Assembly: GCF_964355755.1 (NCBI RefSeq)
Contig: NC_092677.1
Coordinates: 5,788,101-5,852,100 of the forward strand
Origin: Antedon mediterranea
Taxonomy: Eukaryota; Animalia; Echinodermata
DNA: 64,000 nucleotides
Reading direction: 5' to 3'
In this document: in pieces, positions 1 through 64,000 of the stretch
Position numbering within the stretch: position 1 is the stretch's first letter
Layout of the letters: every line of letters begins with the position of its first letter
Program-made: the position numbers and the translations under genes
The notes under the pieces: model-generated
What the model saw: the letters and a program-made list of their open reading frames with translations, nothing else
What the model was told of the DNA's origin: nothing
Databases searched by the model: none

Positions 1-1
1 A

Positions 2-686
2 CGTGTTCATGAAACCAAATATCTTGGTACACATATTGATGATCAACTTAGTTTTGAAAAAAATACGGCCAAGATAATTAAGAAAGGTCACCAAAGGTTA
101 TATTTCCTAAGAAAGCTAAATACATTTAATGTTAGCTGTGGTACTTTAAAATTATTCTATGAAACAGTTATTCAATCAGTACTAGTTATCTCTTTTATTG
201 CTTGGTTCGGTAATTTAAATGAAACACACAAGAAAAGTCTCATTAGAATTACTAAGATAGCATCAAATATAATTGGTTGTACGGTTAATGATTTAAAATA
301 TCTTTATGAAAAACAGGTCTTAAGTAAATTAAGTAAAATTTTAGAAGATAAGAAACATCCATTACATATGAGATTTTTTAAGAACAAGTCTGGCCGGTTA
401 CGGGCTCCTAGAGCTGATACGTCAAGAAACCGACTGTCTTTTGTACCAAATTCAACTCATATTTTTAACTCAAAGATTGTTAGATCATAATAGCGCACAT
501 GCAATATATATTTTAAAGTTTTACTGTTGATGGATGTTTTAATTAATGTTTTTAAATTGTAAATTTGTTCTATGTATGATGTAATTATGAATGTTTTACC
601 ATATTTTTCTGTCGAGGAAAACAATTTTTCCATGTAAAATTTATTTTATATGGAACGAATAAAGATTTGATTTGATTTGATTTGAT
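2..686 (+). mobile_element. 3' end of a non-LTR retrotransposon (Rex1/L2-like LINE ORF2 C-terminus plus 3' UTR)
   Basis: Frame 2..490 reads RVHETKYLGTHIDDQLSFEKNTAKIIKKGHQRLYFLRKL...AWFGNL...HPLH...SFVP*, the typical post-RT region of Rex/L2 LINEs. It is followed by AATAAA and a (TTTGA)n tail at 658-686. Confidence 0.85.
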
Positions 687-905
687 TATACATTTATACG
701 TTTTATATTAGAATGTGACGCAATTCATATATTTTTGCGATGCCACTTCTTTTTAATAAAACATAATTGAATTGAATAGAACTCAGAGTATGTTCTATTG
801 TAGTATAATAGTACTTATACTTCCAATATTTTATTTATTTTTATTTTGCTTTAATCCAGTGGCTATGAATTAAAGTTTGGCTCAAACATTCAGATTGCTA
901 CTCAC

Positions 906-1500
906 AATATACAGTTAGAATAGATGGATTTGATCTTTCAATAGCTCCATTTGTTGTTATCAGACACTGAAATCTTCGTAGAGAATCATTTCTCATTGGC
1001 TGTGACATCACCAAGTCAGCTTTCCCAGGTTTTATGTTTAATTTAAAACGTACATTTGCTACAAGTTTTGTTGTAGATCCATCTTCATTTACTTCATCCC
1101 ATTGTATTACATCAGGTGTAGTAGAAGTAAATTGTGAATAATCACAAGTTATCACCACATCAGCATCACCTTCCTTGGTTGTCTGGTCAGATGTTGTCAG
1201 CAACTGACAGTCTGCATCTAAACAAATTAAGTAGATAATCAGTATATATCAGTATATAGCTTGTATGAATACTACAAGTAACTCTAACAACTAAGCTATA
1301 GATATTGCTAAGAAAATATAAACAAAAATGCACCTGAAATGGCAATGCATTGATGGTGAAACATGGTATAAAAACATTCTCTAAAAACATATGTTTTAAA
1401 TAATGATTTTAGAAACACATTTATATATTTTATGTATGAAAAGAAACTTACCCTTTTTAATAACCAGTAATATTACAATAAAATACACAGCTACAAATAA
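906..1500 (-). CDS. Partial Ig-superfamily gene (gene 0): hydrophobic signal-like exon 1500-1452 and Ig exon 1217-906; remaining exons probably lie left of the window
   Basis: Exon LFVAVYFIVILLVIKK has cag/gtaag boundaries. The 312-nt phase-1 exon reads DADCQLLTTSDQTTKEGDADVVITCDY...IQW...FQCLITT...ILTVY with tag/gtgag boundaries. It has both Ig cysteines and the C-strand Trp, and resembles domain 3 of gene 1. The start exon was not found. Confidence 0.75.
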
Positions 1501-3251
1501 CTGGAAAGAACAGAAAATAAATGTATGTCATTAAATAAGAGACAATATTAATCTACAAACAAATTATATAATTTCTCTGAAATACTTTATTCAAAAATGA
1601 TAATCTAATAATGCAGTCAAAACTGTGAAATATGAAGAAACAGTGTGTCTATATAGTTATTCTGTTGTTCATGAGCATATTATCCACATTCATTTACAAA
1701 TTTCGAATGTTTTTTCTCTTTGGTATAGACTATGTGATACTTGCTGATTGTGTCATGTGCTTAACGTTATTACGTTTCAAAATGTCATGGGTAAGTATGC
1801 TCTGGCCTTAATCTAACCATCCACTTTAAATATACGAGTTTCATGGTACTGAGTGTGAAATCTTAAAACGCAAGCAATAAGCCAAATCCAAGCGTTAAAC
1901 AAACACAAGAAAAGAAAATTGTAACTACTGTTACTTCTATGAATTTTTTTTGAAACTGGAATATTTTCTTTCACCACAGCTAGATTAAAAACAAGTACCG
2001 GTATAGTGCATAGACATACATACTGGTATGTAAACACTCGTAACTGACTGTTATAGTAATCAAATATTTGTTAAAAGATTAACGGGAATTTTTAAACTGT
2101 CGAAAATATTGAGAACAGTGTCAATGAATTTTTTATAGCGCATTGTAATTCCCCCACCCTTTTTTTTCTTATTGTTACAGGGCACCTACATTATCACTAT
2201 GAATGGTTATGAAACTACACATTTCTTCTTCATATTGAGTAGACCTACATAGTTAATCCTCACGAGCGCTTTACTATATCGGTCGCGTTTAAAATACATA
2301 CGTGTTATGTTGATTGCGATAAAATAAATGCTGTTGACAAGACGGGTGAAAATCAATCGCGTTTTATTTTAGTTGCGAAAAAACGTCAACTATTGTATAG
2401 AGTGCGCCGCTAGGTACGGTTTTTACTCACCGTCGCTATCGTTTTTTCTCACCGTCGCTCTTTGGTGTACTCACCATATTCTTTACTTACTATTTGCCAT
2501 TTGGAGGAATATGTTTATTTAATTTCGAAGACTAAGACAAGAAGTTGATTAATATCATCAAAAACCTAGAACTCGACCAATTCCAAGCGCAACCAATATT
2601 ATCGTATATCAATAATAGTAAAAACCTCACCAACAGATACGAAAATTAATGTAAATGTTACAACATTCTACTTACTTTATGCCTACCACAAAGCATCATA
2701 AATTCTTAATGATACAGTTTTAAGAGATAATCCGCTGTGATTACATGTCCAAAAGTATCGACTGCTGCTACTACCATAAAAACCGTTTGACTAATAATCT
2801 AACGTTTCAAACATTATACAATGGACAAATATTTGTTTTCAGATTTTAGACATTGGACTTTGGCGGAACAATTTAATCACTGCTGTCAACCAAACAAACA
2901 CGCACTTTAAACATAAATATCGTGAATCAGCATCGATCGAAACGTACCTATTGTAAACATGGTATGCTCGATTGCTCTAGTGTTTCTCTAAATGGTTTTC
3001 ATTTCCTCAAAATCTGACCAAAGAAAGTTAGTTTTTCTACAGGCCTAGTTTATTTTGAAAATATTTAACTTAGGCCTATAAACTTATTTTAAGCTATATT
3101 AAAATAATGTGTTGCCATGCAAGTCTTTTTGATGTTCAGTGGTGTTTAATATTAGGCCTATATAATTTTGTTTCAATATAGGAAATTATATATTATGCCT
3201 GTGATACGATATTATTTATTGTCCACGTAGTGGAGCTGTAGCTTGGTGGTT

Positions 3252-6200
3252 TTTTCATTTCATTTCATAATAACATTTATTTCCTTCATAATATACAAAA
3301 TAAATAATATAATACACAAAATTCATGACGAGAAGAAAGATAGTTAAAACAATACAATTTTTTTTTTTCTCATCTTTAACATGAATAAAACAATATTATG
3401 AAGGAGGCACAATTTCTAAAAAGCAAAAGCTTGTGTTGAAAGTGCCTGAACAAAACAAAAAGTAACTAAAATCAAATTAGTAAATAATAGTAAATGGTAT
3501 ATAGGAATAAAGTAATTACCATAACGGAATATGAAAACAATAAAAAACTGATTCCTAGAATATAACTAGTTAATTAATTTCCTTTTGTATTAGATATTGT
3601 TTAGTGTTAAAGACGAAGCTATGTTTGTTTGCAGAAGTTGTAATTTTGTTAGGAAGTGAGTTCCATATCTTGGGTCCAGTAAATCTAATATTATGTTGAA
3701 AAGAAGTCTTTTTATGTTTAGGAATATGAAGGTTATTGAGGATTCTTGTGGAATAGCCGTGAAATTCATAATTGGGAGAAAACATATCGCGTAAATGAGA
3801 TGGAAGAAGAGCATTTTGGCTTTTGTAAATAAATAAACATTGTTGGAAAATATTAATATCTGTTAATTTTAATAATTTGAGAGAACGAAATAAAGGATCT
3901 GTACTAGTTCTAGGTGAAACATTCGAAATTATTCGAATGATTTTCTTTTGTAGTATTTGAAGTTTATTTAAATTAGATGGGAATGTGTTACACCAAACGA
4001 TATTGCAATATAAAAGATATGGCAAAACAAGGGAGCAGTAGAGTGTTCGGAGAATATGATGTGGAAGAAAAGATGCCAGTCTACAAATTATACCAATATT
4101 TTTTGAGATTTTGTTTTCTGTCTCAATAACATGGGGTTTCCATGTCAGACGACTATCAATGGATACACCCAAAAATTTTGCATGATTGACCATGGGGAGA
4201 ACAGAACCATTTAGTTTAATTTGCAATGGACCTAATTTAATCGGCATCGTACTACTTCTAAACAAAACATAGCTGCACTTTTTTAGATTTACAGAAAGGC
4301 TGTTTGCCAGAAACCATTCGGATACATTAATTAAACTTGTATTTACAGTGTTAAATAACGACTCTAAGTGTCGATTTTTACAGATTAGTGTTGTGTCATC
4401 TGCATATAAAAAGTAAGATAAAGATACTGACGAATTGTAAATATCATTCACATATAAAAGAAACAGAAGAGGACCTAGTAATGAACCTTGTGGTACTCCA
4501 CAGGTAATAGGCAAATAGTCAGATTGGGAATCACAAAACTTGGTACATTGGTAGCGGTTAGATAAATAGCTCTTAAATAAATTGAGAGGAACACCGCGAA
4601 TACCATAGTGATACAGTTTTGAAAGAAGAATGGGATGGTTAATGGTATCGAATGCTTTCGATAGATCGACAAAAACACCAATTGCAAACTCATCATTTTC
4701 AAATGCATCTATTATTTCATTGGACAAATCAATTAAGGCCATTGCGGTATCAAAATGTTTGCGAAATCCAAATTGCTTATTGAATACAATATTATTTTTT
4801 TCCATAAAGGCATAGGTTCTATTATAGATAATTCTTTCTAATATTTTAGAAAATAGCGAAAGGACTGAGATCGGTCGGTAATTAGATAAAGTGTCCTTTT
4901 TTCCTGCTTTAAAGATGGGAGTAACTCTTGCCAATTTCAATTTATTTGGAAAAACTCCTTTTGTTAAAGACAGATTAAATATGTGACATAGAGGTTTAAC
5001 CAAAAGGGAAATTGATTGTTTAATAACTTTTGGACTGAATTCATCAAGTCCTTGCGCTTTATTAGTTTTAAAACACTTGACAATATCTATAATTTCTGTA
5101 TCAGACACTGGACACATAAATAAAGAGTTTAAAGTAGGTAAGGGCAAATACGTTTTAAAATCAGATTGATCGGTTGGCAATTTTTTTGAAAGAGTTGGTC
5201 CAATTTCGACAAAAAACTTATTGAATTCATTTGCGATTTGAGACGGGTCTTCAATGGATTCACCATTATTGCCTGTTAGAACAACTTTCGTATTCAAATT
5301 CGGAGACCTTTTAATCAAGGAGTTAATTACGCGCCAAGTACCTTTAATATCATGTTGACATTGAGTGAATCTGTTTTGATAGTATTCGGTTTTAACACGT
5401 TTAATAAGTAAATTTAAGGTATTACGGAATTTAGTGTATTTTATTTTATTATGATTGGTAGGATTATTTAGGTATTTAGCATATAACTTGTGTTTATATT
5501 TAGTAGATTGCAACAGACCATTTGACATCCAAGGTTTTAATTTTGTGTTTTTTTTACTTTGCGTAGTCATTGGAAAATGTTTATTATATAAAAGTTTTAA
5601 TTTAGTTTCAAAAGTATTATAAGCTTGATTAGGTTCTTGCAATAAGTTCACATCGTTCCATGTTATTACGCTAAGCTCTCGTTTAAATTGTTCGATGTTA
5701 TTTTCATTAATTTTCCTAAAAGGTTTATTTGGAGGTCTACTGACTGCTTGATTATTTTTGTATGTTAAGGTAGATATAGAAAAAACAGGTAGGTGATCGG
5801 AAATATCGCAATAGAGCTGACCACTAGCGAGGTGTAAATCAGGCTGGTTGGTTAATATGTTATCAATAAGAGTAGCACTATTTGATGTTATCCTAGTAGG
5901 TCTAAGTATTAGCGGTAAATAAAAGTTGCTAAAAAGAGTGTTTACAAAATTGTTAGTTGTGGTTTCATAAGTATATTGCAAAATATCTATATTGAAATCA
6001 CCCAACAGATATACCAGCTTATTTTCAGTTGAAAGAGTATGAAGTAGGTTATCTAGGATATCATTGAATGCATTGATATTCAAAGACGGAGCACGATAGA
6101 TTGTTCCCACGATGATATTTTTCCCATGTATCTGTTCTATTTCAATAAATATCGATTCACATATTGATTCATCTGTTGTTAAATCATTACGGACAGTAAC

Positions 6201-6898
6201 TGATACATTGTTTCGTACGTACAGGGCTACGCCACCACCCGCCTTAGATTTCCTATTTCTAGAAAAAATATTATAACCCGGCATATCTGTTAGGGGATTA
6301 TTTAAAACGTTTTAAAGAATCCATCTTGCCCAAGAGACTACGTGTATTAAAATGGATAGTAGACAAAATATTTTTATCATTGTTATGCTTAGAGAAATTC
6401 TCTGAGAATGTTTCTGGATCAAAATAATTAGATTCATTTAAACTAGCATAAACTTGAGAATGTGGATCAACATTTTCGTTAATATTCATGTTCTCGTATG
6501 CCACAAAGGGGTTAAATTTCACATCAGTTGTAGGGTTGGATTGGCACATTAATTATAGGTATCATAGATAATTTAAACATTAGGTAAAAGTTAACAATAA
6601 TATAATAAAATAAAAAACTAAATATAACAATAATTAAACATAAAACAATTCTGTTTAGTGCTGCCGTATTACTAATACATAGGTAGCGTAAGCGTTGCAC
6701 TCCCCGTGTATAAAACGGAGAATAATTCATTAGGTATGCAACCGGGTATGCAAAGGTATAATTTGCATAATGGTACGTAGCGGACATGCTTGGAATTTAA
6801 ACAAGCAAAGCCAGGTTAAGTATACTGACATTACAAAATGAAAGAAGGCAGAGAAAAAGAAAAAGAAACCATTCATATCCCAGTTCCTCAAAACACCG
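3252..6898 (-). mobile_element. 5'-truncated CR1/L2-group LINE
   Basis: Contains an APE+RT ORF. The 3' UTR ends in AATAAA and a short (TGAAA)n tail near 3252-3280 on the minus strand. Confidence 0.85.
3570..6284 (-). CDS. LINE ORF2: apurinic endonuclease plus reverse transcriptase, N-terminus disrupted
   Basis: 904 aa with GGGVALY, YRAP, GDFN, TLIDNI, SDHLPV (APE) and NYRPISVL, QFGFR, DLSKAFD, GVPQGSLLGP, YADD, FLGV (RT). The true N-terminus (HFNTRSL) is in the out-of-frame ORF 6298..6549, and the intervening ETW motif is missing. Confidence 0.92.
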   Translation of the reverse strand: MPGYNIFSRNRKSKAGGGVALYVRNNVSVTVRNDLTTDESICESIFIEIEQIHGKNIIVGTIYRAPSLNINAFNDILDNLLHTLSTENKLVYLLGDFNIDILQYTYETTTNNFVNTLFSNFYLPLILRPTRITSNSATLIDNILTNQPDLHLASGQLYCDISDHLPVFSISTLTYKNNQAVSRPPNKPFRKINENNIEQFKRELSVITWNDVNLLQEPNQAYNTFETKLKLLYNKHFPMTTQSKKNTKLKPWMSNGLLQSTKYKHKLYAKYLNNPTNHNKIKYTKFRNTLNLLIKRVKTEYYQNRFTQCQHDIKGTWRVINSLIKRSPNLNTKVVLTGNNGESIEDPSQIANEFNKFFVEIGPTLSKKLPTDQSDFKTYLPLPTLNSLFMCPVSDTEIIDIVKCFKTNKAQGLDEFSPKVIKQSISLLVKPLCHIFNLSLTKGVFPNKLKLARVTPIFKAGKKDTLSNYRPISVLSLFSKILERIIYNRTYAFMEKNNIVFNKQFGFRKHFDTAMALIDLSNEIIDAFENDEFAIGVFVDLSKAFDTINHPILLSKLYHYGIRGVPLNLFKSYLSNRYQCTKFCDSQSDYLPITCGVPQGSLLGPLLFLLYVNDIYNSSVSLSYFLYADDTTLICKNRHLESLFNTVNTSLINVSEWFLANSLSVNLKKCSYVLFRSSTMPIKLGPLQIKLNGSVLPMVNHAKFLGVSIDSRLTWKPHVIETENKISKNIGIICRLASFLPHHILRTLYCSLVLPYLLYCNIVWCNTFPSNLNKLQILQKKIIRIISNVSPRTSTDPLFRSLKLLKLTDINIFQQCLFIYKSQNALLPSHLRDMFSPNYEFHGYSTRILNNLHIPKHKKTSFQHNIRFTGPKIWNSLPNKITTSANKHSFVFNTKQYLIQKEIN

Positions 6899-6991
6899 TA
6901 AACGTGCTTGCCTTCCAATCCCAAGGTCCCGGGTTCAATCCTGACCTAGTACAGGGTTGTAACTCATGACTCTTTCAACTCCACTCCCTAA

Positions 6992-8066
6992 GGCCCTGTT
7001 CAGACCCATGGCGTTAGACCGTTTTAGCGTACAACGTTACTATCAAGGTCACGTTACAAACCGCAGAGAAAAAAACGAGGTGTTCAGACCCATAGCGTAC
7101 GATTATCGTTACAACGGAAGTACGTCATCCAGGTTGTTTCTAGTTGCATATTCATGTGCTCTTACCCACGTGTTTTCATCATTATTTCCACTGTATATAG
7201 GCCTAGATCTCAGCCCTACAATTATGACAAAATTTGCCGTAAATAAAACATACCTCAGCATTTATTTAAGAAAAATATAGTAAAGCCAATTAAATTTCTG
7301 TTTCTATTGTTTTTATTTTGTAGTAAAAAACATTTTCCCAGGCTCTTGTGTTACGAAAATAAAGCAGGCCTCGTAATGAAGAAAACAATGATTGTGATTA
7401 GTCTATCCAGTCCAGTCAAAGATATATATTCTTTGGTCCAGTCGGTTGAAAATAACCCTTAACTTGCTAATAAAAGGGACACAGCTCCCCCTTGTTTGTT
7501 TACTGATTTTTTTAGGAGTTAGGGGGTTTTCAGCATTAAACTTGTCCAGTCTAGTCTGCCTTGATGAATGAGTGACTTGATGTCCCACGCTAGTTTTTAG
7601 CTTGAATGAAATGCGTGAATGGCTCTAGGCCTAGCTAGGCCTAAAAGCGGATGGGATCGTAGTCCCTATGTTTAAATACAAGGTGCATGTATTTATGTCA
7701 TTTGTTAGAAAATATAATGGTAATCAGTTGATAATAGTTTGTAGCCTTTGTAACAGTTGTATTTGTAGTGTAGTTAGGCCTTATTTATTCTGGCCTTTTT
7801 GTTATTGAAATCCATCTCACACATTGACGATACAAGATGTCAGCCTAGGTCAAACCTTGTTTCGCGTCATAACAGGAAACGTTCTGATTGGATACAACGT
7901 TGACTTACAGTAGCGTCGTACGCTAAAACGCTACTATCAACCGTTTTCCACTACAACGCTACAACCGTTGTACGACGCGTTGTACGCTAATCCCCAACTG
8001 TTCAGACACACATTCTTTTAGCGTCGTACGCTAAAACGGTCTAACGCCATGGGTCTGAACAGGGCC
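6992..8066. mobile_element. Non-autonomous PIF/Harbinger-type element (MITE), 1075 bp
   Basis: About 41-bp perfect TIR GGCCCTGTTCAGACCCATGGCGTTAGACCGTTTTAGCGTAC at both ends, with TAA target-site duplication at 6989-6991 and 8067-8069. Confidence 0.9.
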
Positions 8067-10118
8067 TAAGCCTCAAATGAGACTTAGTTTATAAGCACGA
8101 TAAATTATTAAATAGTTTATCCATCCTGTAATTGGCGAGTTATTCGCTGTTGGATGAGTATGATAAAAAAAAAATAAAATAAAATAAAAAAAAACAATGT
8201 ACAAATGAATTTTGGTTGGTTGGTTTACATTTTGATTTACACAATGAATACATTTTTTGTACTTTTTGGGTCCTTTTTTCCCCTGAAATTATGTTTCTTT
8301 CCATAACTTTTTAGGTCTTTTTTGCCAGGTTATCGATGGAAACTTGGATTGCTGTAGTCGAGCATTTTCATCATTTTTTATGATTGGCTAGTAGTAAAGT
8401 CATACGTCACAGTCAACCAATGTAAATCCTTCCAATTCATTTGTTCATGGTATACCATATTTGTTACTGACGTATGTGAGTAGAAACTAAGGCCTAATAC
8501 AATTAATAAAGTAATACACCACCCCTCCCCTCGTAGCTATAGGAGCCTTTTCTGTACTCATGGACCTATGCCTTCAGTTTATTCGTTAATTGCCTACAAT
8601 CACATTTTAATTCATAAAATAAATTCAACCTATACACATGATCTTTATTTAAAAAAAAGGTTAAGCCATCTTATCTTCTCGCTCTTTGATAACATGTACA
8701 AACACAGCAGCAAGTCGCAGATAATAAAGATAGTATACTATTTGTTATTTTGTCTGCTTCGGAACGCATATGAAACGTCTTAGGGAATACAATGTATATC
8801 ATTTTGTAGGGCAAATACAGTAGGATTTTTATTATCTACTAACGCCAATATACTGTAATTTAATATTTAATAGAGAGAATATCATGTATATCATCAATAG
8901 AAAGAATATAATTTCTATTCGATATGAATAAATTATAATAATATTAGAAATAATACTTTAATATACGGATTCACCCATTTGCTTTCCGAAATGATGATGT
9001 TCCGCCAACTTCGGTTACCGAACCGAGTATTATCAGCATTGGTCAACAAAAAGTAGTACCGGTAAGCTAGTGTATTTATATCAAAATGTAGTTTTGTATA
9101 TACATTAAAAACAATATAGAGAAACAAAACTATGATCACATGAATTAACCATATTAATAGAAACAAACACAATTTAGATTAAAGAAATTTTCGTAAAACA
9201 CGTCGGCGGCATTAGTAATTAGTATGTTATAATCAACAGGAGATATCGGTAAGTAGGTTGGCGTAGATAGTTATTACATTATTATTTTAAAAATACATTG
9301 ACGATTTAAAGATTTATAAAAATGTACCAAATGGATAGGATAAATAGGTAACAGCGACTGCAATAAATAACAAAGATGTAATATTTTGTAGTGACAATGA
9401 AACGACAAAAGTAAAGCGGAGAGAATAATGTAATTGATTGCTTTCGATGGTAATCATCGACGCAGGTTTATACAAACATTTGCTCTTGAACATTGTATTA
9501 AGACTTCCTTTATTGTCTATTGGTTTGCATAGAGAATAAACATTAGTAAAGTTAGGCTTGCGGTACACCACAATCAAAACTTTACTAACAATTTCTTTAC
9601 AAACTCATGGTACATGCTCAAATATATGTGCCTTGCACGCTACTGCGCATGTGTTGTTTTACAAAAATGGGATAGTGTCACTGGCTGTACATCCCGCTTA
9701 AAATTAAGATGTTTATTCAATATTATCAGAGTATTCAACTCGAGAAACAATTATTGAATCTTATCGATTGATTGATTGATTAGTCACTATTCATATTCAT
9801 GAACAAATAATATTTCTGGCGTTTGATTGAAGAGTGCGTCCTTGTTAAACTTACATTAAACATTTATTTTCATTTTGTGGCGGATTTTATTTACAAAAAC
9901 ATAATGTGTTTATGGCGATTAAGCTTAACATGACAACATAACTAATCAATGATAATGATTTAAAAAATGTAAAACAATGAATATAATAATATTATAGTCA
10001 TTAATGAAATATAATGATAATATGTGATTAATGCACAGTATATTATTATTACTCTGTCGTATTACCTTTTTAGAAAACCTGTCAATTCTAATAATTATCT
10101 AACAATCTTTCCCTAGTC

Positions 10119-13100
10119 ATGGTGTTATTTCAGGCAACACTCATTTTTGTTATACATTCTGTAGTCGGTAAGTTTAAAATAAATGATTATTGCAGTTTTA
10201 AATAAAATATTAATTGATAATGTATAGGCCTAATTAATAATATTTCTAACGTGTGAAGTGAAACAAAAGGAAGCATAGATACTGCAAAAAATGAGGTGCA
10301 GTATAATCACTTCATACATGTATATATAATTTGTTTTAAATATAATTTTCAAATCAAATAACTGAGATCTAATCTACAAGATTTAAAAGATGTTCTACAT
10401 AAACAAAAACTTAAACAAATCTTTAGGAGATAAGTTTTTTTGGCATGAGGAAAAATCCTTACATCTGAAACGATTTGTACCAAAGTAGCTACGTATCTTA
10501 TTCACTACTACCGCAAAACGAAATACATCATTATTGAACACCCATACTTAGCTATTGTTTAAATGATTTAATTATCGTAGTATAGGGCACTCATCCTCAA
10601 ACTTAACAGACGAATTGTGCATCACTGGTACTATCCCTTGATTTGAAAATTCTATTTGTATTTTGATTTTTTAGCTGATACATCTACCAAAACATTTTCG
10701 ATAATCGAAGGTGAAACTATCACAATGTCAGCACCAGAAGAGGTTCATCAGCTCAAGATCAACAACGAGATAATGAATATAAATTGGTTTGACGCTAAAT
10801 CACCCAATTCAAAGCATCTTATACTTAACCTGAGCGATTCCAAAGATGGCCGATTTTCAATCGATGATACTACTGCAACATATGGAAATTTAATCATAAA
10901 AAATGTAAAGAGAGAAGATGAGGGACACTACACATGTCAGGTGGTAAAAAATGATGGAATGACTGACTGGAGAGAGACATACCACATGCTTGTATACTGT
11001 GAGTCAATTTTCTCAGAAGGATTTTTTTTTTATTTTGAACATAGGTTAATTTTAATAGATTTAATATCTGTTTACTAGGTCGATAACGAACGACGATACT
11101 ATACATTTTCCAACAGAAAATAACTTTGGTGAAAATAATATATTATTTCAAGTCAAGAACAAAGGAAACCGACATACTTTGAATGCATCTTTAAATTATT
11201 TACATTCTCATTATAGAAAGGCTATGAACTATACCTACAACAAATAAACATAAATAACAAATAGTTGTGACCAATTTTGATTGAAAAGATATAAAAGAAA
11301 AAATATCTGCCTTTTGTTGAACGCGTATCCATATTTTGTGTGTGTTAACGTTGACTATTATTATATTGGTGTAACACACCTATATACCATATTTAATATA
11401 ATTAAACATAATTATACCGTATTGCTTTAAAGTTATATTAAAAACATTTGATTGAATATGCCATTAATGTCACATAATAGTTATTCACTTTCACCAAAAA
11501 TTTGATCAAAAGCCTGAATTTAACCAGTTATTTTGCTTATTTATTTTTTAAAGTGAAAACATGTCTTCATTATAATGTTTATGAAAACTGCAAAATAGCC
11601 TATCCAAAGTTTTTTAGTCGCGTGGACGCGACTCAATAGTTCACTATGTCGGTCGGTTGGTCTGTCGGTCTGTTGGTCTGTCTGTCGGTCCGGTATCACT
11701 ATGCGTTTTAGCACGCGACTTATGGCTGTTGGCCTTGTTTTTTTATCAATCTTCATTTGTTATGTTTTTGGAGACAATACATCTTTAATGATATAAAAAC
11801 AATCACATTTTCTTGATTTAGATATAGATCGTCCTACTATTTCTGGGCCATTTACATTGGTCTCTGACAACACTAATTCTGTTACCTTTTTCTGTACGTG
11901 GGGTAACATACATCCAAATGAGGAACCCAAAGTCTCGTGGTTGTTTGAAGAAAGTGTGCTTAACACAACAGGAGGAAGATACGCTTTAAAAGATGACAAA
12001 AACAGGCAATCAATTGTTGTAATGAATATTAGTTTAAGCGATTTTGGAAGGTATGCATGTCATATCAATGTTGAAACTAACATGGCTAATATGAGTAAGA
12101 CAAGCAATTATGAAGACCTCACACAGATGCCTAGTAAGTATATTAACCAACGATCTTACTAACACATTATAAAACAAGCCTATCTTTAGGAAACCCTGCT
12201 ATGTCCGTCTATAGGCCTACAAAAACGTACAAGGTGCACGTTCGTAACAATTGAGTAGGTTTACATTTCAAAGATTTTTTTGTATTTTGATGAAGTGTCC
12301 GTGCCCAACGAATTATATACAGCAAAATAGCATGAATTATTTATGTTTATTTTGTGACGTTTCATGAGGGGTCCCCAACTTATGTACGAAAAAAAAAATC
12401 GCTGCCCGGAACTCCCTACTGTACAAATACATCATCTATTTAAACCAACTCACAGGTGGAAAATATGCAAATATGTCATTGCGTACAAAAAGAGTAAATG
12501 ACGTCACAACATTATCATAAGGAAGTGGTATGTGTTTTGGAGTAAGTTGTGCTTCATCACCACCTTAGTAAAAACAGTATACAATGGAAAATACCGCTTT
12601 CAATTACCCACTTGGCTAAAGCCAGACCCTTATTTCCATTAAAGTAATTTATTAGTTATTTTTCTATAATTAATAGATTGCGAGCCACTGCTTATTACAG
12701 GATATCCCTTTACAAATGTAGAAGAAGGGGAAGAAGAAGTAAAGATACAGTGTGATGTAAAATTTCGTAAACATATTAAAGTAATAATTTGGAACGAATT
12801 AGACGACGCAGGTGATGATGTAAACATAGCAGTAGTGAACTCGATGAGGCGAGTTAACGGCCGCTACAAACTAACTGAAGAATCAGGAAAATCAAACTTA
12901 GTCATAAAGTCTCCGAATGGAAGGGATTCTGGAAAGATGTTCACGTGTATTGTTGTGTTTGTTGATGGAACTACGGCCGCCATGGAATCTCCCTCTAGGT
13001 TAAATGTATGGTGTAAGTATAAAAACGAAAATATATATTAAACAAGTGTTGCTAGTTGTACAAAGTACCAATTCTATTACGTCCGACCACCCTATCAAAT

Positions 13101-16100
13101 CCTATCCCTATACATTATACAAAATAATATATATTTAAAGTTGCAACTGCATTTTGATTGATTTTTTATCTAGTGACTTTATCTTGTACCTTTTTAGATA
13201 ACTTTTGTTTTCAGTCTAAAGAATCAAAGAATATTATTGTACATGTTCAAATTTATTTGTAAAAACTAACATTTCTAATAATAATCCAGGGACTTTCTAA
13301 ATGTTTTATTTTGGATGAAACCTGAAGGTACTTATCTGAAAACTATTGTATATATTATTGTAAACATAGCGATGAAGATTGTTATGTTTAACTACTTTCA
13401 TTGTTACATTTAAAACATTATGAAACTGTAGTATACTCATTTATTAGTGTACTTAAACAGAAATGAAACGCACAAGAATAAACAATAACAATAGACATAC
13501 TTCTTTTTCCTTTTATGGTTAAAGTTTTCTCCCTGCTTCTAACAAATTCAGATTGTTATATTTTAACAACTTTCATTTTTATTCTTAAAACAATAAGAAA
13601 CCGTAATAAATTATTACGAAACTCATTTATTAGTGAAGTTTATTAATATCAAGAAAACCGAAACCCCTTAATGACAAACATCATACGATAGAACTACTTC
13701 TTTTGTTTAGATAATTGTCTTCCTGTTTAATGCGTGGATTTATATTGTAACTATACATACATTACAACATGATCGGATGTAATGTAGAAAATATATATTA
13801 ATGGTTGTAAAGTGAAAACACTAACTCCGGAACCAATTCAATTCTAGGCCTTAAACCTTAGGTGCAATTGTTGAAATTTATGTATAATGCATATCAAGAG
13901 TGTGCAACGTTCCCAGCTATTAGACCTATGATGAAAAAAACCCTAGTTTATTTTCTTTTTTAAAATGTATATTTTTCAGATCTACATACGCCACAAATAA
14001 TGATATCTAAATCTAATGTCTATATTGGAGAACCAATCTCCATGATCTGCAACGTTAGTAGCAATTGGTACGCACAAGTACATATCACGTGGTTCAAAGA
14101 CAACGCCATCTTCACAAACGATAATAACAACTATTCGTATAGACTACAAATTCCAGCCGCATCTTTACTTGATAATGGAATTTACCAATGTCGAATCCGA
14201 AGTGACGACTTAGAAAAAATAAGTACTGGTATTTACGTATCAGTTACAGATGTTTGTGAGTATTATACCTCAATGATTGAAGACATTAGTTAGGTCACCT
14301 GACTTTGATACAGAAAGACCCGGATTTAATTTCCGAGGGATGACAAAGTGGCATGAAAAAGAACTTAGTACAGTGAGCTCATAAATAATAGCCCATCCCA
14401 TACGTTCGGAATGGCACGAGACTCTCCTTTACCTTTTGTAATTGAAGGTAATAAGACAAATAATTATTAAAAAGATATTATTGATTGATTTATCAATATC
14501 AATATATTATTGATTTATTAATTCGTCATAAAACATTTACATAAGATAATGGAAAAAAGAAGGTCCAAAAAACATTTAAAAACATGAGAAAAGAAAACAA
14601 TTATATAAAAGTAATATTACTTGGCCAAAAAGAATGATTAATAAATAAAAATTTAAAAATTTGCTTTATTAAAAAATTATTAAAATTATGGATACTACTT
14701 TACAGACTTTCCAACTTGAAACAATTTACCATTGGAAGGTTTTTTTTATGTATGTACAACTATGAGGGCGCAATCAAATTTTTAAAATTACATTAAGCCA
14801 TAAAAGTCCGCGCTTCACAAATAGGAAAATATTTACATCTTTAATATTAAGTAGTCAGGCGTGTCTAAGGGGAAAATGCGTACCAACTCAACATTAATTC
14901 ATTTATTAAATTAAAATTTATTACATTTCTTACGTTTCAGTTATCGATGCTAAACTGTTATACGAATCTGACACTGGTGTTGTAACATGCATTGCGGATG
15001 GACATCCCCCGCCCTCGCTAGTCAGAATATATTATAATGGAGAAAAAGTTGCAGAAGGTGACTCCTCGACCATTTACACAATGGACACATCGGTTTGTGG
15101 AGAAGCTATTATGTGTTATACAAAGAATGCTAGAATGAACAACACTACACAACTACAAACAGATGAGCACTGTAAAGGTATGGATAGTTATCACAAACAT
15201 GATTACGTAACACCAAAGACTAAAATTTATAATAGAAAATCGTATCTATGGGCTCATACCCCATTTACCTAACCAAAATGTGTTTACAGGAGAAAGAGCA
15301 CATGACAAGCCGAATGTCAAGTATGGCAACAAAAATCGCTGCCCATTCGGATAAGTTCAGATTAGCTGTGGTTTTAATTGGTCATGACGACGATGACAAT
15401 AAAATACAAATTATATGTGAGAGTTCTTTTATTTAGCTGTAGGCGCGGGCCCAAATAAAATTAGAATATACTTCTATAGACTTTCTAAAGTACATCAATC
15501 ACTAGATTACTAATTTATAGGATGAAATCACTGGCGTTGGTGTTTTTTTCTTTACGGTAGCGATATTTAAGACGACTGGTTTATCAGTCTAGTCTATCAA
15601 CCATGCGCAGTAACCTGGTGTATTAATGTATGCTTACACGACGCTCTATCGACAGGGGGCGCAATAACAGTACTAGCAAAAATCATTCCTACTTCATTTT
15701 GCAGTATATAAGTTTCGCATGACTCGCCAACATATTAACCTTGCGCAGTTTAAAATGAAAGTAATGTTGAGGGCGATGTTACCGACACGATTTTCTGTTA
15801 AAATGATTTTCTAATGTAAACCAATTGTTTGATATTGTTATTTTGGAGTTTAAATTTTTATTTTTTCAGAGGATTTTTATTCACCTTCAACATTATCAAG
15901 CACAGTTCTAATTATAATAGCTGCAATGTCTGCTTTCATCTTTGGCGCCGTTCCGACATGTGTTATTACTCGTTTTATTTATGTAAGTTTTTTTAAACTT
16001 CCAAAGATTTTTAGTCAGTAAATAAAAAAAACAAACAAACAAAAACAAGATAAAAAAGAACAACCTAAGAAATTGAAACTATTATATTAAAATAAAATGT

Positions 16101-16745
16101 ACACAATTTGTTCATCTATCAACTAAAAGTACCGTAGGCCTATATCTATATATTACGTTAATATACATTACTAATAAACAAAGTTAGTAACAATTAATAA
16201 TTAACAGAATGTATTTCAGTTTGTTGAATTTAGGACATTATGATTTTATATTGAATTATATATATATTTTAAATTAATAAATACGGTAAACTAGTAATGT
16301 GATCCTAACAATGATGGTATACGTTTTTCAGAATTTAACGCCTAGGCCTACTTATTAAAATTATTCTTTTGAATTGATGAGCCTACCCAAACTATAGGTT
16401 AACATCAACGAACAACTTGTAATACTAGTATTGTTTCTTTAGTAAATTGTCTGTGATCTGATTGAAGACAGGTCTACACAACAGTATCTTAGATGTAAAA
16501 CACCAACAAATAAATTGAAATCATTATTTTTTATTTAGATAAAACGAATAAGAACAATTCATTGTGAGTATCGAAATCCTCGCTACCAAGAACTAAAAGT
16601 GTCTGCGCTTCCTGCCATTTACAAAGAGCTCAACAAAGTTACTAAAGTAGATAACGGTGCTAGGCCCACGACGACGACAAGAAAGGAACAAGTCAACACG
16701 GATTCGAATGTGGCCAAAAGCATTTATGAAAATATTTCAGAATAA
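10119..16745 (+). CDS. Gene 1: apparently intact IgSF type-I receptor with 5 Ig-like domains, TM, and ITAM plus ITIM tail
   Basis: Exons: SP 10119-10167 (MVLFQATLIFVIHSVV), V 10675-10998, C 11822-12133, V-like 12677-13012, C2 13980-14255, short Ig 14941-15177, TM 15870-15982, tail 16539-16745 (...YQELKVSALPAIYKEL...SIYENISE*). All are GT-AG, phase-compatible and stop-free. A probable non-coding exon donor lies near 9249. Confidence 0.85.
11613..11740 (-). repeat. Helentron/DINE-1-like short interspersed repeat (other copies ~31470-31568, 39335-39425, 40478-40548, 45090-45205, 56338-56445, 60516-61285)
   Basis: Shared layout: ACAAGGCCA..AGTCGCGTG, (GACC/GACA)n microsatellite, ATAGTGA.CTATAGAGTCGCG...CGCGACTAA terminal hairpin. 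The family assignment is inferred from this layout. Confidence 0.65.
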
Positions 16746-19084
16746 GAAAAAACACTAATCTTGTAACTAAGAGATTCTATTTTTATTTCCTGATGAAAGC
16801 AAAAAATGATGACACGTATACCAGCATACGTGTCCCTAGTTTTACAAAATCAAAATCTTTAATTATTGCACCTACTTGTGTTGAAATATTTTGTTAACAA
16901 ATGTATTTAAATTAATAATGCAATCGATATGAGTGGATGGAGGCCACATTGACTTCAGTGAACATTATGTCGGAAAACAACTCCAATAATATTAACAAAA
17001 TCAACTGCCCTTAAGATGTAACCTATAATTTATTACAAAATATTTCTTATTATAACTATAACTATTATTATTATAACTATAATAATAACTACAATAGTAA
17101 TGACAATAATAACTATTGTAATAACAACAATTTTAAATGTAAATATGCATATGTTTGTTTGATGTTGTATGTTTAAGCGGATATTAGCCCTTGATGGCAT
17201 TTGCAGCAATAAAGAAATTGAATTGAACAAGTAAATACAATTGAAAAAAAAAAATTCAAATTAAATTCCCCCTATGTGCTAGGCCTACTGGGTGAGTTAT
17301 ATGGATTTGTTTCCCCTTCCTGCAAACTTGTCTATTTTTGTAATATGTATTGTTTTTTGCATATTTGGCAATAAAAAATAATAATTTAAATTTGATTAGA
17401 CCCGGCTGTATACATAATTTAATGTATGATAAATCAAACGTTCGTTTATTAAATACAGTTAATCAACAACCTATAATTAGATTCCTACTATTCAAAAGGA
17501 GGTAGCTTCACAACACAATGGAGAAAACGCTTTTTGTATAGAATTTTAACTGTGTGTTGATAATAGTTAATTTTCCATTTAAATAAGAACTTGTAAATAG
17601 AAAAAAAAATACATATTTTTTTACGATTTACCTTTCAATAATCTTAAGCAATTTTAATATTCAGTCGTCGTCAGTAGTCTTGACGTAATTTAAAATGTTC
17701 CACTTGCTATATATAGTATGTGTATCTTGATAATAATTCTTATATGTATATATTGTTTTTTTATCTATATATTTATATACTCTTTTATCATCTTCTGAGA
17801 CGGAGTGACCGGCCTGAGGGTCAAAGTTTTATTTTAAACTGTGGTCATTCAATGCCATCTTGGACTATGTATTTTTGTATTTTTATGGCTAATAAAGAAA
17901 TGAAAAATAAAAAAGTGCGCTCAATCTCTATTGTAATATAACTAACTTGAATTATTGTGTCATGTGTTAAATAAAATAACATTAGTAATCTGTGCATTTT
18001 ATTTATATATTTTAAAGAAAAAAGTAATTAACCGAATAGTTGACAAACAACTCGGTCATACGGATTCGGATGGTGACGAACGTACTCGTGTGAAAAGGGG
18101 CTTAGTGGCATAACGACGTACACATGCGGTAAAGTGCAAATGACTCATTGAAAAAAAAACCATCAGAAAATAAACAATCATACATAATAATAAAAGAGGT
18201 AGCAACTAAATATGCCAGGTCGCAAAATACTGGGCGGCAAATGTAAGTGGCAATGTTTGTTGAGAAGAGGTAACGGAGTAGACCCGTGATAAGTAAATAC
18301 ATCACATTTGAATGTAAATGTCACGGAGCTATGATATTATGCGATTAACAGATAATGGTCAATAAAAAATAATACGCAGACTATATTTTTAGCGTACCTT
18401 GGATGGAAGCAACATTTTAAAAAAACAGTGATTTTCATTGGATGTCCAAATAATGACCTAAACGTGGTCAGTGTTGTAATGAACAGTTTTGCAATTTTAA
18501 TATTCAAAACCAGAAGTGTAGCTTCGGTATATATATATTTTTATGACGGATGATGAAACTGAAATATAAACTGATAAACAGCAGAATAATCTGTATTTAT
18601 TAAAAAAAGCTAAGGTTGTGAAGAAAGGGATTCAACGAGTAAATCGTAAGTGTGTATTTGCAATCAGGATTTTTTTTTATAAATGATAAAATTATATATT
18701 TATGTACTACTGTTTTCATGGTAAAGACTAAACTTAGAATAACTTATTTAAAAGCAATATTTATTAATAAAAGATTTATATAATATAATATGTACATCTT
18801 ATATACATTTATATTGTACCATACTTATATTATTTGATTTAATATTATTGTAATGAAAGTTATTAGTTATAAGAATTCTTTTATTGTCACGAATATTTGG
18901 TCTTTGATCAATGAATCATTCCTATCATATTCCTCTCTCTTTCCAAAAAAATATATTGAACAAATAAATCTAAATGAAATATGAGAGTTAAACAAGTATT
19001 CTCAGTAGTTGGTCATAGCATTGGAAATGACAGTATTTAAAATGCTAACACAATGAAGGAAATTTTTTCTTTTCTACTACATAG

Positions 19085-21178
19085 ATGTCAACATTTGTAT
19101 TTCTGTACCTACTGTTTCTGATTGAACACGCCATCGGTAAGTTTTTTTCAGGTGTACAACAGAGAGAATCCTGCTCGGCATAGCCTCTTGCATATCTAAT
19201 ATATATTATTACATTATCTAATCTAAAACTAAACAACTAATGGTTGTTTGTTGAAGATGCGTTAATAAACAAACTCTTGCTCTAACATCACGTAATAGCT
19301 CAATAAATATACATTCTGATCAGAACGTCATAATTTCTTATTGTTATTTAAGATTTATAACATTAATTTAACCGTGTTATAATTGGGGTAATTGTATTTA
19401 TAAAGAATACTAATGCATTATATACAAATTATAAGAAATTGTATTTCTGTTATTGGCTGACCAGTTTCGAAAATGATATTTTCTCGACATTGGTATATGA
19501 CAAGAGTGTTTAACTCAGTAAATAAAGAGGAGGAGGGGAGGAGAATAGAGGGAAGGGAAGAGTGGGAGAGGGGAGAGAGAGAGAGAGAGAGGGTGGAGAT
19601 GATAAGGACATGGAGAGCGTGCATGAATTCGTTGAAAACCTGAACTTGTGCAAAAACATGATATCTGTACTCATTAATTGTTTCCAAATTAGCATTCTAA
19701 ATTGCTAATGTGGTGTTTTGTATCCAAGATTATTCTATTTATATTTTAGCATCAGATGTTATAATATCTGTAATTGAAGGTGAATCAATTACAATTCCTG
19801 CTGGAGGTGGTATTCGCAAGGACGAAATACATTCGATAAGTTGGTTTAAAGGTAAAAACATTCGTCATCAAGTTATCGTTAATTCTGTTAATCGTCAATC
19901 TGGCAGATTTTCGATTGTTAATGCCTATGGAGATTTGATGATACAAAATGTAAGCAGAGAGGATGCAGGATACTACACTGTTCAAGTTGTTAAAAGTGGC
20001 GAGGAAAATCAAGAGACCATGACATATCCCCTGGATGTATATTGTAAGTTTTAAAATATGTTTAATATTAGTATATCTTTAATTTAGATATTCTAAAATT
20101 AGATAAGTATACGTTTTTTGAATATTTACACTCAAATCAAATTTCAATTAAATGAAAACTTTCACAGGAGGATTAGAAAATATATAAGTTAAATTAATGT
20201 TTTAGTTATTTGCAGAATACTATTCACAAGGTTATTACAATGACATTTCTTCTTATTCTTATAAGAACATTCTTTGTTCAGTTTTTAAAATACCCATATT
20301 TTGTAACATACATTTATATTCAATTTGAGTTAGCAAAGATACCGTATGAATTCACAGTTAATGCATGCCAATGTCATCACAAAAGACATAAAGAGTGGCA
20401 CCCCATAACGTAGGTCGGCTAAACTAGTTGTGCCCTAGACCGTACTAGCCGTTTGTTCCGTGTACAATAACGCAGTACACCCTTTGGAAAAGAGAAGGGG
20501 ATCGTCTCTCGGTGTACTGCCCAATATACCAACAGCAGGACCTCTACAGACTTAGTGGGCTATACTTGGTGTATAACACTAAAAAAACAACACAAAAGAT
20601 AAAACAAGTAGGCTTATTACTATATGTCCTTCTTTTCTATCGCAGATATGGATTTTCCAACTCTTACATCGAACACTAAAAATAATAACGATAGCAAGTA
20701 TATTATATTTCACTGTCAATGGAGTGAAATATATCCCAAAATGAAACCGAACGTTACGTGGATACAAAATGGAAATTTACTTGACCCCAACACAATTAAA
20801 TACAAAGGAAGTAATACTATAATAAATAGGGTTGTTTATCAAGTGTCTGAAAACGACTATGGAAACTATGCTTGTCGTGTCACTGTTGAAACAATGGCAG
20901 GAAATATGAACTAGAAGAGCAGTGTCGAAGAAATTACGCAAAGTAAGTACAGTATTTACAATCAGGCATTCTTACATAGAAACCGTGTTTTTTATTATTA
21001 TTGTCAATAGGAATTTGAAAGGTTTTATCTACACTAACTCTTTTTAAATAGTAAACATTGATTTTTTTCAGTTGCTCTGGATTTAACCTCACCAACGGGC
21101 ATATTGACTACAGTTTTAATATTAGCTGTTATCGCTTCGTTCGCCATTGGTTATTTTGTAGTAGCAGGTTTTCTTTAT
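19085..21178 (+). pseudogene. Gene 2: SP-V-C-TM unit with an in-frame stop in the C exon and no tail exon of its own
   Basis: SP 19085-19136 (MSTFVFLYLLFLIEHAI), V 19750-20043, C 20646-20942 with TAG at 20912-20914 where the paralog has AAG, TM 21072-21178. It is followed directly by the gene 3 SP exon. Confidence 0.8.
20385..20580 (+). repeat. Degenerate SINE-like fragment in the V-C intron (paralogous copy ~22930-23140)
   Basis: Two diverged copies of a GC-richer segment containing GCACATTAAAGAACGCAGTACACTCTTTGAA, reminiscent of conserved SINE central domains. The family is not certain. Confidence 0.4.
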
Positions 21179-21387
21179 GTAAGTATAAAGATAAATTATG
21201 TGAATTGATTAGAACGGCCAGAATATATTTGCTCCCCACCCATAGAATTCGCCCCTGGATATGTGACGCGATTAATTATTGTAACAAGTATTCCCAGTCA
21301 ATAGTTGATCATAGCATTGAGAATGACAAGCAGTATTTAAAATGTTATCAAAATAAAGGAAATGTTTTCTTTTCTACTACATAGATT

Positions 21388-24300
21388 ATGTCAACATTTG
21401 TGTTTCTGTCCGTACTGTTTCTTATTGAAAATGCAATCGGTAAGTTTTGTTCAGGTGTAAAACAGAGAGAATCCTGCTCGGCATAGTCTCTTGTACATCT
21501 AATATTATTATTACAAAAATACGAATAATGGTTGCTTGGCGAAGATGCGTAAGAAACAAACTATTGCTCTAACTTCACGTAGTAGCTAGCTCAATAAAGA
21601 AATAATTATTCCCATCCTTACTTGAAATAATGCAAATTTAAAAATCTAAGATGTCTTAAATCAAACCGCGTAAAATAACCGCGTTATAATTATATATTAA
21701 TAATATTATATTTATAAAGAATACTAATACATGTACAAATTATATGTTATAAAAATTATGTTATATTGGCTGACCAGTTCCGAAAAAGAGACCATTTTTA
21801 CATAAATATTTTTCTGTTTACTTAAAACAAAAGATTTGGTTACTTCAGTGTGCATAGCTATGTAATTTCTATAGGAGGTGGAGAAGGGAAGAGTGGGCGG
21901 GGATGGGAGGGAGGAGGGGGAGAACGTGCGTGCGAGTGGCAACTGACTGCGAAAGGAAAATTGTATGCAACACAATACCTTATTGTTCATTTAATCATGG
22001 ATCCTTAATCCATGATTTAATGCACATGAGTGCGGCGCGTACATATCGGTGACCATCAAAATACCGAAATTAGTATTTACTGTTCTATGATGATCTATTG
22101 TTCATCATCCGGGTTGTCGTGGCGGACTACATAACACAATGTCCTGGTCTGGTAGTTTGTATTAGTCATTAATTGTTTCTGAATTAGCACTCTAAATTGC
22201 TAATGTGGTGTTTTTATCTCAGATTATTCTATCTATATTTTAGCAATACTATCGATAATTGAAGGTGAAACAGTCACAATTGCTGTTAGAAGTGGTATTC
22301 GCAATGACAAAATACATACGATAAATTGGTTCAAAGGCGAAGAAATAAGTGTAAATCTATTTATCCTTAATTCTGAAGCAAGTAAATCTGGCAGGTTTTC
22401 AATAGTTAATGCCTATGGAGATTTGAGGATACAAAATGTAAGCAGAGAGGATGCAGGGTACTACACAGTTCAAGTTGTTGAAAGTGGCGAGGTATATGTT
22501 GAGACCATGACATATCACCTGAATGTATATTGTAAGCTTTAAAAAATGTTTAATAATTTTTAATTTAGATATTCGAAAATAAGATCATTATACGTGTTTT
22601 TCAACAATCAAATTTCAATTGAAATGAAAACTTTCACTTAAGGATTAAAACAATTAGAAGTTATATTAATATTTTGCTATTTGCAGCATACTATTCACAA
22701 GGTTATTAAAATGATATTTCGTCTTATTCTTATAAGAACATTCCTGTAAATACGATTTATGTGGGAAATATGTGGGAAATTCTTTGCATATCATTTCGTA
22801 TATGGTCTAAATGTTTTGTAAAATTATTTTTTGCAATAACTTAGAAATATTTGTGTAAACATGTACTGTATTTATATTCAATTTTAGTTAGCAAAGATAT
22901 AGATTCACCAATTCTCTGCAATGTGATCACAAAGGACATGAAGAGCGGCATTTTACGTAGTCGGCTAAACTGGTTATGCGCTAAACCGTTGGTCCCATGT
23001 GCAACATGGCCAATGTGCACATTAAAGAACGCAGTACACTCTTTGAACAAGATTAAGGGATCGTCTCCAGATGTGCTGCCAAATTTACCACCAGCAGGAC
23101 CTCTACGGTCTTAGTGAGCTATCCTGGGTGTATAACACTAAAAAAGAAACCAACATCACAAAAGATAAAACAAGTACGCTTATTACTATAATTATGTCCT
23201 TCTTTTCTATCGCAGATACGGATTTTCCAACTCTTACATCGAACATTAAAGATAATACCGATAGCAAGTATATCATATTTTACTGTCAATGGAGTAACAT
23301 ATATCCCATAATGAAACCGAATGTTACGTTGATACATAATGGAAATACACTTGACACCAACACAATCAAATACAAAGGAAGTAATAATGGAGTAAATAGG
23401 GTTGTTTATCAAGTGTCTGAAAACGATTATGGAAACTATGCTTGTCGTGTCACTGTTGAAACATCAGTTGGAATTATGAGCAAGACGAGCAATGTCGAAG
23501 AAATTACGCAAAGTAAGTATTTAAACCATGTTTTTTTTTAAATTATTATTGTGAATAGGAATTTGAAAAGTTTTATTTACACTAAGTCTTCTTACATAGT
23601 AAACATTGTTCTTTTTTCAGGTGCTCTGGATTCAATTACCTCACCAACGGGCATATCGACTACAGTTTTAATATTAGCTGTTGAAACATCAGTTGGCATT
23701 ATGAGCAAGACGAGCAATGTCGAAGAAATTACGCAAAGTAAGTGTTTACAATCAGGCATTTGTTACATAGAAACCATGTTTTTTTTTATTATAATTGTGA
23801 ATAGGAATTTGAAAGGTTTTATTTTCATTAACTCTTTTTACATAGTAAACATTGTTTTTTTTGCAGGTGCTCTGGATTCAACCTCATCAACGGGCATATC
23901 GACTACAGTTTTAATATTAGCTGTCATCGCTTCATTCGCCATTGGTTCTTTCCTGACTTTTGTAGCAGCAGGGTTTCTTTATGCAAGTATAGAGATAAAT
24001 TATGTGAATTGATTAAAACGGCCAGAATTTATTTAGTAACATCAAAATTTGAAAAATACCTCTATGGAAGTACTACATACATATCAAAACAAAAAAGATA
24101 CAGAAACAACAAAATAAAAAGACACCGTGTTTGATAAACTGGCACTACTCATGCTTCTAGATATCGGTGGCGAATCCAGGATTTTGAAAATGGCGGCGGG
24201 GGGGGGGGGGGGGGGTTTTGCAGGGTCTAAAAGTAGTGAAATGAAGTTCTTAACTTAATTTGATGTACTATCCTATGCATTACACATTGTGAAAGCTAGA

Positions 24301-25059
24301 GGTGGCCCGGGCCGGGAGGCTGGGTAGGCAGCTCCACACCCCACCCCTTGAACCCCTCCTGGATAAGTGACGCGATGAATTATTGTAACACAATACATTT
24401 ACTTTAAAGCACAATGCAGATTATTACAATAAGATCTAAAGAGGCAACATATAACATCAGTAGAACATTTCATATTGGGATTGAGCGAGTTGCTTCTAAA
24501 AAACACGTTTCCTCATCACTGCGATCACACGTGAGAATATGAGTACCAAGACTTCTCAAATAATTCATCGATTGCAAACTCTTTACAACAAACTGACGTA
24601 CTAGTTGCTGGAGTATAGAAACTGTTAGAGTTATAAAAGCAAATCAAGATCCTTAGCGATAAATTAATATGATATAATATGCCAACTGTTTGTACTAAGA
24701 AACTTGATTTGGCCGATTTTTGTTGTGAACTTTACAATATTTAGTTAAAAGTAATAAGGTTGCAATGCAAATTGTTATTGAAATTACAACCTAAAAATAC
24801 GATTTGATTAGTTAACAATCCAATGTTAAAATCAGTTGTTATCGCTTCAATCGATCTTAGACTAAGTTGCTAATTATGATTGTGAAACAATGGTATTAAA
24901 TAAAATCGACAGCAATAAGAAACTTACTTTCACTCAAATGATACATTATTGTTTTTACAGAAAAGACGATTAGGTCTGAAAGAAAACAAGTCTAAAGATA
25001 ATGACCTCCAATATCAAGACATGCAATATGCGTCACCCCTTCTCATTACCAGGAGCTAA
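21388..25059 (+). CDS. Gene 3: SP-V-C-(chimeric stalk)-TM-tail receptor with a GC donor after TM and a frameshifted tail
   Basis: SP 21388-21439, V 22244-22531, C 23216-23512, chimeric exon 23621-23737, TM 23867-23982 (donor GCAAGT), tail 24961-25059 KRRLGLKENKSKDNDLQYQDMQYASPLLITRS*. Confidence 0.72.
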
Positions 25060-25977
25060 AACCCAGTAAGTAAATACACGACAAGAAGGCGGAAAAATGT
25101 CAAAACGTATGCAATGACAAGAAGACAAGATGAAGATGTACCTGAACAAGTTTTAGATTAAGTTCTCATTTACCTATAGATCTTTAATAGTAGGGGCTGA
25201 TATGAAAAGAGTTGTGAAAACAAAAACGATTCTATATACTAAAAAGATATATGAACGTTCCTCCTAAAATTAATAATTGTAATTTATATGAACCCCGCTA
25301 CTAGCCTACCTACATTTTTAAAGTTGATATAGTGATTTTAATTATAAAAGATGCATTAATTATTTTATGTAAATAAGGTACAATAAAAATAATAATTTAA
25401 ACAGCGCAAACTAAAACTAGGCCTAATATATGTTAACAATTGTTTCCACTAGTCAAATTTTCGAATCGAAAGCGTCATCTTATACGCATGGGTGTATTGC
25501 AAAGCGAAAATTGGTGCTAAACCAATCACGAGTTCAGGAAATTAGTTATGACGCTTCAGTGAGCACTTATGCGTATCTTAAATCTCAGTAGCAGACACGC
25601 AATGGAAATGAAAATCGGCAAAAAAAAAAGAAAAAAATAAATATTATAAAACTATTTATAGGCTATAAATACAAAAGCGAGTTTATAGTATCTTCTTCTT
25701 TTTTTTATGTATAGACAGTTTAGATTTAATGGGGCTAAGAGAACTTGTGAATTTCATTCTGATATTATACTAAGATACTAATAATATTTGACTGTTGTAA
25801 TGAGGACTTGCTTTAGTATAAGTGACTTCTGTGATATTCCTTTAACGTTTTGCTTTAAAGATATATTTAAATAAAAATTAAAAAGATGAATAAAATAAAA
25901 TTTTGAACACGAAATTTTGCAGTTCACATGTTCACCTTGCAACTTTCTGGTGTCAACTAAGTTGGCCGTTAGTGGCT

Positions 25978-26933
25978 ATAGTCATTTTAGTTTGTTTGTT
26001 TATTTTAGGAACGGACCGCGCGTGTGAAGGTACAGTAGTTAAAAAATAAAAATTATACTGCAAATTAATAAAGATCAATACAAATTAAATATACGCCATA
26101 AAGAATCGGAAGATATTGTGAGGAATAGTATTAAAAAATTACATAGGGAGATCTGATGATGATAAGACATTTTATTTAAAATCGAGTGAAATCCCGATAG
26201 CCGAGTTTTATTGAATAAGCTGGCAGGAATAACTGTAGGCTATCTGTGTCCCGTTAGGACCGGGATGTCTGCCCAAGTTGCAAGCCGCCTAAAACGTCTT
26301 CCTTCTTGGGCCGAAACAGCCCACTCTGTCGCGGAAGTTAGTTTCAAAAGACGTTTAAATTAAATAATGTATTGATTATTAGGATGGCATTTATTTGAAT
26401 AAACGCCTCCCCAAAAAAACATCACTTTGAATAATAATCGCCCCTTCCCCCAACCCAACTTTCTAATAAACGCCCATCCACAATTATACACACAATATTG
26501 TATTATATTTATAATAACACAATTATACTGTTTGTAGTAGAATTCATCGCACTGTTATCTACAATTTACCAAGCATGTCCTTCTTTTTCACCACTTTTCA
26601 TATCTATTATAGGATTTTATTTAACTATAAATGTTACCATTATTATTTAAAAAAGAATTAAACATATCCCTCGAATGAGCACCTCCCTCAAATGAACTCT
26701 ACCTCCCCACCTCCGCCCTATAAGGGTCCTACTAAACAATAAACACTATACTTTAAAATGCTATTAATCATCTAAGACACTGTGAAAAAGAGTAGGTTTA
26801 GTTTTACGAATGTCAAGCATTTTAAATAATGGTAACCGACAGAGAAAACGTACAAGGAGAACGTCCTTTTTAAACGAGTCATTATCATTCCAAGAACCAT
26901 CGTCTACACTTCCTAGAGTACTTCCCTCTAGTA
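25978..26933 (+). repeat. About 0.9-kb non-coding segment duplicated at ~48139-49034
   Basis: Colinear similarity by eye (e.g. GTGTGAAGGT.CAGTAGTTAAA, TGTGTCCCGTTAGGACCG.GATGTCTGCCC, GAACCATCGTCTACACTTCCTAGAG). The copies lie upstream of genes 4 and 8. Confidence 0.8.
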
Positions 26934-28274
26934 TATAAAAATACATTAAATAAAAAGTTAAAAAGCCGGAAGCGCGGCTATATTATTATGTTTTATCAAC
27001 GTGTTTATGTTTTCTAAAATAATTGAAACTGAAATATAACGTAACAATATGCAGAATACACGTTGTGATACTGTATCACAACGTGTATTCTGCATATTGT
27101 CGTTGTCATGAATAAACCGGTAAGTTTTTATTATCTTTTTTATTTTATTTATCAATATTACTATTAAATTAACAATTGTTAGAGGAATTCTAACGTAAGA
27201 GAAGAGTTGTTTTTCTCTGGTCGTTTTCTGTTTAGACCAAATTAACAAAGACAAAGTATTATAATTATACTGAAAGATAAAAGATAATAATCTCCCATCT
27301 GAAATATATATAATATTTTTCTACTATGTCTAGCTACTATGAGGACGATCAAAGCACATTGATCGAAACGTCTAGAAACTCAACAGTTCTTTTCAAAACT
27401 GATATACGTGGTGTATCGCAAACTTTATATCAACATTTGATTTCGCCATGCAAACCTTCAAACAATATTATAAAAATATTATTAATAAGCGTGAAGATAA
27501 AAGACTTTCACATAGTTAAGTGCAGTTGCCATTCGCCGTAGCGGATCTATTATTTTGAATTAGTAAACTTCGTAAACTTATTAGCAAAATCATTGTTAGC
27601 ATTTGTAGCTTTCCCGTCTCCCTTAGATCTGCCTGTGATTTCTAATATAATGAGAATGATACAAATACAGTGCAATGCAAGTATGCGAGTACTATTTTCA
27701 TTTTCTAAGATAGATTGAACCATATGCGACTTGTTTGTGATCAAACAATGTAACATGAACAAGATTGACTTATAAAAAGAGAGAAATATTCACAAGATCA
27801 CTTCAATTCAATATCTAATTCATTTTAGTTGGTGACTTAAACATGACTTAAGTTGGCCTGGCTTCTATACCACAATATAAAACAACAAATACATGCTAAC
27901 CTTCTATAAAATGGGTATTGTCAGTATAGCACAATAACAGATCAAAATACAATTGCAAATTGATTTAATTAATTAAAATAATTGAATAATTGAATACCAT
28001 TAAAAAGTAGTGTAAAAATACTGATAGTAGTGATGATGTGATAATGACTCATTGAAAAAAAAAACCTCAGAAAATAAACATATCATAAATAATAATGAAT
28101 CGGTAGCAACTAAATATGCCAGGTTGCAAAATACTGGGTGGCAAATGAAGGTGGCAATTTTTGTTGAGAAGAGGGCGGCTAAGAATTCCCAGTAGTTGGT
28201 CATAGCATTGGAAATGACAGTATTTAAAATGTTAAAAAAATGAATGAAATGTTTTTTTTTCTACTACATAGATT

Positions 28275-30239
28275 ATGTCAACATTTGTGTTTCTGTCTCT
28301 ACTGTTTCTTATTGAAAACACAATCGGTAAGTTTTTTTCAGGTGTACAACGGAAAGACCATTGTTCTATAACTATTTGTTGTGTTTACTTTAATAAAAAA
28401 AAAATTCAGTAAATAAAGATTTGGTTACTTCAGTGTACATATCTATATATCAGGGAAGGAAGAGGGGAGAGGGAAGGGAGAGGGGGAGAGGGGGAGAAGG
28501 AAGGGAGTGGGGCGGGAAGAGTGGGGAGAGGGGAGGAGAAGAATGAGAAAAAGGGGAAGAGAAGAATGAGAAAAGGAGGAGTAGGAGAGCGTTCGTGCGG
28601 GTGGCAACTGAATAAAACAAGGAAATTGTTATGCAGCACAATACATTCTTCAAACTAGGCATAATAATAATTGTGTTCGTCTTATTGAATGTACATAATA
28701 GGAATGCGGCTCTTATATATCGATGACCATAGAAATACCGAAAACTGTTCTATGATATATTGTTAATCATCCAGGTTCTAGATAAATATTCATAACACAA
28801 TTATATTCATAACGTGAACTTATTTACAAATATTAACTTATTCTTAATCATAATTCGTTCAAACCAGAACTTGATATCTATAGCCATTAATTGTTTCCAA
28901 TTTAGCATTCTATATTGCTAATTCTATTTATATTTTAGCCTCAGATGTTATACTATCTGTAGTAGAAGGTAATTCAATCACAATTCCTGGAGGTGGTATT
29001 CGCATTGACAAGATACATGCAGTAAGTTGGTTCAAAGGTGAAAAAGCATATCAATATCAACAAGGTATCGTTCATTCTAACAATCGTCAATCTGGCAGAT
29101 TTTCGATCGTTAATTCCTATGGAGATTTGATGATACAGAATGTAAGTAGAGATGATGCAGGGTACTACACTGTTCAAGTTATTGAAAGTGGCGAGGAACT
29201 TAGCGAGACCAACACATATCACCTGGATGTATATTGTAAGAATAAAAAAATGTTTAATAATATTAGATCTTTAATTTAGATATTCTAAAATTAGATAAGT
29301 ACGGTATATGTTTTTTCAACATTTACAATACCAATCATATTTCAATAAATGAAAACATTCACTTAAGGATTGAAACAAATTAATATTACATTGATAATTC
29401 TTATTATTTCTTCCTATTCTTATAAGAACATTCGTGTTCTGTTTTTAAAATACTTACATTTTGTGTAACACTATGTTTTGTAATAACTTACATACATTCA
29501 TGTCAACATGTAAAACATTTATATATTAGATCTTAGTTAGCAGAGATATATATTTACCGATTCTCTGACAGTTAATGCATGCAATGTGATCACAAAAGAC
29601 ATATAGAGAGAGGAATAGCGCAGTCCGCTAATTGAGGCAACATTTAACATCAGTAGAATATTTCATATTGAGATTGAGCGAGTTGCTTCTAAAAACTATC
29701 ACACATGAGAATACGAGTACCACGACCTCTCAAATAAATTCATTCTCGATTGCAAACTCGTTACAAACAAATACCGTACTAGTTGCTGGAGTATAGGAAC
29801 TATGAGACTTATAAAAGCAAACATTTAATATGATATAATATGCCAACTGTTTGTACTAAGAAATTTGATTTGGCCGATTTTTGTTGTGAACTTTACAATA
29901 TTTAGTTAAATGTAATAAGATTGCAATGCAAATTGTTATTGGAATTACAACCTAAAAATACGATTTGATTAGTTTAACAATCCAATGTCAAAATCAGTTG
30001 TTATCGCTTCAATCGATCTTAGACTAAATTGCTAATTATGATTGTGAAACAATGGTATTAAATAAAATCGACAGCAATAAGAAACTTACTTTCACTCAAA
30101 TAATACATTATTGTTTTTGCAGAAAAGACGAGTAGGTCTGAAAGAAAACAAGTCTAAAGATAATGAACTTCAATATCAAGACATGCAATATGCGTCACCT
30201 CCTTCTCATTACCAGGAACTAAAACCCAGTAAGAAATAG
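28275..30239 (+). CDS. Gene 4: SP-V-tail unit lacking C and TM exons; predicted secreted single-V protein (or pseudogene)
   Basis: SP 28275-28326, V 28939-29235, tail exon 30123-30239 (KRRVGLKENKSKDNELQYQDMQYASPPSHYQELKPSKK*). A deletion junction at ~29632 fuses the V-C intron to the post-TM intron. The V-to-tail splice creates T|AA, a stop codon. Confidence 0.7.
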
Positions 30240-33071
30240 ATCACACGAAGGCGGAAAAATGTCAATACGTATGCAATTTCAAGATGACAAGATGACAATT
30301 TTCCTGAACACGTTTTATATTAAGTTCTCATTTACTTATAGATTTAATAGTAGGGGTATGAAAAGGTATGTAAAAACAAAAACGATTCTATACTAAAACT
30401 TAAATTAATAATTGTAATTTATAATGAACCACGCCTTCTACTAAACTACCTACATTTTTAAAGTTGATATAGTGCCATTAACAAAAATAATGATAAAACA
30501 TGCATTAATTATTTCTGTAAATAATGTACAATAAAAATAATAATTCAAACAGCGCAAACTAGAAGTAGGCCTAATGTGCGTTATGTTTTTTCCACTAGTC
30601 AAATTTGCGAATCGAAAGCGTCAGCTTACACGCATGCGTGTATTGTAAAGCGAAACAAATATGCTAAACCAATCAGAGCTCAGGAAATTAGTTATGACGC
30701 TTCACTTATGCAAATCTTAAATCTCAGCAGCAGACACGCGATATAAATGAAAATCGCAGCTATCGGTCTTGTAGCGCGATTGTTTTCTCTGTAAAACATT
30801 TGGGAACTAAATTCCCTGAGTGTAAAACGGGCTTTTGGTAAACGTGTAAAGGTAATGTAAGGTAGAGGATAATTCTACAAAGTAGTAAAAACAATATAAG
30901 TTATAACTAAAGTGAGAAGACAAACTAAATGAAAAGATATGTTCTTTGATAGAAGAAGCCTACATATTTGAATAGTTCAAATACAATAATCAATATAATA
31001 GTTAAGGTTATCATATTACTAGTTATAACTCTATTATGTTTTAAGCATTTTGATTTTTTTATATTCTTTAGTTAACATTTTTCATTATAACGTCTTAAGT
31101 GTAGTCTTTTTGCAAAGGCAAGATATTCTATGAATTCAATCTTGGATTTCAACATGGCGGTTGGAATATAATATTTAAAACTTTGATAGCAATGTATATG
31201 GAATTCTATAATATAATAAACATGGGTATAGAAAACAATTCTAAACTGCAATTCAAATTACCAAAAACACATTTAACTTAATTATTTGCTTTTATTTGCT
31301 TTTAACATAAAATGCCTACAGCATCTGACGGATGGTGGTGCTAATGCTTTAGTGATTTATTGTAATAATTCCTATAAAATAAATGTCCTCAAAACATAAA
31401 CAATAAAGATGAATAAATCAATCTTCATCATTTTGTAGTTACAGTAAAGTTATTCACTTCCAGAAGAAACAAGGCCATTTAGATGGCTGCAGTCGCGTGC
31501 TCAAGTTAGTGTTTACCGACCAACCGACCGACATACTGAGCTGTAGAGTCGCGTTGTACGCGACTAAAAAGAAAGCAACAAAACCATCATATCATAAACG
31601 ACAAAATACAGTTAATAACAAAAAACCTTTTTTGATTATCCAATACATAACATGTCTGTTGGACTTAACTTGAGGATTTATTCTCGAGCATTTGCTGGTC
31701 AACAAAATTAAATAGTAATAGATGAGAACGTGTACCGTGACATCTCGCTGTTGCTGTAGCAAAAGCTTGAATGTAATCAGCAAAAATATATTATATAAAA
31801 CGTAAAATTACTTGTAATAGTTCAACGTGATTGTGTTGTGTTTCCTACATTATTGAAAGTGCAATACAAACTGACTGCACGATCACAACGAGTATTCTAC
31901 ATATCATCGTCGCCTTGACCGCACTATCACAACGAGTATTCTACATATCGTCGTCGCCTTGGCATTATTCCGTGGAATGAGTCGGTAAGTGTTTATTTTT
32001 TAGTTTACTCCTACTTTTTATTTATCAACATATTCACATTGTTAGAATGGGATTTTCACGTAAACGAAGAGGTTTGTACACTTTTATCTGGTAATGTGGC
32101 ATATTCACTTCCACAAGAAGTGAATGATGGAGTAAGAGCAGTTTTCTGTTTGGGCTCATGCCTATTACTTGCTCCTGGCAAGATGAATTGTAAAATGTAC
32201 TTTATGAACTTTTGCCGAATAAATATTATTATTATTATTATTATATATTGTTTAATTGATCTAGACCGAAAATAATAATGATAAAGTACGTCAATAAGAT
32301 ATCAATCTACTATATACAAACAATGTGCCTTTCTCATAGGCCGACTTTTTTTTTCACACGTGCACAACTTTATTTAAAAATTGCTTTTCCACAACATGCA
32401 TAAATAAAAGATCTATTTCTGATTTAAAAATCTGGTTTTTGTTTTTTATTTTGTAGTGGCACTACTACACTTATTGTGAAAAAAAGATTATATCTAGAGT
32501 CTTTTGACTATTTATAATTATGTATATTTGGGTAAATAATGTGAGGTTGAATAACGTTTCACAGTCGAAAAATAATATATACAGTAGGCTGTTTCCAATG
32601 AGAAAGAATACAATTACAATTGCAAACTCTTTCCATTTTCTAGTTGGACCCAATTGTGATTGTTAATGTAATTCAACAAACAAAACAAAACAATTTTAAA
32701 TCGTTAAGAGATATGTTAAAACTGACATCCTTTTAAAACAAATGCAAACAACAAATACGTTGCTGGTGCACATATGCCCAACAATACAATGCCACACCAG
32801 TGATAACATTATTACTAGTAATGAAATCTCTCCATTTCATAAATACTAGTCATTCATGATGGTTTTTTGAAATATATTGGAGCATCAGTATTGTATTTTT
32901 AAATAATCTTATAGAAGAAAATAACAGTTATGTATACATTACTTTGGTACATGCTTGAATAATAATTTGATTTGAAATCAATTTCCTCTATTTCGAAAAT
33001 TTGGAGTAAACTGTCATCGTTATTAAATCTAAAAACTGTATAAAGATAATACTTTCTTTCTCCTATAGATT

Positions 33072-36000
33072 ATGGCGAGAATTGTATGCATATTTCTTTC
33101 ATTACTGATTTTATTCGAAAGCGCTATAGGTAAGGGTTGTCAGCGATAAAAATCGCTTAACAAATGTGCACCTCCTCAAAACGTTGATTGATAAAATCAA
33201 TACTTTTGCATTATGATTTTGATATAGTATACACTTGTGTGTACAAGACTATTTTTTTAAATAAAATAATAGGATAATATTTTGTATTTATAATGTAAAT
33301 TTCTTTACTGGACACCAGATGATGTGCATTTATTATAAACTATAATGCAATGGTTTTTATGCATTTAGGTATGTTTAGTAATCCATATTTTAAAAAGGGT
33401 GCTTCCACAGACTACTTTGTGATTGTACGGTAGTATGTTTTTTTTTATGTAAACTATTTAATTATTATTTTATTATTATTTCATTTTTGCTGTGATTCAT
33501 AAATACAGATTAGTTTATAATATTAATAATAATAATAATAAATAATTTATATCTAAGCCTCGGATCGTATAAAAGAACTGTCAATAATTGAAGATGAACA
33601 AATCACAATCTATGCTGGAGGTGGCATTCCCATTGATAAAATACACGCGGTAATTTGGTTCAGAGGTAAAGAAGTATATGGAGAAAGACAAATTGTTAAC
33701 TCTGTTAGTCAACTTCAAAATGGAAAATTTTCAATCGGAAAAGTGTATGGGGATTTGATCATACAATATGTTGATATAACAGATGAAGGATATTACACAG
33801 TTCAGGTTAATGACGAGGAAACGGCTCGGACCACAACGTATCACCTGGATGTGTATTGTGAGTTATTTCCTAACCATTTCTATACATTAATGTAATAGCT
33901 TTTATAGAAGATGAACTTTTTAGTTTATTTATGCTAGTACAGTGATACTTTATAAAATAATTATATGAAATGAAAGTAATGCGATTTTCTATTCAGTACA
34001 CTCTGATAACATAATGAACTAGGTAGTGTTATTCATATTTTTTACTTTGAATATCTTCTGGTCTAAGTAAGCATGTATTTTAAAACTAACTCTTCCCAGT
34101 ATATTTAAATAATACTATCACTATCATCTTTACAGATATGGATTCTCCAAATTTCATAGCATCAATCGATAATAGCAATAGCCACTATGCATTCTACTGT
34201 ATATGGGGTAACATATATCCCGAAATGGAACCGAAAGTAACATGGACACTTAATGGAAATTTATTAAATACATCAACGCCTAAATACAGTGTAACAGATG
34301 AAGGGAAACGTTGGAACAAACTGGTTATTTTTGAAAATATGTCTGAGAATGATTTTGGGAACTACTCTTGTCGTATTACTGTAAACCTGGATGAGGGTAC
34401 TATGGAAAAGACAAGCAATTTAGAAGAAATATGGCAAGCATCTAGTTCTGGTAAGTAAAACATAACATTTGGTTCTAAAGCCTTGTCTACACTATCAAAC
34501 TTTATGGGACACCAAAATATAATGTGCCCATATCTGGACATGATTATGTCACCTCACTACCATAGTAGTATTTTTTGTCAAATTAGTTTGTGTGCAGATT
34601 AGACAGAGCTGGAACCTAGTTCAGATCTATACCGTATATCATAGCAATAACAAAAGCGTAAGCGCAGTAGCGTCCTGTAAAGATATAGAGCCTAAGTGTA
34701 TTATGTTGTTTTGAATTAATACTAGATACTTTCAACGGTTCATTTAGATTCATCGTAATTAGGAAAGTTTCGTGATGAGTCATATTATAAGTAAGGAAAT
34801 GGTGATAGAAAGTAAGCACAGAATTGAACTGTCGCCACTAAAAAGTTATATTTATGTAAATATTTGTTTCATTTCAGCTGCTCCATCTATAGAGACGTTT
34901 TCGGTAATCGAAGGAGACCGAACCGTAATTCCAGCTAGAGTCGATGTGCCCATAAACACAATACAATCAATAACTTGGTACAAATTTAAATCACCACAAA
35001 CAAACTATACAATTGTTAGTTTAACAAATCGAACCAATGGCCGCTTCTCAATTGATGGAACTGGCAAAAACTACGGTGATTTGATCATACAACATGCTGA
35101 TAGAGAAGATGCGCGTTATTACACATGTCAGATTTTACAAAATAGAAATTCTAGAGAGAAGACCATTACGTATTATTTAGATTTATACTGTAAGTTTAGT
35201 ATATCCTAGTGTATAGATATTTTGGCGATTAGACCTAACGTTATAATATTATTATAAAAACGTTTGAAGCATGGATAAAAAGATCTCATGTAGCTGACTC
35301 TATCACTTATGATATAATAATATTATACACATAATTATGAAATGAGGTAAATAATTCCATAAGAGGAAAAACTACTTACGTTTGATAAATAACTATATAA
35401 ATAAAACCCAATACAATTTCCAACAATAATACAACACACAAGATCGCCTACTCTTAAATTCAGAATGAGTTGTGTTATTCCATTTTTATTTCAGATCTAG
35501 TTTCTCCAACTCTCACAACATTCACTGAAAACAGTCCTACTGGTAACAAATATGGTTTCTACTGCATATGGTTTAAAATGAACCCAGAGATGGAGCCGTA
35601 CGTAGCATGGCTACATAATGGACATATATTAAAAACCTCAACGACTAAGTACAGTGTGATAAAGGACGAAGAAAGGAGCATACAAACACTCATTATTCTG
35701 GAAATGACTGAAAATGATGTTGGAGAATATGCGTGTCGTATTACGATTGAAACAAAATTAGGAATGCCTAATATGAGTAAAACAAGCACCATCGAATACG
35801 TTACGATAAGTAAGTAGGCCAACCCCTTTTTACTACCCTTGTCACACTTCTTTCTGTTACCTGCAATAACTTTAATATCTAAAACTAACTAATTTTCTTA
35901 GCATTTTGTTCTGTTTCAGGTGCGTTGGATTCACCTTCGTCAACAGGCCTATCAAGTACATTAATAGGAGGCTTAGCTACAGTGACAGTTGTTTGTATAC

Positions 36001-36716
36001 TTGTCTCTATCCTTACTTGTGTAATAGCACGTGTTATGTATGTAAGTATTTCAAATTATACAGGAAATAAAAACACGGAGATGAATTAAATTCAACAAAT
36101 GTACTGCATAGTAGAACTTTGACTTTGAATGATAATGTTAATGATGACGATGACTATGACACAATGATGACGATGACGGTGACTATGACACGATGGTGAT
36201 GATGATGATTACGATGATAATAATGGTGCATAATGACCATCACGTGCAACTGGAACTTACATTTTTGTCTCATTTAGTATTACGTTTGCTTGGCCTAAGC
36301 ATTACGTTTTAGATTGATTGGTATTATATTGCTCGTATCATTTTGTGACTTGAAAGAAAATACATTAGTCATTCAGTCGGTTCTGTTTATGATTTGAGAG
36401 TTATATAATAACTTAATGACACTGAATAAAAACAACAGAAAGTCTAAACTTTTACTTTCAATCAATATTAAAACACAGGAATTATTTAAAAAAATTTATA
36501 TTCTTTTGATAGGAAAGACGAGTAAAGCAAATTAATTCTAAACGTAAAAGTCCTCAATACCAAGACCTGCAATTTATGCCACGCCCTGACCAGTACCAAG
36601 AGCTTACTATAGATTCTAGAATACACGACGGTGTCACCAACAAAAATAAAACAGATAGAAAAATCTCGGAAACGAGTTCGAAGGTTAACGTTGTTTATGA
36701 AGACATACCTAATTAA
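33072..36716 (+). CDS. Gene 5: apparently intact IgSF receptor, V-C-V-C, TM, ITAM plus ITIM tail
   Basis: SP 33072-33129 (MARIVCIFLSLLILFESAI), V 33558-33857, C 34136-34450, V 34878-35189, C 35495-35809, TM 35920-36041, tail 36513-36716 (...YQDLQFMPRPDQYQEL...VVYEDIPN*). All are phase-compatible. A probable non-coding exon donor lies near 31985. Confidence 0.87.
36130..36225. repeat. Degenerate (GAT/GAC)n microsatellite in the gene 5 TM-tail intron
   Basis: GATGACGATGACTATGAC...GATGATGATGAT read directly. Confidence 0.8.
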
Positions 36717-38367
36717 ATTAGTTCTACAAAATAAAAAATGTTTGTCAATCACTTTTATGGAAAATGGAGATTATGTGAACACGCTTTAAGTATGAAGAAG
36801 CATAAGGTACATCTACTACATTATTGATGACTATAACTTAATAAAATCCTCTAAATAATTCCTCAACTACAGTAGTAACAAAAAAACACGTCGAAAAGTG
36901 ACAAACCCATCTATAGTCTATACTGCACCATTGAGTCACACAATTGGCTTGCAGATTAATCGTTGACATTAAAATCTATTTGATCTATGCCTATGATTGT
37001 ATAGCGCCCCCTACAATATAAAACTTTATGCTGTAATTAAGCTAATGAATTATTTATGATTGAATTGTATAGGTAACTTGTTGCTAAATAAACTTTTATA
37101 TAATAATTAACACTCATCAATTTATAAAAAGAAATTACGTAAATTGTAATTAATAAATATGTATAAAAATAATATGTGTCCATGACCAAAGTAAAGTGTT
37201 TTCCTTTTAAAAAAAGAAAAAATATATTATGGAATAAAGCAGGTAGGCCTACAGCAGGCTTTTTGTACAAATCATAGGTTAGCATCAATATACTTTTTTT
37301 AACCATTAGACATACTTTTAGTTTGATTTACGTATTTGTTAACATGAAATTAAACATAACAATATTTCCACGTATTCGAAGGTAACTAAATCAGGTCATT
37401 CTTAGAAAAGTGATAACTAATGTAGTTGTTAGTTTACTGTAATCATGATTGTAAATAAGTTTATTATCTAGAATTAATGAAATCATTAAAACCAACATAG
37501 TGATTGCTATTAATATTATCATTATTATTATTATTACCATCGGTTTCTTTTATCATTATATTATTACATTTCTCTTTTCTATTTTATTTCGTTTTCTATA
37601 CGGTTTAATAGAGCACTGTAGTTAGCATTTCTCTACTGAGGGGCAACCGTATATTGAAATCTATAATTCTAATGAATGTTCAAATGACAAAATTTTCCAA
37701 TGTATAAAACATTTGTTAAACCGTAATCACCAAAAAGTGATGTTCCCATATGAACATGATGATCACTATTATAATATGGCATTATCACATTTGGACACAT
37801 CGCACCTAAAGTCTGATAGTGCAGACAGAGCTTTAGAATAACACAGGTATGAAACTCATTGTCATTGTATCGTAAGCATGGTTGATTTCTAAAAATATAA
37901 ATGTATTTTTTGTCTTTTATACTTTGTATGATTTGTTACTTTTTATAAACATTAATTTCACGAGGTTCATTAAAATATGTTACAAACGGGTCAACATTGT
38001 ACATTCATACAAACGTAATTGTTCAAAACATTAATGTTAATACGTTCATGTACATTAATTCGGTTTATGGTTATATACTGTAATACAATTTACAATTTCA
38101 AAAATGATACCGGTTTTATAATATATAATAATTACACAATAAATGGAGTACGCGATACAATAACGTGTATTTTATTGCTAATTTTCTTTTTTCACTACCG
38201 GCGTATGGCCGTTTTCTTTGATCCGATACTGTATTTTTTAATTTAAAACCATTGCTTGTTCTTATCAATTTCATTCGTGTAAGGTCAAGCTTTGCTGGTG
38301 GTGGTGGACATTTGGTGACAACTTTTAACAATAACACATAAAGTCTAACCCAAATTGTTATTAGATA

Positions 38368-39050
38368 ATGGCAACATATATGTTTTTGCTCTTTCTCATC
38401 CAACAGACGACAGGTAAGATATCATTGTAATAAAGTGAAGAAAATTGATGGGGTGGGGTTGTGAATTGTGTCAGTTTCGCCCCTCGGCCGAAAAAAGTGT
38501 TATTTGTCTAGTATAAAGATATGATACAAGGAATGAAAGTACCTGGAAGGATCTACTACCGTATTCGATATCGACACCGGTGGACCTTTTTGCAGAGTAA
38601 ATTGAAGTGGTGAACTACGATATATCAGTGAATTTTTGACAATATTATGTGTACAGGTATTTAAATATTAATTTCCCACATTGCTTCTGTTACCTACAGA
38701 AAAGAAGAGCATCAGTAGAAATTCATTCTAAACAAGATCTACAATACCAAGATGTGCAACTTTCTTCATTCCCCTCCGTGTACATCGATTCTAACATAGA
38801 CAACGGTGTTATCTATGCAAATACAGAGGCCGGCAATATGTCGGATAGGTGGCCGAAGGAAGACGGAGCCGGCAAAATGCTGGATGCGTGGCCCAAGGAT
38901 GACGTAAGCAGGAACATGGCGGATGAATTGCCAAAGGGCGGCGTTACGGTGAAATTTTCGGATGCGTGGCCAAAGAGCGGCGTTACGGTGAACATGTCGG
39001 ATGCGAGGCCGAATAAGGATGAACTCAATTATGAAGTTGTGAATTATTAG
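38368..39050 (+). pseudogene. Gene 6 relic: SP exon plus an intact tyrosine-motif tail exon, with all Ig and TM exons missing
   Basis: SP 38368-38413 (MATYMFLLFLIQQTT, gtaag). Tail 38700-39050 reads KRRASVEIHSKQDLQYQDVQLSSFPSVYIDS...VIYAN...LNYEVVNY*. Only 286 bp separate them and the phases are incompatible. Confidence 0.72.
38832..39026 (+). repeat. Coding 39-bp (13-aa) tandem repeat, 5 copies
   Basis: GNMSDRWPKEDGA / GKMLDAWPKDDVS / RNMADELPKGGVT / VKFSDAWPKSGVT / VNMSDARPNKDEL. Confidence 0.88.
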
Positions 39051-41310
39051 ATCCAAAAATGTTGTTGAATAAGAGTGATAGATTTTAGTTTCAACAACTT
39101 CTATAGCTAGTTGTCTTGTTGTTGTTTTATTGAAAAGTCTAAATTATCAAGCTTTATTTCTCGATTTGTTCTCTTATATTTGTATTGTATAAAATCTGTA
39201 TAAAGAAGCTATGTCTACACTCTATCAAACTAAGTGTGAAATGCCCAAATATGGTAGTGATATGAGATCATCAGGTCCATATATGGTCACATGACATTGT
39301 TTTTGTCACATCAAATTTGAGTGTAAACAGAACATGGCTAGCCCAGTCACGTGTCCAAATTTGAGTTAGTGCTTACCGACCGACCGACATAGTGAGCTAT
39401 TAGAGTCGCGTTGCACGCGATTAAAAATAAAATATTACACTAAATATACATTATACGGTAAGTGAGATCATGGCGGTATTGTTAATTTTACTTCCATGTC
39501 GTGATAGTTTGTACGTTTATTTGTTCGTTATTCAAATGTTTGTTACTGTATGCATAGAGCTTGGATCCAAGGTTTGGGCCAAAATCGGGTCAAAATGCCC
39601 ACTTTTTCGGATTGTACTGGAAAGGTTTTAAACTAAATTTGAAAGCCGCAATGCAATTTCTTAATATAGGCCTAAAATGAGCAAAATAGCAATTAGAAAA
39701 ATTACAAATACTGTTACTATTGATATTGACATGGATTGTATGTTCAATTGTATTTCATTTTTATGGCAAAAATTGTATTTCTAATACAATATAATACTGA
39801 ATAAAATAGCAATAGAGATTGTGTGTTGTTCGTGTGTGTATGGAACGTTTGAATATCCAATTCAATTACTGTAACTTTTGTCGCATTTTTTTTTATCTGT
39901 TTGTTCTATTCTTAGTTCGTATTGCTAAAGTATACAATGAAAATGAAACTACCGTTTCTAATGTAAAGAAAAACGTACTTTTGTACTGATAAACAAAATG
40001 ATAAATAATTGGAGTAGTTCTTGACGTAAAACAAAGTATAAAAGGTAAAAGTTAAATTTAGATTATGCCCTTTCAATTCGAGGTTGTTTTAAAGAATTTT
40101 CTAAATACATTTACACTCTTAGTAACTTGACATGACATACTTTGAATGAATAAAACTAAAAAAAAACTAATTGTATCAATGAAGATAATGAAGATAATGT
40201 ACAAGGCCATGAGGATATGGCCACTATATTAAATATTTCTAGAATGTTGTTAGGAATACTATATAATAATGACGAACACACAATTTCATTATTTTTTTCT
40301 GAAATGTTATAAAGAAGCTTCGAGAATTTTACATATCCGACACAACGGTTTAATTAAAAGTATATTGACATTATTGATTTCAAAGTTATAAAAACTGAAA
40401 ACAAAATAATGGGAATGTTAAAGTAGTTGTATGACGCAATACAATAGAGAAGCTTTACTTCGTATTTAACAACATTTTAGTCGCGTGCAACTTTTGACAG
40501 TAACTTGAGCAAGCGACTGCCAGCCATGTAGGCCTATATGGCCTTGTTAAAGTATGATTTTCACTTTAATCTATAATTAAATCGTTTGTGAAAGTAATTT
40601 GGACTGTTGAGTAGACAAACAGCATATGGTTTATAGGAACGGTAATGCACAGAACGTGATGGTTATTTCGAGACACAAGCAACGGTAGTCATCTCCTCAC
40701 CTGAACACGTCACGCGTGCTTTATGGTGTGTTCCTGCGTTAGACAAGCTAGATTTGCGAAGTCCAAAGGAAGAACTAATTTATTTTTATTTAATGGATTT
40801 AGAAAAATCAAAGTGAATTCACAGTCTGCCCATACTATAATAATATACATAAAATATGATGTTTTAGTTCCAACAAAAGTTGGGGAACTTTGGCCTACCG
40901 CGTGCAGCGCTTTCGCTTCGTACTGATCGATCATTTTTTATTTTTGAAAAGTTTCAAAATGACTTCATAAATGTTGGTATCGTATCGAACGGTAAATCGA
41001 TTATAGTCTCGATAAGAACGGAACGGATTATACTGGACTTATATACGCATGCGCAGATTAATATGTTTTATAATAATTACAATATCCTTTCATATCTACC
41101 GTCACGATGTGAAAGCTCACGACTGTGACGCGACATTGTGCGGTTTATGGTTATTTTTTATTGTATATTAAAACTTGACACAATTGCATTGATGTACGTT
41201 ACAGGCTATACTCTCGTACTTGACGTTGCATTTGGAAAGAGACCTGATTGGAAGCTATTTGAACTAAGTCTAACCAAACTAAAGCCTATTACGAATCGTA
41301 TTTTAGAGAT

Positions 41311-44300
41311 ATGGCAACTTACCTGTTTCTGCTGTTCCTTATTCAACAAACGATAGGTAAGATAGTGCAAGGTTTGATATGGGAGTAGGGTGTGGTTGAT
41401 GCTCTTCTCAAAGTCAAATGAAATATATCATGGGTTCGTCTACATAGTCTAAATAGTTCGTCACTGGGTAGACGAAACCATGATATATTTTTATTTCACT
41501 TTATTTTAATACAAAAATACATAGAGAACTGGACTATTGTGTGTAAAATGCCAGTTTTACCCGACAGCGGAGTAATCGCGTATCGCGTCGACGAACAGAT
41601 AGCATTATCCTATTATAATTATTTTAACAAATTATTTTATTTTTAGTCTCTCATGTTCTACTATTGAACGACGATAAAACGTTCTTTTAATACAATAAGT
41701 TGTGTTTGTTATATTATCTGATCTTATCTTATCAAATATTACTATCATTAAGATGATCGAAATTAACTTTCTTTTTAGCTTCACAGACTAGACGTCTGCC
41801 GATAATCGAAGGTGAGCAACTATTAGTGATCCCAGCTTTATCTTGTCTGTCACCTGCTGAAGTAGATTCGACCAGTTGGTTCAATGGTACAGGAACACAT
41901 CCAACTAAATTACTCGTTAATTCTGCTAATAATTCTAAATTTGGCAATTTCCTAATCAATGACATTTATGGCGATTTGATTATACAACGCGTAAAGAGGG
42001 AGGATGCTGGGCTTTACACTTCACATGTAGTTGCAATTGACGAAGTAAACGGTTACACAAATACGTATCATTTAGAAATATACTGTAAGTTATTACGGGT
42101 TTTATTGTTAGTAGCAACAGTAGTTACATAATGTAAAAGATTATCTAAGGTGATATAACTATTAAACAGGTATTGTCCCCAAAAAAAACATGAACAATTA
42201 ATATTAAATTAAATCAGACTTTGAATAGGTTACTTTGTAGTTTTAATAAAGTTAATCCCTTCCGTAAAAAAAATAAACAAACAAAAATAATGTTGTTTGA
42301 TATAAAATGACAAAATAAATGGTCAAATTCAACCAAAAATTCATTGGCTGGCAGCCAATTTGACTATTTTGTTTTAAAATTACAGTTTTTTCATGTAAAT
42401 ATATATATTTTTTTCGATTCAATTTTTGTTCAAAGTGGCTAACTATGTGACATAAAATGGCATATTCAACAAACAAATATTTAATTTAATTATTAGTTTT
42501 ATTATAGTTTATTAAACTATTTACTATTAGACCATATCTAGGCAAACTGTAGTAATCTAGGAAGTGTGGCTTCGAGGCAACGTAAACAATTTCATGTTTA
42601 GTACATTCTAACTTCTGGAAATGACAATTACAAATCTAAAAAGTTTGTATGATGAAAATGTAAAATGCTTATAGGCCTATTCTTCTATTAGCCTATTTTT
42701 ACTGGCGTCATTTATTCTAAACCCACTTTTTTCTCTATCCAAAGATATTGATTTTCCAACTCTCACATCCTACACTGAAAACAACAGTAGTGAGATCAAC
42801 AATGTTATATTTCACTGCGAATGGGGTGAAATTTATCCCCAAAACGATCCGAACATAACGTGGATACACAATGGAAAAACTCTTGACATAGACACGAAAA
42901 CGACCAAATACAATGTGATCACAAAAGAGAAAACAAGTACACTGGTTTTTCATCAATTTTCTGACACCGACTTTGGGAACTATGCTTGTCGTATCACCGT
43001 TGAAACAAAGAAAGGCAATATGACCAAGACGAGTAATTTAGAGGAGATTGGGCCGCAAAAAGCGGTTTCTAGTAAGTTACCGGTATAAATACAATTTCCT
43101 ATGGGAAGCGACTGTAGGGCCTACAAATTATTATAAAATAATATGAATAATGTGTGAAGGCAATAATAATCATTTTTATGTTATAGATGTTGATGAAGAC
43201 ACTAGTAGCAATAAAAGCATCAGAAAAAGATCCCTAGGCCTGTGGTTCATTGTGTTTGTGTGTGCGACGGTATTTATTGTTTGCGTTATTGGCGTTTTAT
43301 TGTCAATTACCAACAGAAAGAGTAAGAATGTAATTTATTTCTATTTCATATTTAAAAAAATGATATTGTGCACTTCCAAATTATTGAATTAACTCTTAAA
43401 TCTACTTTAAAAAAAATTAAATAAAGCAAGAATCTATACTAAAGGGGGCGCTATGTCTTTAATAAATGTATCATTCTTTCAATATGTAACGAGATAGTTT
43501 TCAGTAGAGTTTCAATGTTAAAAGCAACTCTTTAGTTTCAAGTGCTGCATTAACATATTGGTACCACATTTCAACTAACGTGTGCAATACGCATTACATT
43601 GTCACTAGTCTATAGAGGGCGATCTATATTTAATACTACCAGAGCCGGCCATATAAAGAGTTACGACATTGAAAATTAGAAGCCATTTTTGTGTCAAAGA
43701 ATTCGCACGCTGAGGGCGCGCGCGTCTCTTTTGTATAGCGTTTTCCTGTAGTTCCATGCATTATTTTTAGATTTTGTTGTCAATGAAATAACGCTTAGAT
43801 TCCGTTTTTATTTTAGTAAATAATGTTATTAATGGTATTAATTTGGTAACATATATATATTGTGTCTATAATAACAAAAGAATAAATGCTAGGGCCTACA
43901 TGCAAGTCAGGATACATCAAAGCATGAACCAATACAAAAAACACACAAATTCACCCCTCTTTTATACAGTATATGGCTCTCTGTGTGTTTTTGACACAAA
44001 CTTTCAGAGACTCGTTCATCATTTCATTTGTAATAATTTGCCTTTATTATTTTAATATTGTTCATACCTATTCAATATATTAACAAATATATCCACGACA
44101 CTTTATTATTTTATTTAGTCATCAAAGCATGCATTATGAATTGAAAATATTACATAATTGTTATTAATGGGACGTAGTTATGGGATGTTTTGTTCCAAAA
44201 TCAATCAATCGAACGTTATAATGTACTAGCGTACGCGCGCGCAATATTCTTTGGCGCAAGTGGTTCTGTACGCTGTGCACGTCGATATTCCACCGTAAAA

Positions 44301-44980
44301 TGTGCAATTACATTTTTTTAATATAAGAAAAAGTTTAAAGTAATTTCTTGCTCCTATACTTTACATGCATTAACGGAGACAAGTTTGACACAAATTGATC
44401 TGCATATCACGTGACTTAAATCCAATGTCGTAACTCTTTATATATATGGCTCTGAATACTACTGTACCTGATAGAGAGTGTGCTATATTTTAAAACCGAA
44501 TAGTTCAGTTCAACTAATAATGCTGTACGTAATTTGTGAATACTGTTTCAATTATTACAAAAACAATTACGAATTGAATTTTTTTAATGATACATTAATT
44601 GTTAAATGGTTTGTTGGTGGCGATACTGAGGCGGTTACTTATATCACCCAGTAGGGCCTACTGCCAGAGGCAACTGATCATTTTCTAAATAATCCCTAAA
44701 TCAGTGAAAAGGCAGATATATGTTGTATGTCACCCAATAACGTTTTATTATTGTGTCTATAGGGAAAAGAGATAGCAGAAATTTATATCAAACATCAGAA
44801 TTTACTTCAAGCATTACAGGAGGCCCGGACAACGGAGATAATTTACCGGTACCTCCATCATACCTAGACGTTACCGAACATGTCAATATTCCGGATGTAT
44901 GTGATGGCACTACTATGGCAACTATTGAAACAGAAACTATTTCAGTAAATTGTTTAGTGTATGATGAAATTCCAAACTGA
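41311..44980 (+). CDS. Gene 7: apparently intact IgSF receptor, V-C, distinct TM, ITIM-type tail without ITAM
   Basis: SP 41311-41356 (MATYLFLLFLIQQTI), V 41779-42084, C 42745-43071, TM 43187-43321 (LWFIVFVCATVFIVCVIGVLLSI, phase 1), tail 44763-44980 (...NLYQT...PPSYLDV...LVYDEIPN*). Confidence 0.85.
43640..44454. mobile_element. Non-autonomous hAT-like element in a gene 7 intron
   Basis: Imperfect TIR CAGAGCC....ATATAAAGAGTTACGACATTG, with an 8-bp TSD AATACTAC at 43632-43639 and 44455-44462. Confidence 0.85.
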
Positions 44981-45539
44981 TTTATTTAAAACTAGTTATA
45001 CGCATGCTCGGTCCTTTTCGATTCTATTAGCCTAAATACATTACATTTGCAAAAATACGTATAAATTCTACTCAGCGTACGCCAAAAGTAACAAGGCCAA
45101 CAGCCATAAGTCGCGTGATAGTGATACCGGACCGACAGACAGACCGACAGACCGACCGACCGACATAATAAACTATAGAGTCGCCGCGCGTCCACGCGAC
45201 TAAAAATGCTAGCGGGAACCATAACCATTATATAACCAGGACCTACTAAACAACGTCGATGTCGCCGTACGTTTGGCTATGTAGGCCTACAACTGTTCGA
45301 GATTAAGTTCTTTATGGGTACAGCATTCATAGATATAGAACCTCACTTTATAGTCTATCTCGTAAATATACCGTAAAATCTAATAATAAACTTTATTTAT
45401 CATGATAGTCGAGATCCATGATTATGAAGTAAATCCTTCAGATAACGTTAGCATACAATATGAAATACTCAGTAGTTCTGAACAGCCGGTTCAAGCACTC
45501 ATACGAGACAAGCCTAGCTAGGATATAATAAGAACAAGT

Positions 45540-47125
45540 CTTAAAGGGCTACTGAAAGACACAAGCGAACTATGCTGTTTTCTAACTAATAGTGATATAT
45601 TATATTAAAAATAAAAGTAAACTTTTAATAATGCAAAAATTAACATTCTTAGACCGAATAATTTGTTTGTCTTATTTCGGAGAAAAGTTTTTTTTTATCT
45701 AAGTAGGAAGGTGTCGGCCAAAACATTAGTGTCGCAAACAGTACGGCAGTTAAAACAAAATCATTTGCATTGTAATTTAAATGATCACTAACTCAGAGTA
45801 GATTAGTAAACAATGGTGTACTTATTAACGGTAATGATACACTTTTACTTTCACTCCATATTGCATTATTGCTATTTTTCTTACAGAAAAGACGAATAAA
45901 AGAAATCCATATTCTTCTTTCTTATTCTGTCTTATTCTTTCTTATTTCTTCATTTCCATTCATCATACATATTCATAAACATACATAAAAAAGAAACAAA
46001 GAGAAAAAAAGAATGGAAAGGGGGAATCTCGAAAGCATAGATTTATAGAAGAAGAAGCTAACTTGCTTTTTACTTTAAATTAATACAGACTATAAAATAT
46101 AAACAATTTAAAAAAAGCTTTTTTTCCTTAAGCAATATCGTTTAAATAATGATTATAATTATACTCCAGGAATAATTGATTGTTTTTTTTAAATCATGCA
46201 ATTATGAAAAATGTAATAAAAAAGAAAACATATACATGTGACTAACTGTTACGTTGCTCCGGTTTCTACTGTAAAGCTCAGTCTACTTATTAAACTTTAT
46301 GTGACAAGAAAATGTGATGTGCCCATATATGGACATTATGATGTCATTTCACTACAATATTTGGGCATATCACTACTATATTATTTAGGAACTACATTTT
46401 AATCAAACTAGTTTGATAGTGTAGACAGAGCTTAAAACAAGCTAACGTGTATTAGAATGTTCGTCCCAACACATGCGTTTTGTATGGTGTCCCAGTGTGT
46501 GTATTCTGCAGAGTTTTGCTATGCATGTAAAACGGGTATTTGTTCTCACTTTAATGTCATACAAAGTACAATTTATGTTACTGGAGGGCAGCGCAAAAAG
46601 CCAAGACTGGTATATAAGGTATATAAAAATTACCGGAACATCAAAATAATTTGATTACCCCTTCCGGACCAGCAGAGACAAGAAAGACCGGGAAATCTGA
46701 AACTTAATTTGATGCCTCTCGGTATCCCAACATGCAACGGTACGACCGACCACCGCCCTCCGCGACACAACATTATCTTTTATTGTGCCTATGAAAAATG
46801 TTGTTATCTTCATATAAAAAGTGTATCTATAATAACATTAGGCCATTATGTGCTTAGAGAACCGTTGCTTTTTCAAGTTTAGTCTAGATTTCAATTGGTT
46901 GTGTATAATAATATGTACATAATTATAAATATTATAAAGATTATAAAGATGTTGATAGTTACTAATTATTAATATCATTTATCTAATAAGTGTCAATCTT
47001 TAAAACATTGCAATATTTGTATTATTACTTATATTTGGTTGATTGATATGGGAGTTTTAAACATTTCCAGTTCCGGTTATTTTTGTTTAGGCCTACCAAA
47101 TACGACATTAAAAAATTGTTCTTCT
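45540..47125 (+). pseudogene. Relic 3' end of a gene-8-like paralog (post-TM intron, truncated tail exon from 45887, 3' flank)
   Basis: TTCTTACAG|AAAAGACGAATAAAAGAAATCCAT matches the gene 8 tail start (61364) and then breaks off into unrelated sequence. The flanks are colinear with ~60285-62850. Confidence 0.7.
46275..46432. mobile_element. Short Harbinger-like MITE family (copies also ~34479-34610, 37735-37833, 39208-39332, 61858-62011)
   Basis: TIR approximately AGCTCTGTCTACACTATCAAACT, a shared internal GATGTGCCCATAT.TGGACAT segment, and TAA on both flanks of this copy. Confidence 0.7.
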
Positions 47126-50100
47126 ATTATAATCTATATTAAATTTACGTAAGGCGCAAAATTAGGTAAATCGCGCCTTATTTCTAGAATGTTTACTCGA
47201 TGGTATATCAAGTTAGTTCATGTTTTTGGTACTGATTTTAACCACCTAATGTAACCCTGTTTACTAATTAAGTTGAGTTAGATAATTAGTTATTGGCAAT
47301 TAAAACGAATTTAGCTTCAACGATTTGCCCCAAACATAGGGGTGTTTTCCGATCGTGGTATACACTGTCTAATGGATGTCGATGCTGAATACAATAAAAC
47401 AAGGATGCTTCGCATTTATCTATCTCCTTCTACGATAATTGTTTTTAATAGCTGAAAACCGGTTAAACAGCTCGAGTCATCATAATGTTGACCCATTTTA
47501 AAAATACTATTTTAATAGATTTAATATACGTTTATATTATAAACTTATTGCTTGGCGATGAATGGAACATTCCAATCTCTCAGTCTCTACTTACTTACTC
47601 TTACTTACCAACACAAGTAGGTACATTTATGGGCCCTTGGGGGATAAACTTAAAACCTTTGGGTCGACATAGATATAAACAGTATTGCTTGTAATAGTAA
47701 GTTATAAGTAGTATCTATATATAAATTATGGTTAATTCTGACATAGGCGAGCACAATGCAAAAACTTCTCTACAAATCTCCGCCTTGGATACCTACCTTA
47801 TCTATCCGAGATGTACCGCGAAACGTAGATTTGATAACATTAGTGTGCACGCCGACGCTATTGTTCCATATTTATATCTTAGGAAGATATTATAAAGAGT
47901 TTTTTAACAACATTTATGATTTCAACATTGGATTTTCCTCTCAATTTCAATTCTTCCCGGTCAAAGTAATTTCCGGGTTTAAGATAAGTTCACCTTAGTT
48001 TCAAATATTTTCTCTCTTTTATACACAAGGGAGCAGTTAAAATAATAGATTTGACCCTAAAGGTGACTGGAAACAGGCACTTTCCATCAATCAATACAGT
48101 GTCCCTTTGGAAGACGAAAAAAAAATTGGCCATTAATCATAGCCATTTCAGTTTTTTGTTTATTTTAAAACATACCACACGTGTGTGAAGGTGCAGTAGT
48201 TAAATAATAGGAATTATACTGCAAATTAATAAAGATCAAATTAAATATACGCCATAAAGAATCCGAATATATTGTGGGGAATAGTATTATAAAATTACAT
48301 AGGGAGATTTGATAAGAAATTTTTCGAGTGAAATCCCGATAGCTGAGTTTTATTGAGTAAGCTTGCAGGAATAACTGTAGGCTATCTTCCTGTGTCCCGT
48401 TAGGACCGAGATGTCTGCCCATGTTGCAAGTCGTAATGTCTTCTTTCTTGGGCCCACTCTGTCACGGCAGTTAGTTTCAAAAGATGATTAAATTAAATAA
48501 TGTATTAATAATTATTAGGATGGTATTCATTTGAATAAACGCCTCTCCAATAAAACATCACTTTGAATAATAACCCCCCCCACACAACCCAACTATCTAA
48601 TAAACGTCCATTCACATATTTATAATAACACAATTATACTATTTGTAGTAGAATTCACCGCACTGTTATCTGCAATTTACCAAGCATTTGTTATTCTTTT
48701 TTACCACTTTTCATATCTATGAGAGGATTTCATTTGATTATAAATGTTACCATATTATTAGAACTACAAAATTTAACATATATCCCTCGAATAAGCACCT
48801 CCCTCAAATGACCTCCGCCTCCCCAAAGGGCCCTACCAAACAATAAAAACTATACTTTAAAATGTTATTAATCATCTAAAACACTGTGAAACAAAGTAGT
48901 TTAGTTTTACGAATGTCAAGCATTTTCAATAATGGTAATCGACAGAAAATGTATAAGGAGAACATTATCATTCCGAGAACCATCGTCTACACTTCCTAGA
49001 GGGGGAGCGAGCGAAGCGAGCTCACCCTCTAGTATAACAAATTTTGATAATAAATTCATAAACCATTTTTGCTCGCCATTTGAAACGCAACGTTCTTCTG
49101 TGAGTAGGGCTACTGTTGGATACATAAACACATACAAATAAACTGTATTACTTCTTGCTTCTCAACGTTTGTATCTAGGCCTATATATTAATTCTACTAC
49201 TAATAATTCTACGCATAATACACTACGAAAAACTCCAAAATATATAGTTTGGTGTTTTATACATTTTATACAAGTCCGTAAGCGGCTGTAGTTTTATTAT
49301 TACAATACTTCACATTTTATATTTCTATAAATTACAAATTCATATTTTAAACTTTTAATTGACGAAGTTCAACGTGCATTAACCCTCTCATCTACTTCTT
49401 TCCCTCCTATTTGTTATCACTTTCTGATGCGCACCCTAGATTAATATTCACAAAGCATACTTTTTCTTTAGCGTCTTGTATTGCTTTCATTTTTTAGCTT
49501 ACAGATATTTAATTTTTATATATTTAAGTGAAGGAATATTTCGTGTATAACAAAATCAATGGCCGTAAATAGAATTTTATACTTGATACAATTTGTTTAA
49601 AAATAAAATTGTTGGAGTACTTTTCTCAGGGAAGAGTCCACTTTTAGTATACTTATTCCTCCCATGCGAAATAACCACATATTAAGGCAGAAACAGATCG
49701 TGCGGACCACGGGTTACTGCTGGTCAGTAATTACACAAAAGATAAACGTCGTAGTGGTGTATCGTTACATGCTACTTTACTATTTTAATCGTGTATGAAA
49801 GTGGAAGAAATTGGAGTTTCTAAACCAGGAATAACGGTATTTGTTCAATGTGTATAATTAATGGTTCAGTTATTTCGGAAATTGAAAATAAAAGCAATGT
49901 GTAATGGTAAAGTGATTCACAATCAAAAACTCAATTATACAACGAAGCAGTAGATATCGGTAAGTGGTGTATTTTATATATATTTAACAAAGGCACTGTG
50001 CCTTTTTACTTTTATCAAACATGTAGATCCTTATAAAGAACATACTGTAGCATAACCAATCTTGTTTGGATATTCGAAAATGCAATGGTTAAAAGAAAAT

Positions 50101-50941
50101 GGACATTATCGATGTGACAATGACTATTACGACGGCGACTTTTATCGACGGTTCACCAAGTTGGTAACATCAGAAGTCGCAAAAATGTTAACATTAATAA
50201 CAAGTGAACCATAACTCCTATTTATAGATATGGCAACATATTACCTGTTCTTGATATTTCTTTGTCAACCGACGATAGGTAAGATTAATTGAGAAAAGTT
50301 TATTATTATGTTTGAATCAGTTATTATTATTAGTCAAGGGAAAAATGGCAAATAGCTTCCTACTTTCCAGGAGTTTTATGTTAGTTAAGTTATCAGAGAG
50401 TCTATGTTGTTTTTGAAAACTCTGTAACATGACCACAGTCCTGATTTTGCTTAGAGTTATCGTTTTTAAGATCAAATTGATATGCTTTATTTGTAGTCTC
50501 AGGTGTAACACAATTGTCGATAATCGAAGGCGAAACTACACAAACCAACAGTGGTGTTGGTAGTCTATGAGTGCCGCTTACCTGGATAAACCAACATAAG
50601 CCTCTCTCTCCGACGAGAGGTAAACATTACGAAAAGAAGAACATTAATAACATTAATTTTTCCCCACCCCCGTCGGATAATGGATCAGTCCGCCACCAGT
50701 ACGCCCTCAAGTGAGACACACCCACTTATCATCGTCATCATTTCTCAAGACCACCTGCCTGAGGGGACGGTAGGGAGGGCGTTTATCCAGGTAAGCGGCA
50801 CTCATAGACTACCAACACCACTGTTGGTTTGTGTAGTCTATATCGTGCCTAGCTTACCTGGATAAACCAACATAAGCCAGTGTAGCACCGGACTAGAGTC
50901 TAGTCGGAGGCGGGAGGTAAGGTAAACATTGTCATACATAC

Positions 50942-53809
50942 CTAGTGTCTGGGCTTCAAGATTGAAGCCGCCACCGTAGACTGGTTTGCGGAGGTATCCG
51001 ACAGGTAGTGGGATGTGAAAGTGGACTGTGATCGCCACCATGCCGCTTGCAGGATGTCTGGAAGGGGCACCCCAGCAAACAGCGCCCATGAAGCGGCTAT
51101 GCCACGCACTTGGTGCATATGTGCCGGAGGAGGCGTATTTGTGGAGTCGTAACCAGCCCGGATGGCTGCCACGACCCAGTTTGCCAGCGTCGACCGAGCA
51201 GCCGGTCGGAAGGGTGCAACTGTCGATACGAACAGATGTGACGCTGAGACCCGAATGGACTCTGTGCGTTTGATGTAAAACTTTAGTGCCCGCACCGGGC
51301 ACCAAAGTCTGTCTTCCTCAACCCCTGAACATGCAGCAATGGTGGGAATAAACACAGTCGGCGGCGAGAAGTTCAATGTCTGAGATTTTGCAAGGAAATA
51401 TTTTCTAAAAACCAACCGCGCGCCACCCCGTTCAAACCTGATGTGCCCTGGCTCCAGAGAAAGAGCATGCAGTTCACCTCTGCGCTTGCACGAGGCTAGT
51501 GCAATCAAAAAGGCAGTTTTGAGAGTCAGGTTGTAAAGTGATGCCCTACTCAGGGGCTCGAAGGGTGGACGCATAAGAGCGGCTAGGACGACATTGACGT
51601 CCCAACGTGGAATCAGGGCCTTAGTAGGAGGCCGTTCTCGAAACATCCCGCGAAGCAAACTGGAAATTGCAGGGGATGAAGAGATGGTCGAGCCGTCCTT
51701 AAAATTCGGAATTACTGCACCCAAGGCAGACCGATAGCCGGATACGGTGCGAACCTGCAGACCTGACTCAAACAGGTAATGTAGGAAAGCGCAGACCTGG
51801 CCCAAAGTCACTTTCATAGGGTCGGTCTTCTGGCGCTTGCACCATTTGAAAAAGTGTTTTAATCGGCTATTGTAGACAGCAAGAGTGGATTCCCGTCGGG
51901 ATTTCGCCGCGAGGGCGGCCGGGCCATCTGGAATGCCTGAGTCTCTGAAGCGATTCCTGACAATGGCCATACAGTCAGGTCGAGGGATATGAGGTTCGGT
52001 AGAGCAAACCGAGCTCGGCCCTGCGTCAGCAAGTCGTTCCGAATCGGAAGACGTAACGGCTGATCGTACAGAAGGCCTAGTAGCAGTGGAAACCACGGCT
52101 GCCTGGGCCAATACGGCGCTATTAGTAGGACTCGGCATTGATGGCGCTGAATGTGCGTCAGGACCAGTGGCAGTATTGAAAACGGTGGAAAGGCATATGC
52201 CCAAAGGTTGTCCCATGGTATGGACAGGGCATCCACCGCCCACGCATGTGCATCCCGATATCGACTGCAGAACGTCGGGAGCTGCGTGTTGCCTGACGTC
52301 GCAAACAGATCTACATGGGGCCGCCCAAAGTGGTTGAAGATCTGGGTGGCGATTATTGGAAGAAGACGCCATTCCGTAGGACGTAGAAGTGGACGGGACA
52401 GTGCGACCGCCACTATGTTCAGACGACCCGCAATGTGGGCCGCTGACAGTTGGATGTTGTGTCTTATACACCACATTAGCAACGTCCACGTGTGGCAACA
52501 TAGCGTGGGGGACCGTGTACCCCCTTGCCTGTTTATGTATGCCACGACGGTTGTGTTGTCGGAATTGACGAGAACATGGCGATTTGCCAGATGGGGAAGA
52601 AGAGCCTCCAATGAGCGCTCGACTGCCCAAAGTTCGAGCAGGTTGATGTGGGCGCGCGTCTCCTCGGGCGACCAGAGGCCGGAGACGCGAATGTCCGGAG
52701 ACGGAATGTGACCGCCCCAGCCTACTTTGGATGCGTCCGTTTCCACACGGACATCCGGGATTGACCTTTGTATAGGTGTGCCCACAAGTAACCTGTCTTC
52801 CACGAGCCACCATTCGAGATGCGAGATAATGAACGCATTCGTTGGAACCACTTTGTGTAGAGAGTCTGATCTTGGGCGGTATGCTGCCAGAAGGTGCAGA
52901 TGTAGAGGCCGCATCCTTAACCGGCAGAACGGAACGAGGGCGACGAAGCTGGCCAGTGACCCCAAGGTGCGTAGCCAGTCGTATGCCGTCGGAGCCTGAG
53001 CATTGATAAGATGTAGCACTGCAGTTCTTGCCTTGGCCACACGCTCGATGGATGGGCACGCACGGCCCGTAACCAAATTTATTTGGGCTCCGAGATACAG
53101 AGGGTTCTGAGAAGGGAGAAGACATGACTTCTCCTCGTTTATTATGAACCCTGCTTGTTCCGTCACGAGGCGGACAAAAGATAAGCTGCTCAGCAGCTGG
53201 TCCCTGGACTGGGCCACGATCAACCAATCGTCTAAGTACATGAACACTCTGATGCCGTGTTGATGAAAGAACGCCGCCAGGGTTCTCACTAGACGAGTAA
53301 ACACTCGTGGGGCCGTTGAGAGGCCGAACGGCAGAGCTACGAATTGGTATACCTGATCGTGAATGCGGAAGCGCAGCCAACTCTGGTGTTCTTGCGCAAT
53401 AGGCACGTGAAAGTACGCGTCTTTCAAGTCTATTGTCGCTGCCCAGTCCCCTCGTCTTAGCCCCAACAGGATAGATGAGACAGTCTCCATCCTGAACCTG
53501 CGGGGCCGAATGTACCGCTTGTTCAGACTTTTGAGGTTTAGGATGGGTCGCCAATCGCCCGATTTTTTCTGGGCGAGGAAAACGGTGGATTCGTGTCCCG
53601 GGATCGTAAGTTGTTCTTTTTGAACATGCACCACAGCTCCTTTCTGGAGCAGTGCTTCGAGGCCCGTCATGAGCGCATGACTCTTTTCCGGCTCTGACGG
53701 AATCCTCGTGTGCCGGGCACCTCCGCTCACCGGAGGGCTCGAGAATTCGATACAATACCCGTGTGTCACGGTGGAGAGAACCCATCTGTCTGTGGTCAGG
53801 GTCTCCCAA
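50942..53809 (-). CDS. DIRS tyrosine recombinase ORF (YR in the C-terminal ~340 aa; the N-terminal part overlaps pol in another frame)
   Basis: SRRESTLAVYNSRLKHFFKWC (core-binding region), LKTAFLIALASCKRRGELHAL (catalytic R), CPVRAL, HQVRG (HxxR), AAWWRSQSTFTSHY (catalytic Y). Confidence 0.9.
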   Translation of the reverse strand: MGDPDHRQMGSLHRDTRVLYRILEPSGERRCPAHEDSVRAGKESCAHDGPRSTAPERSCGACSKRTTYDPGTRIHRFPRPEKIGRLATHPKPQKSEQAVHSAPQVQDGDCLIYPVGAKTRGLGSDNRLERRVLSRAYCARTPELAALPHSRSGIPIRSSAVRPLNGPTSVYSSSENPGGVLSSTRHQSVHVLRRLVDRGPVQGPAAEQLIFCPPRDGTSRVHNKRGEVMSSPFSEPSVSRSPNKFGYGPCVPIHRACGQGKNCSATSYQCSGSDGIRLATHLGVTGQLRRPRSVLPVKDAASTSAPSGSIPPKIRLSTQSGSNECVHYLASRMVARGRQVTCGHTYTKVNPGCPCGNGRIQSRLGRSHSVSGHSRLRPLVARGDARPHQPARTLGSRALIGGSSSPSGKSPCSRQFRQHNRRGIHKQARGYTVPHAMLPHVDVANVVYKTQHPTVSGPHCGSSEHSGGRTVPSTSTSYGMASSSNNRHPDLQPLWAAPCRSVCDVRQHAAPDVLQSISGCTCVGGGCPVHTMGQPLGICLSTVFNTATGPDAHSAPSMPSPTNSAVLAQAAVVSTATRPSVRSAVTSSDSERLADAGPSSVCSTEPHIPRPDCMAIVRNRFRDSGIPDGPAALAAKSRRESTLAVYNSRLKHFFKWCKRQKTDPMKVTLGQVCAFLHYLFESGLQVRTVSGYRSALGAVIPNFKDGSTISSSPAISSLLRGMFRERPPTKALIPRWDVNVVLAALMRPPFEPLSRASLYNLTLKTAFLIALASCKRRGELHALSLEPGHIRFERGGARLVFRKYFLAKSQTLNFSPPTVFIPTIAACSGVEEDRLWCPVRALKFYIKRTESIRVSASHLFVSTVAPFRPAARSTLANWVVAAIRAGYDSTNTPPPAHMHQVRGIAASWALFAGVPLPDILQAAWWRSQSTFTSHYLSDTSANQSTVAASILKPRH

Positions 53810-53877
53810 ACCCGTGAAAACCGTTTCAAGCGACCCCCCACCTGCCCGCCCTCGCTTGGAGGGACGGGCGCCCCCAA
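51859..53877 (-). CDS. DIRS pol: reverse transcriptase, RNase H and adenine-methyltransferase-like domain
   Basis: VGGRL, WRPILNLK, IDLKDAYFHVP, LPFGLSTAP, YLDD, TDAS..GWG, HINLLEL, SDN, then DLFAT...YAFPPF...PYWPRQPWF. Confidence 0.95.
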   Translation of the reverse strand: MGAPVPPSEGGQVGGRLKRFSRVWETLTTDRWVLSTVTHGYCIEFSSPPVSGGARHTRIPSEPEKSHALMTGLEALLQKGAVVHVQKEQLTIPGHESTVFLAQKKSGDWRPILNLKSLNKRYIRPRRFRMETVSSILLGLRRGDWAATIDLKDAYFHVPIAQEHQSWLRFRIHDQVYQFVALPFGLSTAPRVFTRLVRTLAAFFHQHGIRVFMYLDDWLIVAQSRDQLLSSLSFVRLVTEQAGFIINEEKSCLLPSQNPLYLGAQINLVTGRACPSIERVAKARTAVLHLINAQAPTAYDWLRTLGSLASFVALVPFCRLRMRPLHLHLLAAYRPRSDSLHKVVPTNAFIISHLEWWLVEDRLLVGTPIQRSIPDVRVETDASKVGWGGHIPSPDIRVSGLWSPEETRAHINLLELWAVERSLEALLPHLANRHVLVNSDNTTVVAYINRQGGTRSPTLCCHTWTLLMWCIRHNIQLSAAHIAGRLNIVAVALSRPLLRPTEWRLLPIIATQIFNHFGRPHVDLFATSGNTQLPTFCSRYRDAHAWAVDALSIPWDNLWAYAFPPFSILPLVLTHIQRHQCRVLLIAPYWPRQPWFPLLLGLLYDQPLRLPIRNDLLTQGRARFALPNLISLDLTVWPLSGIASETQAFQMARPPSRRNPDGNPLLLSTIAD

Positions 53878-53881
53878 GCCG

Positions 53882-55411
53882 TCACCGGCGCTTCACATTA
53901 TAATACCGGCGACCACTCCTGTTGGTGGCGCCTCTGCCACCCCTATTTCGCATTCCGCGAGGGGGGTGTGAAGCCTGTCTTGATGTAGAAGCCTGACTTT
54001 GCATAGGCTGAGCCGGTGGCGGCGGGGGAGGCTGCATCTGCTGAGGAGCAGCAGGGACAGGCGGCGGTCGTGCGGCTGTCCTTGAGCGTGAATTGCTAGC
54101 TCGGCGCTTTTGCGGGAAGCGCGCTCTTGTCTCCCGACGAGCTTCCCTCTCACGAGCCCATTTATCCTCCTTTTGTGAGAAGGAGCCAAAGAACAAGTCC
54201 TGCGCCCCGAAGGAGTCAGACGTAGTAAACCTACGGAAATCGGTCGGTGCGATGTCAGTTGCACCCAAGACGTTAACGCGACGGGCCGCGGCCGCAGATA
54301 ATGCGATCGTTGCCTGTTGATCAACAACCAGGCCCATGATCTGCTGTAGTAGAGCTATCACGTCCGAATCGCCCTGGGGCGGATGTTCTGGATCAGCCAG
54401 AAAAGATAGCAAGTACCCGGCCATAGAGGCGGCTCTAAGCGTCTCGCGTGCGGCCCTGTCGACGGACATAAGGACGTCCTCTGTCCGGGATTCCGAAGGC
54501 TTCAAAAAATTAGTCCTGGACGGGTCCAGGTTCTGGTCCTCACGGACCCGTTCCTTCGCTGCCTCCGGGACGCTCGGCGCCGCGATGTACAGTTCGAATT
54601 GTTTCTGCGGCACCGGAAAAGCCGATGACAGGCTATAAGGCATAGGCCTACGAACCTTGGACTCCTTAGCGATCAGCTCCACACGTTCCACAAGTTCTGG
54701 ATCGAGAGGCGTAACCGGGCACGAAGATACCTTCTTAAAGGGCGTGCGTACGCCAAAAGTGGAATACCGCTTAGACGAAGGAGTATGCTTAGGCTCTCGA
54801 TACGTGAAATCGACGCCGAGAAAGGACAGCACCGCGGGGACCGTCCGCATAACTAGCGCCTGCAGACCTTCCTCCCCTGGCCCGGCCTGCTCTCGTAAGC
54901 TATCTCTATCATCGTCAGAGAGCGAGGCCATCGTCCTGTCACTATCGTAGACCCTTTGCCGGACGGACGAACCATCGAAAAACGAGGTCTGCTGTGGGCC
55001 AACATCAATGTATGGAATCTGGGGAGGAGGTCTACTCTGAGAGGGTACCTCAGGCTCATCCCTCGGCAGAGCTCTCACAGCTGCAACAATGGCTTGCAGT
55101 AACCCCGGAGAAATCTCATTCACCCCCGGAACCGCAGAGGCCGCAGCCGGTGCAGGCATATCTGGAAGGCTAACTTCCGGCGCGACGACAGGAGGGCCTG
55201 CCGTATCAACGGTACCCACCTCCGGAGGTGGTACCGCTTCCGTGCGCTCTTTAGGCTTAGGGAGCGATTTGAACTTGGACGGTGTCCAGCGGACACAAAC
55301 ATCGCACGGCGACAACTCGGTACACGTGCGGCAATTTATACACTCCAAGTGGCGGTCCCACTTCACGGTAGAGCGGGGACCCCTACATTTAATACAGTCC
55401 TGCTTAGGCAT
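53882..55411 (-). CDS. DIRS gag-like ORF1
   Basis: 509 aa, first ORF of the element. N-terminal Cys/His cluster (CxxC...HxxCxxC..C.....CxxC), RRVNVL and LFFG motifs, basic Pro/Arg-rich C-terminus. Confidence 0.85.
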   Translation of the reverse strand: MPKQDCIKCRGPRSTVKWDRHLECINCRTCTELSPCDVCVRWTPSKFKSLPKPKERTEAVPPPEVGTVDTAGPPVVAPEVSLPDMPAPAAASAVPGVNEISPGLLQAIVAAVRALPRDEPEVPSQSRPPPQIPYIDVGPQQTSFFDGSSVRQRVYDSDRTMASLSDDDRDSLREQAGPGEEGLQALVMRTVPAVLSFLGVDFTYREPKHTPSSKRYSTFGVRTPFKKVSSCPVTPLDPELVERVELIAKESKVRRPMPYSLSSAFPVPQKQFELYIAAPSVPEAAKERVREDQNLDPSRTNFLKPSESRTEDVLMSVDRAARETLRAASMAGYLLSFLADPEHPPQGDSDVIALLQQIMGLVVDQQATIALSAAAARRVNVLGATDIAPTDFRRFTTSDSFGAQDLFFGSFSQKEDKWAREREARRETRARFPQKRRASNSRSRTAARPPPVPAAPQQMQPPPPPPAQPMQSQASTSRQASHPPRGMRNRGGRGATNRSGRRYYNVKRR

Positions 55412-58400
55412 GGTGATCTAACAGACCTACTTTTCCCCACTAGCCTAACGAACAACAAAAGATCTTCCAGTATTTCTATCCAGGTGAAACACACTGGATA
55501 ACGGCTTACAACGCTAAATTTTAACTCCTGGCAACTAGCCAAGGGTAACGATTCTAAACGTATCCACCACAAGATAACGATCTACTACACTTAGCTTCGT
55601 TTTCTTGCTCTATTCTTCTCTTCCTGTCTACAGTATAAAGGTCTTTATCGCAAATTCCTCAGGAATTCCAGGAATGTGTTCAGAAAAAGACGTACGTACA
55701 CAACGACGTTACGAAAAGAAATGATGACGATGATAAGTGGGTGTGTCTCACTTGAGGGCGTACTGGTGGCGGACTGATCCATTATCCGACGGGGGTGGGG
55801 AAAAATTAATGTTATAATGTTCTTCTTTTCGTAATGTTTACCTCTCGTCGGAGAGAGAGGCTTATGTTGGTTTATCCAGGTAAGCTAGGCACGATATAGA
55901 CAATCTCAGTTAACGTTTGCATGTCCGTTGAGAGAGAAGATGCGGTAAATTGGTTTGAAGATAGAGGAATAAATCCAAGCAAACTGATCGTTAATTCTGC
56001 CAATCGTCAATCGGGAATTTTCTCAATGAATGGAACTTCAGGCAATTTGGTCATAAAACAAGTAAACAGAATGGACGCTGGTCTCTACACATGTCAGGTT
56101 GTTGAAAACGGAGGCGAAAGGGATTGTACTGAAACGTATAATTTAAATGTATATTGTGAGTTGTTACTTTGTATAATGTAATATTGATGATACCTAATTG
56201 TAATCCTAATTGATATCCAATTGTAGTATGTATAATATAGCTATTTTTTATTTGTGTTTTAGAGTGACTTACTAAACCAAAATCTTTAGCAAAAGTAAAC
56301 ACATTTTGTAAACCTAAATTTATTTACATATTTAAAAACAAGGCCATATTCATGGATGCAGTCGCGTGCTCAAGTTAGTGTTTACCGACCAACCGACCAA
56401 CCGAGCAACCGACATAGTGAGCTATAGAGTCGCGTTGCACGCAAGAAAACAAATAAAGTCGTATGTCCTTCTTTTAAAAAAAACATACCAAGACGATACT
56501 TAAAGCTTACATTTTTTTTATAGATAATTTTCATATAAGCCCATTTACACTAGGGTGATAACGATCGACGATAAAAATAGATAAATATGCATTTTTAATA
56601 TATAAATCAAAAGAAATTTTTAAAAGTTGTTATCCTAGAACTATAGGATAACCACATGCTGCCTTTGATGATAATGATATTTTCACACGTTCAATCAAAT
56701 GGCGTCATGATTAGTTAGAGCAATAATATCGTGACAATACAACGATTTTATTGTTTTTATTGATCATGACATCATTTGATTGGATTTAAAAAAATAGTAT
56801 CTTTATCGAAGACAGAATAAATTATTACCCTATAGTTCTATTACTTCTATTTATTGTCATTTGCATATAAGATATACATAGAAATTGTGTTTGCTCTGAG
56901 ATATACCAAAAAAAACAGATAAATAAAAACCAAGTGTTATAAAAAGTGTTACATCACTCTCGTAGCATGCGTTCAGTGCCCGAATGGCAGCTGGATAAAA
57001 GCTACTTTACGAAACATATTAGTATTTCTAAAATTAACAATTATATTTTGGGCAAATTTAGCAATTGTGAAACTGAAAATTAGTATTTAAAAAACCTAAT
57101 TATTATTACTAATCGTCTATTGCATAGAGTAAGATATGCAAAGTAATTATACCGAAACAATTGTTGCTTCAAAGAGCTATTCATTTGAAAATGTTTCATA
57201 CCAATGTTTCATTTGTTAATTCTTAAATATGTTTTTAGGTTGATGCTGTGTTTGCATATTAATTACTGAGTACCGTATTTCTTGCATAACAACATTACAA
57301 CATTGTGTATTTTCCATATTAAATTATTAATAATTATTACTAAATAACAAATTAAGCTAAGTAATAACAATGTGTATGCCAAGATGTTTTTAAAAACAGT
57401 AATGATTACAATATAAATTATGGATATTTTATTACAGATATGGAGTCTCCAAATATCAAAGAATATACTACGAATATTGGAAACAATGTTGTTGGTTATA
57501 CACTGTGTTGTCAATGGTCAAAGATGTTTCCTAAAATGGAACCAAATGTCACGTGGTTTCAAAATGGCAATACATTAGAAGCTAGTACGACGTACGTTTT
57601 AGAAACACAAGGAAATGTGCATACAATGTGTATTAGTTACATATCAGAGGTTGGAGACTATTCTTGTCGCATTGATGTTGAAACAAGTATGGGTAATATG
57701 AGCAAGACAAGCAATTGCAAAGAACTGCAGTCACCTTGTAAGTAACAGAAAATTATTTTATATCATGTACCTTCCAAGGTTATATTATAAATTACATTTA
57801 TACTTAATGACATCAACAATAAAAAACTTTATGAAAAATATCGTACTTTAGAATGATCAAAATGAGGTGTTATAAACATACAGACAATACGTGTACTGTA
57901 ATAAATGTTATAATCATAAACCATTGAAGCATCATTCACATTCTTCTTAAATGTGTTTTCAAAGATGTTGATTCACCAATTGTCATCGTATCTATCGATA
58001 ACACAAAACGCTACTATGCATTTTACTGTGTATGGGGTTTATTGTATCCAGAATTTGAACCAGACATAACCTGGATTTTTAATGGAAATATACTGAACAC
58101 ATCAATAACTAAATACAGTGTAACAGACGAAGGGAAACGTTGGAATAAACTTATTATTCTTGATACAATAAGTAAGGACGACTTAGGAAACTATTCTTGT
58201 TGTATTACTGTACAAATGGATGACGGCACTAATATAACAAAGAAAAGCAATGTAGAAGAACTTTGGCAAGCATCTATTAGTGGTAAGTTAGAAATATATA
58301 GAATTTTATTTACACGCTGTTAAGCCTGTTTCGAATTGACAGGATTCAGCGATTTTATTGGAGAAGGGGGTAAACATGCTGTCAATTCAATGCAACTCAG

Positions 58401-60515
58401 CGTAACTCAACGATCGACAGGAAAACAGGCTTAACGCTAAATGTATAGATTACATATAAGGATACAATAATATCACAACAAAAACTTACATATTTTGCAT
58501 AAATGGAAAATACAGACATTGATTGATAAATATACAACTTACAGTAAATTTTTGGGTTTGGATTGTTACCATTGCGACAGATATTACATAATACTACTGT
58601 ACTAGGTGTAGTTCAAAACATTTCTAACGTGACAAAATTACGCCTGCAATTCTTGAACATTTCTATACTATTCAAGGTAGGCCAAAGAGACGAATGTCCG
58701 CTGATTTTAACAGCAGCTTAAATTCTCCGTGATATAACATTTATTTAATAAGGGTTAGCAAAATAGTAATAATCTAATAAAAATAATATTTATAATTCAA
58801 AAAGAAGTATTATTATTATTAATTTGAATAATTATTGTTTCATTTAAGTTACACGGTTATCAGTAGTTGAAGAGGAGCGAATAGCAATACCAGCTGGAGT
58901 TGGTGTGCCCATAAACGAAATTGTGACGATAAAGTGGTACAAGTATAAATCGCCAAACACAAGCTATATAATTGTTAGTTTAACAAATCGAACCAATGGC
59001 CGCTTCTCAATTGATGGAACTGGTGAAAACTACGGTGATTTGATCATACAACATGCTGATAGAGAAGATGCGGGTTATTACACAATTCAGATTTTTGAAA
59101 AAGAGGATTCTAGACAGCAGACCATTACGTATTATTTGGATGTACATTGTTAGTTTTTTTTTCTTTAATAAATATTATAATCATAGTATACAGTAGCGTA
59201 TAACCAAATTTAGGCACTAATTATATTTCCAACTTATATTTAAATATTATGATAGGTTATAATATATGTAGTCTTTAACCTCCACTCATTTTAAACTAGT
59301 ATCACATTATTTTTGCTAAATTGTAGACTTGACCATGAATGCCTTTTATCATTTTGTATTATATTATTTCAGTCGGGAAAATGTATTATTATGTTCTTAA
59401 TGCTATGTTCTTATTCACCTGGTGTGGCTTACTGCAGAACTGGATTCTCAAATTCACGAAGTGTTGTTACATACAGTCTTTCATAATTGAAGACAAAATA
59501 GATAATTTCCTACAATTAAACTTTGAAAAATATTGATCAGCGGTGGTATAATTGTATACACAAATTATTTGACTAAATTTGAATAAATACAATCACGGAA
59601 GTTATAGAAATGTTATGCTAATTTATAGTCTGCTCACTATTTTTTATAACTTTATTTCTTCCAAAGATCTACCTCAACCAACTCTCACATCATTCACTGA
59701 AAAGGCTGGCCACAGAAACACGTTGTACTGCAGGTGGTGTCAAATTTACCCCGAGATGGAACCGTACGTAGCATGGTTACATAATGGACATATATTAAAC
59801 ACCTCAACGACTAAGTACAGTGTGATAAAGAACGAACAGAAGAACAGACAAACACTCATTATTCTGGAAATGACTGAACAAGATGTTGGAGAATATGCTT
59901 GTCGTATTACTAAAAACAAAATTAGAAATGCCTAATATGAGCAAGACAAGCAATATTGAAATCCTAGGTACGAACTGCACAATACATTGTTTATTTTATC
60001 GTCGTCAATTGTTTCACTACAAAATATTTCTAAATTTAGGTATCAATTATAGTTGATTGAAACATATTTAATTCGGGATTAAGTTAGTTTTTTTTAAATA
60101 TAAATTATAAAAATATTGTTATAACAAACATGCTTTCTTTTTAAGGTGCTTTGGATTCAACAGTAGCAGCATGCTTATCAAGTACAATTCTAATTGTCGC
60201 TGTTGTAATCACATTTATCTTTGGATCTGTCCCCACTTGCGTAATAGCAATTTGTCTTCATGTAAGTATTTTTTTAATTACACGGGGCTAAAAGACACAA
60301 GCGAAATAGGTTGTATAGTATTAAAAGAAAAATAAACTCTTATTGTACAAAGAGAATGATTTTCGGACCGAATAATTGGTTTGTTTTGGATTTTGTTTTT
60401 ATCTATGCTGGAAGGTTTCGTCAACATTATCATTAGTACCATTATAAATAACCAATTACATAGAAATTTAAATTATCATTTATAATCTGAGAGTAAATTA
60501 GTAGGTCTAAATAAA

Positions 60516-61285
60516 AACAAGGCCAACAGCCATTAAGTCGCGTGCTACAATGCATAGTGATACCGGACCGACAGACAAACAGACCGACAGACAGACAGAC
60601 CGACAGACAGACGGACCGACCGACATAGTGAACTATACTGACCGAAATTACTGAACATGTTTAAAAATGTTGAAATGTTTAAAAACATTTATATTTTTTT
60701 AATTTACACGTGCGTAGCCTGTCACTTTTGACGTGCTCGTATAACGTAATTTCGAGTTGAAAAGTAAGTCAAGAAAACAGAAATTGGGCAAAAAGAGTGC
60801 GCAATAACATTTAACGCGCAGTGCAAAAAATCTGCGCACTCATGGCAATTTTGTAAACGCTTAAAATTGCCTGAAACGTACTCTTATTTCATCGAAAATA
60901 AATTTGGAAAATTTTAAGCGCGCGTACGCATGCGTTACATGCGCTACGCACGTAATTGTATTGCCATATGATGATTTATGCCCTGAAATTTATGAGTACC
61001 AAATTTTATTTAATTGTGATTCATGGTTGTTAAGATATGATTACAAACGTGATTTCGTTAAATCGTGCGTAGACCGCGTAATTTTTTATTGCGCACCGTG
61101 AAAACATAACCACATCGATTCCTGCCCATAAGGAATATTCTGTGAAAAATTGACTTAGCTAGATTAAACTGATATCAAGATAAGGTCATAAAGCGATAAA
61201 ACGCATAGTGATACCGGACCGACAGACAGACAGACAGACCAACCGATCGACATAGTGAACTATAGAGTCGCTTCCACGCGACTAA
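60516..61285 (+). mobile_element. Long copy of the Helentron/DINE-like repeat in the gene 8 TM-tail intron
   Basis: Starts ACAAGGCCAACAGCCATTAAGTCGCGTG, has two (GACA/GACC)n blocks and a terminal hairpin GAGTCGC...GCGACT. It is absent from the paralogous intron at ~45810. Confidence 0.7.
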
Positions 61286-62067
61286 TAATGGTGTACTTAT
61301 CAACGGTAAAATGATACACTTTTACTTTCACTCTATAATGAATCATTTATATTTTTCTTACAGAAAAGACGAGTAAAAGAAATCCATACTAATCATAAAA
61401 GTCACCAATATCAAGACCTGCAATTTGTTTCCAGTCCCGCTATTTACAATACAACGATATATCCTATAACAGACGACAACGTTGCTACCAATCAATACGC
61501 TGACAAAATGTCGTATACGCCGTGTCCTAAGCCTAACGTTGATTATCAGAATGTGACGAACTAGTCTAACTTGCTTATTACTTTTTATTAGAGAATCGGG
61601 GGTGGGGGAGGGGTGTTTTTTATATAATGTATAATTGTATATATAACTAGAAAATCAAATTCTTTAAATTAATACAGGCTATAATATACACACATTTAAC
61701 AAAAGCTTTTTTTCCTTAAGAAATATCGTTTAAGCATAATACATGCTCAAGGAATAATTGATTGTTTGTTTGAAATAATATAATTATGAAACATGTAATC
61801 AAGAAAACAAATATATAAATTTGATTAACTTTAGCCTTGCTCCAGTTGATACTGTAAAGCTTCATTATCAAACTTTATGTGACAGAAAATGTGATGTGCA
61901 TGCATGGATATTATAATGTCTTATCACTACGATATTTGGGCATGTCACTACCATATTTGGGCTCATCGCATACTTTTTTGACAAACTAGTTTGATAGTGT
62001 AGACAGGGCATAAAACAAACTAACGTGTATTAGAATGTTCGTCAAAACACATGCGTTTTGTATGGTG

Positions 62068-62460
62068 CCGGATGGCGTAATTTTTTTTTCCAGGACGAAC
62101 GTGGGCAGAAATCATGAATAATTCATGATTAATTATGACATAATAGGGAACATTATAGAGGGCGCTGTATAAGAATGCCGAGAGATTAAAAAATTAGTGT
62201 AAACAACGTTTGCCAACCGAAATGTTTGGTCTAGTGGTAAAGGCTTTAACATATTACGCTGAAGCACTCGGTTCGAGGTCTTTCATGAACTTGTTTTTTT
62301 TTAATAGTTGAGAGAGATTATTTAGAGGGTTAGGTTTAGTATATTTAGGAAGTAGATCAGCTATCTTTCAATTCTTTATAATAGAAAATAATTATTAAGG
62401 TAATGAATTATTCATGACTTCTGCCCACGTTCGACCTGGAAAAAAAAAACACGCTGCCGG
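62068..62460. mobile_element. MITE with ~60-bp imperfect TIRs
   Basis: TTTTTTTTCCAGG.CGAACGTGGGCAGAA.TCATGAATAATTCAT is inverted at both ends. The element is absent from the paralogous site at ~46489. Confidence 0.75.
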
Positions 62461-62859
62461 CCCCAATGTGTTCTCACTTTAATTGCATACGAAGTAGTAT
62501 ATCAATATTAAATCTTACATTCCTATTTTAAACTATAAACAGCATGACGACCATATTTTGTATGGCAACATTATGCCATTATGTGCTTAGAAAAGCGTTG
62601 GCTATACATTTTCAAGTTTAGTCTAGCTTTCATTTGTCTGTGTGTTAATAATGTATACATAATCATAAATATAAAGATGTCGGTGTTACTAATTAATATC
62701 ATTTACCTAATAAAAGCAAATATCACATTGAAAATTTGCAATATTTATAACCTTTTACCATTACGGTGCATTTTTATCATTACTTTTGATATGGGAGTTT
62801 TAAGAATTTCCAGTTACCAAGACTTACCAAGAGGGCGACATTAAAAACTGGTCTTTATA

Positions 62860-64000
62860 ATATTTTATTTATTTTTTTTTTTATTTTATTCAGTTGTCAA
62901 CCAACAGCGATGGAACCGCCACTAACAGGTTGAATCTAAACATAATAAATACAAAATGTATTCAAATAAACAACACAAACGTAAACAAAGATAACAACAT
63001 TAAAGAGATTAAACAATTTTACCCTTAAATACATTTAAACTATCATATAAATCAATATCCAAACAAGTAACCTATTAAATGTGTTAGGTAACCGCTGAAA
63101 GATACCTCGTTTTGTGCATTCAACACGACCACAAGGAACGTGAAGCAAACACTTGCTGCGAGTACGAGTTGGTATATTCAACTTAAACAAAGCAACAAGA
63201 GGACAATCATAAACGGAATTGAATGAGTTGTATAAAAAAAAAACTCAAAAACAACTCTACGATTTTCAAGAGAAATAAGAGAAACATAAAAATTAGGACA
63301 AGTGCGAGCAAGGAATCTAATGAATTTGTTCTGAACATTATAAATACGCTGAGATTGAGTACAAGAAATTGAATTTAAAATGACTGAACAGTATTCCAGG
63401 TGGGGGCACACGACTGAACGGTACAATGATGTTAATGCTCCACCATTGCCCATGAATCTACAGTTCCTCCATAACAAACCCAGCATTCTATTTGCCTTAC
63501 ATACAACATAATTAACATGTAAACAAAAATTTAACTTACTATCAATTAAAACTCCTAAATCCCTTTGAGAATTAACACAATCTAATTCCTGATCATTCAA
63601 CTTATATTTGGTTATAATAGGCTTTGTTTTCAGAGTGATACACAAAGATTTACATTTGCTTATTTTTAAAGAAAGTTTCCATGTCTCAGCCCATCCCACA
63701 AGAGAATCCAGATCCTCTTGCAGCAGATGAGCGTCGTCAGGTGAAGAGATTACTTTAAACAACTTTTAAGGTCATCAGCAAACAGAAGTGATTGTGAAAA
63801 CTTAAAAACAGAAGGAAGGTCATTAATATACAAATTAAAAAGCAAGGGGCCAATAATTGACCCCTGCGGAACCCCATAAAGTACAGGAAGCCACTCAGAA
63901 CAGTTTCCACTGATGACTACCCTCTGCTTCCTGTCAGTCAAATAATCCGAAAACCATTTAAGAAGATTGCCTTTTAAACCAAACTTTGAAATCTTAAAAA
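62860..64000 (-). mobile_element. Degenerate CR1/L2-group LINE 3' part (RT with frameshifts), running off the window
   Basis: GVPQGSIIGPLLF...FADDLK (63750..63941) is frameshifted into LQEDLD...RDLGVLID...LEYCS (63178..63762). An A-rich tail lies near 62860-62890 on the minus strand. Confidence 0.88.

Follow-up and report, generated by a model that had tools for sequence, protein, structure and literature searches.

A crinoid tandem array of immunoglobulin-superfamily receptor genes with ITAM and ITIM tails, a candidate innate-immune repertoire in Antedon mediterranea

Immunoglobulin-superfamily (IgSF) receptors bearing tyrosine-motif tails are described in vertebrates, where the tails of CD2/SLAM receptors carry the ITSM (TxYxxV/I), receptors of the FCRL3/5 type combine an ITAM-like motif with an ITIM in one tail, and the activating members of the adaptor-coupled KIR/LILR, SIRP and NITR clusters carry a charged transmembrane (TM) residue. 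Two reports describe the CEACAMs as restricted to vertebrates, neither amphioxus nor Ciona having yielded any (PMC5112662, PMC4079198), and in the first of these Xenopus CEACAM pairs show ligand-domain identities of 80-93%. Among invertebrates, one report describes the oyster CgIgIT2 as a single, microbe-binding receptor of five Ig domains whose tail holds an ITAM (PMC11999971).

We analysed a 64,000-nt stretch of the Antedon mediterranea genome (GCF_964355755.1 NC_092677.1:5788101-5852100; the window), for which a preliminary description had proposed eight paralogous units in the same orientation within ~51 kb. Rebuilt gene models bore this out, with all eight units on the + strand between a first ATG at 10119 and a last stop at 61564, and the numbers of Ig exons from G1 to G8 (5, 2, 2 plus a stalk, 1, 4, 0, 2 and 5) matched the claimed domain counts exactly. 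All 21 Ig exons gave a Pfam Ig-family match, 19 of them with E<0.004; the weakest were the second V (E 0.074) and the last C (E 0.008) of G1. Introns were GT-AG in 34 of 35 modelled cases and GC-AG in the other. Open membrane receptors make up four of the eight units, G1, G5 and G7 being intact and G3 open with a shortened tail; the other four, G2, G4, G6 and G8, have been cut short or disrupted. The features are listed below, including one relic absent from the preliminary description.

10119..16745, + strand: G1, SP-V-C-V'-C'-C'-TM-tail, open, 617 aa
10119-10167, 10675-10998, 11822-12133, 12677-13012, + strand: G1 exons 1-4
13980-14255, 14941-15177, 15870-15982, 16539-16745, + strand: G1 exons 5-8
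16584-16631: ITAM of G1, YQEL-x8-YKEL
16719-16736: terminal ITIM of G1, SIYENI
19085..21178, + strand: G2, SP-V-C-TM, without a tail exon of its own
21388..25059, + strand: G3, SP-V-C-stalk-TM-tail, open, 322 aa
28275..30239, + strand: G4, SP-V-tail, having lost its C and TM exons
33072..36716, + strand: G5, SP-V-C-V-C-TM-tail, open, 541 aa
36558-36605: ITAM of G5, YQDL-x8-YQEL
36690-36707: terminal ITIM of G5, VVYEDI
38368..39050, + strand: G6, relic of an SP exon and a tail exon only, mutually out of frame
41311..44980, + strand: G7, SP-V-C-TM-tail, open, 343 aa
45588..46489, + strand: additional relic, G8-type
50230..61564, + strand: G8, SP-V-C-C-V-C-TM-tail pseudogene
50537..55901, - strand: DIRS1-like tyrosine-recombinase retrotransposon within the first V exon of G8

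The paralogs are real, because the duplicated blocks, introns included, are 75-85% identical and all 30 bins of 19001-39000 were covered by three DNA runs of one sample; the same block identity rules out an assembly artefact of uncollapsed haplotypes. A ninth paralog, P0007, sits outside the window. RefSeq P0003 ('CEACAM7-like') agrees with the G3 model in every residue and P0004 likewise with the G7 model, P0005 ('NCAM2-like') corresponds to the C-terminal 506 of the 617 residues of G1, and P0002 has 455 residues in common with G5 and lacks its signal peptide and tail. Automatic names such as NCAM2-like, fasciclin-2-like and lachesin-like conceal the receptor family. The V-C splice of G3 (22531|23216) was present in one contig of run X1, the RNA status of which is a guess; a search of sequencing runs listed none of RNA holding the array, and only this spliced contig was relied on. 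Another X1 contig begins at the acceptor of the second C exon of G5 (35495). The ITAM-bearing TM-to-tail splice did not turn up in reads for G1 or G5, and this, like the tail missing from P0002, counts against an immune-receptor reading.

Recent lesions had been claimed and were found in five units. The C exon of G2 has a premature stop at 20912-20914, at which RefSeq P0006 ('CEACAM6-like') terminates, and G2 is either a pseudogene or a secreted V-C form. G3 lost the second half of its ITAM through a 2-nt deletion near 25039, leaving YQDM; its stalk exon (23621-23737) is a chimera of TM start and C end from a small tandem duplication, and a GC donor follows its TM exon (23982). The V exon of G4 spliced to the tail exon runs into a stop at codon 117, so that the product, if expressed, would be a single secreted V domain; the tail exon retains YQDM-x8-YQEL in its own frame. 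G6 has lost all Ig exons and the TM exon and has a 39-nt tandem repeat in its tail. In G8 the DIRS1-like element, with inverted terminal repeats, an internal complementary region and three long open ORFs, interrupts the first V exon without a target-site duplication at the insertion, and a frameshift lies towards the end of its last C exon (59667-59967). The additional relic keeps a G8-type intron, the start of the tail exon (45889) and the 3' region, the body of the tail having been replaced.

Exon shuffling was equally evident. P0007 joins an SP and V of G8 type (98/97 support) to a TM and tail of G7 type, while G8 holds the C-V-C block of G5 (G5V2 with G8V2, 95/94; G5C2 with G8C3, 100/99) and a TM of G1 type. 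Together with the lesions, these chimeras uphold the proposed rapid turnover of the family. Pairwise NG86 estimates of dN/dS between paralogs were 0.54-0.96 for V and 0.42-0.96 for C domains (5+5 closest pairs), ratios inflated by the presence of a broken copy in 9 of the 10 pairs. They are high for a structural adhesion gene and count in favour of an immune-receptor reading; against it, dN/dS exceeded 1 in no pair (pairs >68% nucleotide identity).

The claimed ITAM and ITIM tails were confirmed. With the ITAM defined as Yxx[I/L]x6-9Yxx[L/I] and the ITIM as [I/L/V/S]xYxx[I/V/L], following the pertinent part of a preprint (bioRxiv 10.1101/2022.03.04.482883), we examined eight tails, seven from the window and that of P0007. 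A strict ITAM was present in two (three if Met is allowed) and an ITIM within the last 10 residues in six; shuffle p values per tail were 0.003-0.015 (ITAM of G1, 0.010; of G5, 0.003), the tails being homologous and hence not independent. Both intact ITAM receptors, G1 and G5, also bear a terminal ITIM. The TM and tail of G7 are of a different class (phase-1 intron) with only an ITIM (LVYDEI, 44954-44971), and the G8 tail reads YQDL-x8-YNTT and VDYQNV. No ITSM was found by eye in the eight tails.

P0170, a homolog (E 2e-55) from another crinoid, Anneissia japonica, keeps an ITAM (YQAL-x8-YNEL, shuffle p 0.004) and a terminal YENV, which speaks for the immune-receptor reading; against it, the terminal motif (PIYENV) is no canonical ITIM, and YEN-type motifs also suit Grb2 or Src SH2 sites. 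The sequence feature of the functional class, ITAM and ITIM motifs in a tail behind a TM segment, is present in the array, and the ITAM also in P0170. The TM and tail of P0170 are nearest to those of G1, and its V shares 33-41% identity with the eight V domains of the window that were compared. It was the only Anneissia homolog to surface, in a word-limited search that missed three known members. The word-limited sequence searches brought up no family-level homolog beyond crinoids. When 1.84 billion representatives were searched with a profile, 2,647 matched; long multi-Ig proteins made up most of the 150 listed, along with 6 Antedon members and without P0170, so this search tells little about the range of the family. 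There was no support for NCAM, fasciclin-2 or lachesin as a one-to-one ortholog, which would have spoken against a distinct receptor family: the G1 protein matched only itself among 5,165 candidates, and the other matches to the C profile (18 of 25) were unspecific proteins of many Ig domains. The suggestion of a lineage-specific immune system is supported in that the family appears crinoid-restricted; its immune part we infer. The family also remains undescribed in the literature searched, outside which lie the 2006 sea urchin genome immune surveys.

Aligned V domains have an invariant Asp and core Trp (9/9 each) and an Arg or Lys in 7/9. Eight of the nine contain 0-1 Cys; the first V of G8 has three, which may allow a bridge to form. 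Two Cys are invariant in all nine family C domains, a feature generic to the IgSF, and the best C-domain matches were titin and NCAM2. The signature CxWxxI(Y/H)PxMEPxVxW, put forward as common to the C domains, was overstated, matching strictly in 2/9; the relaxed CxWxxx[YHFN]PxxxPx[VI]x[WL] fits all nine family C domains but not the last two C domains of G1. The AlphaFold model of G7 shows two Ig domains, a TM helix and a short low-confidence stalk, and a complex prediction for a homodimer of its V domain scored 0.02.

The best PDB sequence match of the V profile was CEACAM1 (4e-12), and the first Foldseek matches of the V model (pLDDT 91) were CD84, CEACAM1, CD48, CEACAM15 and CEACAM6. The proposed profile and structure searches thus pointed to CEACAM and CD2/SLAM N-domains, but in a wide fold search CEACAM and CD48 tied with generic V folds, namely Tim-2, NKp44, OPCML, the sodium-channel beta4 subunit and contactin (Z 11.7-12.6); neighbours in the atlas included the adhesion families HEPACAM2, JAM and fasciclin-3. 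On these models, fold searches single out no one family. The array resembles vertebrate CEACAMs in its tandem cluster, variable number of C domains, tails of ITAM and ITIM type, truncated or predicted secreted forms, N-terminal V with a basic-acidic pair replacing the disulfide, and C-like domains with a conserved disulfide. It differs in that ITAM and ITIM share one tail and one exon, the C domain is distinct (CxW...P...PxVxW), intact genes form no matched pair, and the V is only 21-28% identical in structural alignments, against a yardstick of about 35% N-domain similarity across vertebrate classes. With CD2/SLAM (CD84, CD48, 2B4, NTB-A) it shares the disulfide-less V plus C, the doubled V-C-V-C and the tandem cluster, CD84 and CD48 taking Foldseek ranks 1 and 3; unlike them it has true ITAMs and no ITSM, at 19-25% identity. 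The Ig domain classes differ from those of FCRL3/5-type receptors and, on what the report of CgIgIT2 offers, from those of that likewise ITAM-bearing oyster receptor, to which no homology was shown. We regard true homology with vertebrate CEACAM and CD2/SLAM receptors, predating the echinoderm-chordate split, as unlikely.

The best explanation in our view is a crinoid tandem array of type I IgSF receptors under birth-and-death turnover, probably an innate-immune repertoire. Several other readings were weighed against it. A non-immune family, with homophilic V adhesion or Draper-like ITAM engulfment of dead cells and local tandem drift, is rather doubtful, although it draws on the V-C architecture common to JAM, HEPACAM2 and CD166, on the lone Anneissia homolog, on the dN/dS ratios below 1 and on Drosophila, where damaged-cell clearance is driven by ITAMs according to part of the preprint cited above; such a family would place dead-cell engulfment in regeneration or development. 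A conserved adhesion gene would not be expected to show four broken units and a relic within 51 kb, ectodomains that have been shuffled and tails of three classes, and the failure of word-limited searches to find the family beyond crinoids also speaks against it. The term 'paired' proved unsupported, and a classical locus of the CEACAM1/CEACAM3 kind, with near-identical ligand domains on separate activating and inhibitory receptors and gene conversion, is very unlikely. The first V of G8 and the V of P0007 are indeed 81% identical and carry tails of different classes, the V domains of G2, G3 and G4 are mutually 64-76% identical, predicted secreted forms included, and two G2-type bases at 23464-23465 in the X1 contig of G3 are a faint hint of conversion. 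Yet G8 is dead in this assembly and the second half of its ITAM degenerate, G1 and G5 bear both motifs, and the V of the ITIM-only G7 is 32-44% identical to the intact-gene V domains of G1, G3 and G5. By a strict criterion of intact activating and inhibitory receptors with 80-93% ligand-domain identity, the window plus P0007 yielded no pair, the sole cross-class match involving the dead gene. None of six TM segments has a charged residue, in contrast to the activating members of the KIR/LILR, SIRP and NITR clusters.

An allorecognition locus of the Hydractinia Alr or Botryllus FF/FcoR type, with allele-specific homophilic binding, we consider the least probable reading, and this part of the preliminary description found no support. 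Feather stars are solitary and are not known to fuse naturally. The array does share clustered IgSF genes, shuffled exons, pseudogenes and tails with an ITAM or ITIM with Alr, and the pattern with FcoR, as far as the consulted parts of those reports describe them; FcoR is likewise an invertebrate-deuterostome IgSF system, with ITIM/hemITAM tails and intergenic recombination (part of PMC12582321). Unlike Alr, it lacks a membrane-proximal Fn3-like domain (no Fn3 Pfam match in six proteins searched), for which the exon content leaves no space, and it keeps the core Trp; word-limited homolog searches gave no match to Alr. Unlike FcoR, it has a full two-tyrosine ITAM, and no sushi domains or cognate partner genes were seen in it. 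High polymorphism was not seen either: between X1, from one other study, and the window, G3 differed at 2/289 V-exon and 4/287 C-exon letters and the second C exon of G5 at 16/317, similar to nearby non-coding sequence (18/382 and 15/372). The Anneissia homolog is a further point against allorecognition.

The array turns over as genes are duplicated, exchange exons and die. In the favoured innate-immune reading, the N-terminal disulfide-less V would bind the ligand, for which an adhesin of microbes or a protein on cell surfaces is likely. Receptor clustering would lead to phosphorylation of the tail by a Src-family kinase; a Syk-family tandem-SH2 kinase would be drawn to the YxxL-x8-YxxL ITAM, with uptake or activation as the outcome, and an SHP-type phosphatase, acting as a brake, to the C-terminal (I/V/L/S)xYxx(I/V) motif. 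In this scheme G1 and G5 would act as dual-motif, G7 and P0007 as inhibitory and G3 as half-ITAM receptors, and the products of G2 and G4, if made, could be soluble decoys. In favour of such signalling, one paper reports Syk from the egg transcriptome of a sea star (PMC11593052).

Clustered Ig receptors with ITAM or ITIM tails have been described in vertebrates, Hydractinia and Botryllus, and none was found for echinoderms in the literature searched; this gap is filled by a crinoid family whose ITAM is conserved across two genera and whose binding domain is CEACAM/SLAM-like. If the homology with CEACAM and SLAM were true, disulfide-less V receptors with ITAM/ITIM tails, tandem arrays and decoys would survive in crinoids, and this would be the first activating/inhibitory immunoreceptor cluster of an echinoderm. 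Two questions can now be put to the test: are the immune cells of echinoderms under the control of Syk/SHP checkpoint signalling, and do CEACAM-type receptors have an ancient origin or several convergent ones?

The reading of the window and the in-phase translation of its exons resolved eight tandem Ig-receptor units (G1–G8) on the + strand between 10119 and 61564, with 5, 2, 2 plus a stalk, 1, 4, 0, 2 and 5 Ig exons, respectively, which bears out the anatomy claimed in the preliminary description. All 21 Ig exons matched a Pfam Ig family, and when the window was scanned in six frames with HMM profiles of the family (V, C and tail), no family exons besides the modelled ones were detected. GT–AG borders were found at 34 of the 35 modelled introns, the exception being the GC donor of the G3 TM exon. 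Each Ig domain is encoded by one phase-1 exon, which makes shuffling possible. An assembly artefact was ruled out, since the duplicated blocks, introns included, are only 75–85% identical and three DNA runs from one sample covered 30/30 bins of 19001–39000. The state of each unit is listed below.

State of the units and inserted or relic elements
G1, 617 aa: open, full tail
G2: C exon with a stop, without tail exon
G3, 322 aa: open, second ITAM half gone through a 2-nt deletion (G4 as reference)
G4: C and TM exons lost, so that the V-to-tail splice product ends at a stop at codon 117
G5, 541 aa: open, full tail
G6: signal exon and tail only
G7, 343 aa: open, full tail
G8: split by a DIRS retrotransposon, frameshift further on
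near 45889: extra relic tail
50537–55901 (−): DIRS1-like retrotransposon inside G8, apparently intact

The DIRS1-like element has terminal inverted repeats of 98% identity (50571–50745 and 55717–55892), and an internal complementary region near 50770–50880 in which both ends of the element are represented. Its three ORFs are open (511 aa; 677 aa, with RT and RNase H; 979 aa, with a tyrosine recombinase). The insertion left no target-site duplication, which points to a recent event. An open LINE ORF2 (3570–6311, −; 913 aa, endonuclease and reverse transcriptase) and two copies of a high-copy repeat (25959–26918 and 48123–49001, 81% identical), with DNA-run depth hundreds of times background, were also observed. 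A 39-nt (13-aa) tandem repeat (38829–39010, +) lengthens the stretch that separates the tyrosine motifs of the G6 tail and leaves the frame open. A V-type Ig exon of the two-Cys class (906–1217, −), part of a neighbouring divergent gene that continues beyond the window, showed 33% identity to the second V domain of G1, and the additional domains of G1 may have come from the same source.

In X1, a putative RNA run from a second study, one contig joined 22243–22531 without a gap to 23216–23502, which is the predicted V–C splice of G3, and the start points of other contigs coincided with the acceptors of the G3 tail exon (24961) and the G5 C2 exon (35495). No TM-to-tail joint was present among the X1 contigs displayed. 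A C-domain profile search returned 25 proteins out of 5,792 candidates; the best 7 were Antedon mediterranea RefSeq proteins, named CEACAM6-like, CEACAM7-like, NCAM2-like, fasciclin-2-like or uncharacterized, and the others were generic multi-Ig proteins. Six of these seven are accounted for by window genes, with our G3 and G7 models in exact agreement with RefSeq, and the seventh, P0007, lies beyond the window and adds a ninth paralog, probably from the same array. The RefSeq model of G5 (P0002) lacks the signal peptide and ITAM/ITIM tail, that of G1 (P0005) lacks the N-terminal 111 residues, and that of G8 (P0001) makes an open protein out of a pseudogene, so database motif scans would undercount the family. 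The end of P0001 apparently falls in a 195-aa frame (63178–63765, −) and not in the true tail exon of G8; this frame resembles the C-terminal part of LINE ORF2 and had no Pfam match.

By the definitions given in the Alr preprint (bioRxiv 10.1101/2022.03.04.482883), two of the eight tails (G1 and G5) contain a strict ITAM, the G4 tail an ITAM variant with Met, and six an ITIM inside the final 10 residues. Shuffling tail by tail gave p values of 0.003–0.015 for tails that are homologous to one another; conservation of the motifs across species is the stronger test. Out of 7,575 candidates, a V+C profile search retrieved 5 proteins, of which four are Antedon members and one is P0170 from the crinoid Anneissia japonica (E-value 2e-55). 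The search overlooked three known members, so Anneissia may have further copies and the family may range beyond crinoids. P0170 has the same V domain, with 33–41% identity to eight V domains of the window, the C motif of the family, a TM like that of G1 and an ITAM with the 8-residue spacer seen in Antedon (shuffle p 0.004). Its tail ends in YENV, a motif that departs from the canonical ITIM.

Of nine V domains of the family, eight carry no more than one Cys. All nine contain the Asp of the salt bridge known from CEACAMs, and 7/9 its basic partner. The top matches of the V profile in a PDB sequence search were CEACAM1, and a V model (pLDDT 91) ranked CD84, CEACAM1b, CD48, CEACAM15 and CEACAM6 first in Foldseek. 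In a wide fold search CEACAM7 came out best by rmsd (1.7 Å across 90 residues) and by identity (28%), but its Z of 12.3 tied with those of Tim-2, CD48, NTB-A, NKp44 and OPCML. For a two-domain G7 model, CEACAM1, CD166 and Lutheran tied at a Z of about 14 and an rmsd of 6–7 Å. The Atlas neighbours are a mixture of adhesion and immune IgSF clusters. The predicted build is thus CEACAM- or SLAM-like, which does not amount to membership of either family. At rank 11 of the Atlas query with the G7 protein (P0004) came a cluster without a name; its 93 members, mostly from Echinodermata and about 338 aa long (feature score 0.93), offer a lead to comparable receptors in echinoderms of other classes.

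In trees built from 10 V and 10 C domains, with G1's three divergent domains excluded, the P0007 V grouped with the first V of G8 (98/97), despite the G7-class TM and tail of P0007. Later G8 domains clustered with those of G5 (95/94, 100/99, 94/94), and the TM of G8 resembles that of G1. V domains are 32–81% identical to one another. Among the 10 closest pairs, most of which include a broken copy, dN/dS was 0.54–0.96 for V and 0.42–0.96 for C and never exceeded 1, a pattern that fits relaxed or mixed selection and is no proof of positive selection.

Going by the motifs and by what is described for CEACAMs (PMC5112662), we infer with moderate confidence that the V domain would bind a microbial or cell-surface ligand, that the ITAM, phosphorylated by Src-family kinases, would recruit Syk, and that an SHP-type brake would dock on the terminal tyrosine motif. 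An inhibitory role would fall to G7 and P0007; G3 would be a half-ITAM form, and the G2 and G4 products possible decoys. A sea star transcriptome reportedly contains Syk (PMC11593052).

A non-immune adhesion or clearance family is a less likely alternative. A paired-receptor locus in the strict sense is quite improbable, and the term 'paired' in the preliminary description is not supported: the intact ITAM receptors G1 and G5 also hold a terminal ITIM, and none of six TM segments has a charged residue. Its other proposal, an allorecognition locus, we consider very improbable. Between X1 and the window, 2/289 letters differed in the G3 V exon (both residue-changing), 4/287 in the G3 C exon and 16/317 in G5 C2, comparable to non-coding flanks, and these thin data gave no sign of Alr-level polymorphism.

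In searches of a largely open-access literature, neither this family nor any echinoderm ITAM/ITIM Ig cluster was found described. The array represents a real and apparently undescribed crinoid family that belongs to a known kind, the clustered ITAM/ITIM Ig receptors. Two features set it apart from the known members: a tail encoded by a single exon that holds both motifs, and a predicted CEACAM/SLAM-like N domain outside vertebrates.

Follow-up and report, generated by a model that had tools for sequence, protein, structure and literature searches.

A four-tyrosine cytoplasmic tail with an ITAM core, and an uncertain ITIM, in a tandem immunoglobulin receptor family of the crinoid Antedon mediterranea

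A cytoplasmic tail that carries both an ITAM and an ITIM would combine activation and inhibition in one chain, and the question raised by this locus is whether a predicted tail in Antedon mediterranea does so. The window, which is the whole stretch of 64,000 nucleotides of contig NC_092677.1 that was analysed, contains an exon at 16539..16745 that the first-pass annotation, made from the letters alone, read as the end of a receptor gene with a canonical ITAM and a C-terminal ITIM, and hence as a dual or switchable receptor. The gene, referred to here as gene 1, features the following exons.

10119..10167, plus strand: predicted signal-peptide exon with a phase-1 donor, from sequence only and absent from the RefSeq model
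10675..10998, plus strand: Ig domain 1, V-type without the B-F cysteine pair (Pfam V-set 1.4e-10; one Cys)
11822..12133, plus strand: Ig domain 2, I/C2-like, with a Cys pair (Pfam I-set 1.2e-7; X1 contig continuous from 12133 to 12677)
12677..13012, plus strand: Ig domain 3, with a Cys pair, matching Anneissia P0166 and P0167 (51/106 identical to P0166; joint 13012->13980 with GT..AG)
13980..14255, plus strand: Ig domain 4 (Pfam Ig_2 2.9e-11; RefSeq model)
14941..15177, plus strand: Ig-like domain 5, short (weak Pfam Ig_3, E 0.008; RefSeq model)
15870..15982, plus strand: transmembrane (TM) exon with a phase-0 donor (hydropathy 2.35; spliced to the tail by an X1 joint)
16539..16745, plus strand: cytoplasmic tail exon, 68 aa with four tyrosines (translation, X1 joint, RefSeq model)

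The tail exon is confirmed: it is spliced, and it closes a receptor gene that encodes five Ig domains and a single membrane pass. The proposed junction from 15982 to 16539 is present in one contig of run X1 as a joint with GT..AG ends and 68 letters on 15915-15982, the same junction is found in the RefSeq protein XP_071958398.1, and both place the tail after the TM exon in the frame that had been proposed. X1 is taken as an RNA-type run by guess, from a sample that differs from that of the DNA runs, and it is the GT..AG joints that serve as evidence; on gene 1 these are 12133->12677, 13012->13980 and 15982->16539, and no joint is seen at the signal-V, V-D2, D4-D5 and D5-TM boundaries, where the gaps in coverage weigh neither for nor against. 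The DNA run X2 is unspliced across 12482-17032. The TM exon ends in phase 0 at GTAAGT, and the acceptor at 16539 is preceded by a pyrimidine-rich TAG and opens the longest frame among the AG acceptors listed from 15990 to 16600. The alternative acceptors of the last intron were rejected for their short frames, or in the case of 16569, which keeps the frame, for a poor pyrimidine tract. XP_071958398.1 is gene 1 itself, a model of 506 aa named 'neural cell adhesion molecule 2-like' that begins inside the V exon at 10959; its residues 401-438 map to 15869-15982 and its residues 439-506 to 16539-16742, which means that a public gene model already includes the exon. The remark that it was missing from the ORF track holds at a cut-off of 80 aa but not at 60 aa, where it is listed. 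The X1 tail differs from the window at 9 letters, 6 of which are listed (4 synonymous and 2 non-synonymous, with no motif residue changed), and has a 12-nt gap that is in frame. On domain 3, 18 of 317 letters differ, and 7 of the 12 listed changes are non-synonymous. The X1 sequence may come from another allele or a very close paralog.

The five Ig exons and the TM exon have GT-AG ends and consistent phases, and with the predicted signal exon they form an open protein of 618 aa. Over the V exon, at 10664-10845, an X1 contig has a 3-nt gap, and its 51 upstream letters lie off the predicted signal exon. Cys pairs are found in domains 2, 3 and 4, and the Trp is retained in domain 1; all eight V exons that were checked have 0 or 1 Cys. 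The model of domain 1 (pLDDT 81) is a V fold with tied Z scores of 11.8 to CD48 and 11.6 to CEACAM1, and in the fold search the scores to CD48, CEACAMs, B7 and NKp44 are tied, all lying less than 1 Z apart. A V-domain homodimer prediction scored 0.00, a value that weighs neither for nor against. The Pfam search gave no match for domain 3 (12677..13012); an acceptor for this domain at 12701 was dropped, the X1 contig using 12677. Domains 3 and 4 align to Anneissia P0166 and P0167 with local scores of 154-260, compared with 60 or less for the three Antedon paralog models tested. The hydrophobic core of the TM segment carries no charged residue, and signalling would therefore depend on gene 1's own tail.

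The motifs of this tail lie exactly where they had been reported, with YQEL at 16584-16595, YKEL at 16620-16631, a spacer of 8 aa and SIYENI at 16719-16736, in a translation of 68 aa and a stop. A fourth conserved tyrosine site, of the YxN (Grb2) type, had been overlooked.

16569..16577, plus strand: YxN (YRN), Grb2-type and membrane-proximal, 5 residues ahead of the ITAM (kept as YQN, with an unchanged offset, in 4 rows from Anneissia)
16584..16631, plus strand: ITAM core YQEL-x8-YKEL, without an acidic residue at -3 (sequence; 6/11 tail rows)
16719..16736, plus strand: SIYENI, C-terminal, a broad-ITIM match that is also Src-SH2/Grb2-type (sequence; family tail comparison)

Whether these motifs deserve the names given to them depends on the definition. 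The pattern tested for the ITAM was YxxL/I-x(6-8)-YxxL/I; as given in PMC5112662, the ITAM definition includes D/E three residues ahead of the first tyrosine, and the narrow ITIM has L/V at +3. The broad ITIM pattern, [I/L/V/S]xYxx[I/V/L], is that of Huene et al. The gene 1 tail has the YxxL-x8-YxxL core on the cytoplasmic side of the TM segment but not the acidic residue, so only the core of the 'canonical ITAM' stands. SIYENI fits the broad ITIM pattern but, with Ile at +3, fails the narrow [I/L/V/S]xYxx[L/V]. From sequence, the ITAM core is convincing and the ITIM label is uncertain.

The window as a whole is a tandem array in which nine V exons and six TM exons are accompanied by seven copies of the tail, of which two are damaged. 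The tail copies other than that of gene 1 are listed below.

24961..25180, plus strand: damaged tail copy with the frame broken between both tyrosines
30123..30340, plus strand: damaged or short tail copy, YQDM-x8-YQEL followed by an early stop
36513..36716, plus strand: paralog tail exon with YQDL-x8-YQEL and VVYEDI; its link to the TM exon 35920-36041 is predicted by phase only, and it is absent from RefSeq P0002
38700..39050, plus strand: paralog tail exon without an ITAM, with a distal LNYEVV (sequence comparison)
44765..44980, plus strand: paralog tail exon without an ITAM, with a distal LVYDEI (RefSeq XP_071958322.1, which is P0011)
61364..61564, plus strand: paralog tail exon that retains Y16 and Y28, lacks the second Leu and has a distal VDYQNV; its link to the TM exon 60146-60261 is predicted

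RefSeq P0005 ends in a last exon other than 61364..61564. In XP_071959377.1 and XP_071959378.1 the TM exons are present, but the phase-matching tail exons behind them, which carry the motifs, are left out (35920-36716 and 60146-61564), and motif scans based on annotation would miss them. No intact ectodomain or TM exon was found directly upstream of 38700..39050. At 38368-39050 and at 28272-30340, signal or V exons are followed directly by tail exons whose phase does not fit, the search between them having found no TM exon, and these arrangements are likely to be remnants of unequal crossing-over. The segment 24441-25617 is repeated at 29634-30756 (85%). On the opposite strand, an exon at 907-1176 resembles the third Ig domain of gene 1 (32% identical, E 1e-6), which suggests a further family member facing away from the array.

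Mobile elements are also present in the window. A GC-rich element of ~5.4 kb at 50537-55899 has long minus-strand ORFs, a Pfam match to a tyrosine-recombinase N-terminal domain and inverted ends of 177 nt that are 98% alike, and it interrupts a paralog V exon (halves at 50496-50536 and 55900-56157); we take it to be probably a DIRS-type retrotransposon. Upstream of gene 1 lie an open LINE-type ORF of 913 aa with endonuclease and reverse transcriptase (3570-6311, minus strand) and a fragment of another retroelement-like ORF (2-487, plus strand). The ends of 6990-8065 look by eye like long inverted repeats, and this segment resembles a non-autonomous DNA element.

A profile built from the nine V exons was run against 1.84 billion proteins and gave 1242 matches, of which the best 150 were examined; five top matches among these are A. 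mediterranea RefSeq proteins that agree letter for letter with exons of the window. Single-domain scores among the stored proteins are 74-150 bits in 10 crinoid proteins and at most 28.5 in all others. A search with P0038 (4 matches from 2140 candidates) and one with a tail profile (4 from 3082) returned proteins of Anneissia japonica and Antedon only. A word search with the V exon against longer proteins gave no match, and the RefSeq model itself has little of this exon. The tandem Ig family thus appears, by sequence similarity, to be restricted to crinoids, and this restriction is provisional because the protein searches are word-limited. In the tree of V domains, gene 1 and four Anneissia domains group weakly (76/86), and strict orthology between gene 1 and Anneissia is for that reason not claimed.

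The tails were compared in 11 rows from 10 genes, with the two damaged copies excluded and P0165 entered as two rows. In the model of this Anneissia protein (XP_033105322.1) two complete tails stand one behind the other, the first having LIYEDV and the next PIYEDV, either as a real duplication or as an artefact of the model; because it is 91% identical to P0038, the three ITAM-bearing Anneissia records are not independent. The ITAM core is present in 6 of 11 rows with a spacer of x8 every time, YxxL-x8-YxxL being found again in one paralog and three A. japonica proteins. The 12-residue distance between the tyrosines is exact in 8 of 11. At ITAM position -3 there is no D/E in any of the six ITAM rows, all of which have N or S; the spacer contains a proline, and with the acidic residue absent upstream, Syk binding is not assured. 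The YxN lies five residues ahead of the ITAM in 5 of 11 rows (that of gene 1 and four from Anneissia). No feature of the tail is more constant than a tyrosine that lies six residues before the C-terminus and has I/V at +3; it occurs in 9 of 10 last tails (0.5-1.5% in a per-tail shuffle). Around it, position -2 is I/L/V/S in seven of nine tails and Pro in two, both from Anneissia, position +1 is E/D/Q in 9/9, and position +2 is Asn in 3/9. The broad ITIM is matched distally in 8/11 rows, and the distal tyrosine follows the second tyrosine of the ITAM, or the residue aligned with it, at 33-36 residues in 9/11 rows and at 31 in the X1 transcript. Y16, L19, Y28 and Y63 are invariant across 6 aligned tails that are 22-29% identical to gene 1. 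Four paralogs without an ITAM retain the distal motif, and Anneissia P0167 shares the ectodomain but has none of the tail motifs. As read from the sequences, the tyrosine motifs of the tail are conserved between two crinoid species. The claim that an ITAM and an ITIM share one chain is borne out as a co-occurrence of patterns, in 4/11 rows (gene 1, 36513, P0166 and the first copy of P0165); as a statement about function it is weakened by the +1 residue and by the two prolines at -2.

The reading we favour, with about even confidence, is that the gene 1 tail is an activating phosphotyrosine scaffold. Ligand-driven clustering would lead to phosphorylation of the tail by a Src-family kinase, Y16 and Y28 of the ITAM would recruit a tandem-SH2 kinase of the Syk or HTK16/Shark type, HTK16 being a Shark-type kinase, and Y11 of the YxN would recruit Grb2, by extension from the pathways of vertebrates and flies. 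At the C-terminus, Y-E-N/D-I/V would more probably dock a Src-family SH2 domain or an adaptor (Grb2, Nck or BLNK/SLP-76 type) than an SHP phosphatase, and the distal tyrosine may be comparable to the non-ITAM tyrosine of CD79a. Paralogs that keep the distal tyrosine and have lost parts of the ITAM would retune the output. The SH2 preferences used are mammalian. Among ligands of the Src SH2 domain pYEEI is the best, and Grb2 requires Asn at +2 (PMC7337045), YDDV binds SLP-76 and Nck (PMC2908683), and BLNK is recruited by the downstream non-ITAM tyrosine of CD79a (PMC10779339). The high-affinity ligands of the SHP2 C-SH2 domain tabulated in PMC12878756 have A/V/T/S at +1 in 9/9, in contrast to E/D/Q at the distal motif, which may therefore be a Src-family or adaptor site; this mismatch, together with the Src, SLP-76/Nck and BLNK precedents, favours the scaffold over a true dual receptor. 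Grb2 as the sole partner of the distal motif was rejected, since Asn is at +2 in only 3/9. Most ITAM-type Xenopus Ceacams also carry YxN motifs (legend in PMC5112662), and Syk, HTK16, Src-family kinases, Grb2 and a BLNK-like protein are reported in sea-star eggs (PMC11593052). Besides the ITAM features that leave Syk binding unassured, two features count against the scaffold, namely I/L/V/S at -2 in 7/9 tails and the retention of the distal motif in paralogs without an ITAM, both of which are expected of the inhibitory members of a paired family.

These same two features argue for the strongest rival, a true dual or switchable receptor in which the ITAM would recruit Syk/Shark and the distal tyrosine, alone or with Y28, would recruit SHP2 or SHIP and damp the signal, as in FCRL3. 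This reading is unlikely, though it survives better than any other alternative. The broad ITIM in 8/11 rows, the joint occurrence with the ITAM in 4/11 and the VIYEDV of Anneissia P0166, which fits the narrow ITIM pattern, are consistent with it, as is the fixed spacing from Y28 to the distal tyrosine (33-36 in 9/11 rows, 31 in X1), given that SHP2 activators are described as two sites joined by a flexible linker of set length (PMC10231330). FCRL3 itself is reported to recruit Syk/Zap70 as well as SHP-1/2 (PMC4950983). The acidic or Gln residue at +1, however, departs from the SHP2 ligands in 9/9, SIYENI misses the L/V +3 definition taken from PMC5112662, and in two Anneissia tails position -2 is Pro although their ITAM is intact.

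C-terminal YxxL/V motifs can serve as sorting signals, and the YxxL/I/V motifs might mainly direct endocytosis or basolateral/lysosomal sorting of an adhesion or scavenging receptor rather than dock SH2 domains, which is improbable. The distal tyrosine is fixed six residues from the end (9/10), reminiscent of C-terminal sorting signals, the automatic names of the family proteins point to adhesion molecules, and YxxL/M/V/I/F is also an endocytic motif according to the legend in PMC5112662. Sorting leaves unexplained the 12-residue spacing of the tyrosines (8/11), the conserved YxN and the acidic residues at +1/+2. A more elaborate and similarly improbable proposal is that Y28 is shared, pairing either with Y16 (12 residues; Syk/Shark) or with the C-terminal tyrosine (31-36; SHP2), so that the two effectors would be mutually exclusive; paralogs that have lost the Leu after Y28 would be inhibitory-only, and the array would be a paired-receptor locus that arose in echinoderms independently of Alr, Fester and the vertebrate families and serves to recognise microbes or to tell self from non-self. 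Both motifs on separate tyrosines arise in 0.065% of 200,000 composition shuffles (a post hoc test) and both patterns are also met in 9 of 338 six-frame stop-to-stop segments of at least 50 aa in this AT-rich window (two of them real tails, several reusing one tyrosine), so the case rests on splicing and conservation and not on the pattern. A chance pattern or non-coding open frame, to which those nine segments lend some colour, is extremely improbable, being refuted by the spliced junction and the conservation in a second species, with the RefSeq model, the in-frame indel and the mostly synonymous differences also against it.

An immune or recognition role for the gene 1 family may be inferred from its tandem, fast-changing and lineage-restricted array and from the X1 differences. 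ITAM/ITIM-type families have been described in a cnidarian (Alr), a tunicate (FcoR), oyster and vertebrates, the oyster having one ITAM receptor (PMC11999971), and a transcribed and conserved crinoid example would fill the echinoderm gap. It would also support an old tyrosine signalling logic with receptors rebuilt in each lineage, and invertebrate 'ITIMs' called by pattern may be activating docking sites. The public models mislabel the family genes as adhesion molecules, and two tails are missing from them. At 68 aa the gene 1 tail is compact and testable, and its natural paralogs differ in their motif sets. Among the papers listed for echinoderms and crinoids on ITAM/ITIM Ig receptors, with subscription journals mostly outside coverage, no such receptor was found, and the available portions of PMC9505182 and PMC11810900 hold nothing on echinoderm ITAM receptors.

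What is new here is apparently the undescribed tandem Ig receptor family and the reading of its motifs; an ITAM and an ITIM in one chain are already known from FCRL2/3/5 and, in hemITAM-like form, from FcoR4B, which weakens the view of the gene 1 tail as exceptional (PMC4950983 and PMC12582321). By analogy, gene 1 is like FCRL2/3/5 or CD79a in the design of its tail and like CEACAM, Alr and FcoR in its genomic habit. The human FCRL2/3/5 are likewise type I multi-Ig receptors with ITAM-like and ITIM-like motifs in one tail, in a tandem family with varying motifs, as far as PMC4950983 describes them. They differ as lymphocyte receptors with tested SH2 partners and are compared here as a functional analogue only; gene 1 has an acidic +1 in the distal motif and a YxN ahead of the ITAM.

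CEACAMs share an N-terminal V domain that has no B-F disulfide and precedes C2/I domains, a tandem and fast-changing array, and a YxN beside ITAM-type motifs (PMC5112662 and PMC4079198). In the PDB, the V profile matches CEACAM1/5/6 best by sequence, with 27.5 bits per domain, although CD48 ties with CEACAM1 in the fold search. The CEACAM ITAM, however, has a YxxL split by a phase-0 intron and extends over several tail exons (legend in PMC5112662), whereas the gene 1 tail is one exon of 207 nt. Additionally, CEACAMs put the ITAM and ITIM on separate paired genes, and none were found in amphioxus or ascidian according to PMC4079198.

Hydractinia Alr is a tandem invertebrate IgSF with V domains that lack the cysteine pin and divergent tails with ITAMs or ITIMs by the same patterns (bioRxiv 10.1101/2022.03.04.482883). 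As described there, its I-set domains are without the cysteine pair, and an Fn3-like fold comes after them; in gene 1, domains 2-4 have the pair and domain 1 has the Trp, and domain 5, the last before the TM segment, gives a weak Ig_3 match. Gene 1 thus falls outside the CEACAMs on the split ITAM intron and outside Alr on the I-set cysteine pair.

Botryllus FcoR is a polymorphic invertebrate IgSF in which a single chain, FcoR4B, combines an ITIM with a hemITAM-like motif, and FcoR paired C-terminal motifs are 29-33 residues apart, which resembles the 31-36 of the gene 1 family (PMC12582321). FcoR differs in having hemITAMs rather than a two-tyrosine ITAM, motif swaps by multi-exon splicing and a Fester-family partner gene, none of which is seen at gene 1. 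CD79a (Ig-alpha) also has an ITAM flanked by extra tyrosines, the downstream one recruiting an activating adaptor (PMC10779339), but it has a single Ig domain and acts as a signalling subunit of the B-cell receptor, with the extra tyrosine ~11 residues past the ITAM compared with 35 in gene 1.

Follow-up and report, generated by a model that had tools for sequence, protein, structure and literature searches.

Clustered amino acid change on the predicted ligand face of V domains in a crinoid immunoglobulin receptor gene cluster

In the crinoid Antedon mediterranea, the V exons of three genes (g2, g3 and g4) sit within a tandem cluster of receptor genes that encode V and C immunoglobulin (Ig) domains, with ITAM tails on part of the cluster members only. 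The window, the whole stretch of DNA that was analysed, is 64,000 nucleotides long, and all coordinates are positions within it. The exons, frames and peptides given in a preliminary description of this DNA were all located in the three V exons (V2, V3 and V4), and the flanking introns can be aligned, as claimed there. All three V exons are open, phase 1-1, and have AG/GT ends, and the G strand is encoded by the same exon as the remainder of the V domain. The following features were identified:

19085..19136, + strand: g2 leader (signal peptide) exon
19750..20043, + strand: g2 V exon (V2), V-set, without Cys, with one N-glycosylation sequon
19818..19841, + strand: g2 patch 1 (BC loop/C strand, before the Trp), not above neutral
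19854..19898, + strand: g2 patch 2 (CC' loop, C', C'-D loop), the largest nonsynonymous excess
19899..19994, + strand: g2 D-E-F core, under purifying selection
20001..20021, + strand: g2 patch 3 (FG loop/start of G)
20646..20942, + strand: g2 C/I-type Ig exon, with a nonsense codon (TAG at 20912-20914; AAG in g3) at which protein P0001 ends
21072..21178, + strand: g2 TM exon, 3' of the stop
21388..21439, + strand: g3 leader exon
22244..22531, + strand: g3 V exon (V3; patches 22303-22326, 22339-22386 and 22489-22509; core 22387-22482); an RNA-like contig shows it spliced to C3
23216..23512, + strand: g3 C/I-type Ig exon
23621..23737, + strand: g3 additional chimeric exon (TM-exon start joined to C-exon end), part of P0002
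23867..23982, + strand: g3 TM exon, with a GC donor
24961..25059, + strand: g3 cytoplasmic exon, in which a 1-nt deletion relative to g4 leaves an ITAM-like motif without its second tyrosine
28275..28326, + strand: g4 leader exon
28939..29235, + strand: g4 V exon (V4; patches 29004-29027, 29040-29090 and 29193-29213; core 29091-29186)
29595..29640, + strand: g4 deletion junction, C and TM exons absent
30123..30239, + strand: g4 cytoplasmic exon, which has an ITAM-like motif; splicing of V to the tail makes a TAA, and P0003 stops at the V exon end

The chimeric exon of g3 originated by local tandem duplication. At least one further family member (P0012) was identified, and homolog searches, one of which scored the best 7992 candidates, returned members only from Antedon and Anneissia.

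None of g2, g3 and g4 still has both its membrane anchor and an intact ITAM tail, a point overlooked in the preliminary description. The g2 gene has the nonsense codon at 20912 and no cytoplasmic exon of its own, g4 has lost the C and TM exons, and the tail of g3 is frameshifted. An ITAM was recognized as YxxL/I-x(6-9)-YxxL/I in the tail, following the consensus in PMC9546547. This motif occurs in the tails of g1 and g5, is nearly present in the g4 tail exon (where the first motif ends in M), is broken in g3 and is absent in g2. The products are predicted to be a soluble V-C protein (g2), a soluble V-only protein (g4) and a membrane-bound protein with a broken ITAM (g3). Such losses are as would be expected of decoys or of decaying copies.

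The V domains match the Pfam V-set profile PF07686 with 34.8-37.9 bits (cut-off 26). The predicted V model (pLDDT 85) has eight strands in an A'GFCC'/BED sandwich, with the C-strand Trp and the D-x-G-x-Y motif of the V-set. The canonical B-F disulfide is absent, as V2, V3 and V4 contain no Cys. V domains without this disulfide also occur as the N domains of CD2, SLAM and CEACAM proteins, and the modelled fold is CD2/SLAM/CEACAM-like. Its best matches are CEACAM6-N and CD84; CEACAM heads the PDB lists, with CD84 scoring about equally. A V3 homodimer prediction that did not use the alignment (score 0.00) speaks neither for nor against pairing.

Over the 93 gap-free codons, nonsynonymous changes among the three copies are clustered (window-variance permutation, p = 0.0013-0.0022); in the same permutation synonymous changes are not (p = 0.67-0.72). 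The framework had been described as nearly invariant. This holds for the D-E-F core, which is under purifying selection (5 changes at 71 nonsynonymous sites and 8 at 25 synonymous sites; pN 0.07 vs pS 0.32), but not for the A-B segment, which evolves about as fast as neutral sequence (pN 0.26; non-coding DNA 0.27). Of the three patches said to differ strongly, the one before the Trp does not exceed the neutral rate (pN 0.36, pS 0.42, P = 0.27), and the FG patch is marginal (pN 0.51-0.64, largely from two neighbouring codons). The C' patch does differ strongly, with pN 0.66-0.70 against its own pS of 0.22-0.28 and a non-coding divergence of 0.27, a rate about 2.5 times neutral. Its synonymous rate is not raised (2.3-3.1 changes at about 11 sites). 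The ratio of nonsynonymous to synonymous changes is 5:8 in the core and 24:3 in the C' patch (Fisher p = 0.002, or 0.006 at a more conservative 21:3); taken within the patch alone, the comparison gives p = 0.07. Against a scan-corrected Poisson null that sets dN/dS to 1 for all codons, the excess has p = 0.001-0.017 (12- and 15-codon windows). Over the whole V exon dN/dS is 0.82-1.23, and the M0 estimate is indistinguishable from 1. The g2-g3 C exon gives 1.2-1.3; rows for the leader, TM and C5b-C7c were excluded from the dN/dS comparison as out of frame. All of the at least four V-exon indels are in frame, as had been claimed, compared with 12 of 56 non-coding indels.

Between g3 and g4, divergence is higher in the V exons (53/284) than in non-coding DNA (176/1587; p = 0.0008); the corresponding comparisons for g2-g3 (p = 0.30) and g2-g4 (p = 0.50) fall short of significance. 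Likewise, the 45-nt V peak of g3-g4 (17 changes) is above every non-coding window (maximum 13), whereas 4% (g2-g3) and 2% (g2-g4) of non-coding windows equal the V peak before scan correction. Pairwise alignments are the cleaner basis for this comparison; the three-way non-coding alignment includes a misaligned stretch that yields a 45-nt window whose 29 changes exceed the 25-27 counted for the V patch. In contigs from other runs, all five variants in the g3 C' patch among the 40 of 799 rows listed are nonsynonymous (chance 0.25). Run X1, identical over 1029 nt at V4, is probably from the individual that was assembled and hence not independent. Splicing of g3 was found in an RNA-like run from another study; none of the runs listed as containing the locus is recorded as RNA, and X8 is taken as RNA by guess.

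The changes were said to lie on a CDR-like or GFCC' ligand face, and only the second of these locations is supported by the data. GFCC' positions were taken from the literature as CEACAM1 equivalents rather than picked from the alignment. The core 10 carry 12-15 nonsynonymous changes (permutation p = 0.005-0.029), and enrichment extends to a set of 15 (p from <0.001 to 0.016). Changes are also denser on GFCC' than among exposed ABED positions (p = 0.015-0.026; faces were assigned by strand alternation), and variable residues include equivalents of CEACAM V39, G41, Q44, V96 and N97. The CDR1-equivalent patch (BC loop/C) is the one that changes at the neutral rate. On the modelled domain, the pattern fits the side face that CD2/CEACAM-type receptors use rather than the CDRs. 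A rearranging antigen receptor with CDR1-3, which would have V and J as separate segments and diversity in the BC, C'C'' and FG tip loops, was considered and rejected, given the G strand within the V exon and the neutral BC patch.

Site models were fitted with custom Python code rather than codeml, and posteriors are naive empirical Bayes. The proposed M7 vs M8 comparison is nominally significant for the three copies (p = 0.0003-0.0006 under GY, 0.0001 under MG). However, significance of both M7/M8 and M1a/M2a depends on three codons (LRT = 0 after their removal), p rises to 0.07-0.09 when a minimum-change alignment is combined with multi-hit mutation, and flanking non-coding DNA used as an M1a/M2a control is significant in four of six readings. 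Thus, the M7/M8 result is not reliable here. For the protein alignment, M1a/M2a with free multi-hit rates gives p = 0.02, and the treatment that leaves out the indel patch gives p = 0.04. Nine paralogs give p = 0.013 for M7/M8 and p = 0.042 for M8a/M8, with the top sites again in BC/C, CC'/C' and FG, and p = 0.33 for M1a/M2a. In the six older V exons outside the triplicate, a signal of positive selection is absent (p = 0.57-1.0); the same positions are variable (rho 0.40, p = 8e-5), as plain low constraint predicts. Site-specific positive selection in the V domains is suggested rather than demonstrated. The original claim of diversifying selection is partly supported, as to its location on the GFCC' face.

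Several of these results could be explained with no positive selection, if V loops and the edge strand are unconstrained (dN/dS about 1) in decaying copies and peaks are created by multi-base mutations and changes adjacent to indels. We regard this as a serious alternative, although on balance a somewhat doubtful one. It accords with the three-codon signal, the false positives in non-coding DNA, the fit of M1a to the six other paralogs, the lesion in every copy and the C-exon dN/dS. Multi-nucleotide mutations mislead selection tests of this kind (10.1101/165969), and the g2-g3 non-coding alignment contains runs of three or more adjacent mismatches (8 of 126 runs). The C' patch of g3 is palindromic at 13 of 16 pairs (9 with the listed variant letters), a possible templated source of multi-base change, but it folds no better than shuffled sequences (z = -0.3), comparable palindromes occur in 7% of 290-nt stretches, and one lies in the conserved core of V4. 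No nearby reverse-complement template covering the larger mutation clusters was identified; only the 3-nt cluster at g4 codon 48 was matched, over 8-9 nt, which is chance level. Neutral change is also opposed by the unraised synonymous rate of the patch, the excess over the scan-corrected null, the two of three M1a/M2a treatments that remain significant with free multi-hit rates and the height of the g3-g4 peak.

The patches may instead have been imported in short gene-conversion tracts from distant paralogs or divergent haplotypes, and conversion may itself diversify. Conversion appears active in the cluster: between V5b and V7b, a shared stretch of about 41 central codons shows one synonymous difference against about seven expected (P = 0.007). 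Non-coding divergence ranges from 0.06 to 0.22 among blocks, and run X1 has two more V3-like contigs whose C' patches differ. Primate CEACAM N domains are shuffled by conversion (PMC8860441). Import is nevertheless improbable as the source of the patches, as no donor was identified within the window (the best ungapped patch matches are 27-29 of 45-48 nt) and synonymous sites in the patches are no more divergent than others.

To our knowledge, crinoids have no tissue-fusion allorecognition, which counts against polymorphic self-recognition, a reading that is compatible with selection but has a different ligand. Very improbably, then, the patches would fix allele-specific homophilic binding as in Hydractinia Alr1/Alr2, for which the tandem Ig cluster, Cys-less V domains, ITAM/ITIM-like tails and pseudogenes speak (all as reported for Alr in PMC9546547), together with an X1 intron contig in which 40 of about 430 aligned letters depart from the window and at least nine listed variants are shared with organism B, and against which stand Pfam results without an Fn3-like domain, soluble V-only and V-C forms that fit decoys better, and an X8 allele of V3 that differs at two sites only.

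We give about even odds to the full account in which tandem copies keep a constrained D-E-F/ABED side, diversify the predicted ligand side and undergo decoy-type losses. The ancestor would have been a V-C-TM receptor with an ITAM-like tail of the type that g1 and g5 retain, and recent tandem copying would have produced g2, g3 and g4. Purifying selection would have kept the D-E-F/ABED side of V, while CC', C' and FG, weakly constrained in any case, would likely have been driven apart by episodes of diversifying selection. Each copy would then have lost its anchor or tail, giving the soluble V-C form, the soluble V-only form and the broken ITAM. By analogy with CEACAM, the copies could bind a ligand that itself changes, for example a microbial adhesin, and act on it as decoys or as variant binders. 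In this account the exon layout, the clustering, the constraint on the core, the lesions and the in-frame indels are direct results; the fold and the face are predictions, and a dN/dS above 1 at the face, the ligand and the decoy role go beyond them. Bouts of selection are the likely cause of the face divergence, but relaxed constraint with clustered mutation fits nearly as well.

Echinoderm immunity is described chiefly through TLR, NLR, SRCR and Trf genes. Literature searches on Ig/ITAM receptors of crinoids and invertebrate deuterostomes and on CEACAMs brought up no account of this cluster. If the selection is real, this is a candidate locus for Ig/ITAM recognition in the earliest-branching living class of echinoderms, evolving in a CEACAM-like manner. 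If it is not, the locus is a clear case of a three-sequence M7/M8 result undermined by a neutral control. A broader and unlikely proposal is an independent crinoid paired-receptor system resembling that of CEACAM, in which ITAM V-C receptors would be accompanied by soluble or signalling-dead decoys. The GFCC' face of their Cys-free V domains would be subject to balancing selection, either pathogen-driven or of the self/non-self kind, and divergent haplotypes would be of such age that species share them.

The N domains of vertebrate CEACAM1/3/6 resemble the crinoid V domains in being Cys-free (TM-score 0.80 to CEACAM6-N, profile E = 4.6e-8). The two systems also have in common a tandem cluster, one exon per domain, ITAM/ITIM-type tails, truncated forms and conversion. 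In contrast, identity is only about 30%, and the second domain of the crinoid proteins is crinoid-specific. CD2/SLAM proteins (CD84, CD48, 2B4) have a V + C ectodomain with a V domain lacking the B-F disulfide, and a Foldseek E-value (6.3e-7) about equal to that of CEACAM6 (5.3e-7); they differ in that the crinoid tails have ITAM-like pairs, and identity is 16-25%. Hydractinia Alr is likewise an invertebrate tandem IgSF cluster with Cys-less V domains, ITAM/ITIM tails and expressed pseudogenes (PMC9546547). Unlike the crinoid proteins, Alr has an Fn3-like domain and V domains mostly without the Trp, which is invariant in 13 of 13 crinoid V domains, and the crinoid second domain has a canonical Cys pair. 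Membership of the Alr family was rejected, as the Trp is invariant and P0001 and P0002 have no Fn3 match. Three Anneissia japonica proteins (XP_033107385, XP_033112119 and XP_033122033) belong to the same family as the Antedon genes, with 36-41% identity to V2 and a V-then-C layout, but keep the F-strand Cys. Since outgroup crinoid V domains retain this residue, unlike CEACAM N domains, the complete loss of Cys is recent, and the likeness to CEACAM in this respect is likely convergent. The Anneissia proteins carry automatic names only (fasciclin-2-like, lachesin-like and uncharacterized).

The plus strand of the window (GC 33.6%) carries a tandem cluster of Ig-superfamily genes (g1 to g7), in which each domain is encoded on its own exon and nine V exons are present. 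Database proteins P0001, P0002 and P0003 correspond to g2, g3 and g4; P0001, which matches the V2 exon at 100% identity, is named CEACAM6-like by its source and comes from the crinoid Antedon mediterranea. Additional family members were identified, three from Anneissia japonica and one from Antedon. No paper describing this cluster appeared among those listed in sources other than subscription journals. The tails of g1 and g5 encode a consensus ITAM (consensus from PMC9546547) and a terminal ITIM-like tyrosine. The second ITAM leucine is lost in g7, and g6 has an unrelated tail. The tails of g1, g5 and g7 lie at:

16539-16746, plus strand, g1 tail with tyrosine motifs
36513-36716, plus strand, g5 tail with tyrosine motifs
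61364-61564, plus strand, g7 tail with tyrosine motifs

Parsimony assigns ~59 nonsynonymous and ~19 synonymous changes to the 93 gap-free codons of the V exons of g2, g3 and g4, the recent triplicate. Nonsynonymous changes are clustered (p=0.0013-0.0022, variance permutation in windows of 8-25 codons); permutation over the 93 codons detected no clustering of synonymous changes. Non-coding DNA serves as the neutral reference: 125 changes in 462 columns, or 0.27 per site.

Changes per nonsynonymous (pN) and synonymous (pS) site along the triplicate V exons
A-B segment: pN 0.26
BC/C patch: pN 0.36, pS 0.42
CC'-C'-C'D patch: pN 0.70, pS 0.28 (pN 0.66 with minimum-change gap placement)
D-E-F core: pN 0.07, pS 0.32 (below neutral, P=0.0001)
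FG patch: pN 0.51
G segment: pN 0.14

We conclude that the V core is under purifying selection and that change is concentrated on the predicted binding face. The C' region likely exceeds the neutral rate; for FG such an excess is uncertain. The three hypervariable patches of the preliminary description stand out jointly (pN/pS 1.85 vs 0.48 elsewhere, Fisher p=0.003), but patch nonsynonymous against patch synonymous change alone gives p=0.07. Across the entire V exon dN/dS is 0.82-1.23, and for the g2-g3 C exon 1.16-1.34.

The AlphaFold model of the V domain is a V-type sandwich (pLDDT 85), with CEACAM6-N (TM 0.80) and CD84 as closest structures. Ten CEACAM1 GFCC' interface residues, taken from 10.1101/2020.07.14.199711, were mapped via a HMMER alignment. 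Six of the ten equivalent positions vary and account for 12-15 nonsynonymous changes (p=0.005-0.029 by permutation, across both alignments and both FG registers used), whereas 16 exposed ABED positions, assigned from strand alternation and not from a calculation of solvent exposure, account for 7 (p=0.015-0.026). Variation therefore sits on the side face and not on antibody-type CDR tips, which retains only the GFCC' half of the earlier proposal of a CDR-like or GFCC' ligand face. The centre of this variable surface is invariant (positions equal to F29, Y34 and Q89), and the ABED side carries an invariant glycosylation sequon. In the V domains at 55900-56155 and in the family member P0012, the F-strand Cys is accompanied by additional cysteines, located in the BC loop and in the FG/G region, which suggests a non-canonical disulfide.

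Site models (our own implementations) were significant on the three sequences for M1a/M2a, M8a/M8 and M7/M8, the comparison proposed earlier (p<=0.004 in all seven model/column sets), but the top class is implausible (dN/dS 35-149, 4-8% of sites) and consists of three codons with 2-3 differing positions. Allowing double and triple mutations weakens M1a/M2a to p=0.021; p is 0.012-0.016 without and 0.073-0.088 with multi-hit on the three best-cost alignments, 0.004 and 0.043 with the indel patch removed, and LRT=0 with the three codons removed. Support from all nine V exons taken together is weak (M7/M8 p=0.013, M8a/M8 0.042, M1a/M2a 0.33). The six V exons outside the triplicate gave no positive-selection signal in these models; their variable positions coincide with those of the triplicate (rho=0.40, n=92). 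Episodic diversifying selection has, in our judgement, an even chance of being the correct reading.

Relaxed constraint combined with clustered mutation is a possible, tentative alternative. Same-locus non-coding DNA read as codons gave p<0.05 in 4/6 readings, and multi-nucleotide mutations are documented to bias such tests (10.1101/165969). In pairwise comparison, non-coding 45-nt windows reach the V peak in 4.1% (g2-g3), 2.1% (g2-g4) and 0% (g3-g4) of cases. On the other side, the V exons of g2, g3 and g4 are open frames, and every one of their indels (at least four) is in frame, compared with 12/56 in non-coding DNA, from which we infer that the V frames were under selection during divergence. 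Gene conversion is improbable as the source of the triplicate pattern, even though V5b (34878-35189) and V7b (58850-59148) share ~41 central codons (1 synonymous and 1-2 nonsynonymous differences) between ends that differ (pS about 0.2), a likely conversion tract (P=0.007).

The triplicate genes differ in layout. That of g2 is leader-V-C-TM, with a TAG at 20912 in the C exon (AAG in g3) and no tail exon between g2 and the start of g3. That of g3 is leader-V-C-extra chimeric exon-TM (GC donor)-tail, the tail having lost its second tyrosine motif by a 1-nt deletion relative to g4. A local tandem duplication at 23453-23924 added the extra in-frame exon (TM start and C end), giving a longer stalk, and the genuine TM exon is spliced with the GC donor. 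The C and TM exons of g4 are lost, and its V-to-tail-exon junction creates a TAA, in agreement with the 121-aa P0003. Predicted products are therefore a soluble V-C protein, a membrane-bound protein with a broken ITAM and a soluble V-only protein. In run X8 (presumably RNA, from another study), V3 and C3 are joined in one contig, with 2 + 4 differences; a second contig starts at the g3 tail-exon boundary. By analogy, and with no claim to membership in the CEACAM family, the mode of action may be likened to CEACAM paired receptors and decoys. The CEACAM N-domain binding surface is described as a focus of positive selection and conversion (PMC8860441). The likeness points to convergence, because outgroup crinoid domains retain the F-strand Cys.

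At least five variants fall in the V3 C' patch among the 40 of 799 variants listed, all nonsynonymous (S35N, V36A, N37K, F39V and L41V in V3 exon numbering; chance of 5/5, 0.25). Their sources are X5 (organism B) and X1, probably the assembled individual, in which they are split over two single-copy-depth contigs; thus, this individual likely carries further V3-like sequences (alleles or extra paralogs). An X1 intron contig differs from the window by ~9%, with at least nine listed variants common to X5 and X6. An imperfect palindrome (22341-22374, 13/16 pairs) is centred in the g3 C' patch, is not predicted as a stable hairpin (z=-0.3), and is reduced to 9/16 pairs by the variant letters of other contigs.

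Gene remnants were also identified. That at 38368-39050 is reduced to a leader and a tail exon, ~290 nt apart, a more extreme form of the ectodomain-exon loss of g4; several tyrosines are encoded in its tail, which also contains short internal repeats. The g7 tail region has a homologue in an orphan degenerate tail exon at 45887-46000 (90% between 45809-45911 and 61284-61388). A 5.3-kb GC-rich, putatively DIRS-like element (50571-55901) adjoins the first V exon of g7 at its 5' end. It has inverted terminal repeats, and its long, overlapping ORFs show reverse transcriptase and tyrosine-recombinase-like motifs. On the minus strand, an intact 913-aa ORF (3570-6311) with endonuclease and reverse transcriptase motifs is presumably LINE-like. 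A high-copy repeat region is inserted between g3 and g4 (25866-27800; contig depths add up to tens of thousands), and part of it recurs at 48123-49001.

Follow-up and report, generated by a model that had tools for sequence, protein, structure and literature searches.

Immune receptor families are typically clustered and turn over fast. In FCRL and fish NILT receptors, ITAM-like and ITIM motifs occur within one family or tail; both are vertebrate families with different ectodomains, and their likeness to the genes described here is an analogy of signalling logic only. The CD2/SLAM receptors (CD48, CD84, 2B4) share with these genes a V domain lacking the B–F disulfide and followed by a C-type domain, and SLAM tails use TxYxxV/I switch motifs. 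The N domain of CEACAMs also lacks this disulfide. For CEACAM1 and CEACAM3, the available text of PMC5112662 and PMC2832619 gives a leader, an IgV-like N domain, IgC-like domains, a transmembrane (TM) segment and tyrosine motifs, all as found here, in a fast-changing clustered family that, like the present cluster, includes pseudogenes; CEACAMs are described there as vertebrate-restricted. The YxxL motifs of their ITAM are split by phase-0 introns and their ITAMs and ITIMs lie on separate paralogs (PMC5112662, in part), whereas here one exon holds the entire ITAM together with the terminal motif.

Invertebrate ITAM/ITIM receptor clusters are known in cnidarians (bioRxiv 10.1101/2022.03.04.482883, in part) and tunicates (PMC12582321, in part). 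As far as the available text of the former describes them, the Hydractinia Alr genes likewise form a tandem IgSF cluster with pseudogenes, unusual V-set domains and ITAM plus ITIM tails; an Fn3-like domain before the TM segment and cysteines that do not vary are further features of their products. Unlike Alr, none of the 22 Ig exons scanned here matched an Fn3 family, and the TM exon directly follows an Ig exon. Botryllus FcoR, also an IgSF receptor of an invertebrate deuterostome, shows copy-number variation and tails that vary by small motif changes between alleles and paralogs; it uses a hemITAM and an ITIM and is paired with fester genes (PMC12582321, in part), whereas we see full ITAMs, no triacidic hemITAM and no partner gene. 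No description of a crinoid ITAM/ITIM receptor cluster was found in the openly available literature searched.

We read the locus analysed here, with a probability of roughly 0.6, as a family of crinoid receptor genes of the Ig superfamily, arranged in tandem, four whole and four broken, whose single tail exon likely carried an ITAM and a terminal tyrosine motif originally and has since been pared by separate small mutations. The best sequence and fold matches of its V domains are the N domains of CEACAM and CD48/CD84, and eight of the nine V exons encode 0–1 cysteines. CD48 ranked top and CD84 fourth among the folds, with a margin over other V-set folds of about one order of E-value; identity to CEACAM N domains is 18–24%, and a literature search on an invertebrate origin of CEACAM found nothing relevant among 20 listed results. 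We consider it improbable that the crinoid genes are true homologs of CEACAM/CD2-SLAM, with both switches ancestrally in one exon and with activating, inhibitory and decoy paralogs minted through small deletions in the tail, different ones on different haplotypes; were this true, the receptor type and the ITAM/ITIM pairing would predate vertebrates.

Gene content of the cluster

The window, i.e. the whole 64,000-nucleotide stretch of Antedon mediterranea DNA that was analysed, contains eight tandem copies, g1 to g8, all on the + strand (Table 1). Their exon models are phase-consistent and four of the eight are whole: a leader, one TM segment and an in-frame tail were found together in g1, g3, g5 and g7, the only copies that can encode a whole receptor, and not in g2, g4, g6 or g8. 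All 22 Ig exons match Pfam Ig families (V-set, I/C-set) at E ≤ 0.1, many of the matches lying under the curated cut-off, and a predicted structure model (pLDDT 90.7) has V-set fold matches. Judged by these domains, the genes would encode type I membrane receptors of the Ig superfamily, and on our reading the family evolves by birth and death, its copies being duplicated, deleted or hit by insertions.

Automatic annotation hides the cluster, since the tails of g5 and g8 are missing from their RefSeq models. The g5 model (P0002) reads into the intron past the TM exon and misses the tail, the g8 model (P0001) lacks the 5′ end and the tail, and the g1 model (P0004) starts late in V1. The g2 model (P0006) terminates at the premature stop in the C exon, and no g2 tail exon was found up to g3. 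Our g3 model is identical to RefSeq P0003; its extra stalk exon (23621–23737) is a TM/C chimera from a local duplication, and its TM exon has a GC donor after 23982. Splicing of g5 to the g6 tail, as an alternative terminal exon, fits by phase but finds no support in reads.

Table 1. Features of the receptor cluster, in window positions
Feature	Position	Strand	Description
g1	10119..16745	+	Intact, 617 aa; leader-V-C-V-C-C-TM-tail; canonical ITAM and terminal ITIM-consensus motif
g2	19085..21178	+	Broken; leader-V-C-TM; C exon interrupted by a nonsense codon at aa 205
g3	21388..25059	+	322 aa; leader-V-C-extra stalk exon-TM-short tail with one YxxM
g3 tail lesions relative to g4	25037..25071	+	Base missing at 25037/25038; stop at 25057–25059; extra base at 25071
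g4	28275..30239	+	Broken as receptor; leader and V exons followed by the tail exon, no C or TM exon
g5	33072..36716	+	Intact, 541 aa; leader-V-C-V-C-TM-tail; canonical ITAM and terminal ITIM-consensus motif
g6	38368..39050	+	Orphan; leader exon, then directly tail exon, out of frame
g7	41311..44980	+	Intact, 343 aa; leader-V-C-TM-different tail class; terminal ITIM-consensus motif and PPxY, no ITAM
g8-type tail exon remnant	45809..45911	+	Only the acceptor (near 45888) and about 35 nt are left
g8	50230..61564	+	Broken; leader-V (interrupted)-C-C-V-C-TM-tail; damaged second half-motif, terminal ITIM-consensus motif
DIRS-type retroelement	50536..55900	−	Within first V exon of g8

Tyrosine motifs of the tail exons

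A first-pass annotation of this DNA had listed a set of tail motifs, and these are present as stated, on the + strand and in homologous tail exons. The Tyr codons lie at 16584/16620/16725 in g1 (YQEL/YKEL plus SIYENI; outside the 24961..61564 span that it had given), 25012 in g3 (YQDM), 30174/30210 in g4 (YQDM/YQEL), 36558/36594/36696 in g5 (YQDL/YQEL plus VVYEDI), 38745/38781/39030 in g6 (YQDV/YIDS plus LNYEVV) and 61409/61445/61544 in g8 (YQDL/YNTT plus VDYQNV), and the terminal motif of g7 (LVYDEI) lies near 44960. In all five tails that retain both tyrosines the spacer is 8 residues. The pattern YQ[DE][LIMV] occurs 11 times in six frames against 2.8 ± 1.7 expected from 60 base shuffles, and the g1, g4, g5, g6 and g8 tails align with p ≤ 0.003 in 10 of 10 pairs.

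The canonical ITAM, Yxx[LI]-x6-8-Yxx[LI], is found in two of the seven window tails (g1 and g5); g4 passes only if M is allowed. The form with an acidic residue three before the first Tyr, as given in the available text of PMC5112662, is absent from g1 and g5 and present in g3, g4 and g6. A terminal match to the ITIM pattern [ILVS]xYxx[ILV] occurs in five of seven tails (g1, g5, g6, g7, g8), under a rule loose enough that two ITAM halves also match. The terminal motifs have acidic residues at +1/+2, like a Src SH2 ligand. None of the three half-ITAM tails (g3, g6, g8) has the triacidic run that precedes the single YxxL of a hemITAM and, unlike SLAM, none of the seven window tails has a TxYxxV/I switch motif. 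Activating and inhibitory labels on these tails are to be read as consensus matches only.

The g7 tail had been called unrelated. It does belong to a different class, with a phase-1 exon and a different TM exon, and the class also occurs in the paralog P0008 outside the window; its end nevertheless resembles g5 (p 0.0015), the single significant result of five protein comparisons. g7 also has a Tyr near the place of the first motif, without the +3 hydrophobic residue; if homologous, it would count against retention of the first motif.

Lesions in the tails and in the genes that carry them

All three Anneissia proteins found carry an ITAM, canonical in each, and a terminal tyrosine motif, and none of the three has a damaged ITAM; in two of them a Pro at −2 makes the last motif fail the ITIM rule. 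P0009 has two YxxL motifs 9 apart. On sequence comparison, an ITAM plus a terminal tyrosine motif is likely the ancestral content of the tail exon. In Antedon the second half-motif has suffered four kinds of lesion: a frameshift (g3), a 12-nt gap (g6), a 3-nt gap with substitutions (g8) and Tyr to Cys in P0011, a paralog outside the window. The proposal that the tails are one homologous exon altered by separate small lesions is supported. The further claim of an asymmetry, with the second half preferentially lost and the first kept, is statistically weak. Events with the first half kept and the second lost number 4 versus 0 (p 0.06), or 3 versus 0 (p 0.125) once the polar frameshift is left out; event-based p values range from 0.06 to 0.34, not significant; under a strict L/I consensus the comparison is 8/11 versus 7/11, so that the asymmetry vanishes. 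The count of 11 tails excludes g7 and P0008 as a different tail class. P0012 (E 1e-4) and its 13 cluster mates, a repeat-driven false match, were dropped before this count, and P0005 and P0007 were dropped as generic multi-Ig matches.

Tail trees, mostly without resolution (one of six and one of three inner branches starred), need three label changes, at least two of them forced by the sole well-supported branch; the terminal branches measure 0.37 for g8 and 0.46 for g6. The g5 and g8 tails, open at 67 and 66 codons, differ with dS 1.2 and dN/dS 0.36, and neutral simulation retained the frame together with the first and terminal motifs in 0.26% of runs at d 0.2. Divergence of the g6 and g8 tails mostly as coding sequence is supported by the sequences. 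The dN/dS of 0.95 between the g5 and g6 tails and of 0.75–0.96 in V/C exons among g2–g4 is near 1, which relaxed constraint would fit as well as diversification; none of 19 pairs has dN/dS > 1.

The 1-bp deletion that the first-pass annotation had placed at about 25046 in g3 exists but sits at 25037/25038. It does not look like an assembly error: checked on contigs, the deletion appears real. The DNA still spells the second half-motif, though in another reading frame (its Tyr codon lies at 25047). In both g3 and g4 the old frame, read on past their stops, ends level with the stop of g5 in the alignment, and a different codon stands in place of the terminal Tyr codon. Lengthening of the g3 tail from a donor site after 25065 is unsupported, as this site lies downstream of the stop, and so is compensation of the deletion by the extra base, as the stop lies between the two. 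The V–C splice of g3 is present in run X8, which is probably RNA (a guess), and one X8 contig ends exactly at the tail acceptor. Compared with the window, the X8 contig of the g3 tail has one additional and one missing base, and the expressed g3 allele may be either shifted or unshifted. No second g3 allele was found among five matches (a cluster of one). X8, compared over a stretch that excludes g1, g7 and g8, has next to no cover on the g2 and g4 V exons and no piece listed on the g6 tail, absent cover not being evidence.

Two of the three damaged window tails lie in broken genes; g3 is spliced in this probable RNA run. The first-pass annotation had missed that g4, g6 and g8 are incapable of giving membrane receptors in this haplotype. 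In g4, joining V (phase 1) to the tail (phase 0) leads to a stop at aa 117, and the product could be a secreted V domain; two nonsense codons in frame cut the tail itself short. Its two motifs without a terminal ITIM stand as described, but the activating-only output assigned to it does not, with no C or TM exon and the tail out of frame. The g6 tail is open for 116 codons, with its gap in frame after the second Tyr and with 39-nt in-frame repeats; it is too short for dating, zero lesions still having P 0.12 at d 0.05.

In g8, a 2-nt deletion near 59913 shifts the frame of a C exon. The retroelement in its V exon has open frames of 511, 677 (RT/RNase H) and 979 (tyrosine recombinase), terminal inverted repeats 98% alike and an internal region complementary to both ends, the full set of DIRS1-type features, with recombinase matches below the Pfam cut-off. 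The insertion is likely young, and the V-exon flanks join in open frame. g8 has only one point-type lesion in 589 codons and would therefore have died within about d 0.02, a distance within which half-motif loss by substitution occurred in at most 8% of simulated runs; its tail probably changed before the gene broke. The flanks of the g8-type remnant (45588–47072) are paralogous to 60305–62815.

Signalling output and competing explanations

A working series of activating-only, dual and inhibitory receptors, as first proposed, finds no support in this genome: the C and TM exons are missing from g4, and the two copies that pair a damaged ITAM with an inhibitory bias, g6 and g8, are broken genes. 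With half of the copies broken, the proposed range of outputs is only partly real. In the proposed mechanism, ligand acting on the V domain, which has no disulfide, would bring receptors together, and their tails would be phosphorylated by a Src-family kinase. In g1 and g5 the paired tyrosines of the ITAM would then recruit a tandem-SH2 kinase (Syk/Shark), and the terminal motif would be the binding site of a phosphatase (SHP/SHIP) or of a Src-family SH2 domain. In the available text of PMC3576117, an ITAM lacking one or the other Tyr gives no signal unless a triacidic run is added; a lone half-ITAM without such a run would likely not signal. Since no tail has a triacidic run before the first Tyr, loss of the second half would likely turn Syk-type output off rather than create a hemITAM. 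The first motif likely doubles as a juxtamembrane YxxPhi sorting signal, which by its consensus would tolerate L, M or V, and has likely been kept for this reason. On this view g3 would be a receptor that signals weakly or in PI3K fashion (YxxM), or else a decoy; g7 would work through its terminal motif alone, and g6 and g8 would be what is left of receptors with a dead ITAM that broke recently.

Plain pseudogene decay, in which no tail but the dual one (g1, g5) and that of the g7 class had ever been functional, would account for the residence of two damaged tails in broken genes, for removal of the downstream half by the polarity of frameshifts and stops, for an event count short of significance, for dN/dS near 1 between the g5 and g6 tails and within g2–g4, and for undamaged ITAMs in Anneissia. 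It sits poorly with g6 and g8 tails that are still open and keep first and terminal motifs across long branches, with the recent breakage of g8, with the in-frame repeats gained by g6, and with a g3 that is otherwise whole and spliced, and we regard it as unlikely. A slightly less probable explanation moves the repertoire to the population: on other haplotypes g4, g6 and g8 would be whole and g3 would be unshifted and truly activating-only (full ITAM, no terminal Tyr), and selection would tune output via small tail changes. Positive selection was not detected in the 19 pairs, the five matches hold no second g3 allele, and g4 has two nonsense codons on top of its deletion; on the other side stand the young-looking DIRS insertion with its joinable flanks, the frame open past the g3 lesions to the ancestral stop, and Botryllus FcoR alleles that exchange ITIM and hemITAM (PMC12582321, in part). 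The X8 contig would fit an allele free of both g3 lesions, but its gaps may fall in 3′ homopolymers.

Adhesion or uptake receptors, whose tyrosines would serve for sorting and for Src/Grb2 docking without ITAM/ITIM logic, are the least probable of these alternatives. A single sorting signal would not need the YxxL pair kept 8 apart in both genera (g1, g5 and 3/3 Anneissia proteins; 9 in P0009), and clustered genes that turn over this fast are what immune receptor families typically show. Against this, the first motif takes L, M or V, as does the endocytic YxxL/M/V/I/F class (PMC5112662, in part), the acidic residues of the terminal motifs resemble the Src SH2 ligand pYEEI (PMC3507883, in part), and the last motif of two Anneissia proteins fails the ITIM rule.

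We retain the reading of a receptor family whose ITAM-plus-terminal-motif tail was pared by separate small lesions. Because half of the copies are broken, the cluster cautions against inferring a repertoire from tail motifs alone. It offers a dual tail conserved across two genera together with natural half-ITAM variants that can be compared side by side, and its genes are candidate self/non-self or pathogen receptors in the basal echinoderm class.

The receptor cluster and the state of its gene copies

The window is AT-rich animal DNA without CpG loss, from the comatulid crinoid Antedon mediterranea, and carries eight Ig receptor gene copies (g1 to g8), all on the + strand between 10.1 and 61.6 kb. 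Pfam Ig families were matched by 22/22 Ig-like exons scanned. A profile built from nine C-domain exons, searched against 7988 candidate proteins, matched seven, five of them A. mediterranea RefSeq models from a single 28.6-Mb contig; one of these five is 100% identical to a g5 exon. Every tail motif listed in the first-pass annotation is present, and both the motifs and the receptor family are real. Near the left window end, a V-like exon on the opposite strand probably belongs to a further family gene truncated there. Exon boundaries were fixed by splice-site coordinates and the exons then translated.

Gene copies and other features of the window
Feature	Position	Strand	Description
V-like Ig exon	898-1248	-	resembles second V exon of g1
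LINE	3570-6311	-	open 913-aa endonuclease + RT frame
Additional LINE pieces	near 63178-64000		
g1		+	whole; 617 aa
g2		+	broken; stop at aa 205, no tail
g3		+	whole; 322 aa, equals RefSeq model P0003; GC donor after TM exon
Chimeric g3 exon	23621-23737	+	in frame; TM-exon start joined to C-exon end
g3 tail lesions	25037/25038; 25071	+	deletion; second, opposite lesion
g4		+	broken; C and TM exons absent, tail out of frame
g4 V domain	28275-29235	+	secreted single V domain, 116 aa, a conceivable product
g5		+	whole; 541 aa
g5 intron	36042-36512	+	RefSeq g5 model runs into it
g6		+	broken; only leader and tail
g7		+	whole; 343 aa
g8		+	broken; DIRS-type element (~5.4 kb) within first V exon, 2-nt deletion in last C exon
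DIRS-type retroelement	50536-55900		three open frames, apparently intact, in coding exon
g8 Ig exons	57438-59967	+	two C exons adjoin without V exon between

The first-pass annotation had proposed a series of activating-only, dual and inhibitory-biased receptors arising by small mutations in one exon. Because g4, g6 and g8 are broken, the supposed activating-only receptor (g4) and both inhibitory-biased, ITAM-damaged ones (g6, g8) are not receptors here, and this haplotype holds just part of the graded output repertoire.

Several copies show further rearrangements. The chimeric g3 exon arose via local duplication, lengthens the stalk and is retained in the RefSeq model. The V domain of g4 could possibly act as a soluble decoy, and a tail-less g5 isoform is possible through retention of its intron, part of which is covered by a contig of sequencing run X8. 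The 5′ part of g8 resembles P0008, a paralog outside the window, and its three final Ig exons run parallel to g5; the gene looks like a fusion. The DIRS-type insertion may be polymorphic.

Tail architecture and the g3 and g4 lesions

The tail exon is homologous and phase-0 in g1, g3, g4, g5, g6 and g8; its spacer is 8 residues in all tails keeping both tyrosines, and the first motif gave 11 matches in six frames versus 2.8 in shuffles. A tail profile searched against 1.84 billion representatives returned five matches, four of them real and all four crinoid; two Anneissia paralogs came from an additional search. YxxL-x8-YxxL followed by a terminal acidic tyrosine motif occurs in 3/3 Anneissia proteins. 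The ancestral tail is dual (ITAM plus terminal motif) and conserved across crinoids; beyond the window, tails differ at the +2 residue (D/E). In P0009 and P0011, encoded on the same chromosome outside the window, the tails are longer and contain tyrosine modules in repeated form; P0011 no longer has the second ITAM tyrosine and carries two additional tyrosine pairs.

The 1-bp g3 deletion exists, though not at ~25046 as first placed, and a stop lies between the two g3 lesions. Past the g3 and g4 stops the old frame stays open until a stop that aligns with the g5 stop, with the terminal tyrosine codon replaced; judged from these reading frames, the g3/g4 ancestor thus likely had a full ITAM without terminal tyrosine. 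This is the sole activating-only design in the cluster, encoded by neither g3 nor g4 in this haplotype.

Reads were seen as contigs, with 4/8 runs compared over 19300-39299 and 0/8 recorded as RNA. X4 is the sample best matching the window and not an animal independent of the assembly. Its contig 10 covers 24975-25981 in 995 letters plus 12 gap letters, meaning that every gap is an omitted letter and none is inserted. By this arithmetic the deletion is also present in short-read data, so an assembly error is unlikely. X8 comes from another sample and is guessed to be RNA. One of its contigs links 22243-22531 to 23216-23502, the g3 V-C splice, and one low-depth piece matches the second g5 C exon edge to edge. 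Another contig ends exactly at the g3 tail acceptor, 24961, with 88 letters remaining, and differs from the window by one inserted and one missing letter at unspecified places; X8 may carry a g3 allele free of both lesions. X5, a run with a different organism label, yielded g2, g4 and g5 pieces at ~96-98% identity, which are DNA of a close relative or host.

Loss of the second ITAM half: decay or design

Among 11 tails of this class (6 from the window, 2 other Antedon, 3 Anneissia), Yxx[LMV] is kept in the first half in 11/11 and Yxx[LI] in the second in 7/11 (Fisher one-sided 0.045, two-sided 0.09, the tails not being independent); under a strict L/I rule the values are 8/11 and 7/11. The claim of repeated second-half loss holds in that the four losses are four different lesions, but the asymmetry is weak (as events 4 v 0, p 0.06; without the polar frameshift 3 v 0, p 0.125), and preferential loss is suggestive, no more.

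The ITAM consensus is present in g1 and g5, which would recruit a tandem-SH2 kinase. PMC3576117 states that an ITAM lacking either tyrosine gives no signal unless a triacidic run lies upstream; this run is absent in the g3, g6 and g8 tails (0/3), so second-half loss probably silences activation. L, M and V are all tolerated in the first motif, which sits 16-18 residues into the tail; PI3K docks at YxxM. Sorting motifs tolerate the same residues, as the class is given in a legend of PMC5112662, and a sorting role would account for retention of the first motif. The terminal motif follows a loose ITIM rule in 5/7 window tails; however, the acidic residues at its +1/+2 positions are like those of the Src SH2 ligand in PMC3507883, so the label 'inhibitory' is not established.

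The altered tails could reflect decay of dead genes or change in working ones. The g5 and g8 tails, both open and of near-equal length, differ by dS 1.2 with dN/dS 0.36, and terminal tail branches are 0.37-0.46. Simulations in which the author set the indel rate (0.08 per substitution) kept the frame and both the first and the terminal motif in 0.26% of runs at d 0.2. With one point-type lesion in 589 codons, g8 death is bounded at about d 0.02, within which second-half loss has a chance of 8% or less, and its DIRS copy appears young. Judging from the long open branches, low simulated retention, recent death and young insertion, g8 probably changed its tail while still working, and so, less surely, did g6. 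Against a working tail stand dN/dS values of 0.95 between the g5 and g6 tails and 0.75-0.96 in comparisons of g2-g4 exons, with none above 1 in 19 pairs; the poor resolution of the tail trees also counts against it.

Relation to known receptors

CEACAMs are the best sequence matches of the V domains in PDB; by fold, CD48, CEACAMs and CD84 match best (18-24% identity), narrowly ahead of other V-set domains. The B-F cysteine pair is absent in 8/9 V exons. The crinoid genes do not share the tail-exon pattern of CEACAMs, a family described as restricted to vertebrates (PMC5112662, PMC2832619). Hydractinia Alr and Botryllus FcoR are families alike in logic, of which the crinoid cluster is not a member by the features tested. 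Literature searches, whose scope excluded older subscription-only sea-urchin Ig gene papers, found no such cluster described in crinoids or echinoderms. The cluster adds a crinoid member to a known type of Ig receptor with ITAM/ITIM tails.

Follow-up and report, generated by a model that had tools for sequence, protein, structure and literature searches.

Loss of the C and transmembrane exons from one gene of a crinoid immunoglobulin receptor cluster: an expected secreted single V domain, likely the product of ordinary gene-family turnover

The N-terminal IgV domain of CEACAMs does without a B-F disulfide. According to the available parts of two accounts, CEACAM genes for a single secreted V domain arose in horses and expanded in bats, and the bat V domain is under positive selection (PMC5594555, PMC2832619). 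The second of these accounts, in its available part, also describes an Arg-Asp salt bridge within the N domain, ligand contacts on the CFG face and, for the CEACAM1-type tail, several exons and a TEHKxS motif (PMC2832619). In decoy/receptor CEACAM pairs, the N exons are held close by gene conversion, and a turtle receptor and its putative decoy are 95.8% identical at the nucleotide level, as given in the accessible part of the report (PMC13278318). The human KIR2DS4-del is a soluble truncation for which the accessible part of the source records no ligand (PMC6601252).

We analyzed a window of 64,000 nucleotides from the feather star Antedon mediterranea, a crinoid; the window carries Ig receptor genes arranged in tandem on the + strand. 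The receptor family spans positions 10119-61564 of the window and is of the V-C-TM-tail type without the canonical V disulfide: the basic unit consists of a signal peptide (SP), a V-set domain lacking the canonical cysteine pair, a C-type Ig domain, a transmembrane (TM) exon and one tail exon. Genes 2, 3, 4 and 6 match RefSeq protein models of Antedon mediterranea on a 28.6-Mb contig, and relatives of the family identified in Anneissia japonica (three proteins checked) extend it to two crinoid genera. The automatic RefSeq names of the neighbors of gene 4, assigned by similarity, are CEACAM6-like and CEACAM7-like. Strict ITAMs, by the consensus Yxx[I/L]x6-9Yxx[L/I] as it appears in the available part of PMC9546547, are present in two of the eight tails (genes 1 and 5). 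We found no description of this crinoid family or of gene 4 among the papers listed by the literature searches. A LINE-type element with a long endonuclease and reverse transcriptase ORF lies upstream of the cluster on the minus strand (3573-6311).

The nine loci or remnants of the cluster comprise three genes that are open end to end (gene 1, 617 aa; gene 5, 541 aa; and gene 6, 343 aa), gene 3, which is membrane-bound with a frameshift in its tail, and five broken loci: gene 2, gene 4, a remnant at 38368-38700, an orphan tail at 45887, and gene 7. Three of these loci recur in the comparisons with gene 4.

19085-21179, + strand: gene 2, SP-V-C with an in-frame TAG at 20912 near the end of the C exon, then a TM exon; lacks its own tail exon
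21388-25059, + strand: gene 3, SP-V-C-duplicated stalk-TM-tail, delimited by its RefSeq model and tblastn
38368-39050, + strand: remnant locus, with only 286 nt between an SP exon (38368-38413) and a long tail exon that starts at 38700; V, C and TM exons all missing

The SP exon of gene 3 starts about 200 nt past the TM exon of gene 2, and a first exon and a tail may be common to both genes (19085-21390). Within gene 3, the stalk exon is duplicated (23621-23990), and a GC donor follows the TM exon. A 1-nt difference shifts the reading frame of the gene 3 tail, with loss of the second tyrosine motif (25035-25059), which is kept in the unused tail of gene 4 (30197-30239); a contig from public sequencing run X3 matches the gene 3 version of the tail without gaps. 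Gene 7 carries a retroelement in its first V exon and a frameshift in its last C exon. This element (50571-55892, minus strand), which we take to be DIRS-like, has inverted terminal repeats, a reverse transcriptase and a tyrosine-recombinase-like ORF. The orphan tail exon is disrupted (45887-46489), and its 3' flank is similar to that of gene 7 (61364-62067).

Gene 4, the focus of this analysis, has the following parts.

27108-27119, + strand: 3' end of the upstream exon, with an in-frame ATG, four codons, and donor GT at 27120; homologous to the upstream exon of gene 5
28272-28326, + strand: signal-peptide exon, second ATG at 28275, phase 1; 11-residue hydropathy peak of 2.3
28939-29235, + strand: V-set Ig exon, 297 nt, no cysteine, one N-glycosylation sequon; phase 1, last base T
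29236-29631, + strand: new intron, portion left of the join; homolog in genes 2 and 3: post-V intron
29627-29634, + strand: the join, with a short CTAA(A) common to both break ends in paralog sequence
29634-30122, + strand: new intron, portion right of the join; homolog: gene 3 post-TM intron, starting at 24441
30123-30239, + strand: former cytoplasmic-tail exon, whose leading AA completes TAA
30530-30535, + strand: candidate poly(A) signal, the first AATAAA past the stop

The absence of the C and TM exons, first noticed in a reading of the sequence alone, was borne out: the join at 29631-29634 links the post-V intron to a gene-3-like post-TM intron. The SP and V exons are intact, as that reading held (ATG at 28275, donor at 28327, V open over 28939-29235). 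It had further placed a gene-5-like, non-coding first-exon donor at about 27120. The donor is real and gene-5-like, the region aligning to the upstream exon of gene 5 with a score of 186 (best of 200 shuffles, 104), but the exon is not strictly non-coding because it includes an in-frame ATG at 27108 that the RefSeq model uses. Location of this donor inside a high-copy repeat was discounted in view of single-copy depth at 26977-27205. Immediately upstream of it lies a 57-nt near-perfect palindrome (27044-27100); the matching region of gene 5 contains direct repeats of a similar unit.

The splice sites of gene 4 fall inside or near the family range in a splice-site matrix trained on 25 donors and 25 acceptors, of which one of each scores below zero, the acceptor being a misplaced gene 3 TM site and the donor probably misplaced as well. 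Among the 41 AGs of the new intron to which it was applied, this matrix gives the acceptor at 30123 the highest score (16.3 bits, compared with 8.4 for the next). Joining 27108-27119, 28272-28326 and 28939-29235 to the leading AA reproduces, letter for letter, RefSeq XP_071958567.1, an uncharacterized Antedon mediterranea protein of 121 aa derived from an automatic model. Because 30123 is the strongest acceptor and is the one used in the RefSeq model, we infer that the V exon is spliced there. RNA support behind the model is suggested by its inclusion of a four-codon upstream exon and of a stop split by an intron. The gene 4 product is already known, then, as an automatic model, without interpretation there. 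A search of the new intron for a cryptic TM exon was negative: none of the 21 YAG acceptors opens a TM-like stretch, and the best 19-residue hydropathy is 0.69, against 2.5 for real TM exons. The old tail frame, unused in this product, is still open over 38 codons and reads YxxM-x8-YxxL, an ITAM match solely if Met is allowed.

Splicing at 30123 combines the phase-1 T of the V exon with AA into a TAA at the domain end, so that the protein terminates in ...YHLDVY. The clean stop is thus real, but its reading as a sign of design did not hold up, since the exon ends of the family yield such a stop by default. All nine V exons examined end in a phase-1 T, which follows from the Tyr codon that spans the V-C junction in genes 1, 2, 3, 5 and 6; most family tails begin with Lys/Glu-Arg-Arg in phase 0. 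When placed after a V exon ending in T, five of the eight tail acceptors give TAA, one gives TGA, one adds nine residues, and one, the phase-1 tail of gene 6, stays in frame. With nine of nine V exons ending in T and six of eight tails producing an immediate stop, the tidy end comes from the way exons of this family end rather than from adaptation of gene 4. Beyond its TAA, the gene 4 frame meets a further stop after 10 codons, and read-through of the V intron would add 14 residues, one of them a cysteine. Junction-dependent nonsense-mediated decay is not expected when no exon junction lies downstream of a stop; the gene 4 stop is followed by none, so the transcript would escape this pathway.

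The predicted product (hereinafter V4) consists of a hydrophobic leader and a domain that has one sequon but neither a cysteine nor a TM-like stretch. It scores 36.5 bits against the Pfam V-set profile (cut-off 26), and its structure model (mean pLDDT of 87, from a 9-row alignment) reaches TM scores of 0.7-0.8 to V domains. By fold, V4 is matched best, and at similar scores, by CEACAM N domains, TIM-4, TIM-1 and CD84; by sequence, its best PDB matches are CEACAM1 and CEA. By profile and by modeled fold alike, V4 is an Ig V-set domain. Given the signal peptide and the lack of a TM segment, a secreted single V domain is the expected outcome of gene 4.

Left of the join, the match to gene 4 ends at 22968 in gene 3 and at 20422 in gene 2; right of the join, it resumes in gene 3 at 24441. 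Therefore, gene 4 lacks about 1.47 kb that gene 3 has, including the C, stalk and TM exons. At the join, gene 4 reads CTAATTG, and the break ends of the paralogs share CTAA(A), which suggests microhomology-guided joining over 4-5 shared nucleotides, the paralogs standing in here for the ancestor. The two flanks differ in their divergence from gene 3, with 48 differences in 349 columns on the left and 25 in 483 on the right (Fisher p 2e-5); in 120-column windows, differences number 11-22 left of the join and 3-14 right of it, with the minimum over 29879-30240. Because the right side is about half as diverged as the left, either a simple deletion would have been accompanied by gene conversion of the 3' part of gene 4, or an older 5' half would have been fused to a younger copy of the gene 3 3' end; the outcome would be equal. 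The open old tail frame was considered as a date for the loss and discarded, given that 76% of simulated tails are still open after four random changes.

On balance, we lean towards gene 4 being a by-product of cluster turnover that likely secretes a lone V domain without a selected role. In this scenario, a tandemly duplicated crinoid receptor gene of the V-C-TM-tail type would have lost its C and TM exons, likely by microhomology-guided breakage and joining, after which the V exon would be spliced onto the old tail exon at 30123 and the lone V domain secreted. With five of its nine loci or remnants broken, the cluster is turning over heavily, and internal losses recur in it without a useful product, as indicated by the remnant at 38368-38700, which lost V, C and TM together: SP-to-tail splicing there would give 25 residues and no Ig domain.

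The evidence that counts against a mere by-product, namely, the intact SP, V and splice sites, the confident fold and a RefSeq model of the exact product, also favors the principal alternative, a possible but doubtful one, whereby gene 4 is a working soluble receptor whose V domain would be released into the coelomic fluid and bind a microbial or self ligand as a decoy, opsonin or adhesion blocker. Strong splice sites that add zero residues past the domain, the proximity of the fold to CEACAM N, TIM and CD84, the variable C-C' region, and intact relatives with strict ITAMs would all suit such a receptor. The clean stop does not count in its favor, being the family default. Neither does the comparison with membrane-bound paralogs: the V4 exon is 83% identical in nucleotides (234/282) and 64% in amino acids to that of gene 3, the nearest of these, far from the 95.8% nucleotide identity of the turtle pair in the accessible part of its report (PMC13278318), and is 76% identical in amino acids to the truncated gene 2. 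Within the window and the protein databases searched, no membrane receptor was found whose V is as close to V4 as in decoys of the CEACAM3 type. Furthermore, the homogenized tract, with the least divergence from gene 3, lies over the dead tail of gene 4 and not over the V exon.

Word-limited searches of protein databases returned no protein closer to V4 (2 matches among 80 longer proteins, 1 of 2 of near length and 1 of 447 by alignment), the near-length and the alignment matches both being the product of gene 4 itself. The same alignment search, covering proteins of 47-189 aa, thus yielded no second V-only relative. The dN/dS of the V exon is 0.82 (0.39-1.73) between genes 2 and 4 and 1.03 (0.55-2.14) between genes 3 and 4; values of 0.8-1.0 with such wide intervals, which span 1, are uninformative, drift and mixed selection not being separable. 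The differences of V4 cluster in the C-C' region, with 11 in the best 13-residue window relative to gene 3 (permutation p 0.008) and 8 relative to gene 2 (permutation p 0.068). This clustering resembles a diversified binding face but may predate the loss.

Thus, of the "soluble receptor or decoy" originally proposed, the secreted single V is expected from the splice sites, SP, fold and RefSeq model, whereas the decoy role, for which there is no positive evidence, is not supported, because the nearest anchored V is only 64% identical, the low divergence is over the tail, no V-only relative was found, and a neighbor underwent a larger, useless loss. Gene 4 is likely an outcome of the usual turnover of gene families and not a decoy shaped for that role. 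The most far-reaching proposal appears improbable: it holds that crinoids have a CEACAM-like family of ITAM receptors without the V disulfide, with exon ends that make a clean secreted V of any V-to-tail join, and that one such join made gene 4 a soluble decoy, now fixed and expressed, which would be a non-vertebrate invention of the PSG type.

We consider it very unlikely that V4 is mainly a spare ectodomain exon, which read-through transcripts would splice to the gene 5 V (33558) or C (34136) acceptor to form a membrane-bound ITAM receptor with another tip. Phase 1 is shared by both sides of every V4-to-gene-5 junction, and gene 5 has an uninterrupted frame and a strict ITAM, but such splicing would skip the strong acceptor at 30123, several AATAAA signals and the first exons of gene 5 itself, and the RefSeq product ends at V.

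Four of the ten public sequencing runs listed were compared with the window; X1 and X3 come from one sample, which may be the source of the assembly. A DNA contig of X3 ends at 29634, to judge from its distance-to-end values, with a depth of 285, about twice that of the contigs covering genes 2 and 3 (146-161); this is what either a heterozygous join or an ordinary fork would produce, and is a weak hint of polymorphism. Another weak hint comes from a contig of X5, from a second organism, that matches 29433-29621 and continues with 36 unmatched letters, although its orientation is inferred and it may represent a paralog. Run X8, guessed to be RNA, yielded spliced gene 3 contigs, including the V-C junction, and an unspliced contig over 29933-31316; its zero depth over 28373-29725 is no evidence on gene 4 expression, as these contigs show presence only. 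An assembly artefact as the source of the missing C and TM exons is the least credible explanation: it would fit the end of the X3 contig and the fact that, among the matches listed, no contig crosses the join by 31 letters in both directions, but each flank is 5-14% diverged from genes 2 and 3, so these are not collapsed copies, the X1 contigs over 28268-29296 and 30168-31496 match with zero differences, which also argues against a collapsed copy, and the source contig is 28.6 Mb long.

As a by-product of turnover, the gene 4 lesion exemplifies the usual route by which tandem Ig receptor clusters produce soluble forms and pseudogenes; if fixed and functional, gene 4 would be an echinoderm parallel to the secreted CEACAM/PSG decoys. 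The parent family carries more weight than the lesion: V-C-TM receptors without the V disulfide, some with ITAM tails, and with a CEACAM-N-like fold are candidates for ITAM signaling in echinoderm immunity and bear on the question of whether CEACAM-like receptors are older than vertebrates or evolved twice. In addition, the exon-end rule predicts that skipping of C and TM in intact paralogs would produce soluble V isoforms.

The crinoid receptors are not established members of the CEACAM family: their V without cysteines and its fold are consistent with it, but their single-exon tail is not. V4 shares the absence of cysteines with the CEACAM N domain, although TIM and CD84 folds score as well. 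It has R53 and D72, the latter invariant in nine of nine rows, as candidates for the Arg-Asp salt bridge, but such a pair is a feature of V domains in general. Genes 1, 3, 5 and 6 have a single tail exon, and TEHKxS is absent from the eight translated tail exons. In a 15-row tree of V domains with vertebrate CEACAM N domains, 9 of the 12 inner branches are open, and the family is not placed.

Compared with KIR2DS4-del, which the available part of the source describes as a 22-bp frameshift and a known allele of a vertebrate NK receptor (PMC6601252), gene 4 lost whole exons. The predicted gene 4 product has the composition of the PSG-like CEACAMs of horse and microbats, a leader and one IgV without a membrane anchor, and like them, to judge from the parts of the accounts at hand, derives from V-C-TM receptors in a tandem family that includes members with tyrosine motifs, with V4 folding like CEACAM N (PMC5594555, PMC2832619). 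As described there, however, PSG-like CEACAMs owe their origin to stops or lost donors in the C exon and occur in expanded groups, whereas gene 4, a single case, lacks the C and TM exons altogether; the C-exon stop of gene 2 is nearer to their mechanism. Where such groups comprise secreted paralogs with a positively selected V, the crinoid family presents one V-only protein in 447 and dN/dS intervals spanning 1. Among invertebrates, the Hydractinia Alr genes (e.g., Alr6.3) resemble the crinoid cluster in being tandem genes for V-set receptors with ITAM tails, and the accessible part of their description includes many pseudogenes (12 of the models) and TM-less isoforms that may be secreted (PMC9546547).

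Follow-up and report, generated by a model that had tools for sequence, protein, structure and literature searches.

Tyrosine motifs kept by selection in the tail of a crinoid immunoglobulin-superfamily receptor suggest an on/off receptor of immune type

In this study, the cytoplasmic tail of a crinoid immunoglobulin-superfamily (IgSF) receptor was found to carry three tyrosine motifs that appear to be kept by purifying selection. On balance, the protein is probably a self-contained on/off receptor of immune type, as judged by analogy with ITAM/ITIM receptors. It is encoded by gene 5 of a tandem array of V-plus-C units in a 64,000-nucleotide stretch of the Antedon mediterranea genome (hereafter the window), in which genes 1, 5 and 6 are intact. 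Receptors of this kind would likely switch cells on and off in the manner of vertebrate immune receptors.

Exon mapping in the window showed that gene 5 encodes an intact protein of 541 aa with the layout signal-V-C-V-C-TM-tail (Table 1), which is that of an IgSF type I membrane receptor with a signal peptide, Ig domains, a single TM segment and a tail. Its Ig exons are in phase 1, the TM-to-tail intron is in phase 0, and the tail reads in frame with the TM exon. The tail exon follows an AG acceptor (36511-36512) and ends with a TAA stop at 36716. Pfam recognized V-set (33.6 bits) and I-set (27-29.6 bits) domains, with three of the four Ig domains above the cut-off; no meaningful Pfam match was obtained for the four tails searched. 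The NCBI model P0001 continues past the TM exon into intron sequence and has no tail exon. In contigs from another study of the same species, which we guess to be RNA and which carry neither strand nor expression level, one 180-letter contig contains the splice joint of 35809 with 35920 and that of 36041 with the tail exon; the sides of these joints are 28-29 letters long, just below the 31-letter threshold. The TM-to-tail splice of gene 5 is thus supported by one probable-RNA contig. These contigs also cover part of the TM-to-tail intron, and because P0001 ends in the same intron, tailless gene 5 transcripts may exist as well. Among the differences listed for the contig (12 of 15), the tail of this allele shows four amino-acid changes and two silent ones, none of them in a motif residue.

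Table 1. Positions of receptor exons, tail motifs and neighbouring elements in the window
Feature	Position	Strand	Description
V-type exon of a neighbouring gene	898-1248	-	44% like Anneissia P0119; groups with second V of gene 1
LINE-type element	3570-6311	-	913-aa frame with endonuclease plus RT
Gene 1	10119-16745	+	intact, 617 aa; signal-V-C-V-C-C-TM-tail
Gene 1 tail	16539-16745	+	YQEL-x8-YKEL and SIYENI; present in NCBI P0005
Gene 1 Tyr11	16569-16580	+	YxN
Gene 3 partial duplication	23453-23924		tandem; end of C exon and start of TM exon
Gene 3 tail	24961-25059	+	YQDM, then frameshift by a 1-nt gap ahead of the second Tyr; NCBI P0003
Gene 4 tail	30123-30239	+	YQDM-x8-YQEL, then stop; without terminal motif
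Gene 5 signal-peptide exon	33072-33129	+	ATG to phase-1 donor; NCBI P0001 starts elsewhere
Gene 5 first V-type Ig exon	33558-33857	+	without cysteines
Gene 5 first C/I-type Ig exon	34136-34450	+	100% identical in NCBI P0001 (Antedon mediterranea)
Gene 5 second V-type Ig exon	34878-35189	+	F-strand Cys only; modelled V-set fold
Gene 5 second C/I-type Ig exon	35495-35809	+	joined to TM exon in the 180-letter contig
Gene 5 TM exon	35920-36041	+	hydrophobic core without charged residue; phase-0 donor
Gene 5 cytoplasmic-tail exon	36513-36716	+	67 aa
Gene 5 ITAM-like YxxL-x8-YxxL	36558-36605	+	Tyr16 and Tyr28; YQDL (36558-36569), spacer QFMPRPDQ, YQEL (36594-36605); no acidic residue at -3
Gene 5 terminal ITIM-like VVYEDI	36690-36707	+	Tyr62; broad consensus only
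Orphan second tail exon behind gene 5	38700-39050	+	YQDV; a 12-nt gap has removed the second motif; repeats; LNYEVV at the end
Gene 6	41311-44980	+	intact, 343 aa; phase-1 tail of a different type ending in LVYDEI; identical to NCBI P0004
Decayed tail-exon remnant	45887-45990	+	without motifs
Gene 7 first V exon, two halves	about 50500-50545 and 55903-56154		interrupted by retroelement
Retroelement in gene 7	50550-55900	-	5.3 kb, GC-rich; inverted ends 98% over 177 nt
Gene 7 tail	61364-61564	+	YQDL-x8-YNTT; terminal VDYQNV
Possible RT-element fragment	63178-63765		no Pfam match

The first-pass annotation of this DNA had described the gene 5 motifs, and its coordinates for them are exact. It was also right that the first tyrosine is residue 16 and the spacer eight residues in both gene 1 and gene 5, and that the residues between the motifs diverge strongly (1/8 identical in the spacer and 12/60 over all non-motif positions). 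The relaxed ITAM pattern (YxxL/I-x6-8-YxxL/I) is found in gene 5, gene 1 and four tail copies from the crinoid Anneissia japonica; a relaxed form, YxxL/I-x6-9-YxxL/I, was used for Hydractinia (bioRxiv 10.1101/2022.03.04.482883). The strict consensus has an acidic residue at -3, D/ExxY (PMC5112662), and is found in none of the six tails with a full pair. At the end of the tail, VVYEDI of gene 5 fits the broad ITIM consensus [ILVS]xYxx[IVL] (bioRxiv 10.1101/2022.03.04.482883). The narrow consensus ends in L/V (PMC5112662); genes 5 and 1, with terminal YxxI, lie outside it, and the orphan tail, gene 7, P0148 and the first copy of P0176 lie within it. Two of the four Anneissia copies have Pro at -2 of their terminal motif, which breaks the ITIM consensus. 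As statements of function, the names ITAM and ITIM are here still pattern matches.

Among 214 stop-bounded frames following YAG in the window, 7 showed the ITAM pattern, 11 the terminal ITIM and 4 both; two of these four are real tails and two are minus-strand chance matches (2/212 non-tail frames). The ITAM-plus-ITIM pattern by itself is therefore not very rare in the AT-rich DNA of the window. When the residues of the tail were shuffled, both patterns appeared in 9 of 100,000 trials.

The earlier proposal that the motifs are under purifying selection and are not chance matches was supported. Between gene 1 and gene 5, six of seven motif positions are identical, against 12/60 of the others (Fisher p=0.001), and all three +3 codons differ, silently. 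The tail as a whole evolves close to neutrality, with a dS of 0.74, a dN of 0.65 and a dN/dS of 0.87 (Nei-Gojobori, 67 codons); for the same gene pair, dN/dS was 0.36-0.54 in the V exons and 0.39-0.44 in the C exons, each estimate resting on about 65-105 codons. Under a neutral model set to reproduce the 27% identity observed, all seven motif positions were retained with a probability of about 1e-3. Anneissia japonica belongs to a second crinoid family, Comatulidae. Its P0043, P0148 and both copies of P0176 keep Tyr16, Leu19, Tyr28, Leu31, the eight-residue spacer and a terminal YxxV, with only 22-24% identity to the gene 5 tail. In each of three Anneissia comparisons, the key positions were identical in 4/4 cases versus 4-6 of 27 others. 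Because these Anneissia copies closely resemble one another (P0043/P0148, 63%), they do not count as four independent tests. The two tail copies of P0176 lie in tandem.

Site-wise conservation of the Tyr and +3 positions, which the first-pass annotation had offered as a check, was found in part. In a six-row alignment of genes 5, 1, 4 and 7, P0043 and P0148, the six Tyr/+3 columns had a mean pair identity of 0.84 versus 0.24 for the 61 others (p=8e-5; 0/200,000 permutations), with one column flattered by a gap in gene 7 that masks the loss there; the orphan, gene 3, remnant and gene 6 types were left out of this alignment, and P0176 was not included. When five distinct Antedon tails are compared, none of the tyrosines varies, but pair identity in each of the +3 columns is 0.3, no more than background; Gln17 and Pro25 are as invariant as the tyrosines. 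The full ITAM with both YxxL units is kept in only 2/6 Antedon tails. Across 10 homologous tails, Tyr1 is present in 10/10, Tyr2 at +12 in 9/10, the full YxxL/I-x8-YxxL/I in 6/10, the terminal Yxx[ILV] in 8/10 and the broad ITIM in 6/10. Because the +3 columns vary in Antedon and Anneissia keeps the pair, selection, as read from these alignments, acts on the tyrosines across the tails and on the full ITAM in a single tail lineage (genes 1 and 5 and Anneissia), with repeated losses elsewhere. It is very improbable that the motifs are passively inherited from a common ancestor or are due to chance. Tyr and Leu/Ile codons are common in this AT-rich DNA, chance frames with both patterns do occur, and the motifs were lost in several paralogues; the Anneissia tails nevertheless largely refute such an origin, and the identity contrast between gene 1 and gene 5, the low neutral retention and the six-row contrast also argue against it.

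The cluster is tandem, contains pseudogenes and varies in domain number. For the Ig exons of genes 2, 3 and 4, which are recent duplicates, dN/dS was 0.82-1.07, near 1. In gene 2, a stop interrupts the end of the C exon, and no C or TM exon of gene 4 was found between its V exon at 28941 and its tail. A GT-donor-like sequence directly follows the second YQEL in the tails of gene 3 (25065) and gene 4 (30230), so that a further exon downstream of these tails is conceivable. Gene 7 is broken upstream of its tail by a retroelement in the first V exon and a frameshift in the last C exon. In this retroelement, an RT frame (Pfam RVT_1) overlaps a second frame, which weakly matches an integrase N-terminus, a layout that points to a DIRS-like element. 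At the other end of the window, the grouping of the V-type exon at 898-1248 suggests that gene 1 may be a mosaic of two Ig families.

The tails of the paralogues sort into ITAM plus ITIM, ITAM-like only and ITIM only. Gene 6 and P0007 share another tail type, likewise ending in a broad ITIM; contigs of another organism match the TM and tail regions of gene 6 (43025-45087), indicating a close relative there; the gene 5 tail is not covered by contigs of that organism. The orphan tail contains five WP(K)-type repeats, and no TM exon of its own was found. It may be an alternative last exon of gene 5, by which ITAM plus ITIM would be swapped for ITIM only. Clustered paralogues with activating- and inhibitory-type tails are a trait of paired receptors that is present here; the other trait, near-identical ligand-binding domains, is missing, with a V identity of 32-76% and a best opposing-type pair (second V of genes 5 and 7) at 70%. 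The ITAM-only members, genes 3 and 4, look broken in this assembly.

A mechanism can be proposed from ITAM/ITIM receptors elsewhere. When the N-terminal V domain binds a ligand, receptors would be drawn into clusters, in which Tyr16 and Tyr28 would be phosphorylated by a kinase of the Src family. With their fixed spacing of 12 residues, the two tyrosines would suit a tandem-SH2 kinase of the Syk/ZAP70 kind, and the cell would be activated, for example to phagocytosis in coelomocytes. Tyr62, once phosphorylated, would attenuate this response by drawing in a phosphatase of the SHP or SHIP type. A precedent for one dual tail recruiting both Syk/ZAP70 and SHP-1/2 is FCRL3 (PMC4950983). No adaptor would be needed, since the TM core is uncharged. 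Duplication and loss may have yielded activating-only (gene 4 type), inhibitory-only (gene 7, orphan and gene 6 types) and dual tails.

Two other uses of the motifs have to be considered. The motifs may instead be SH2 docking sites for a phosphatase or adaptor (SHP-2, Grb2, Csk) in an adhesion, developmental or purely inhibitory receptor, which we regard as possible but not probable. PECAM-1 and SIRP-alpha are examples of such receptors. The missing acidic residue at -3 agrees with such docking, as does YxN, labelled Grb2-type (PMC5112662), which occurs at the terminal Tyr in three tails and at a further conserved tyrosine, Tyr11, in gene 1 and 4/4 Anneissia copies, though not in gene 5. The ESM Atlas returned only generic Ig look-alikes of the ectodomain; they include the adhesion proteins JAM, ALCAM and BCAM (scores 0.93-0.94, to be taken as leads only). 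However, two families have retained Leu at +3 of each tyrosine together with a spacer of exactly eight residues, and the fast turnover of the genes, like the division of motif sets among paralogues, is more easily reconciled with recognition receptors than with conserved adhesion genes. It is unlikely that the YxxL units are YxxPhi sorting signals for endocytosis or basolateral targeting rather than phospho-switches. All tail motifs also fit YxxPhi, which describes the YQDM and YQDV variants better than ITAM does, and such units are called endocytic motifs in CEACAM papers (PMC5112662, PMC13278318); yet a sorting signal does not need an exact 12-residue Tyr pair, and that distance is held in nine of the ten homologous tails. 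Phosphorylation-dependent on/off signalling remains our preferred reading of the tail.

The ectodomain raises the question of kinship with CEACAM or CD2/SLAM proteins, which would bring a CEACAM1/CEACAM3-like function (homophilic adhesion or microbial adhesin decoys). We consider true kinship improbable. When the second V of gene 5 was modelled (pLDDT 90.8), CEACAM15, CD84, CEACAM1/6/7/8, CD48 and 2B4 came out on top of the fold search, but CEACAM, CD84, CD48, 2B4 and TIM scored about equally, and CEACAM, SLAM, TIM and CD80 were not separated. A profile of eight V exons placed CEACAM first among PDB sequences, with a best N-domain E of about 1e-8 to 1e-5; nevertheless, CEACAM N domains reached 17-23 bits, about the same as unnamed fish proteins (17-22) and well below family members (74-152). 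Most V exons lack the canonical disulfide, a trait of CEACAM N domains. Several V exons keep the F-strand Cys, and the V of P0007 keeps two Cys. Because Anneissia, gene 1 and the P0007 V retain the F-strand Cys, the disulfide loss, which is the most CEACAM-like feature, is derived. In a V-domain tree of 23 rows, CEACAM nests inside recent Antedon duplicates; its position there therefore does not reflect true descent and is ascribed to a long-branch effect. In addition, CEACAM ITAMs span 3-4 exons with phase-0 introns, whereas the crinoid tail is one exon. With this exon structure the crinoid family does not qualify as CEACAM, and the resemblance of its V domains to CEACAM and CD2-SLAM N domains is weak and is read as mostly convergent. 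It is doubtful that the family is an echinoderm CEACAM/CD2-SLAM branch, in which a deuterostome ancestor had a disulfide-free V plus C and a dual tail that crinoids use via Syk and SHP. If this were true, vertebrates would later have split the ancestral dual tail into paired activating and inhibitory genes, and crinoids would use a dual-tail receptor for microbe or self recognition.

The family was surveyed in the window, in eight NCBI Antedon proteins (P0001-P0007 and P0058, from one 28.6-Mb contig) and in five Anneissia proteins. A tail profile run against 5.8 billion proteins gave four matches among 2211 candidates, all of them crinoid, and none at E 10 against PDB sequences. A V-C profile showed no non-crinoid family members among the matches listed, the best 150 of 2447, which were mostly giant multi-Ig proteins; weaker relatives in other echinoderms may be hidden beyond these. 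Known immune expansions in echinoderms are mostly of TLR, NLR, SRCR and Trf genes. Neither echinoderm Ig receptors with ITAM/ITIM tails nor a published description of this crinoid family was found in the openly accessible literature searched; nothing relevant on echinoderms was found in PMC13358205. In current annotation the dual-tail family is invisible, as its members are named fasciclin-, lachesin-, hemicentin-, NCAM- or CEACAM-like by NCBI and the gene 5 tail is dropped. Judged from its sequences, the family is an undescribed crinoid variant of known receptor logic. ITAM/ITIM tails are known from Ig receptors of a cnidarian, a mollusc, a tunicate and vertebrates, and the crinoid family would fill the echinoderm gap. 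The conserved dual tail also offers a concrete peptide for tests of Syk/SHP signalling in echinoderm coelomocytes.

Several known systems resemble the crinoid family in part. CEACAM1/CEACAM3 and CD2/SLAM proteins are the nearest by sequence and fold, though weakly so (about 20 bits). In common with it, they have an N-terminal V that lacks the usual disulfide, C-type domains behind it, rapid turnover, and both ITIM-bearing and ITAM-like members; unlike in the crinoid, a CEACAM gene carries either an ITAM or an ITIM, spread over several exons, and the family is reported only in jawed vertebrates (PMC5112662, PMC13278318). The Alr genes of Hydractinia are, by description, likewise clustered invertebrate IgSF genes, with V plus I-set domains often without a disulfide, and their tails carry ITAMs in 14 proteins and ITIMs in 2; they differ in a Fn3-like domain, unalignable tails and a demonstrated allorecognition role (bioRxiv 10.1101/2022.03.04.482883). 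The Botryllus fester co-receptors (FcoR) are also an expanded IgSF family with tyrosine motifs that vary between paralogues, and in addition between alleles and splice forms, but they have hemITAMs and pair with Fester genes (PMC12582321); the crinoid tails have the full two-tyrosine spacing, and no partner family was seen in the window. Oyster CgIgIT2 is another invertebrate multi-Ig TM receptor with an ITAM and a reported immune role, but it is a single gene and, as described, has an ITAM only (review PMC11999971). Vertebrate FCRL2/3/5 differ in their FcR-type C2 domains and B-cell expression, and no homology is claimed; like the crinoid receptor, however, they combine an ITAM-like motif and an ITIM in one tail behind an uncharged TM segment (PMC4950983).
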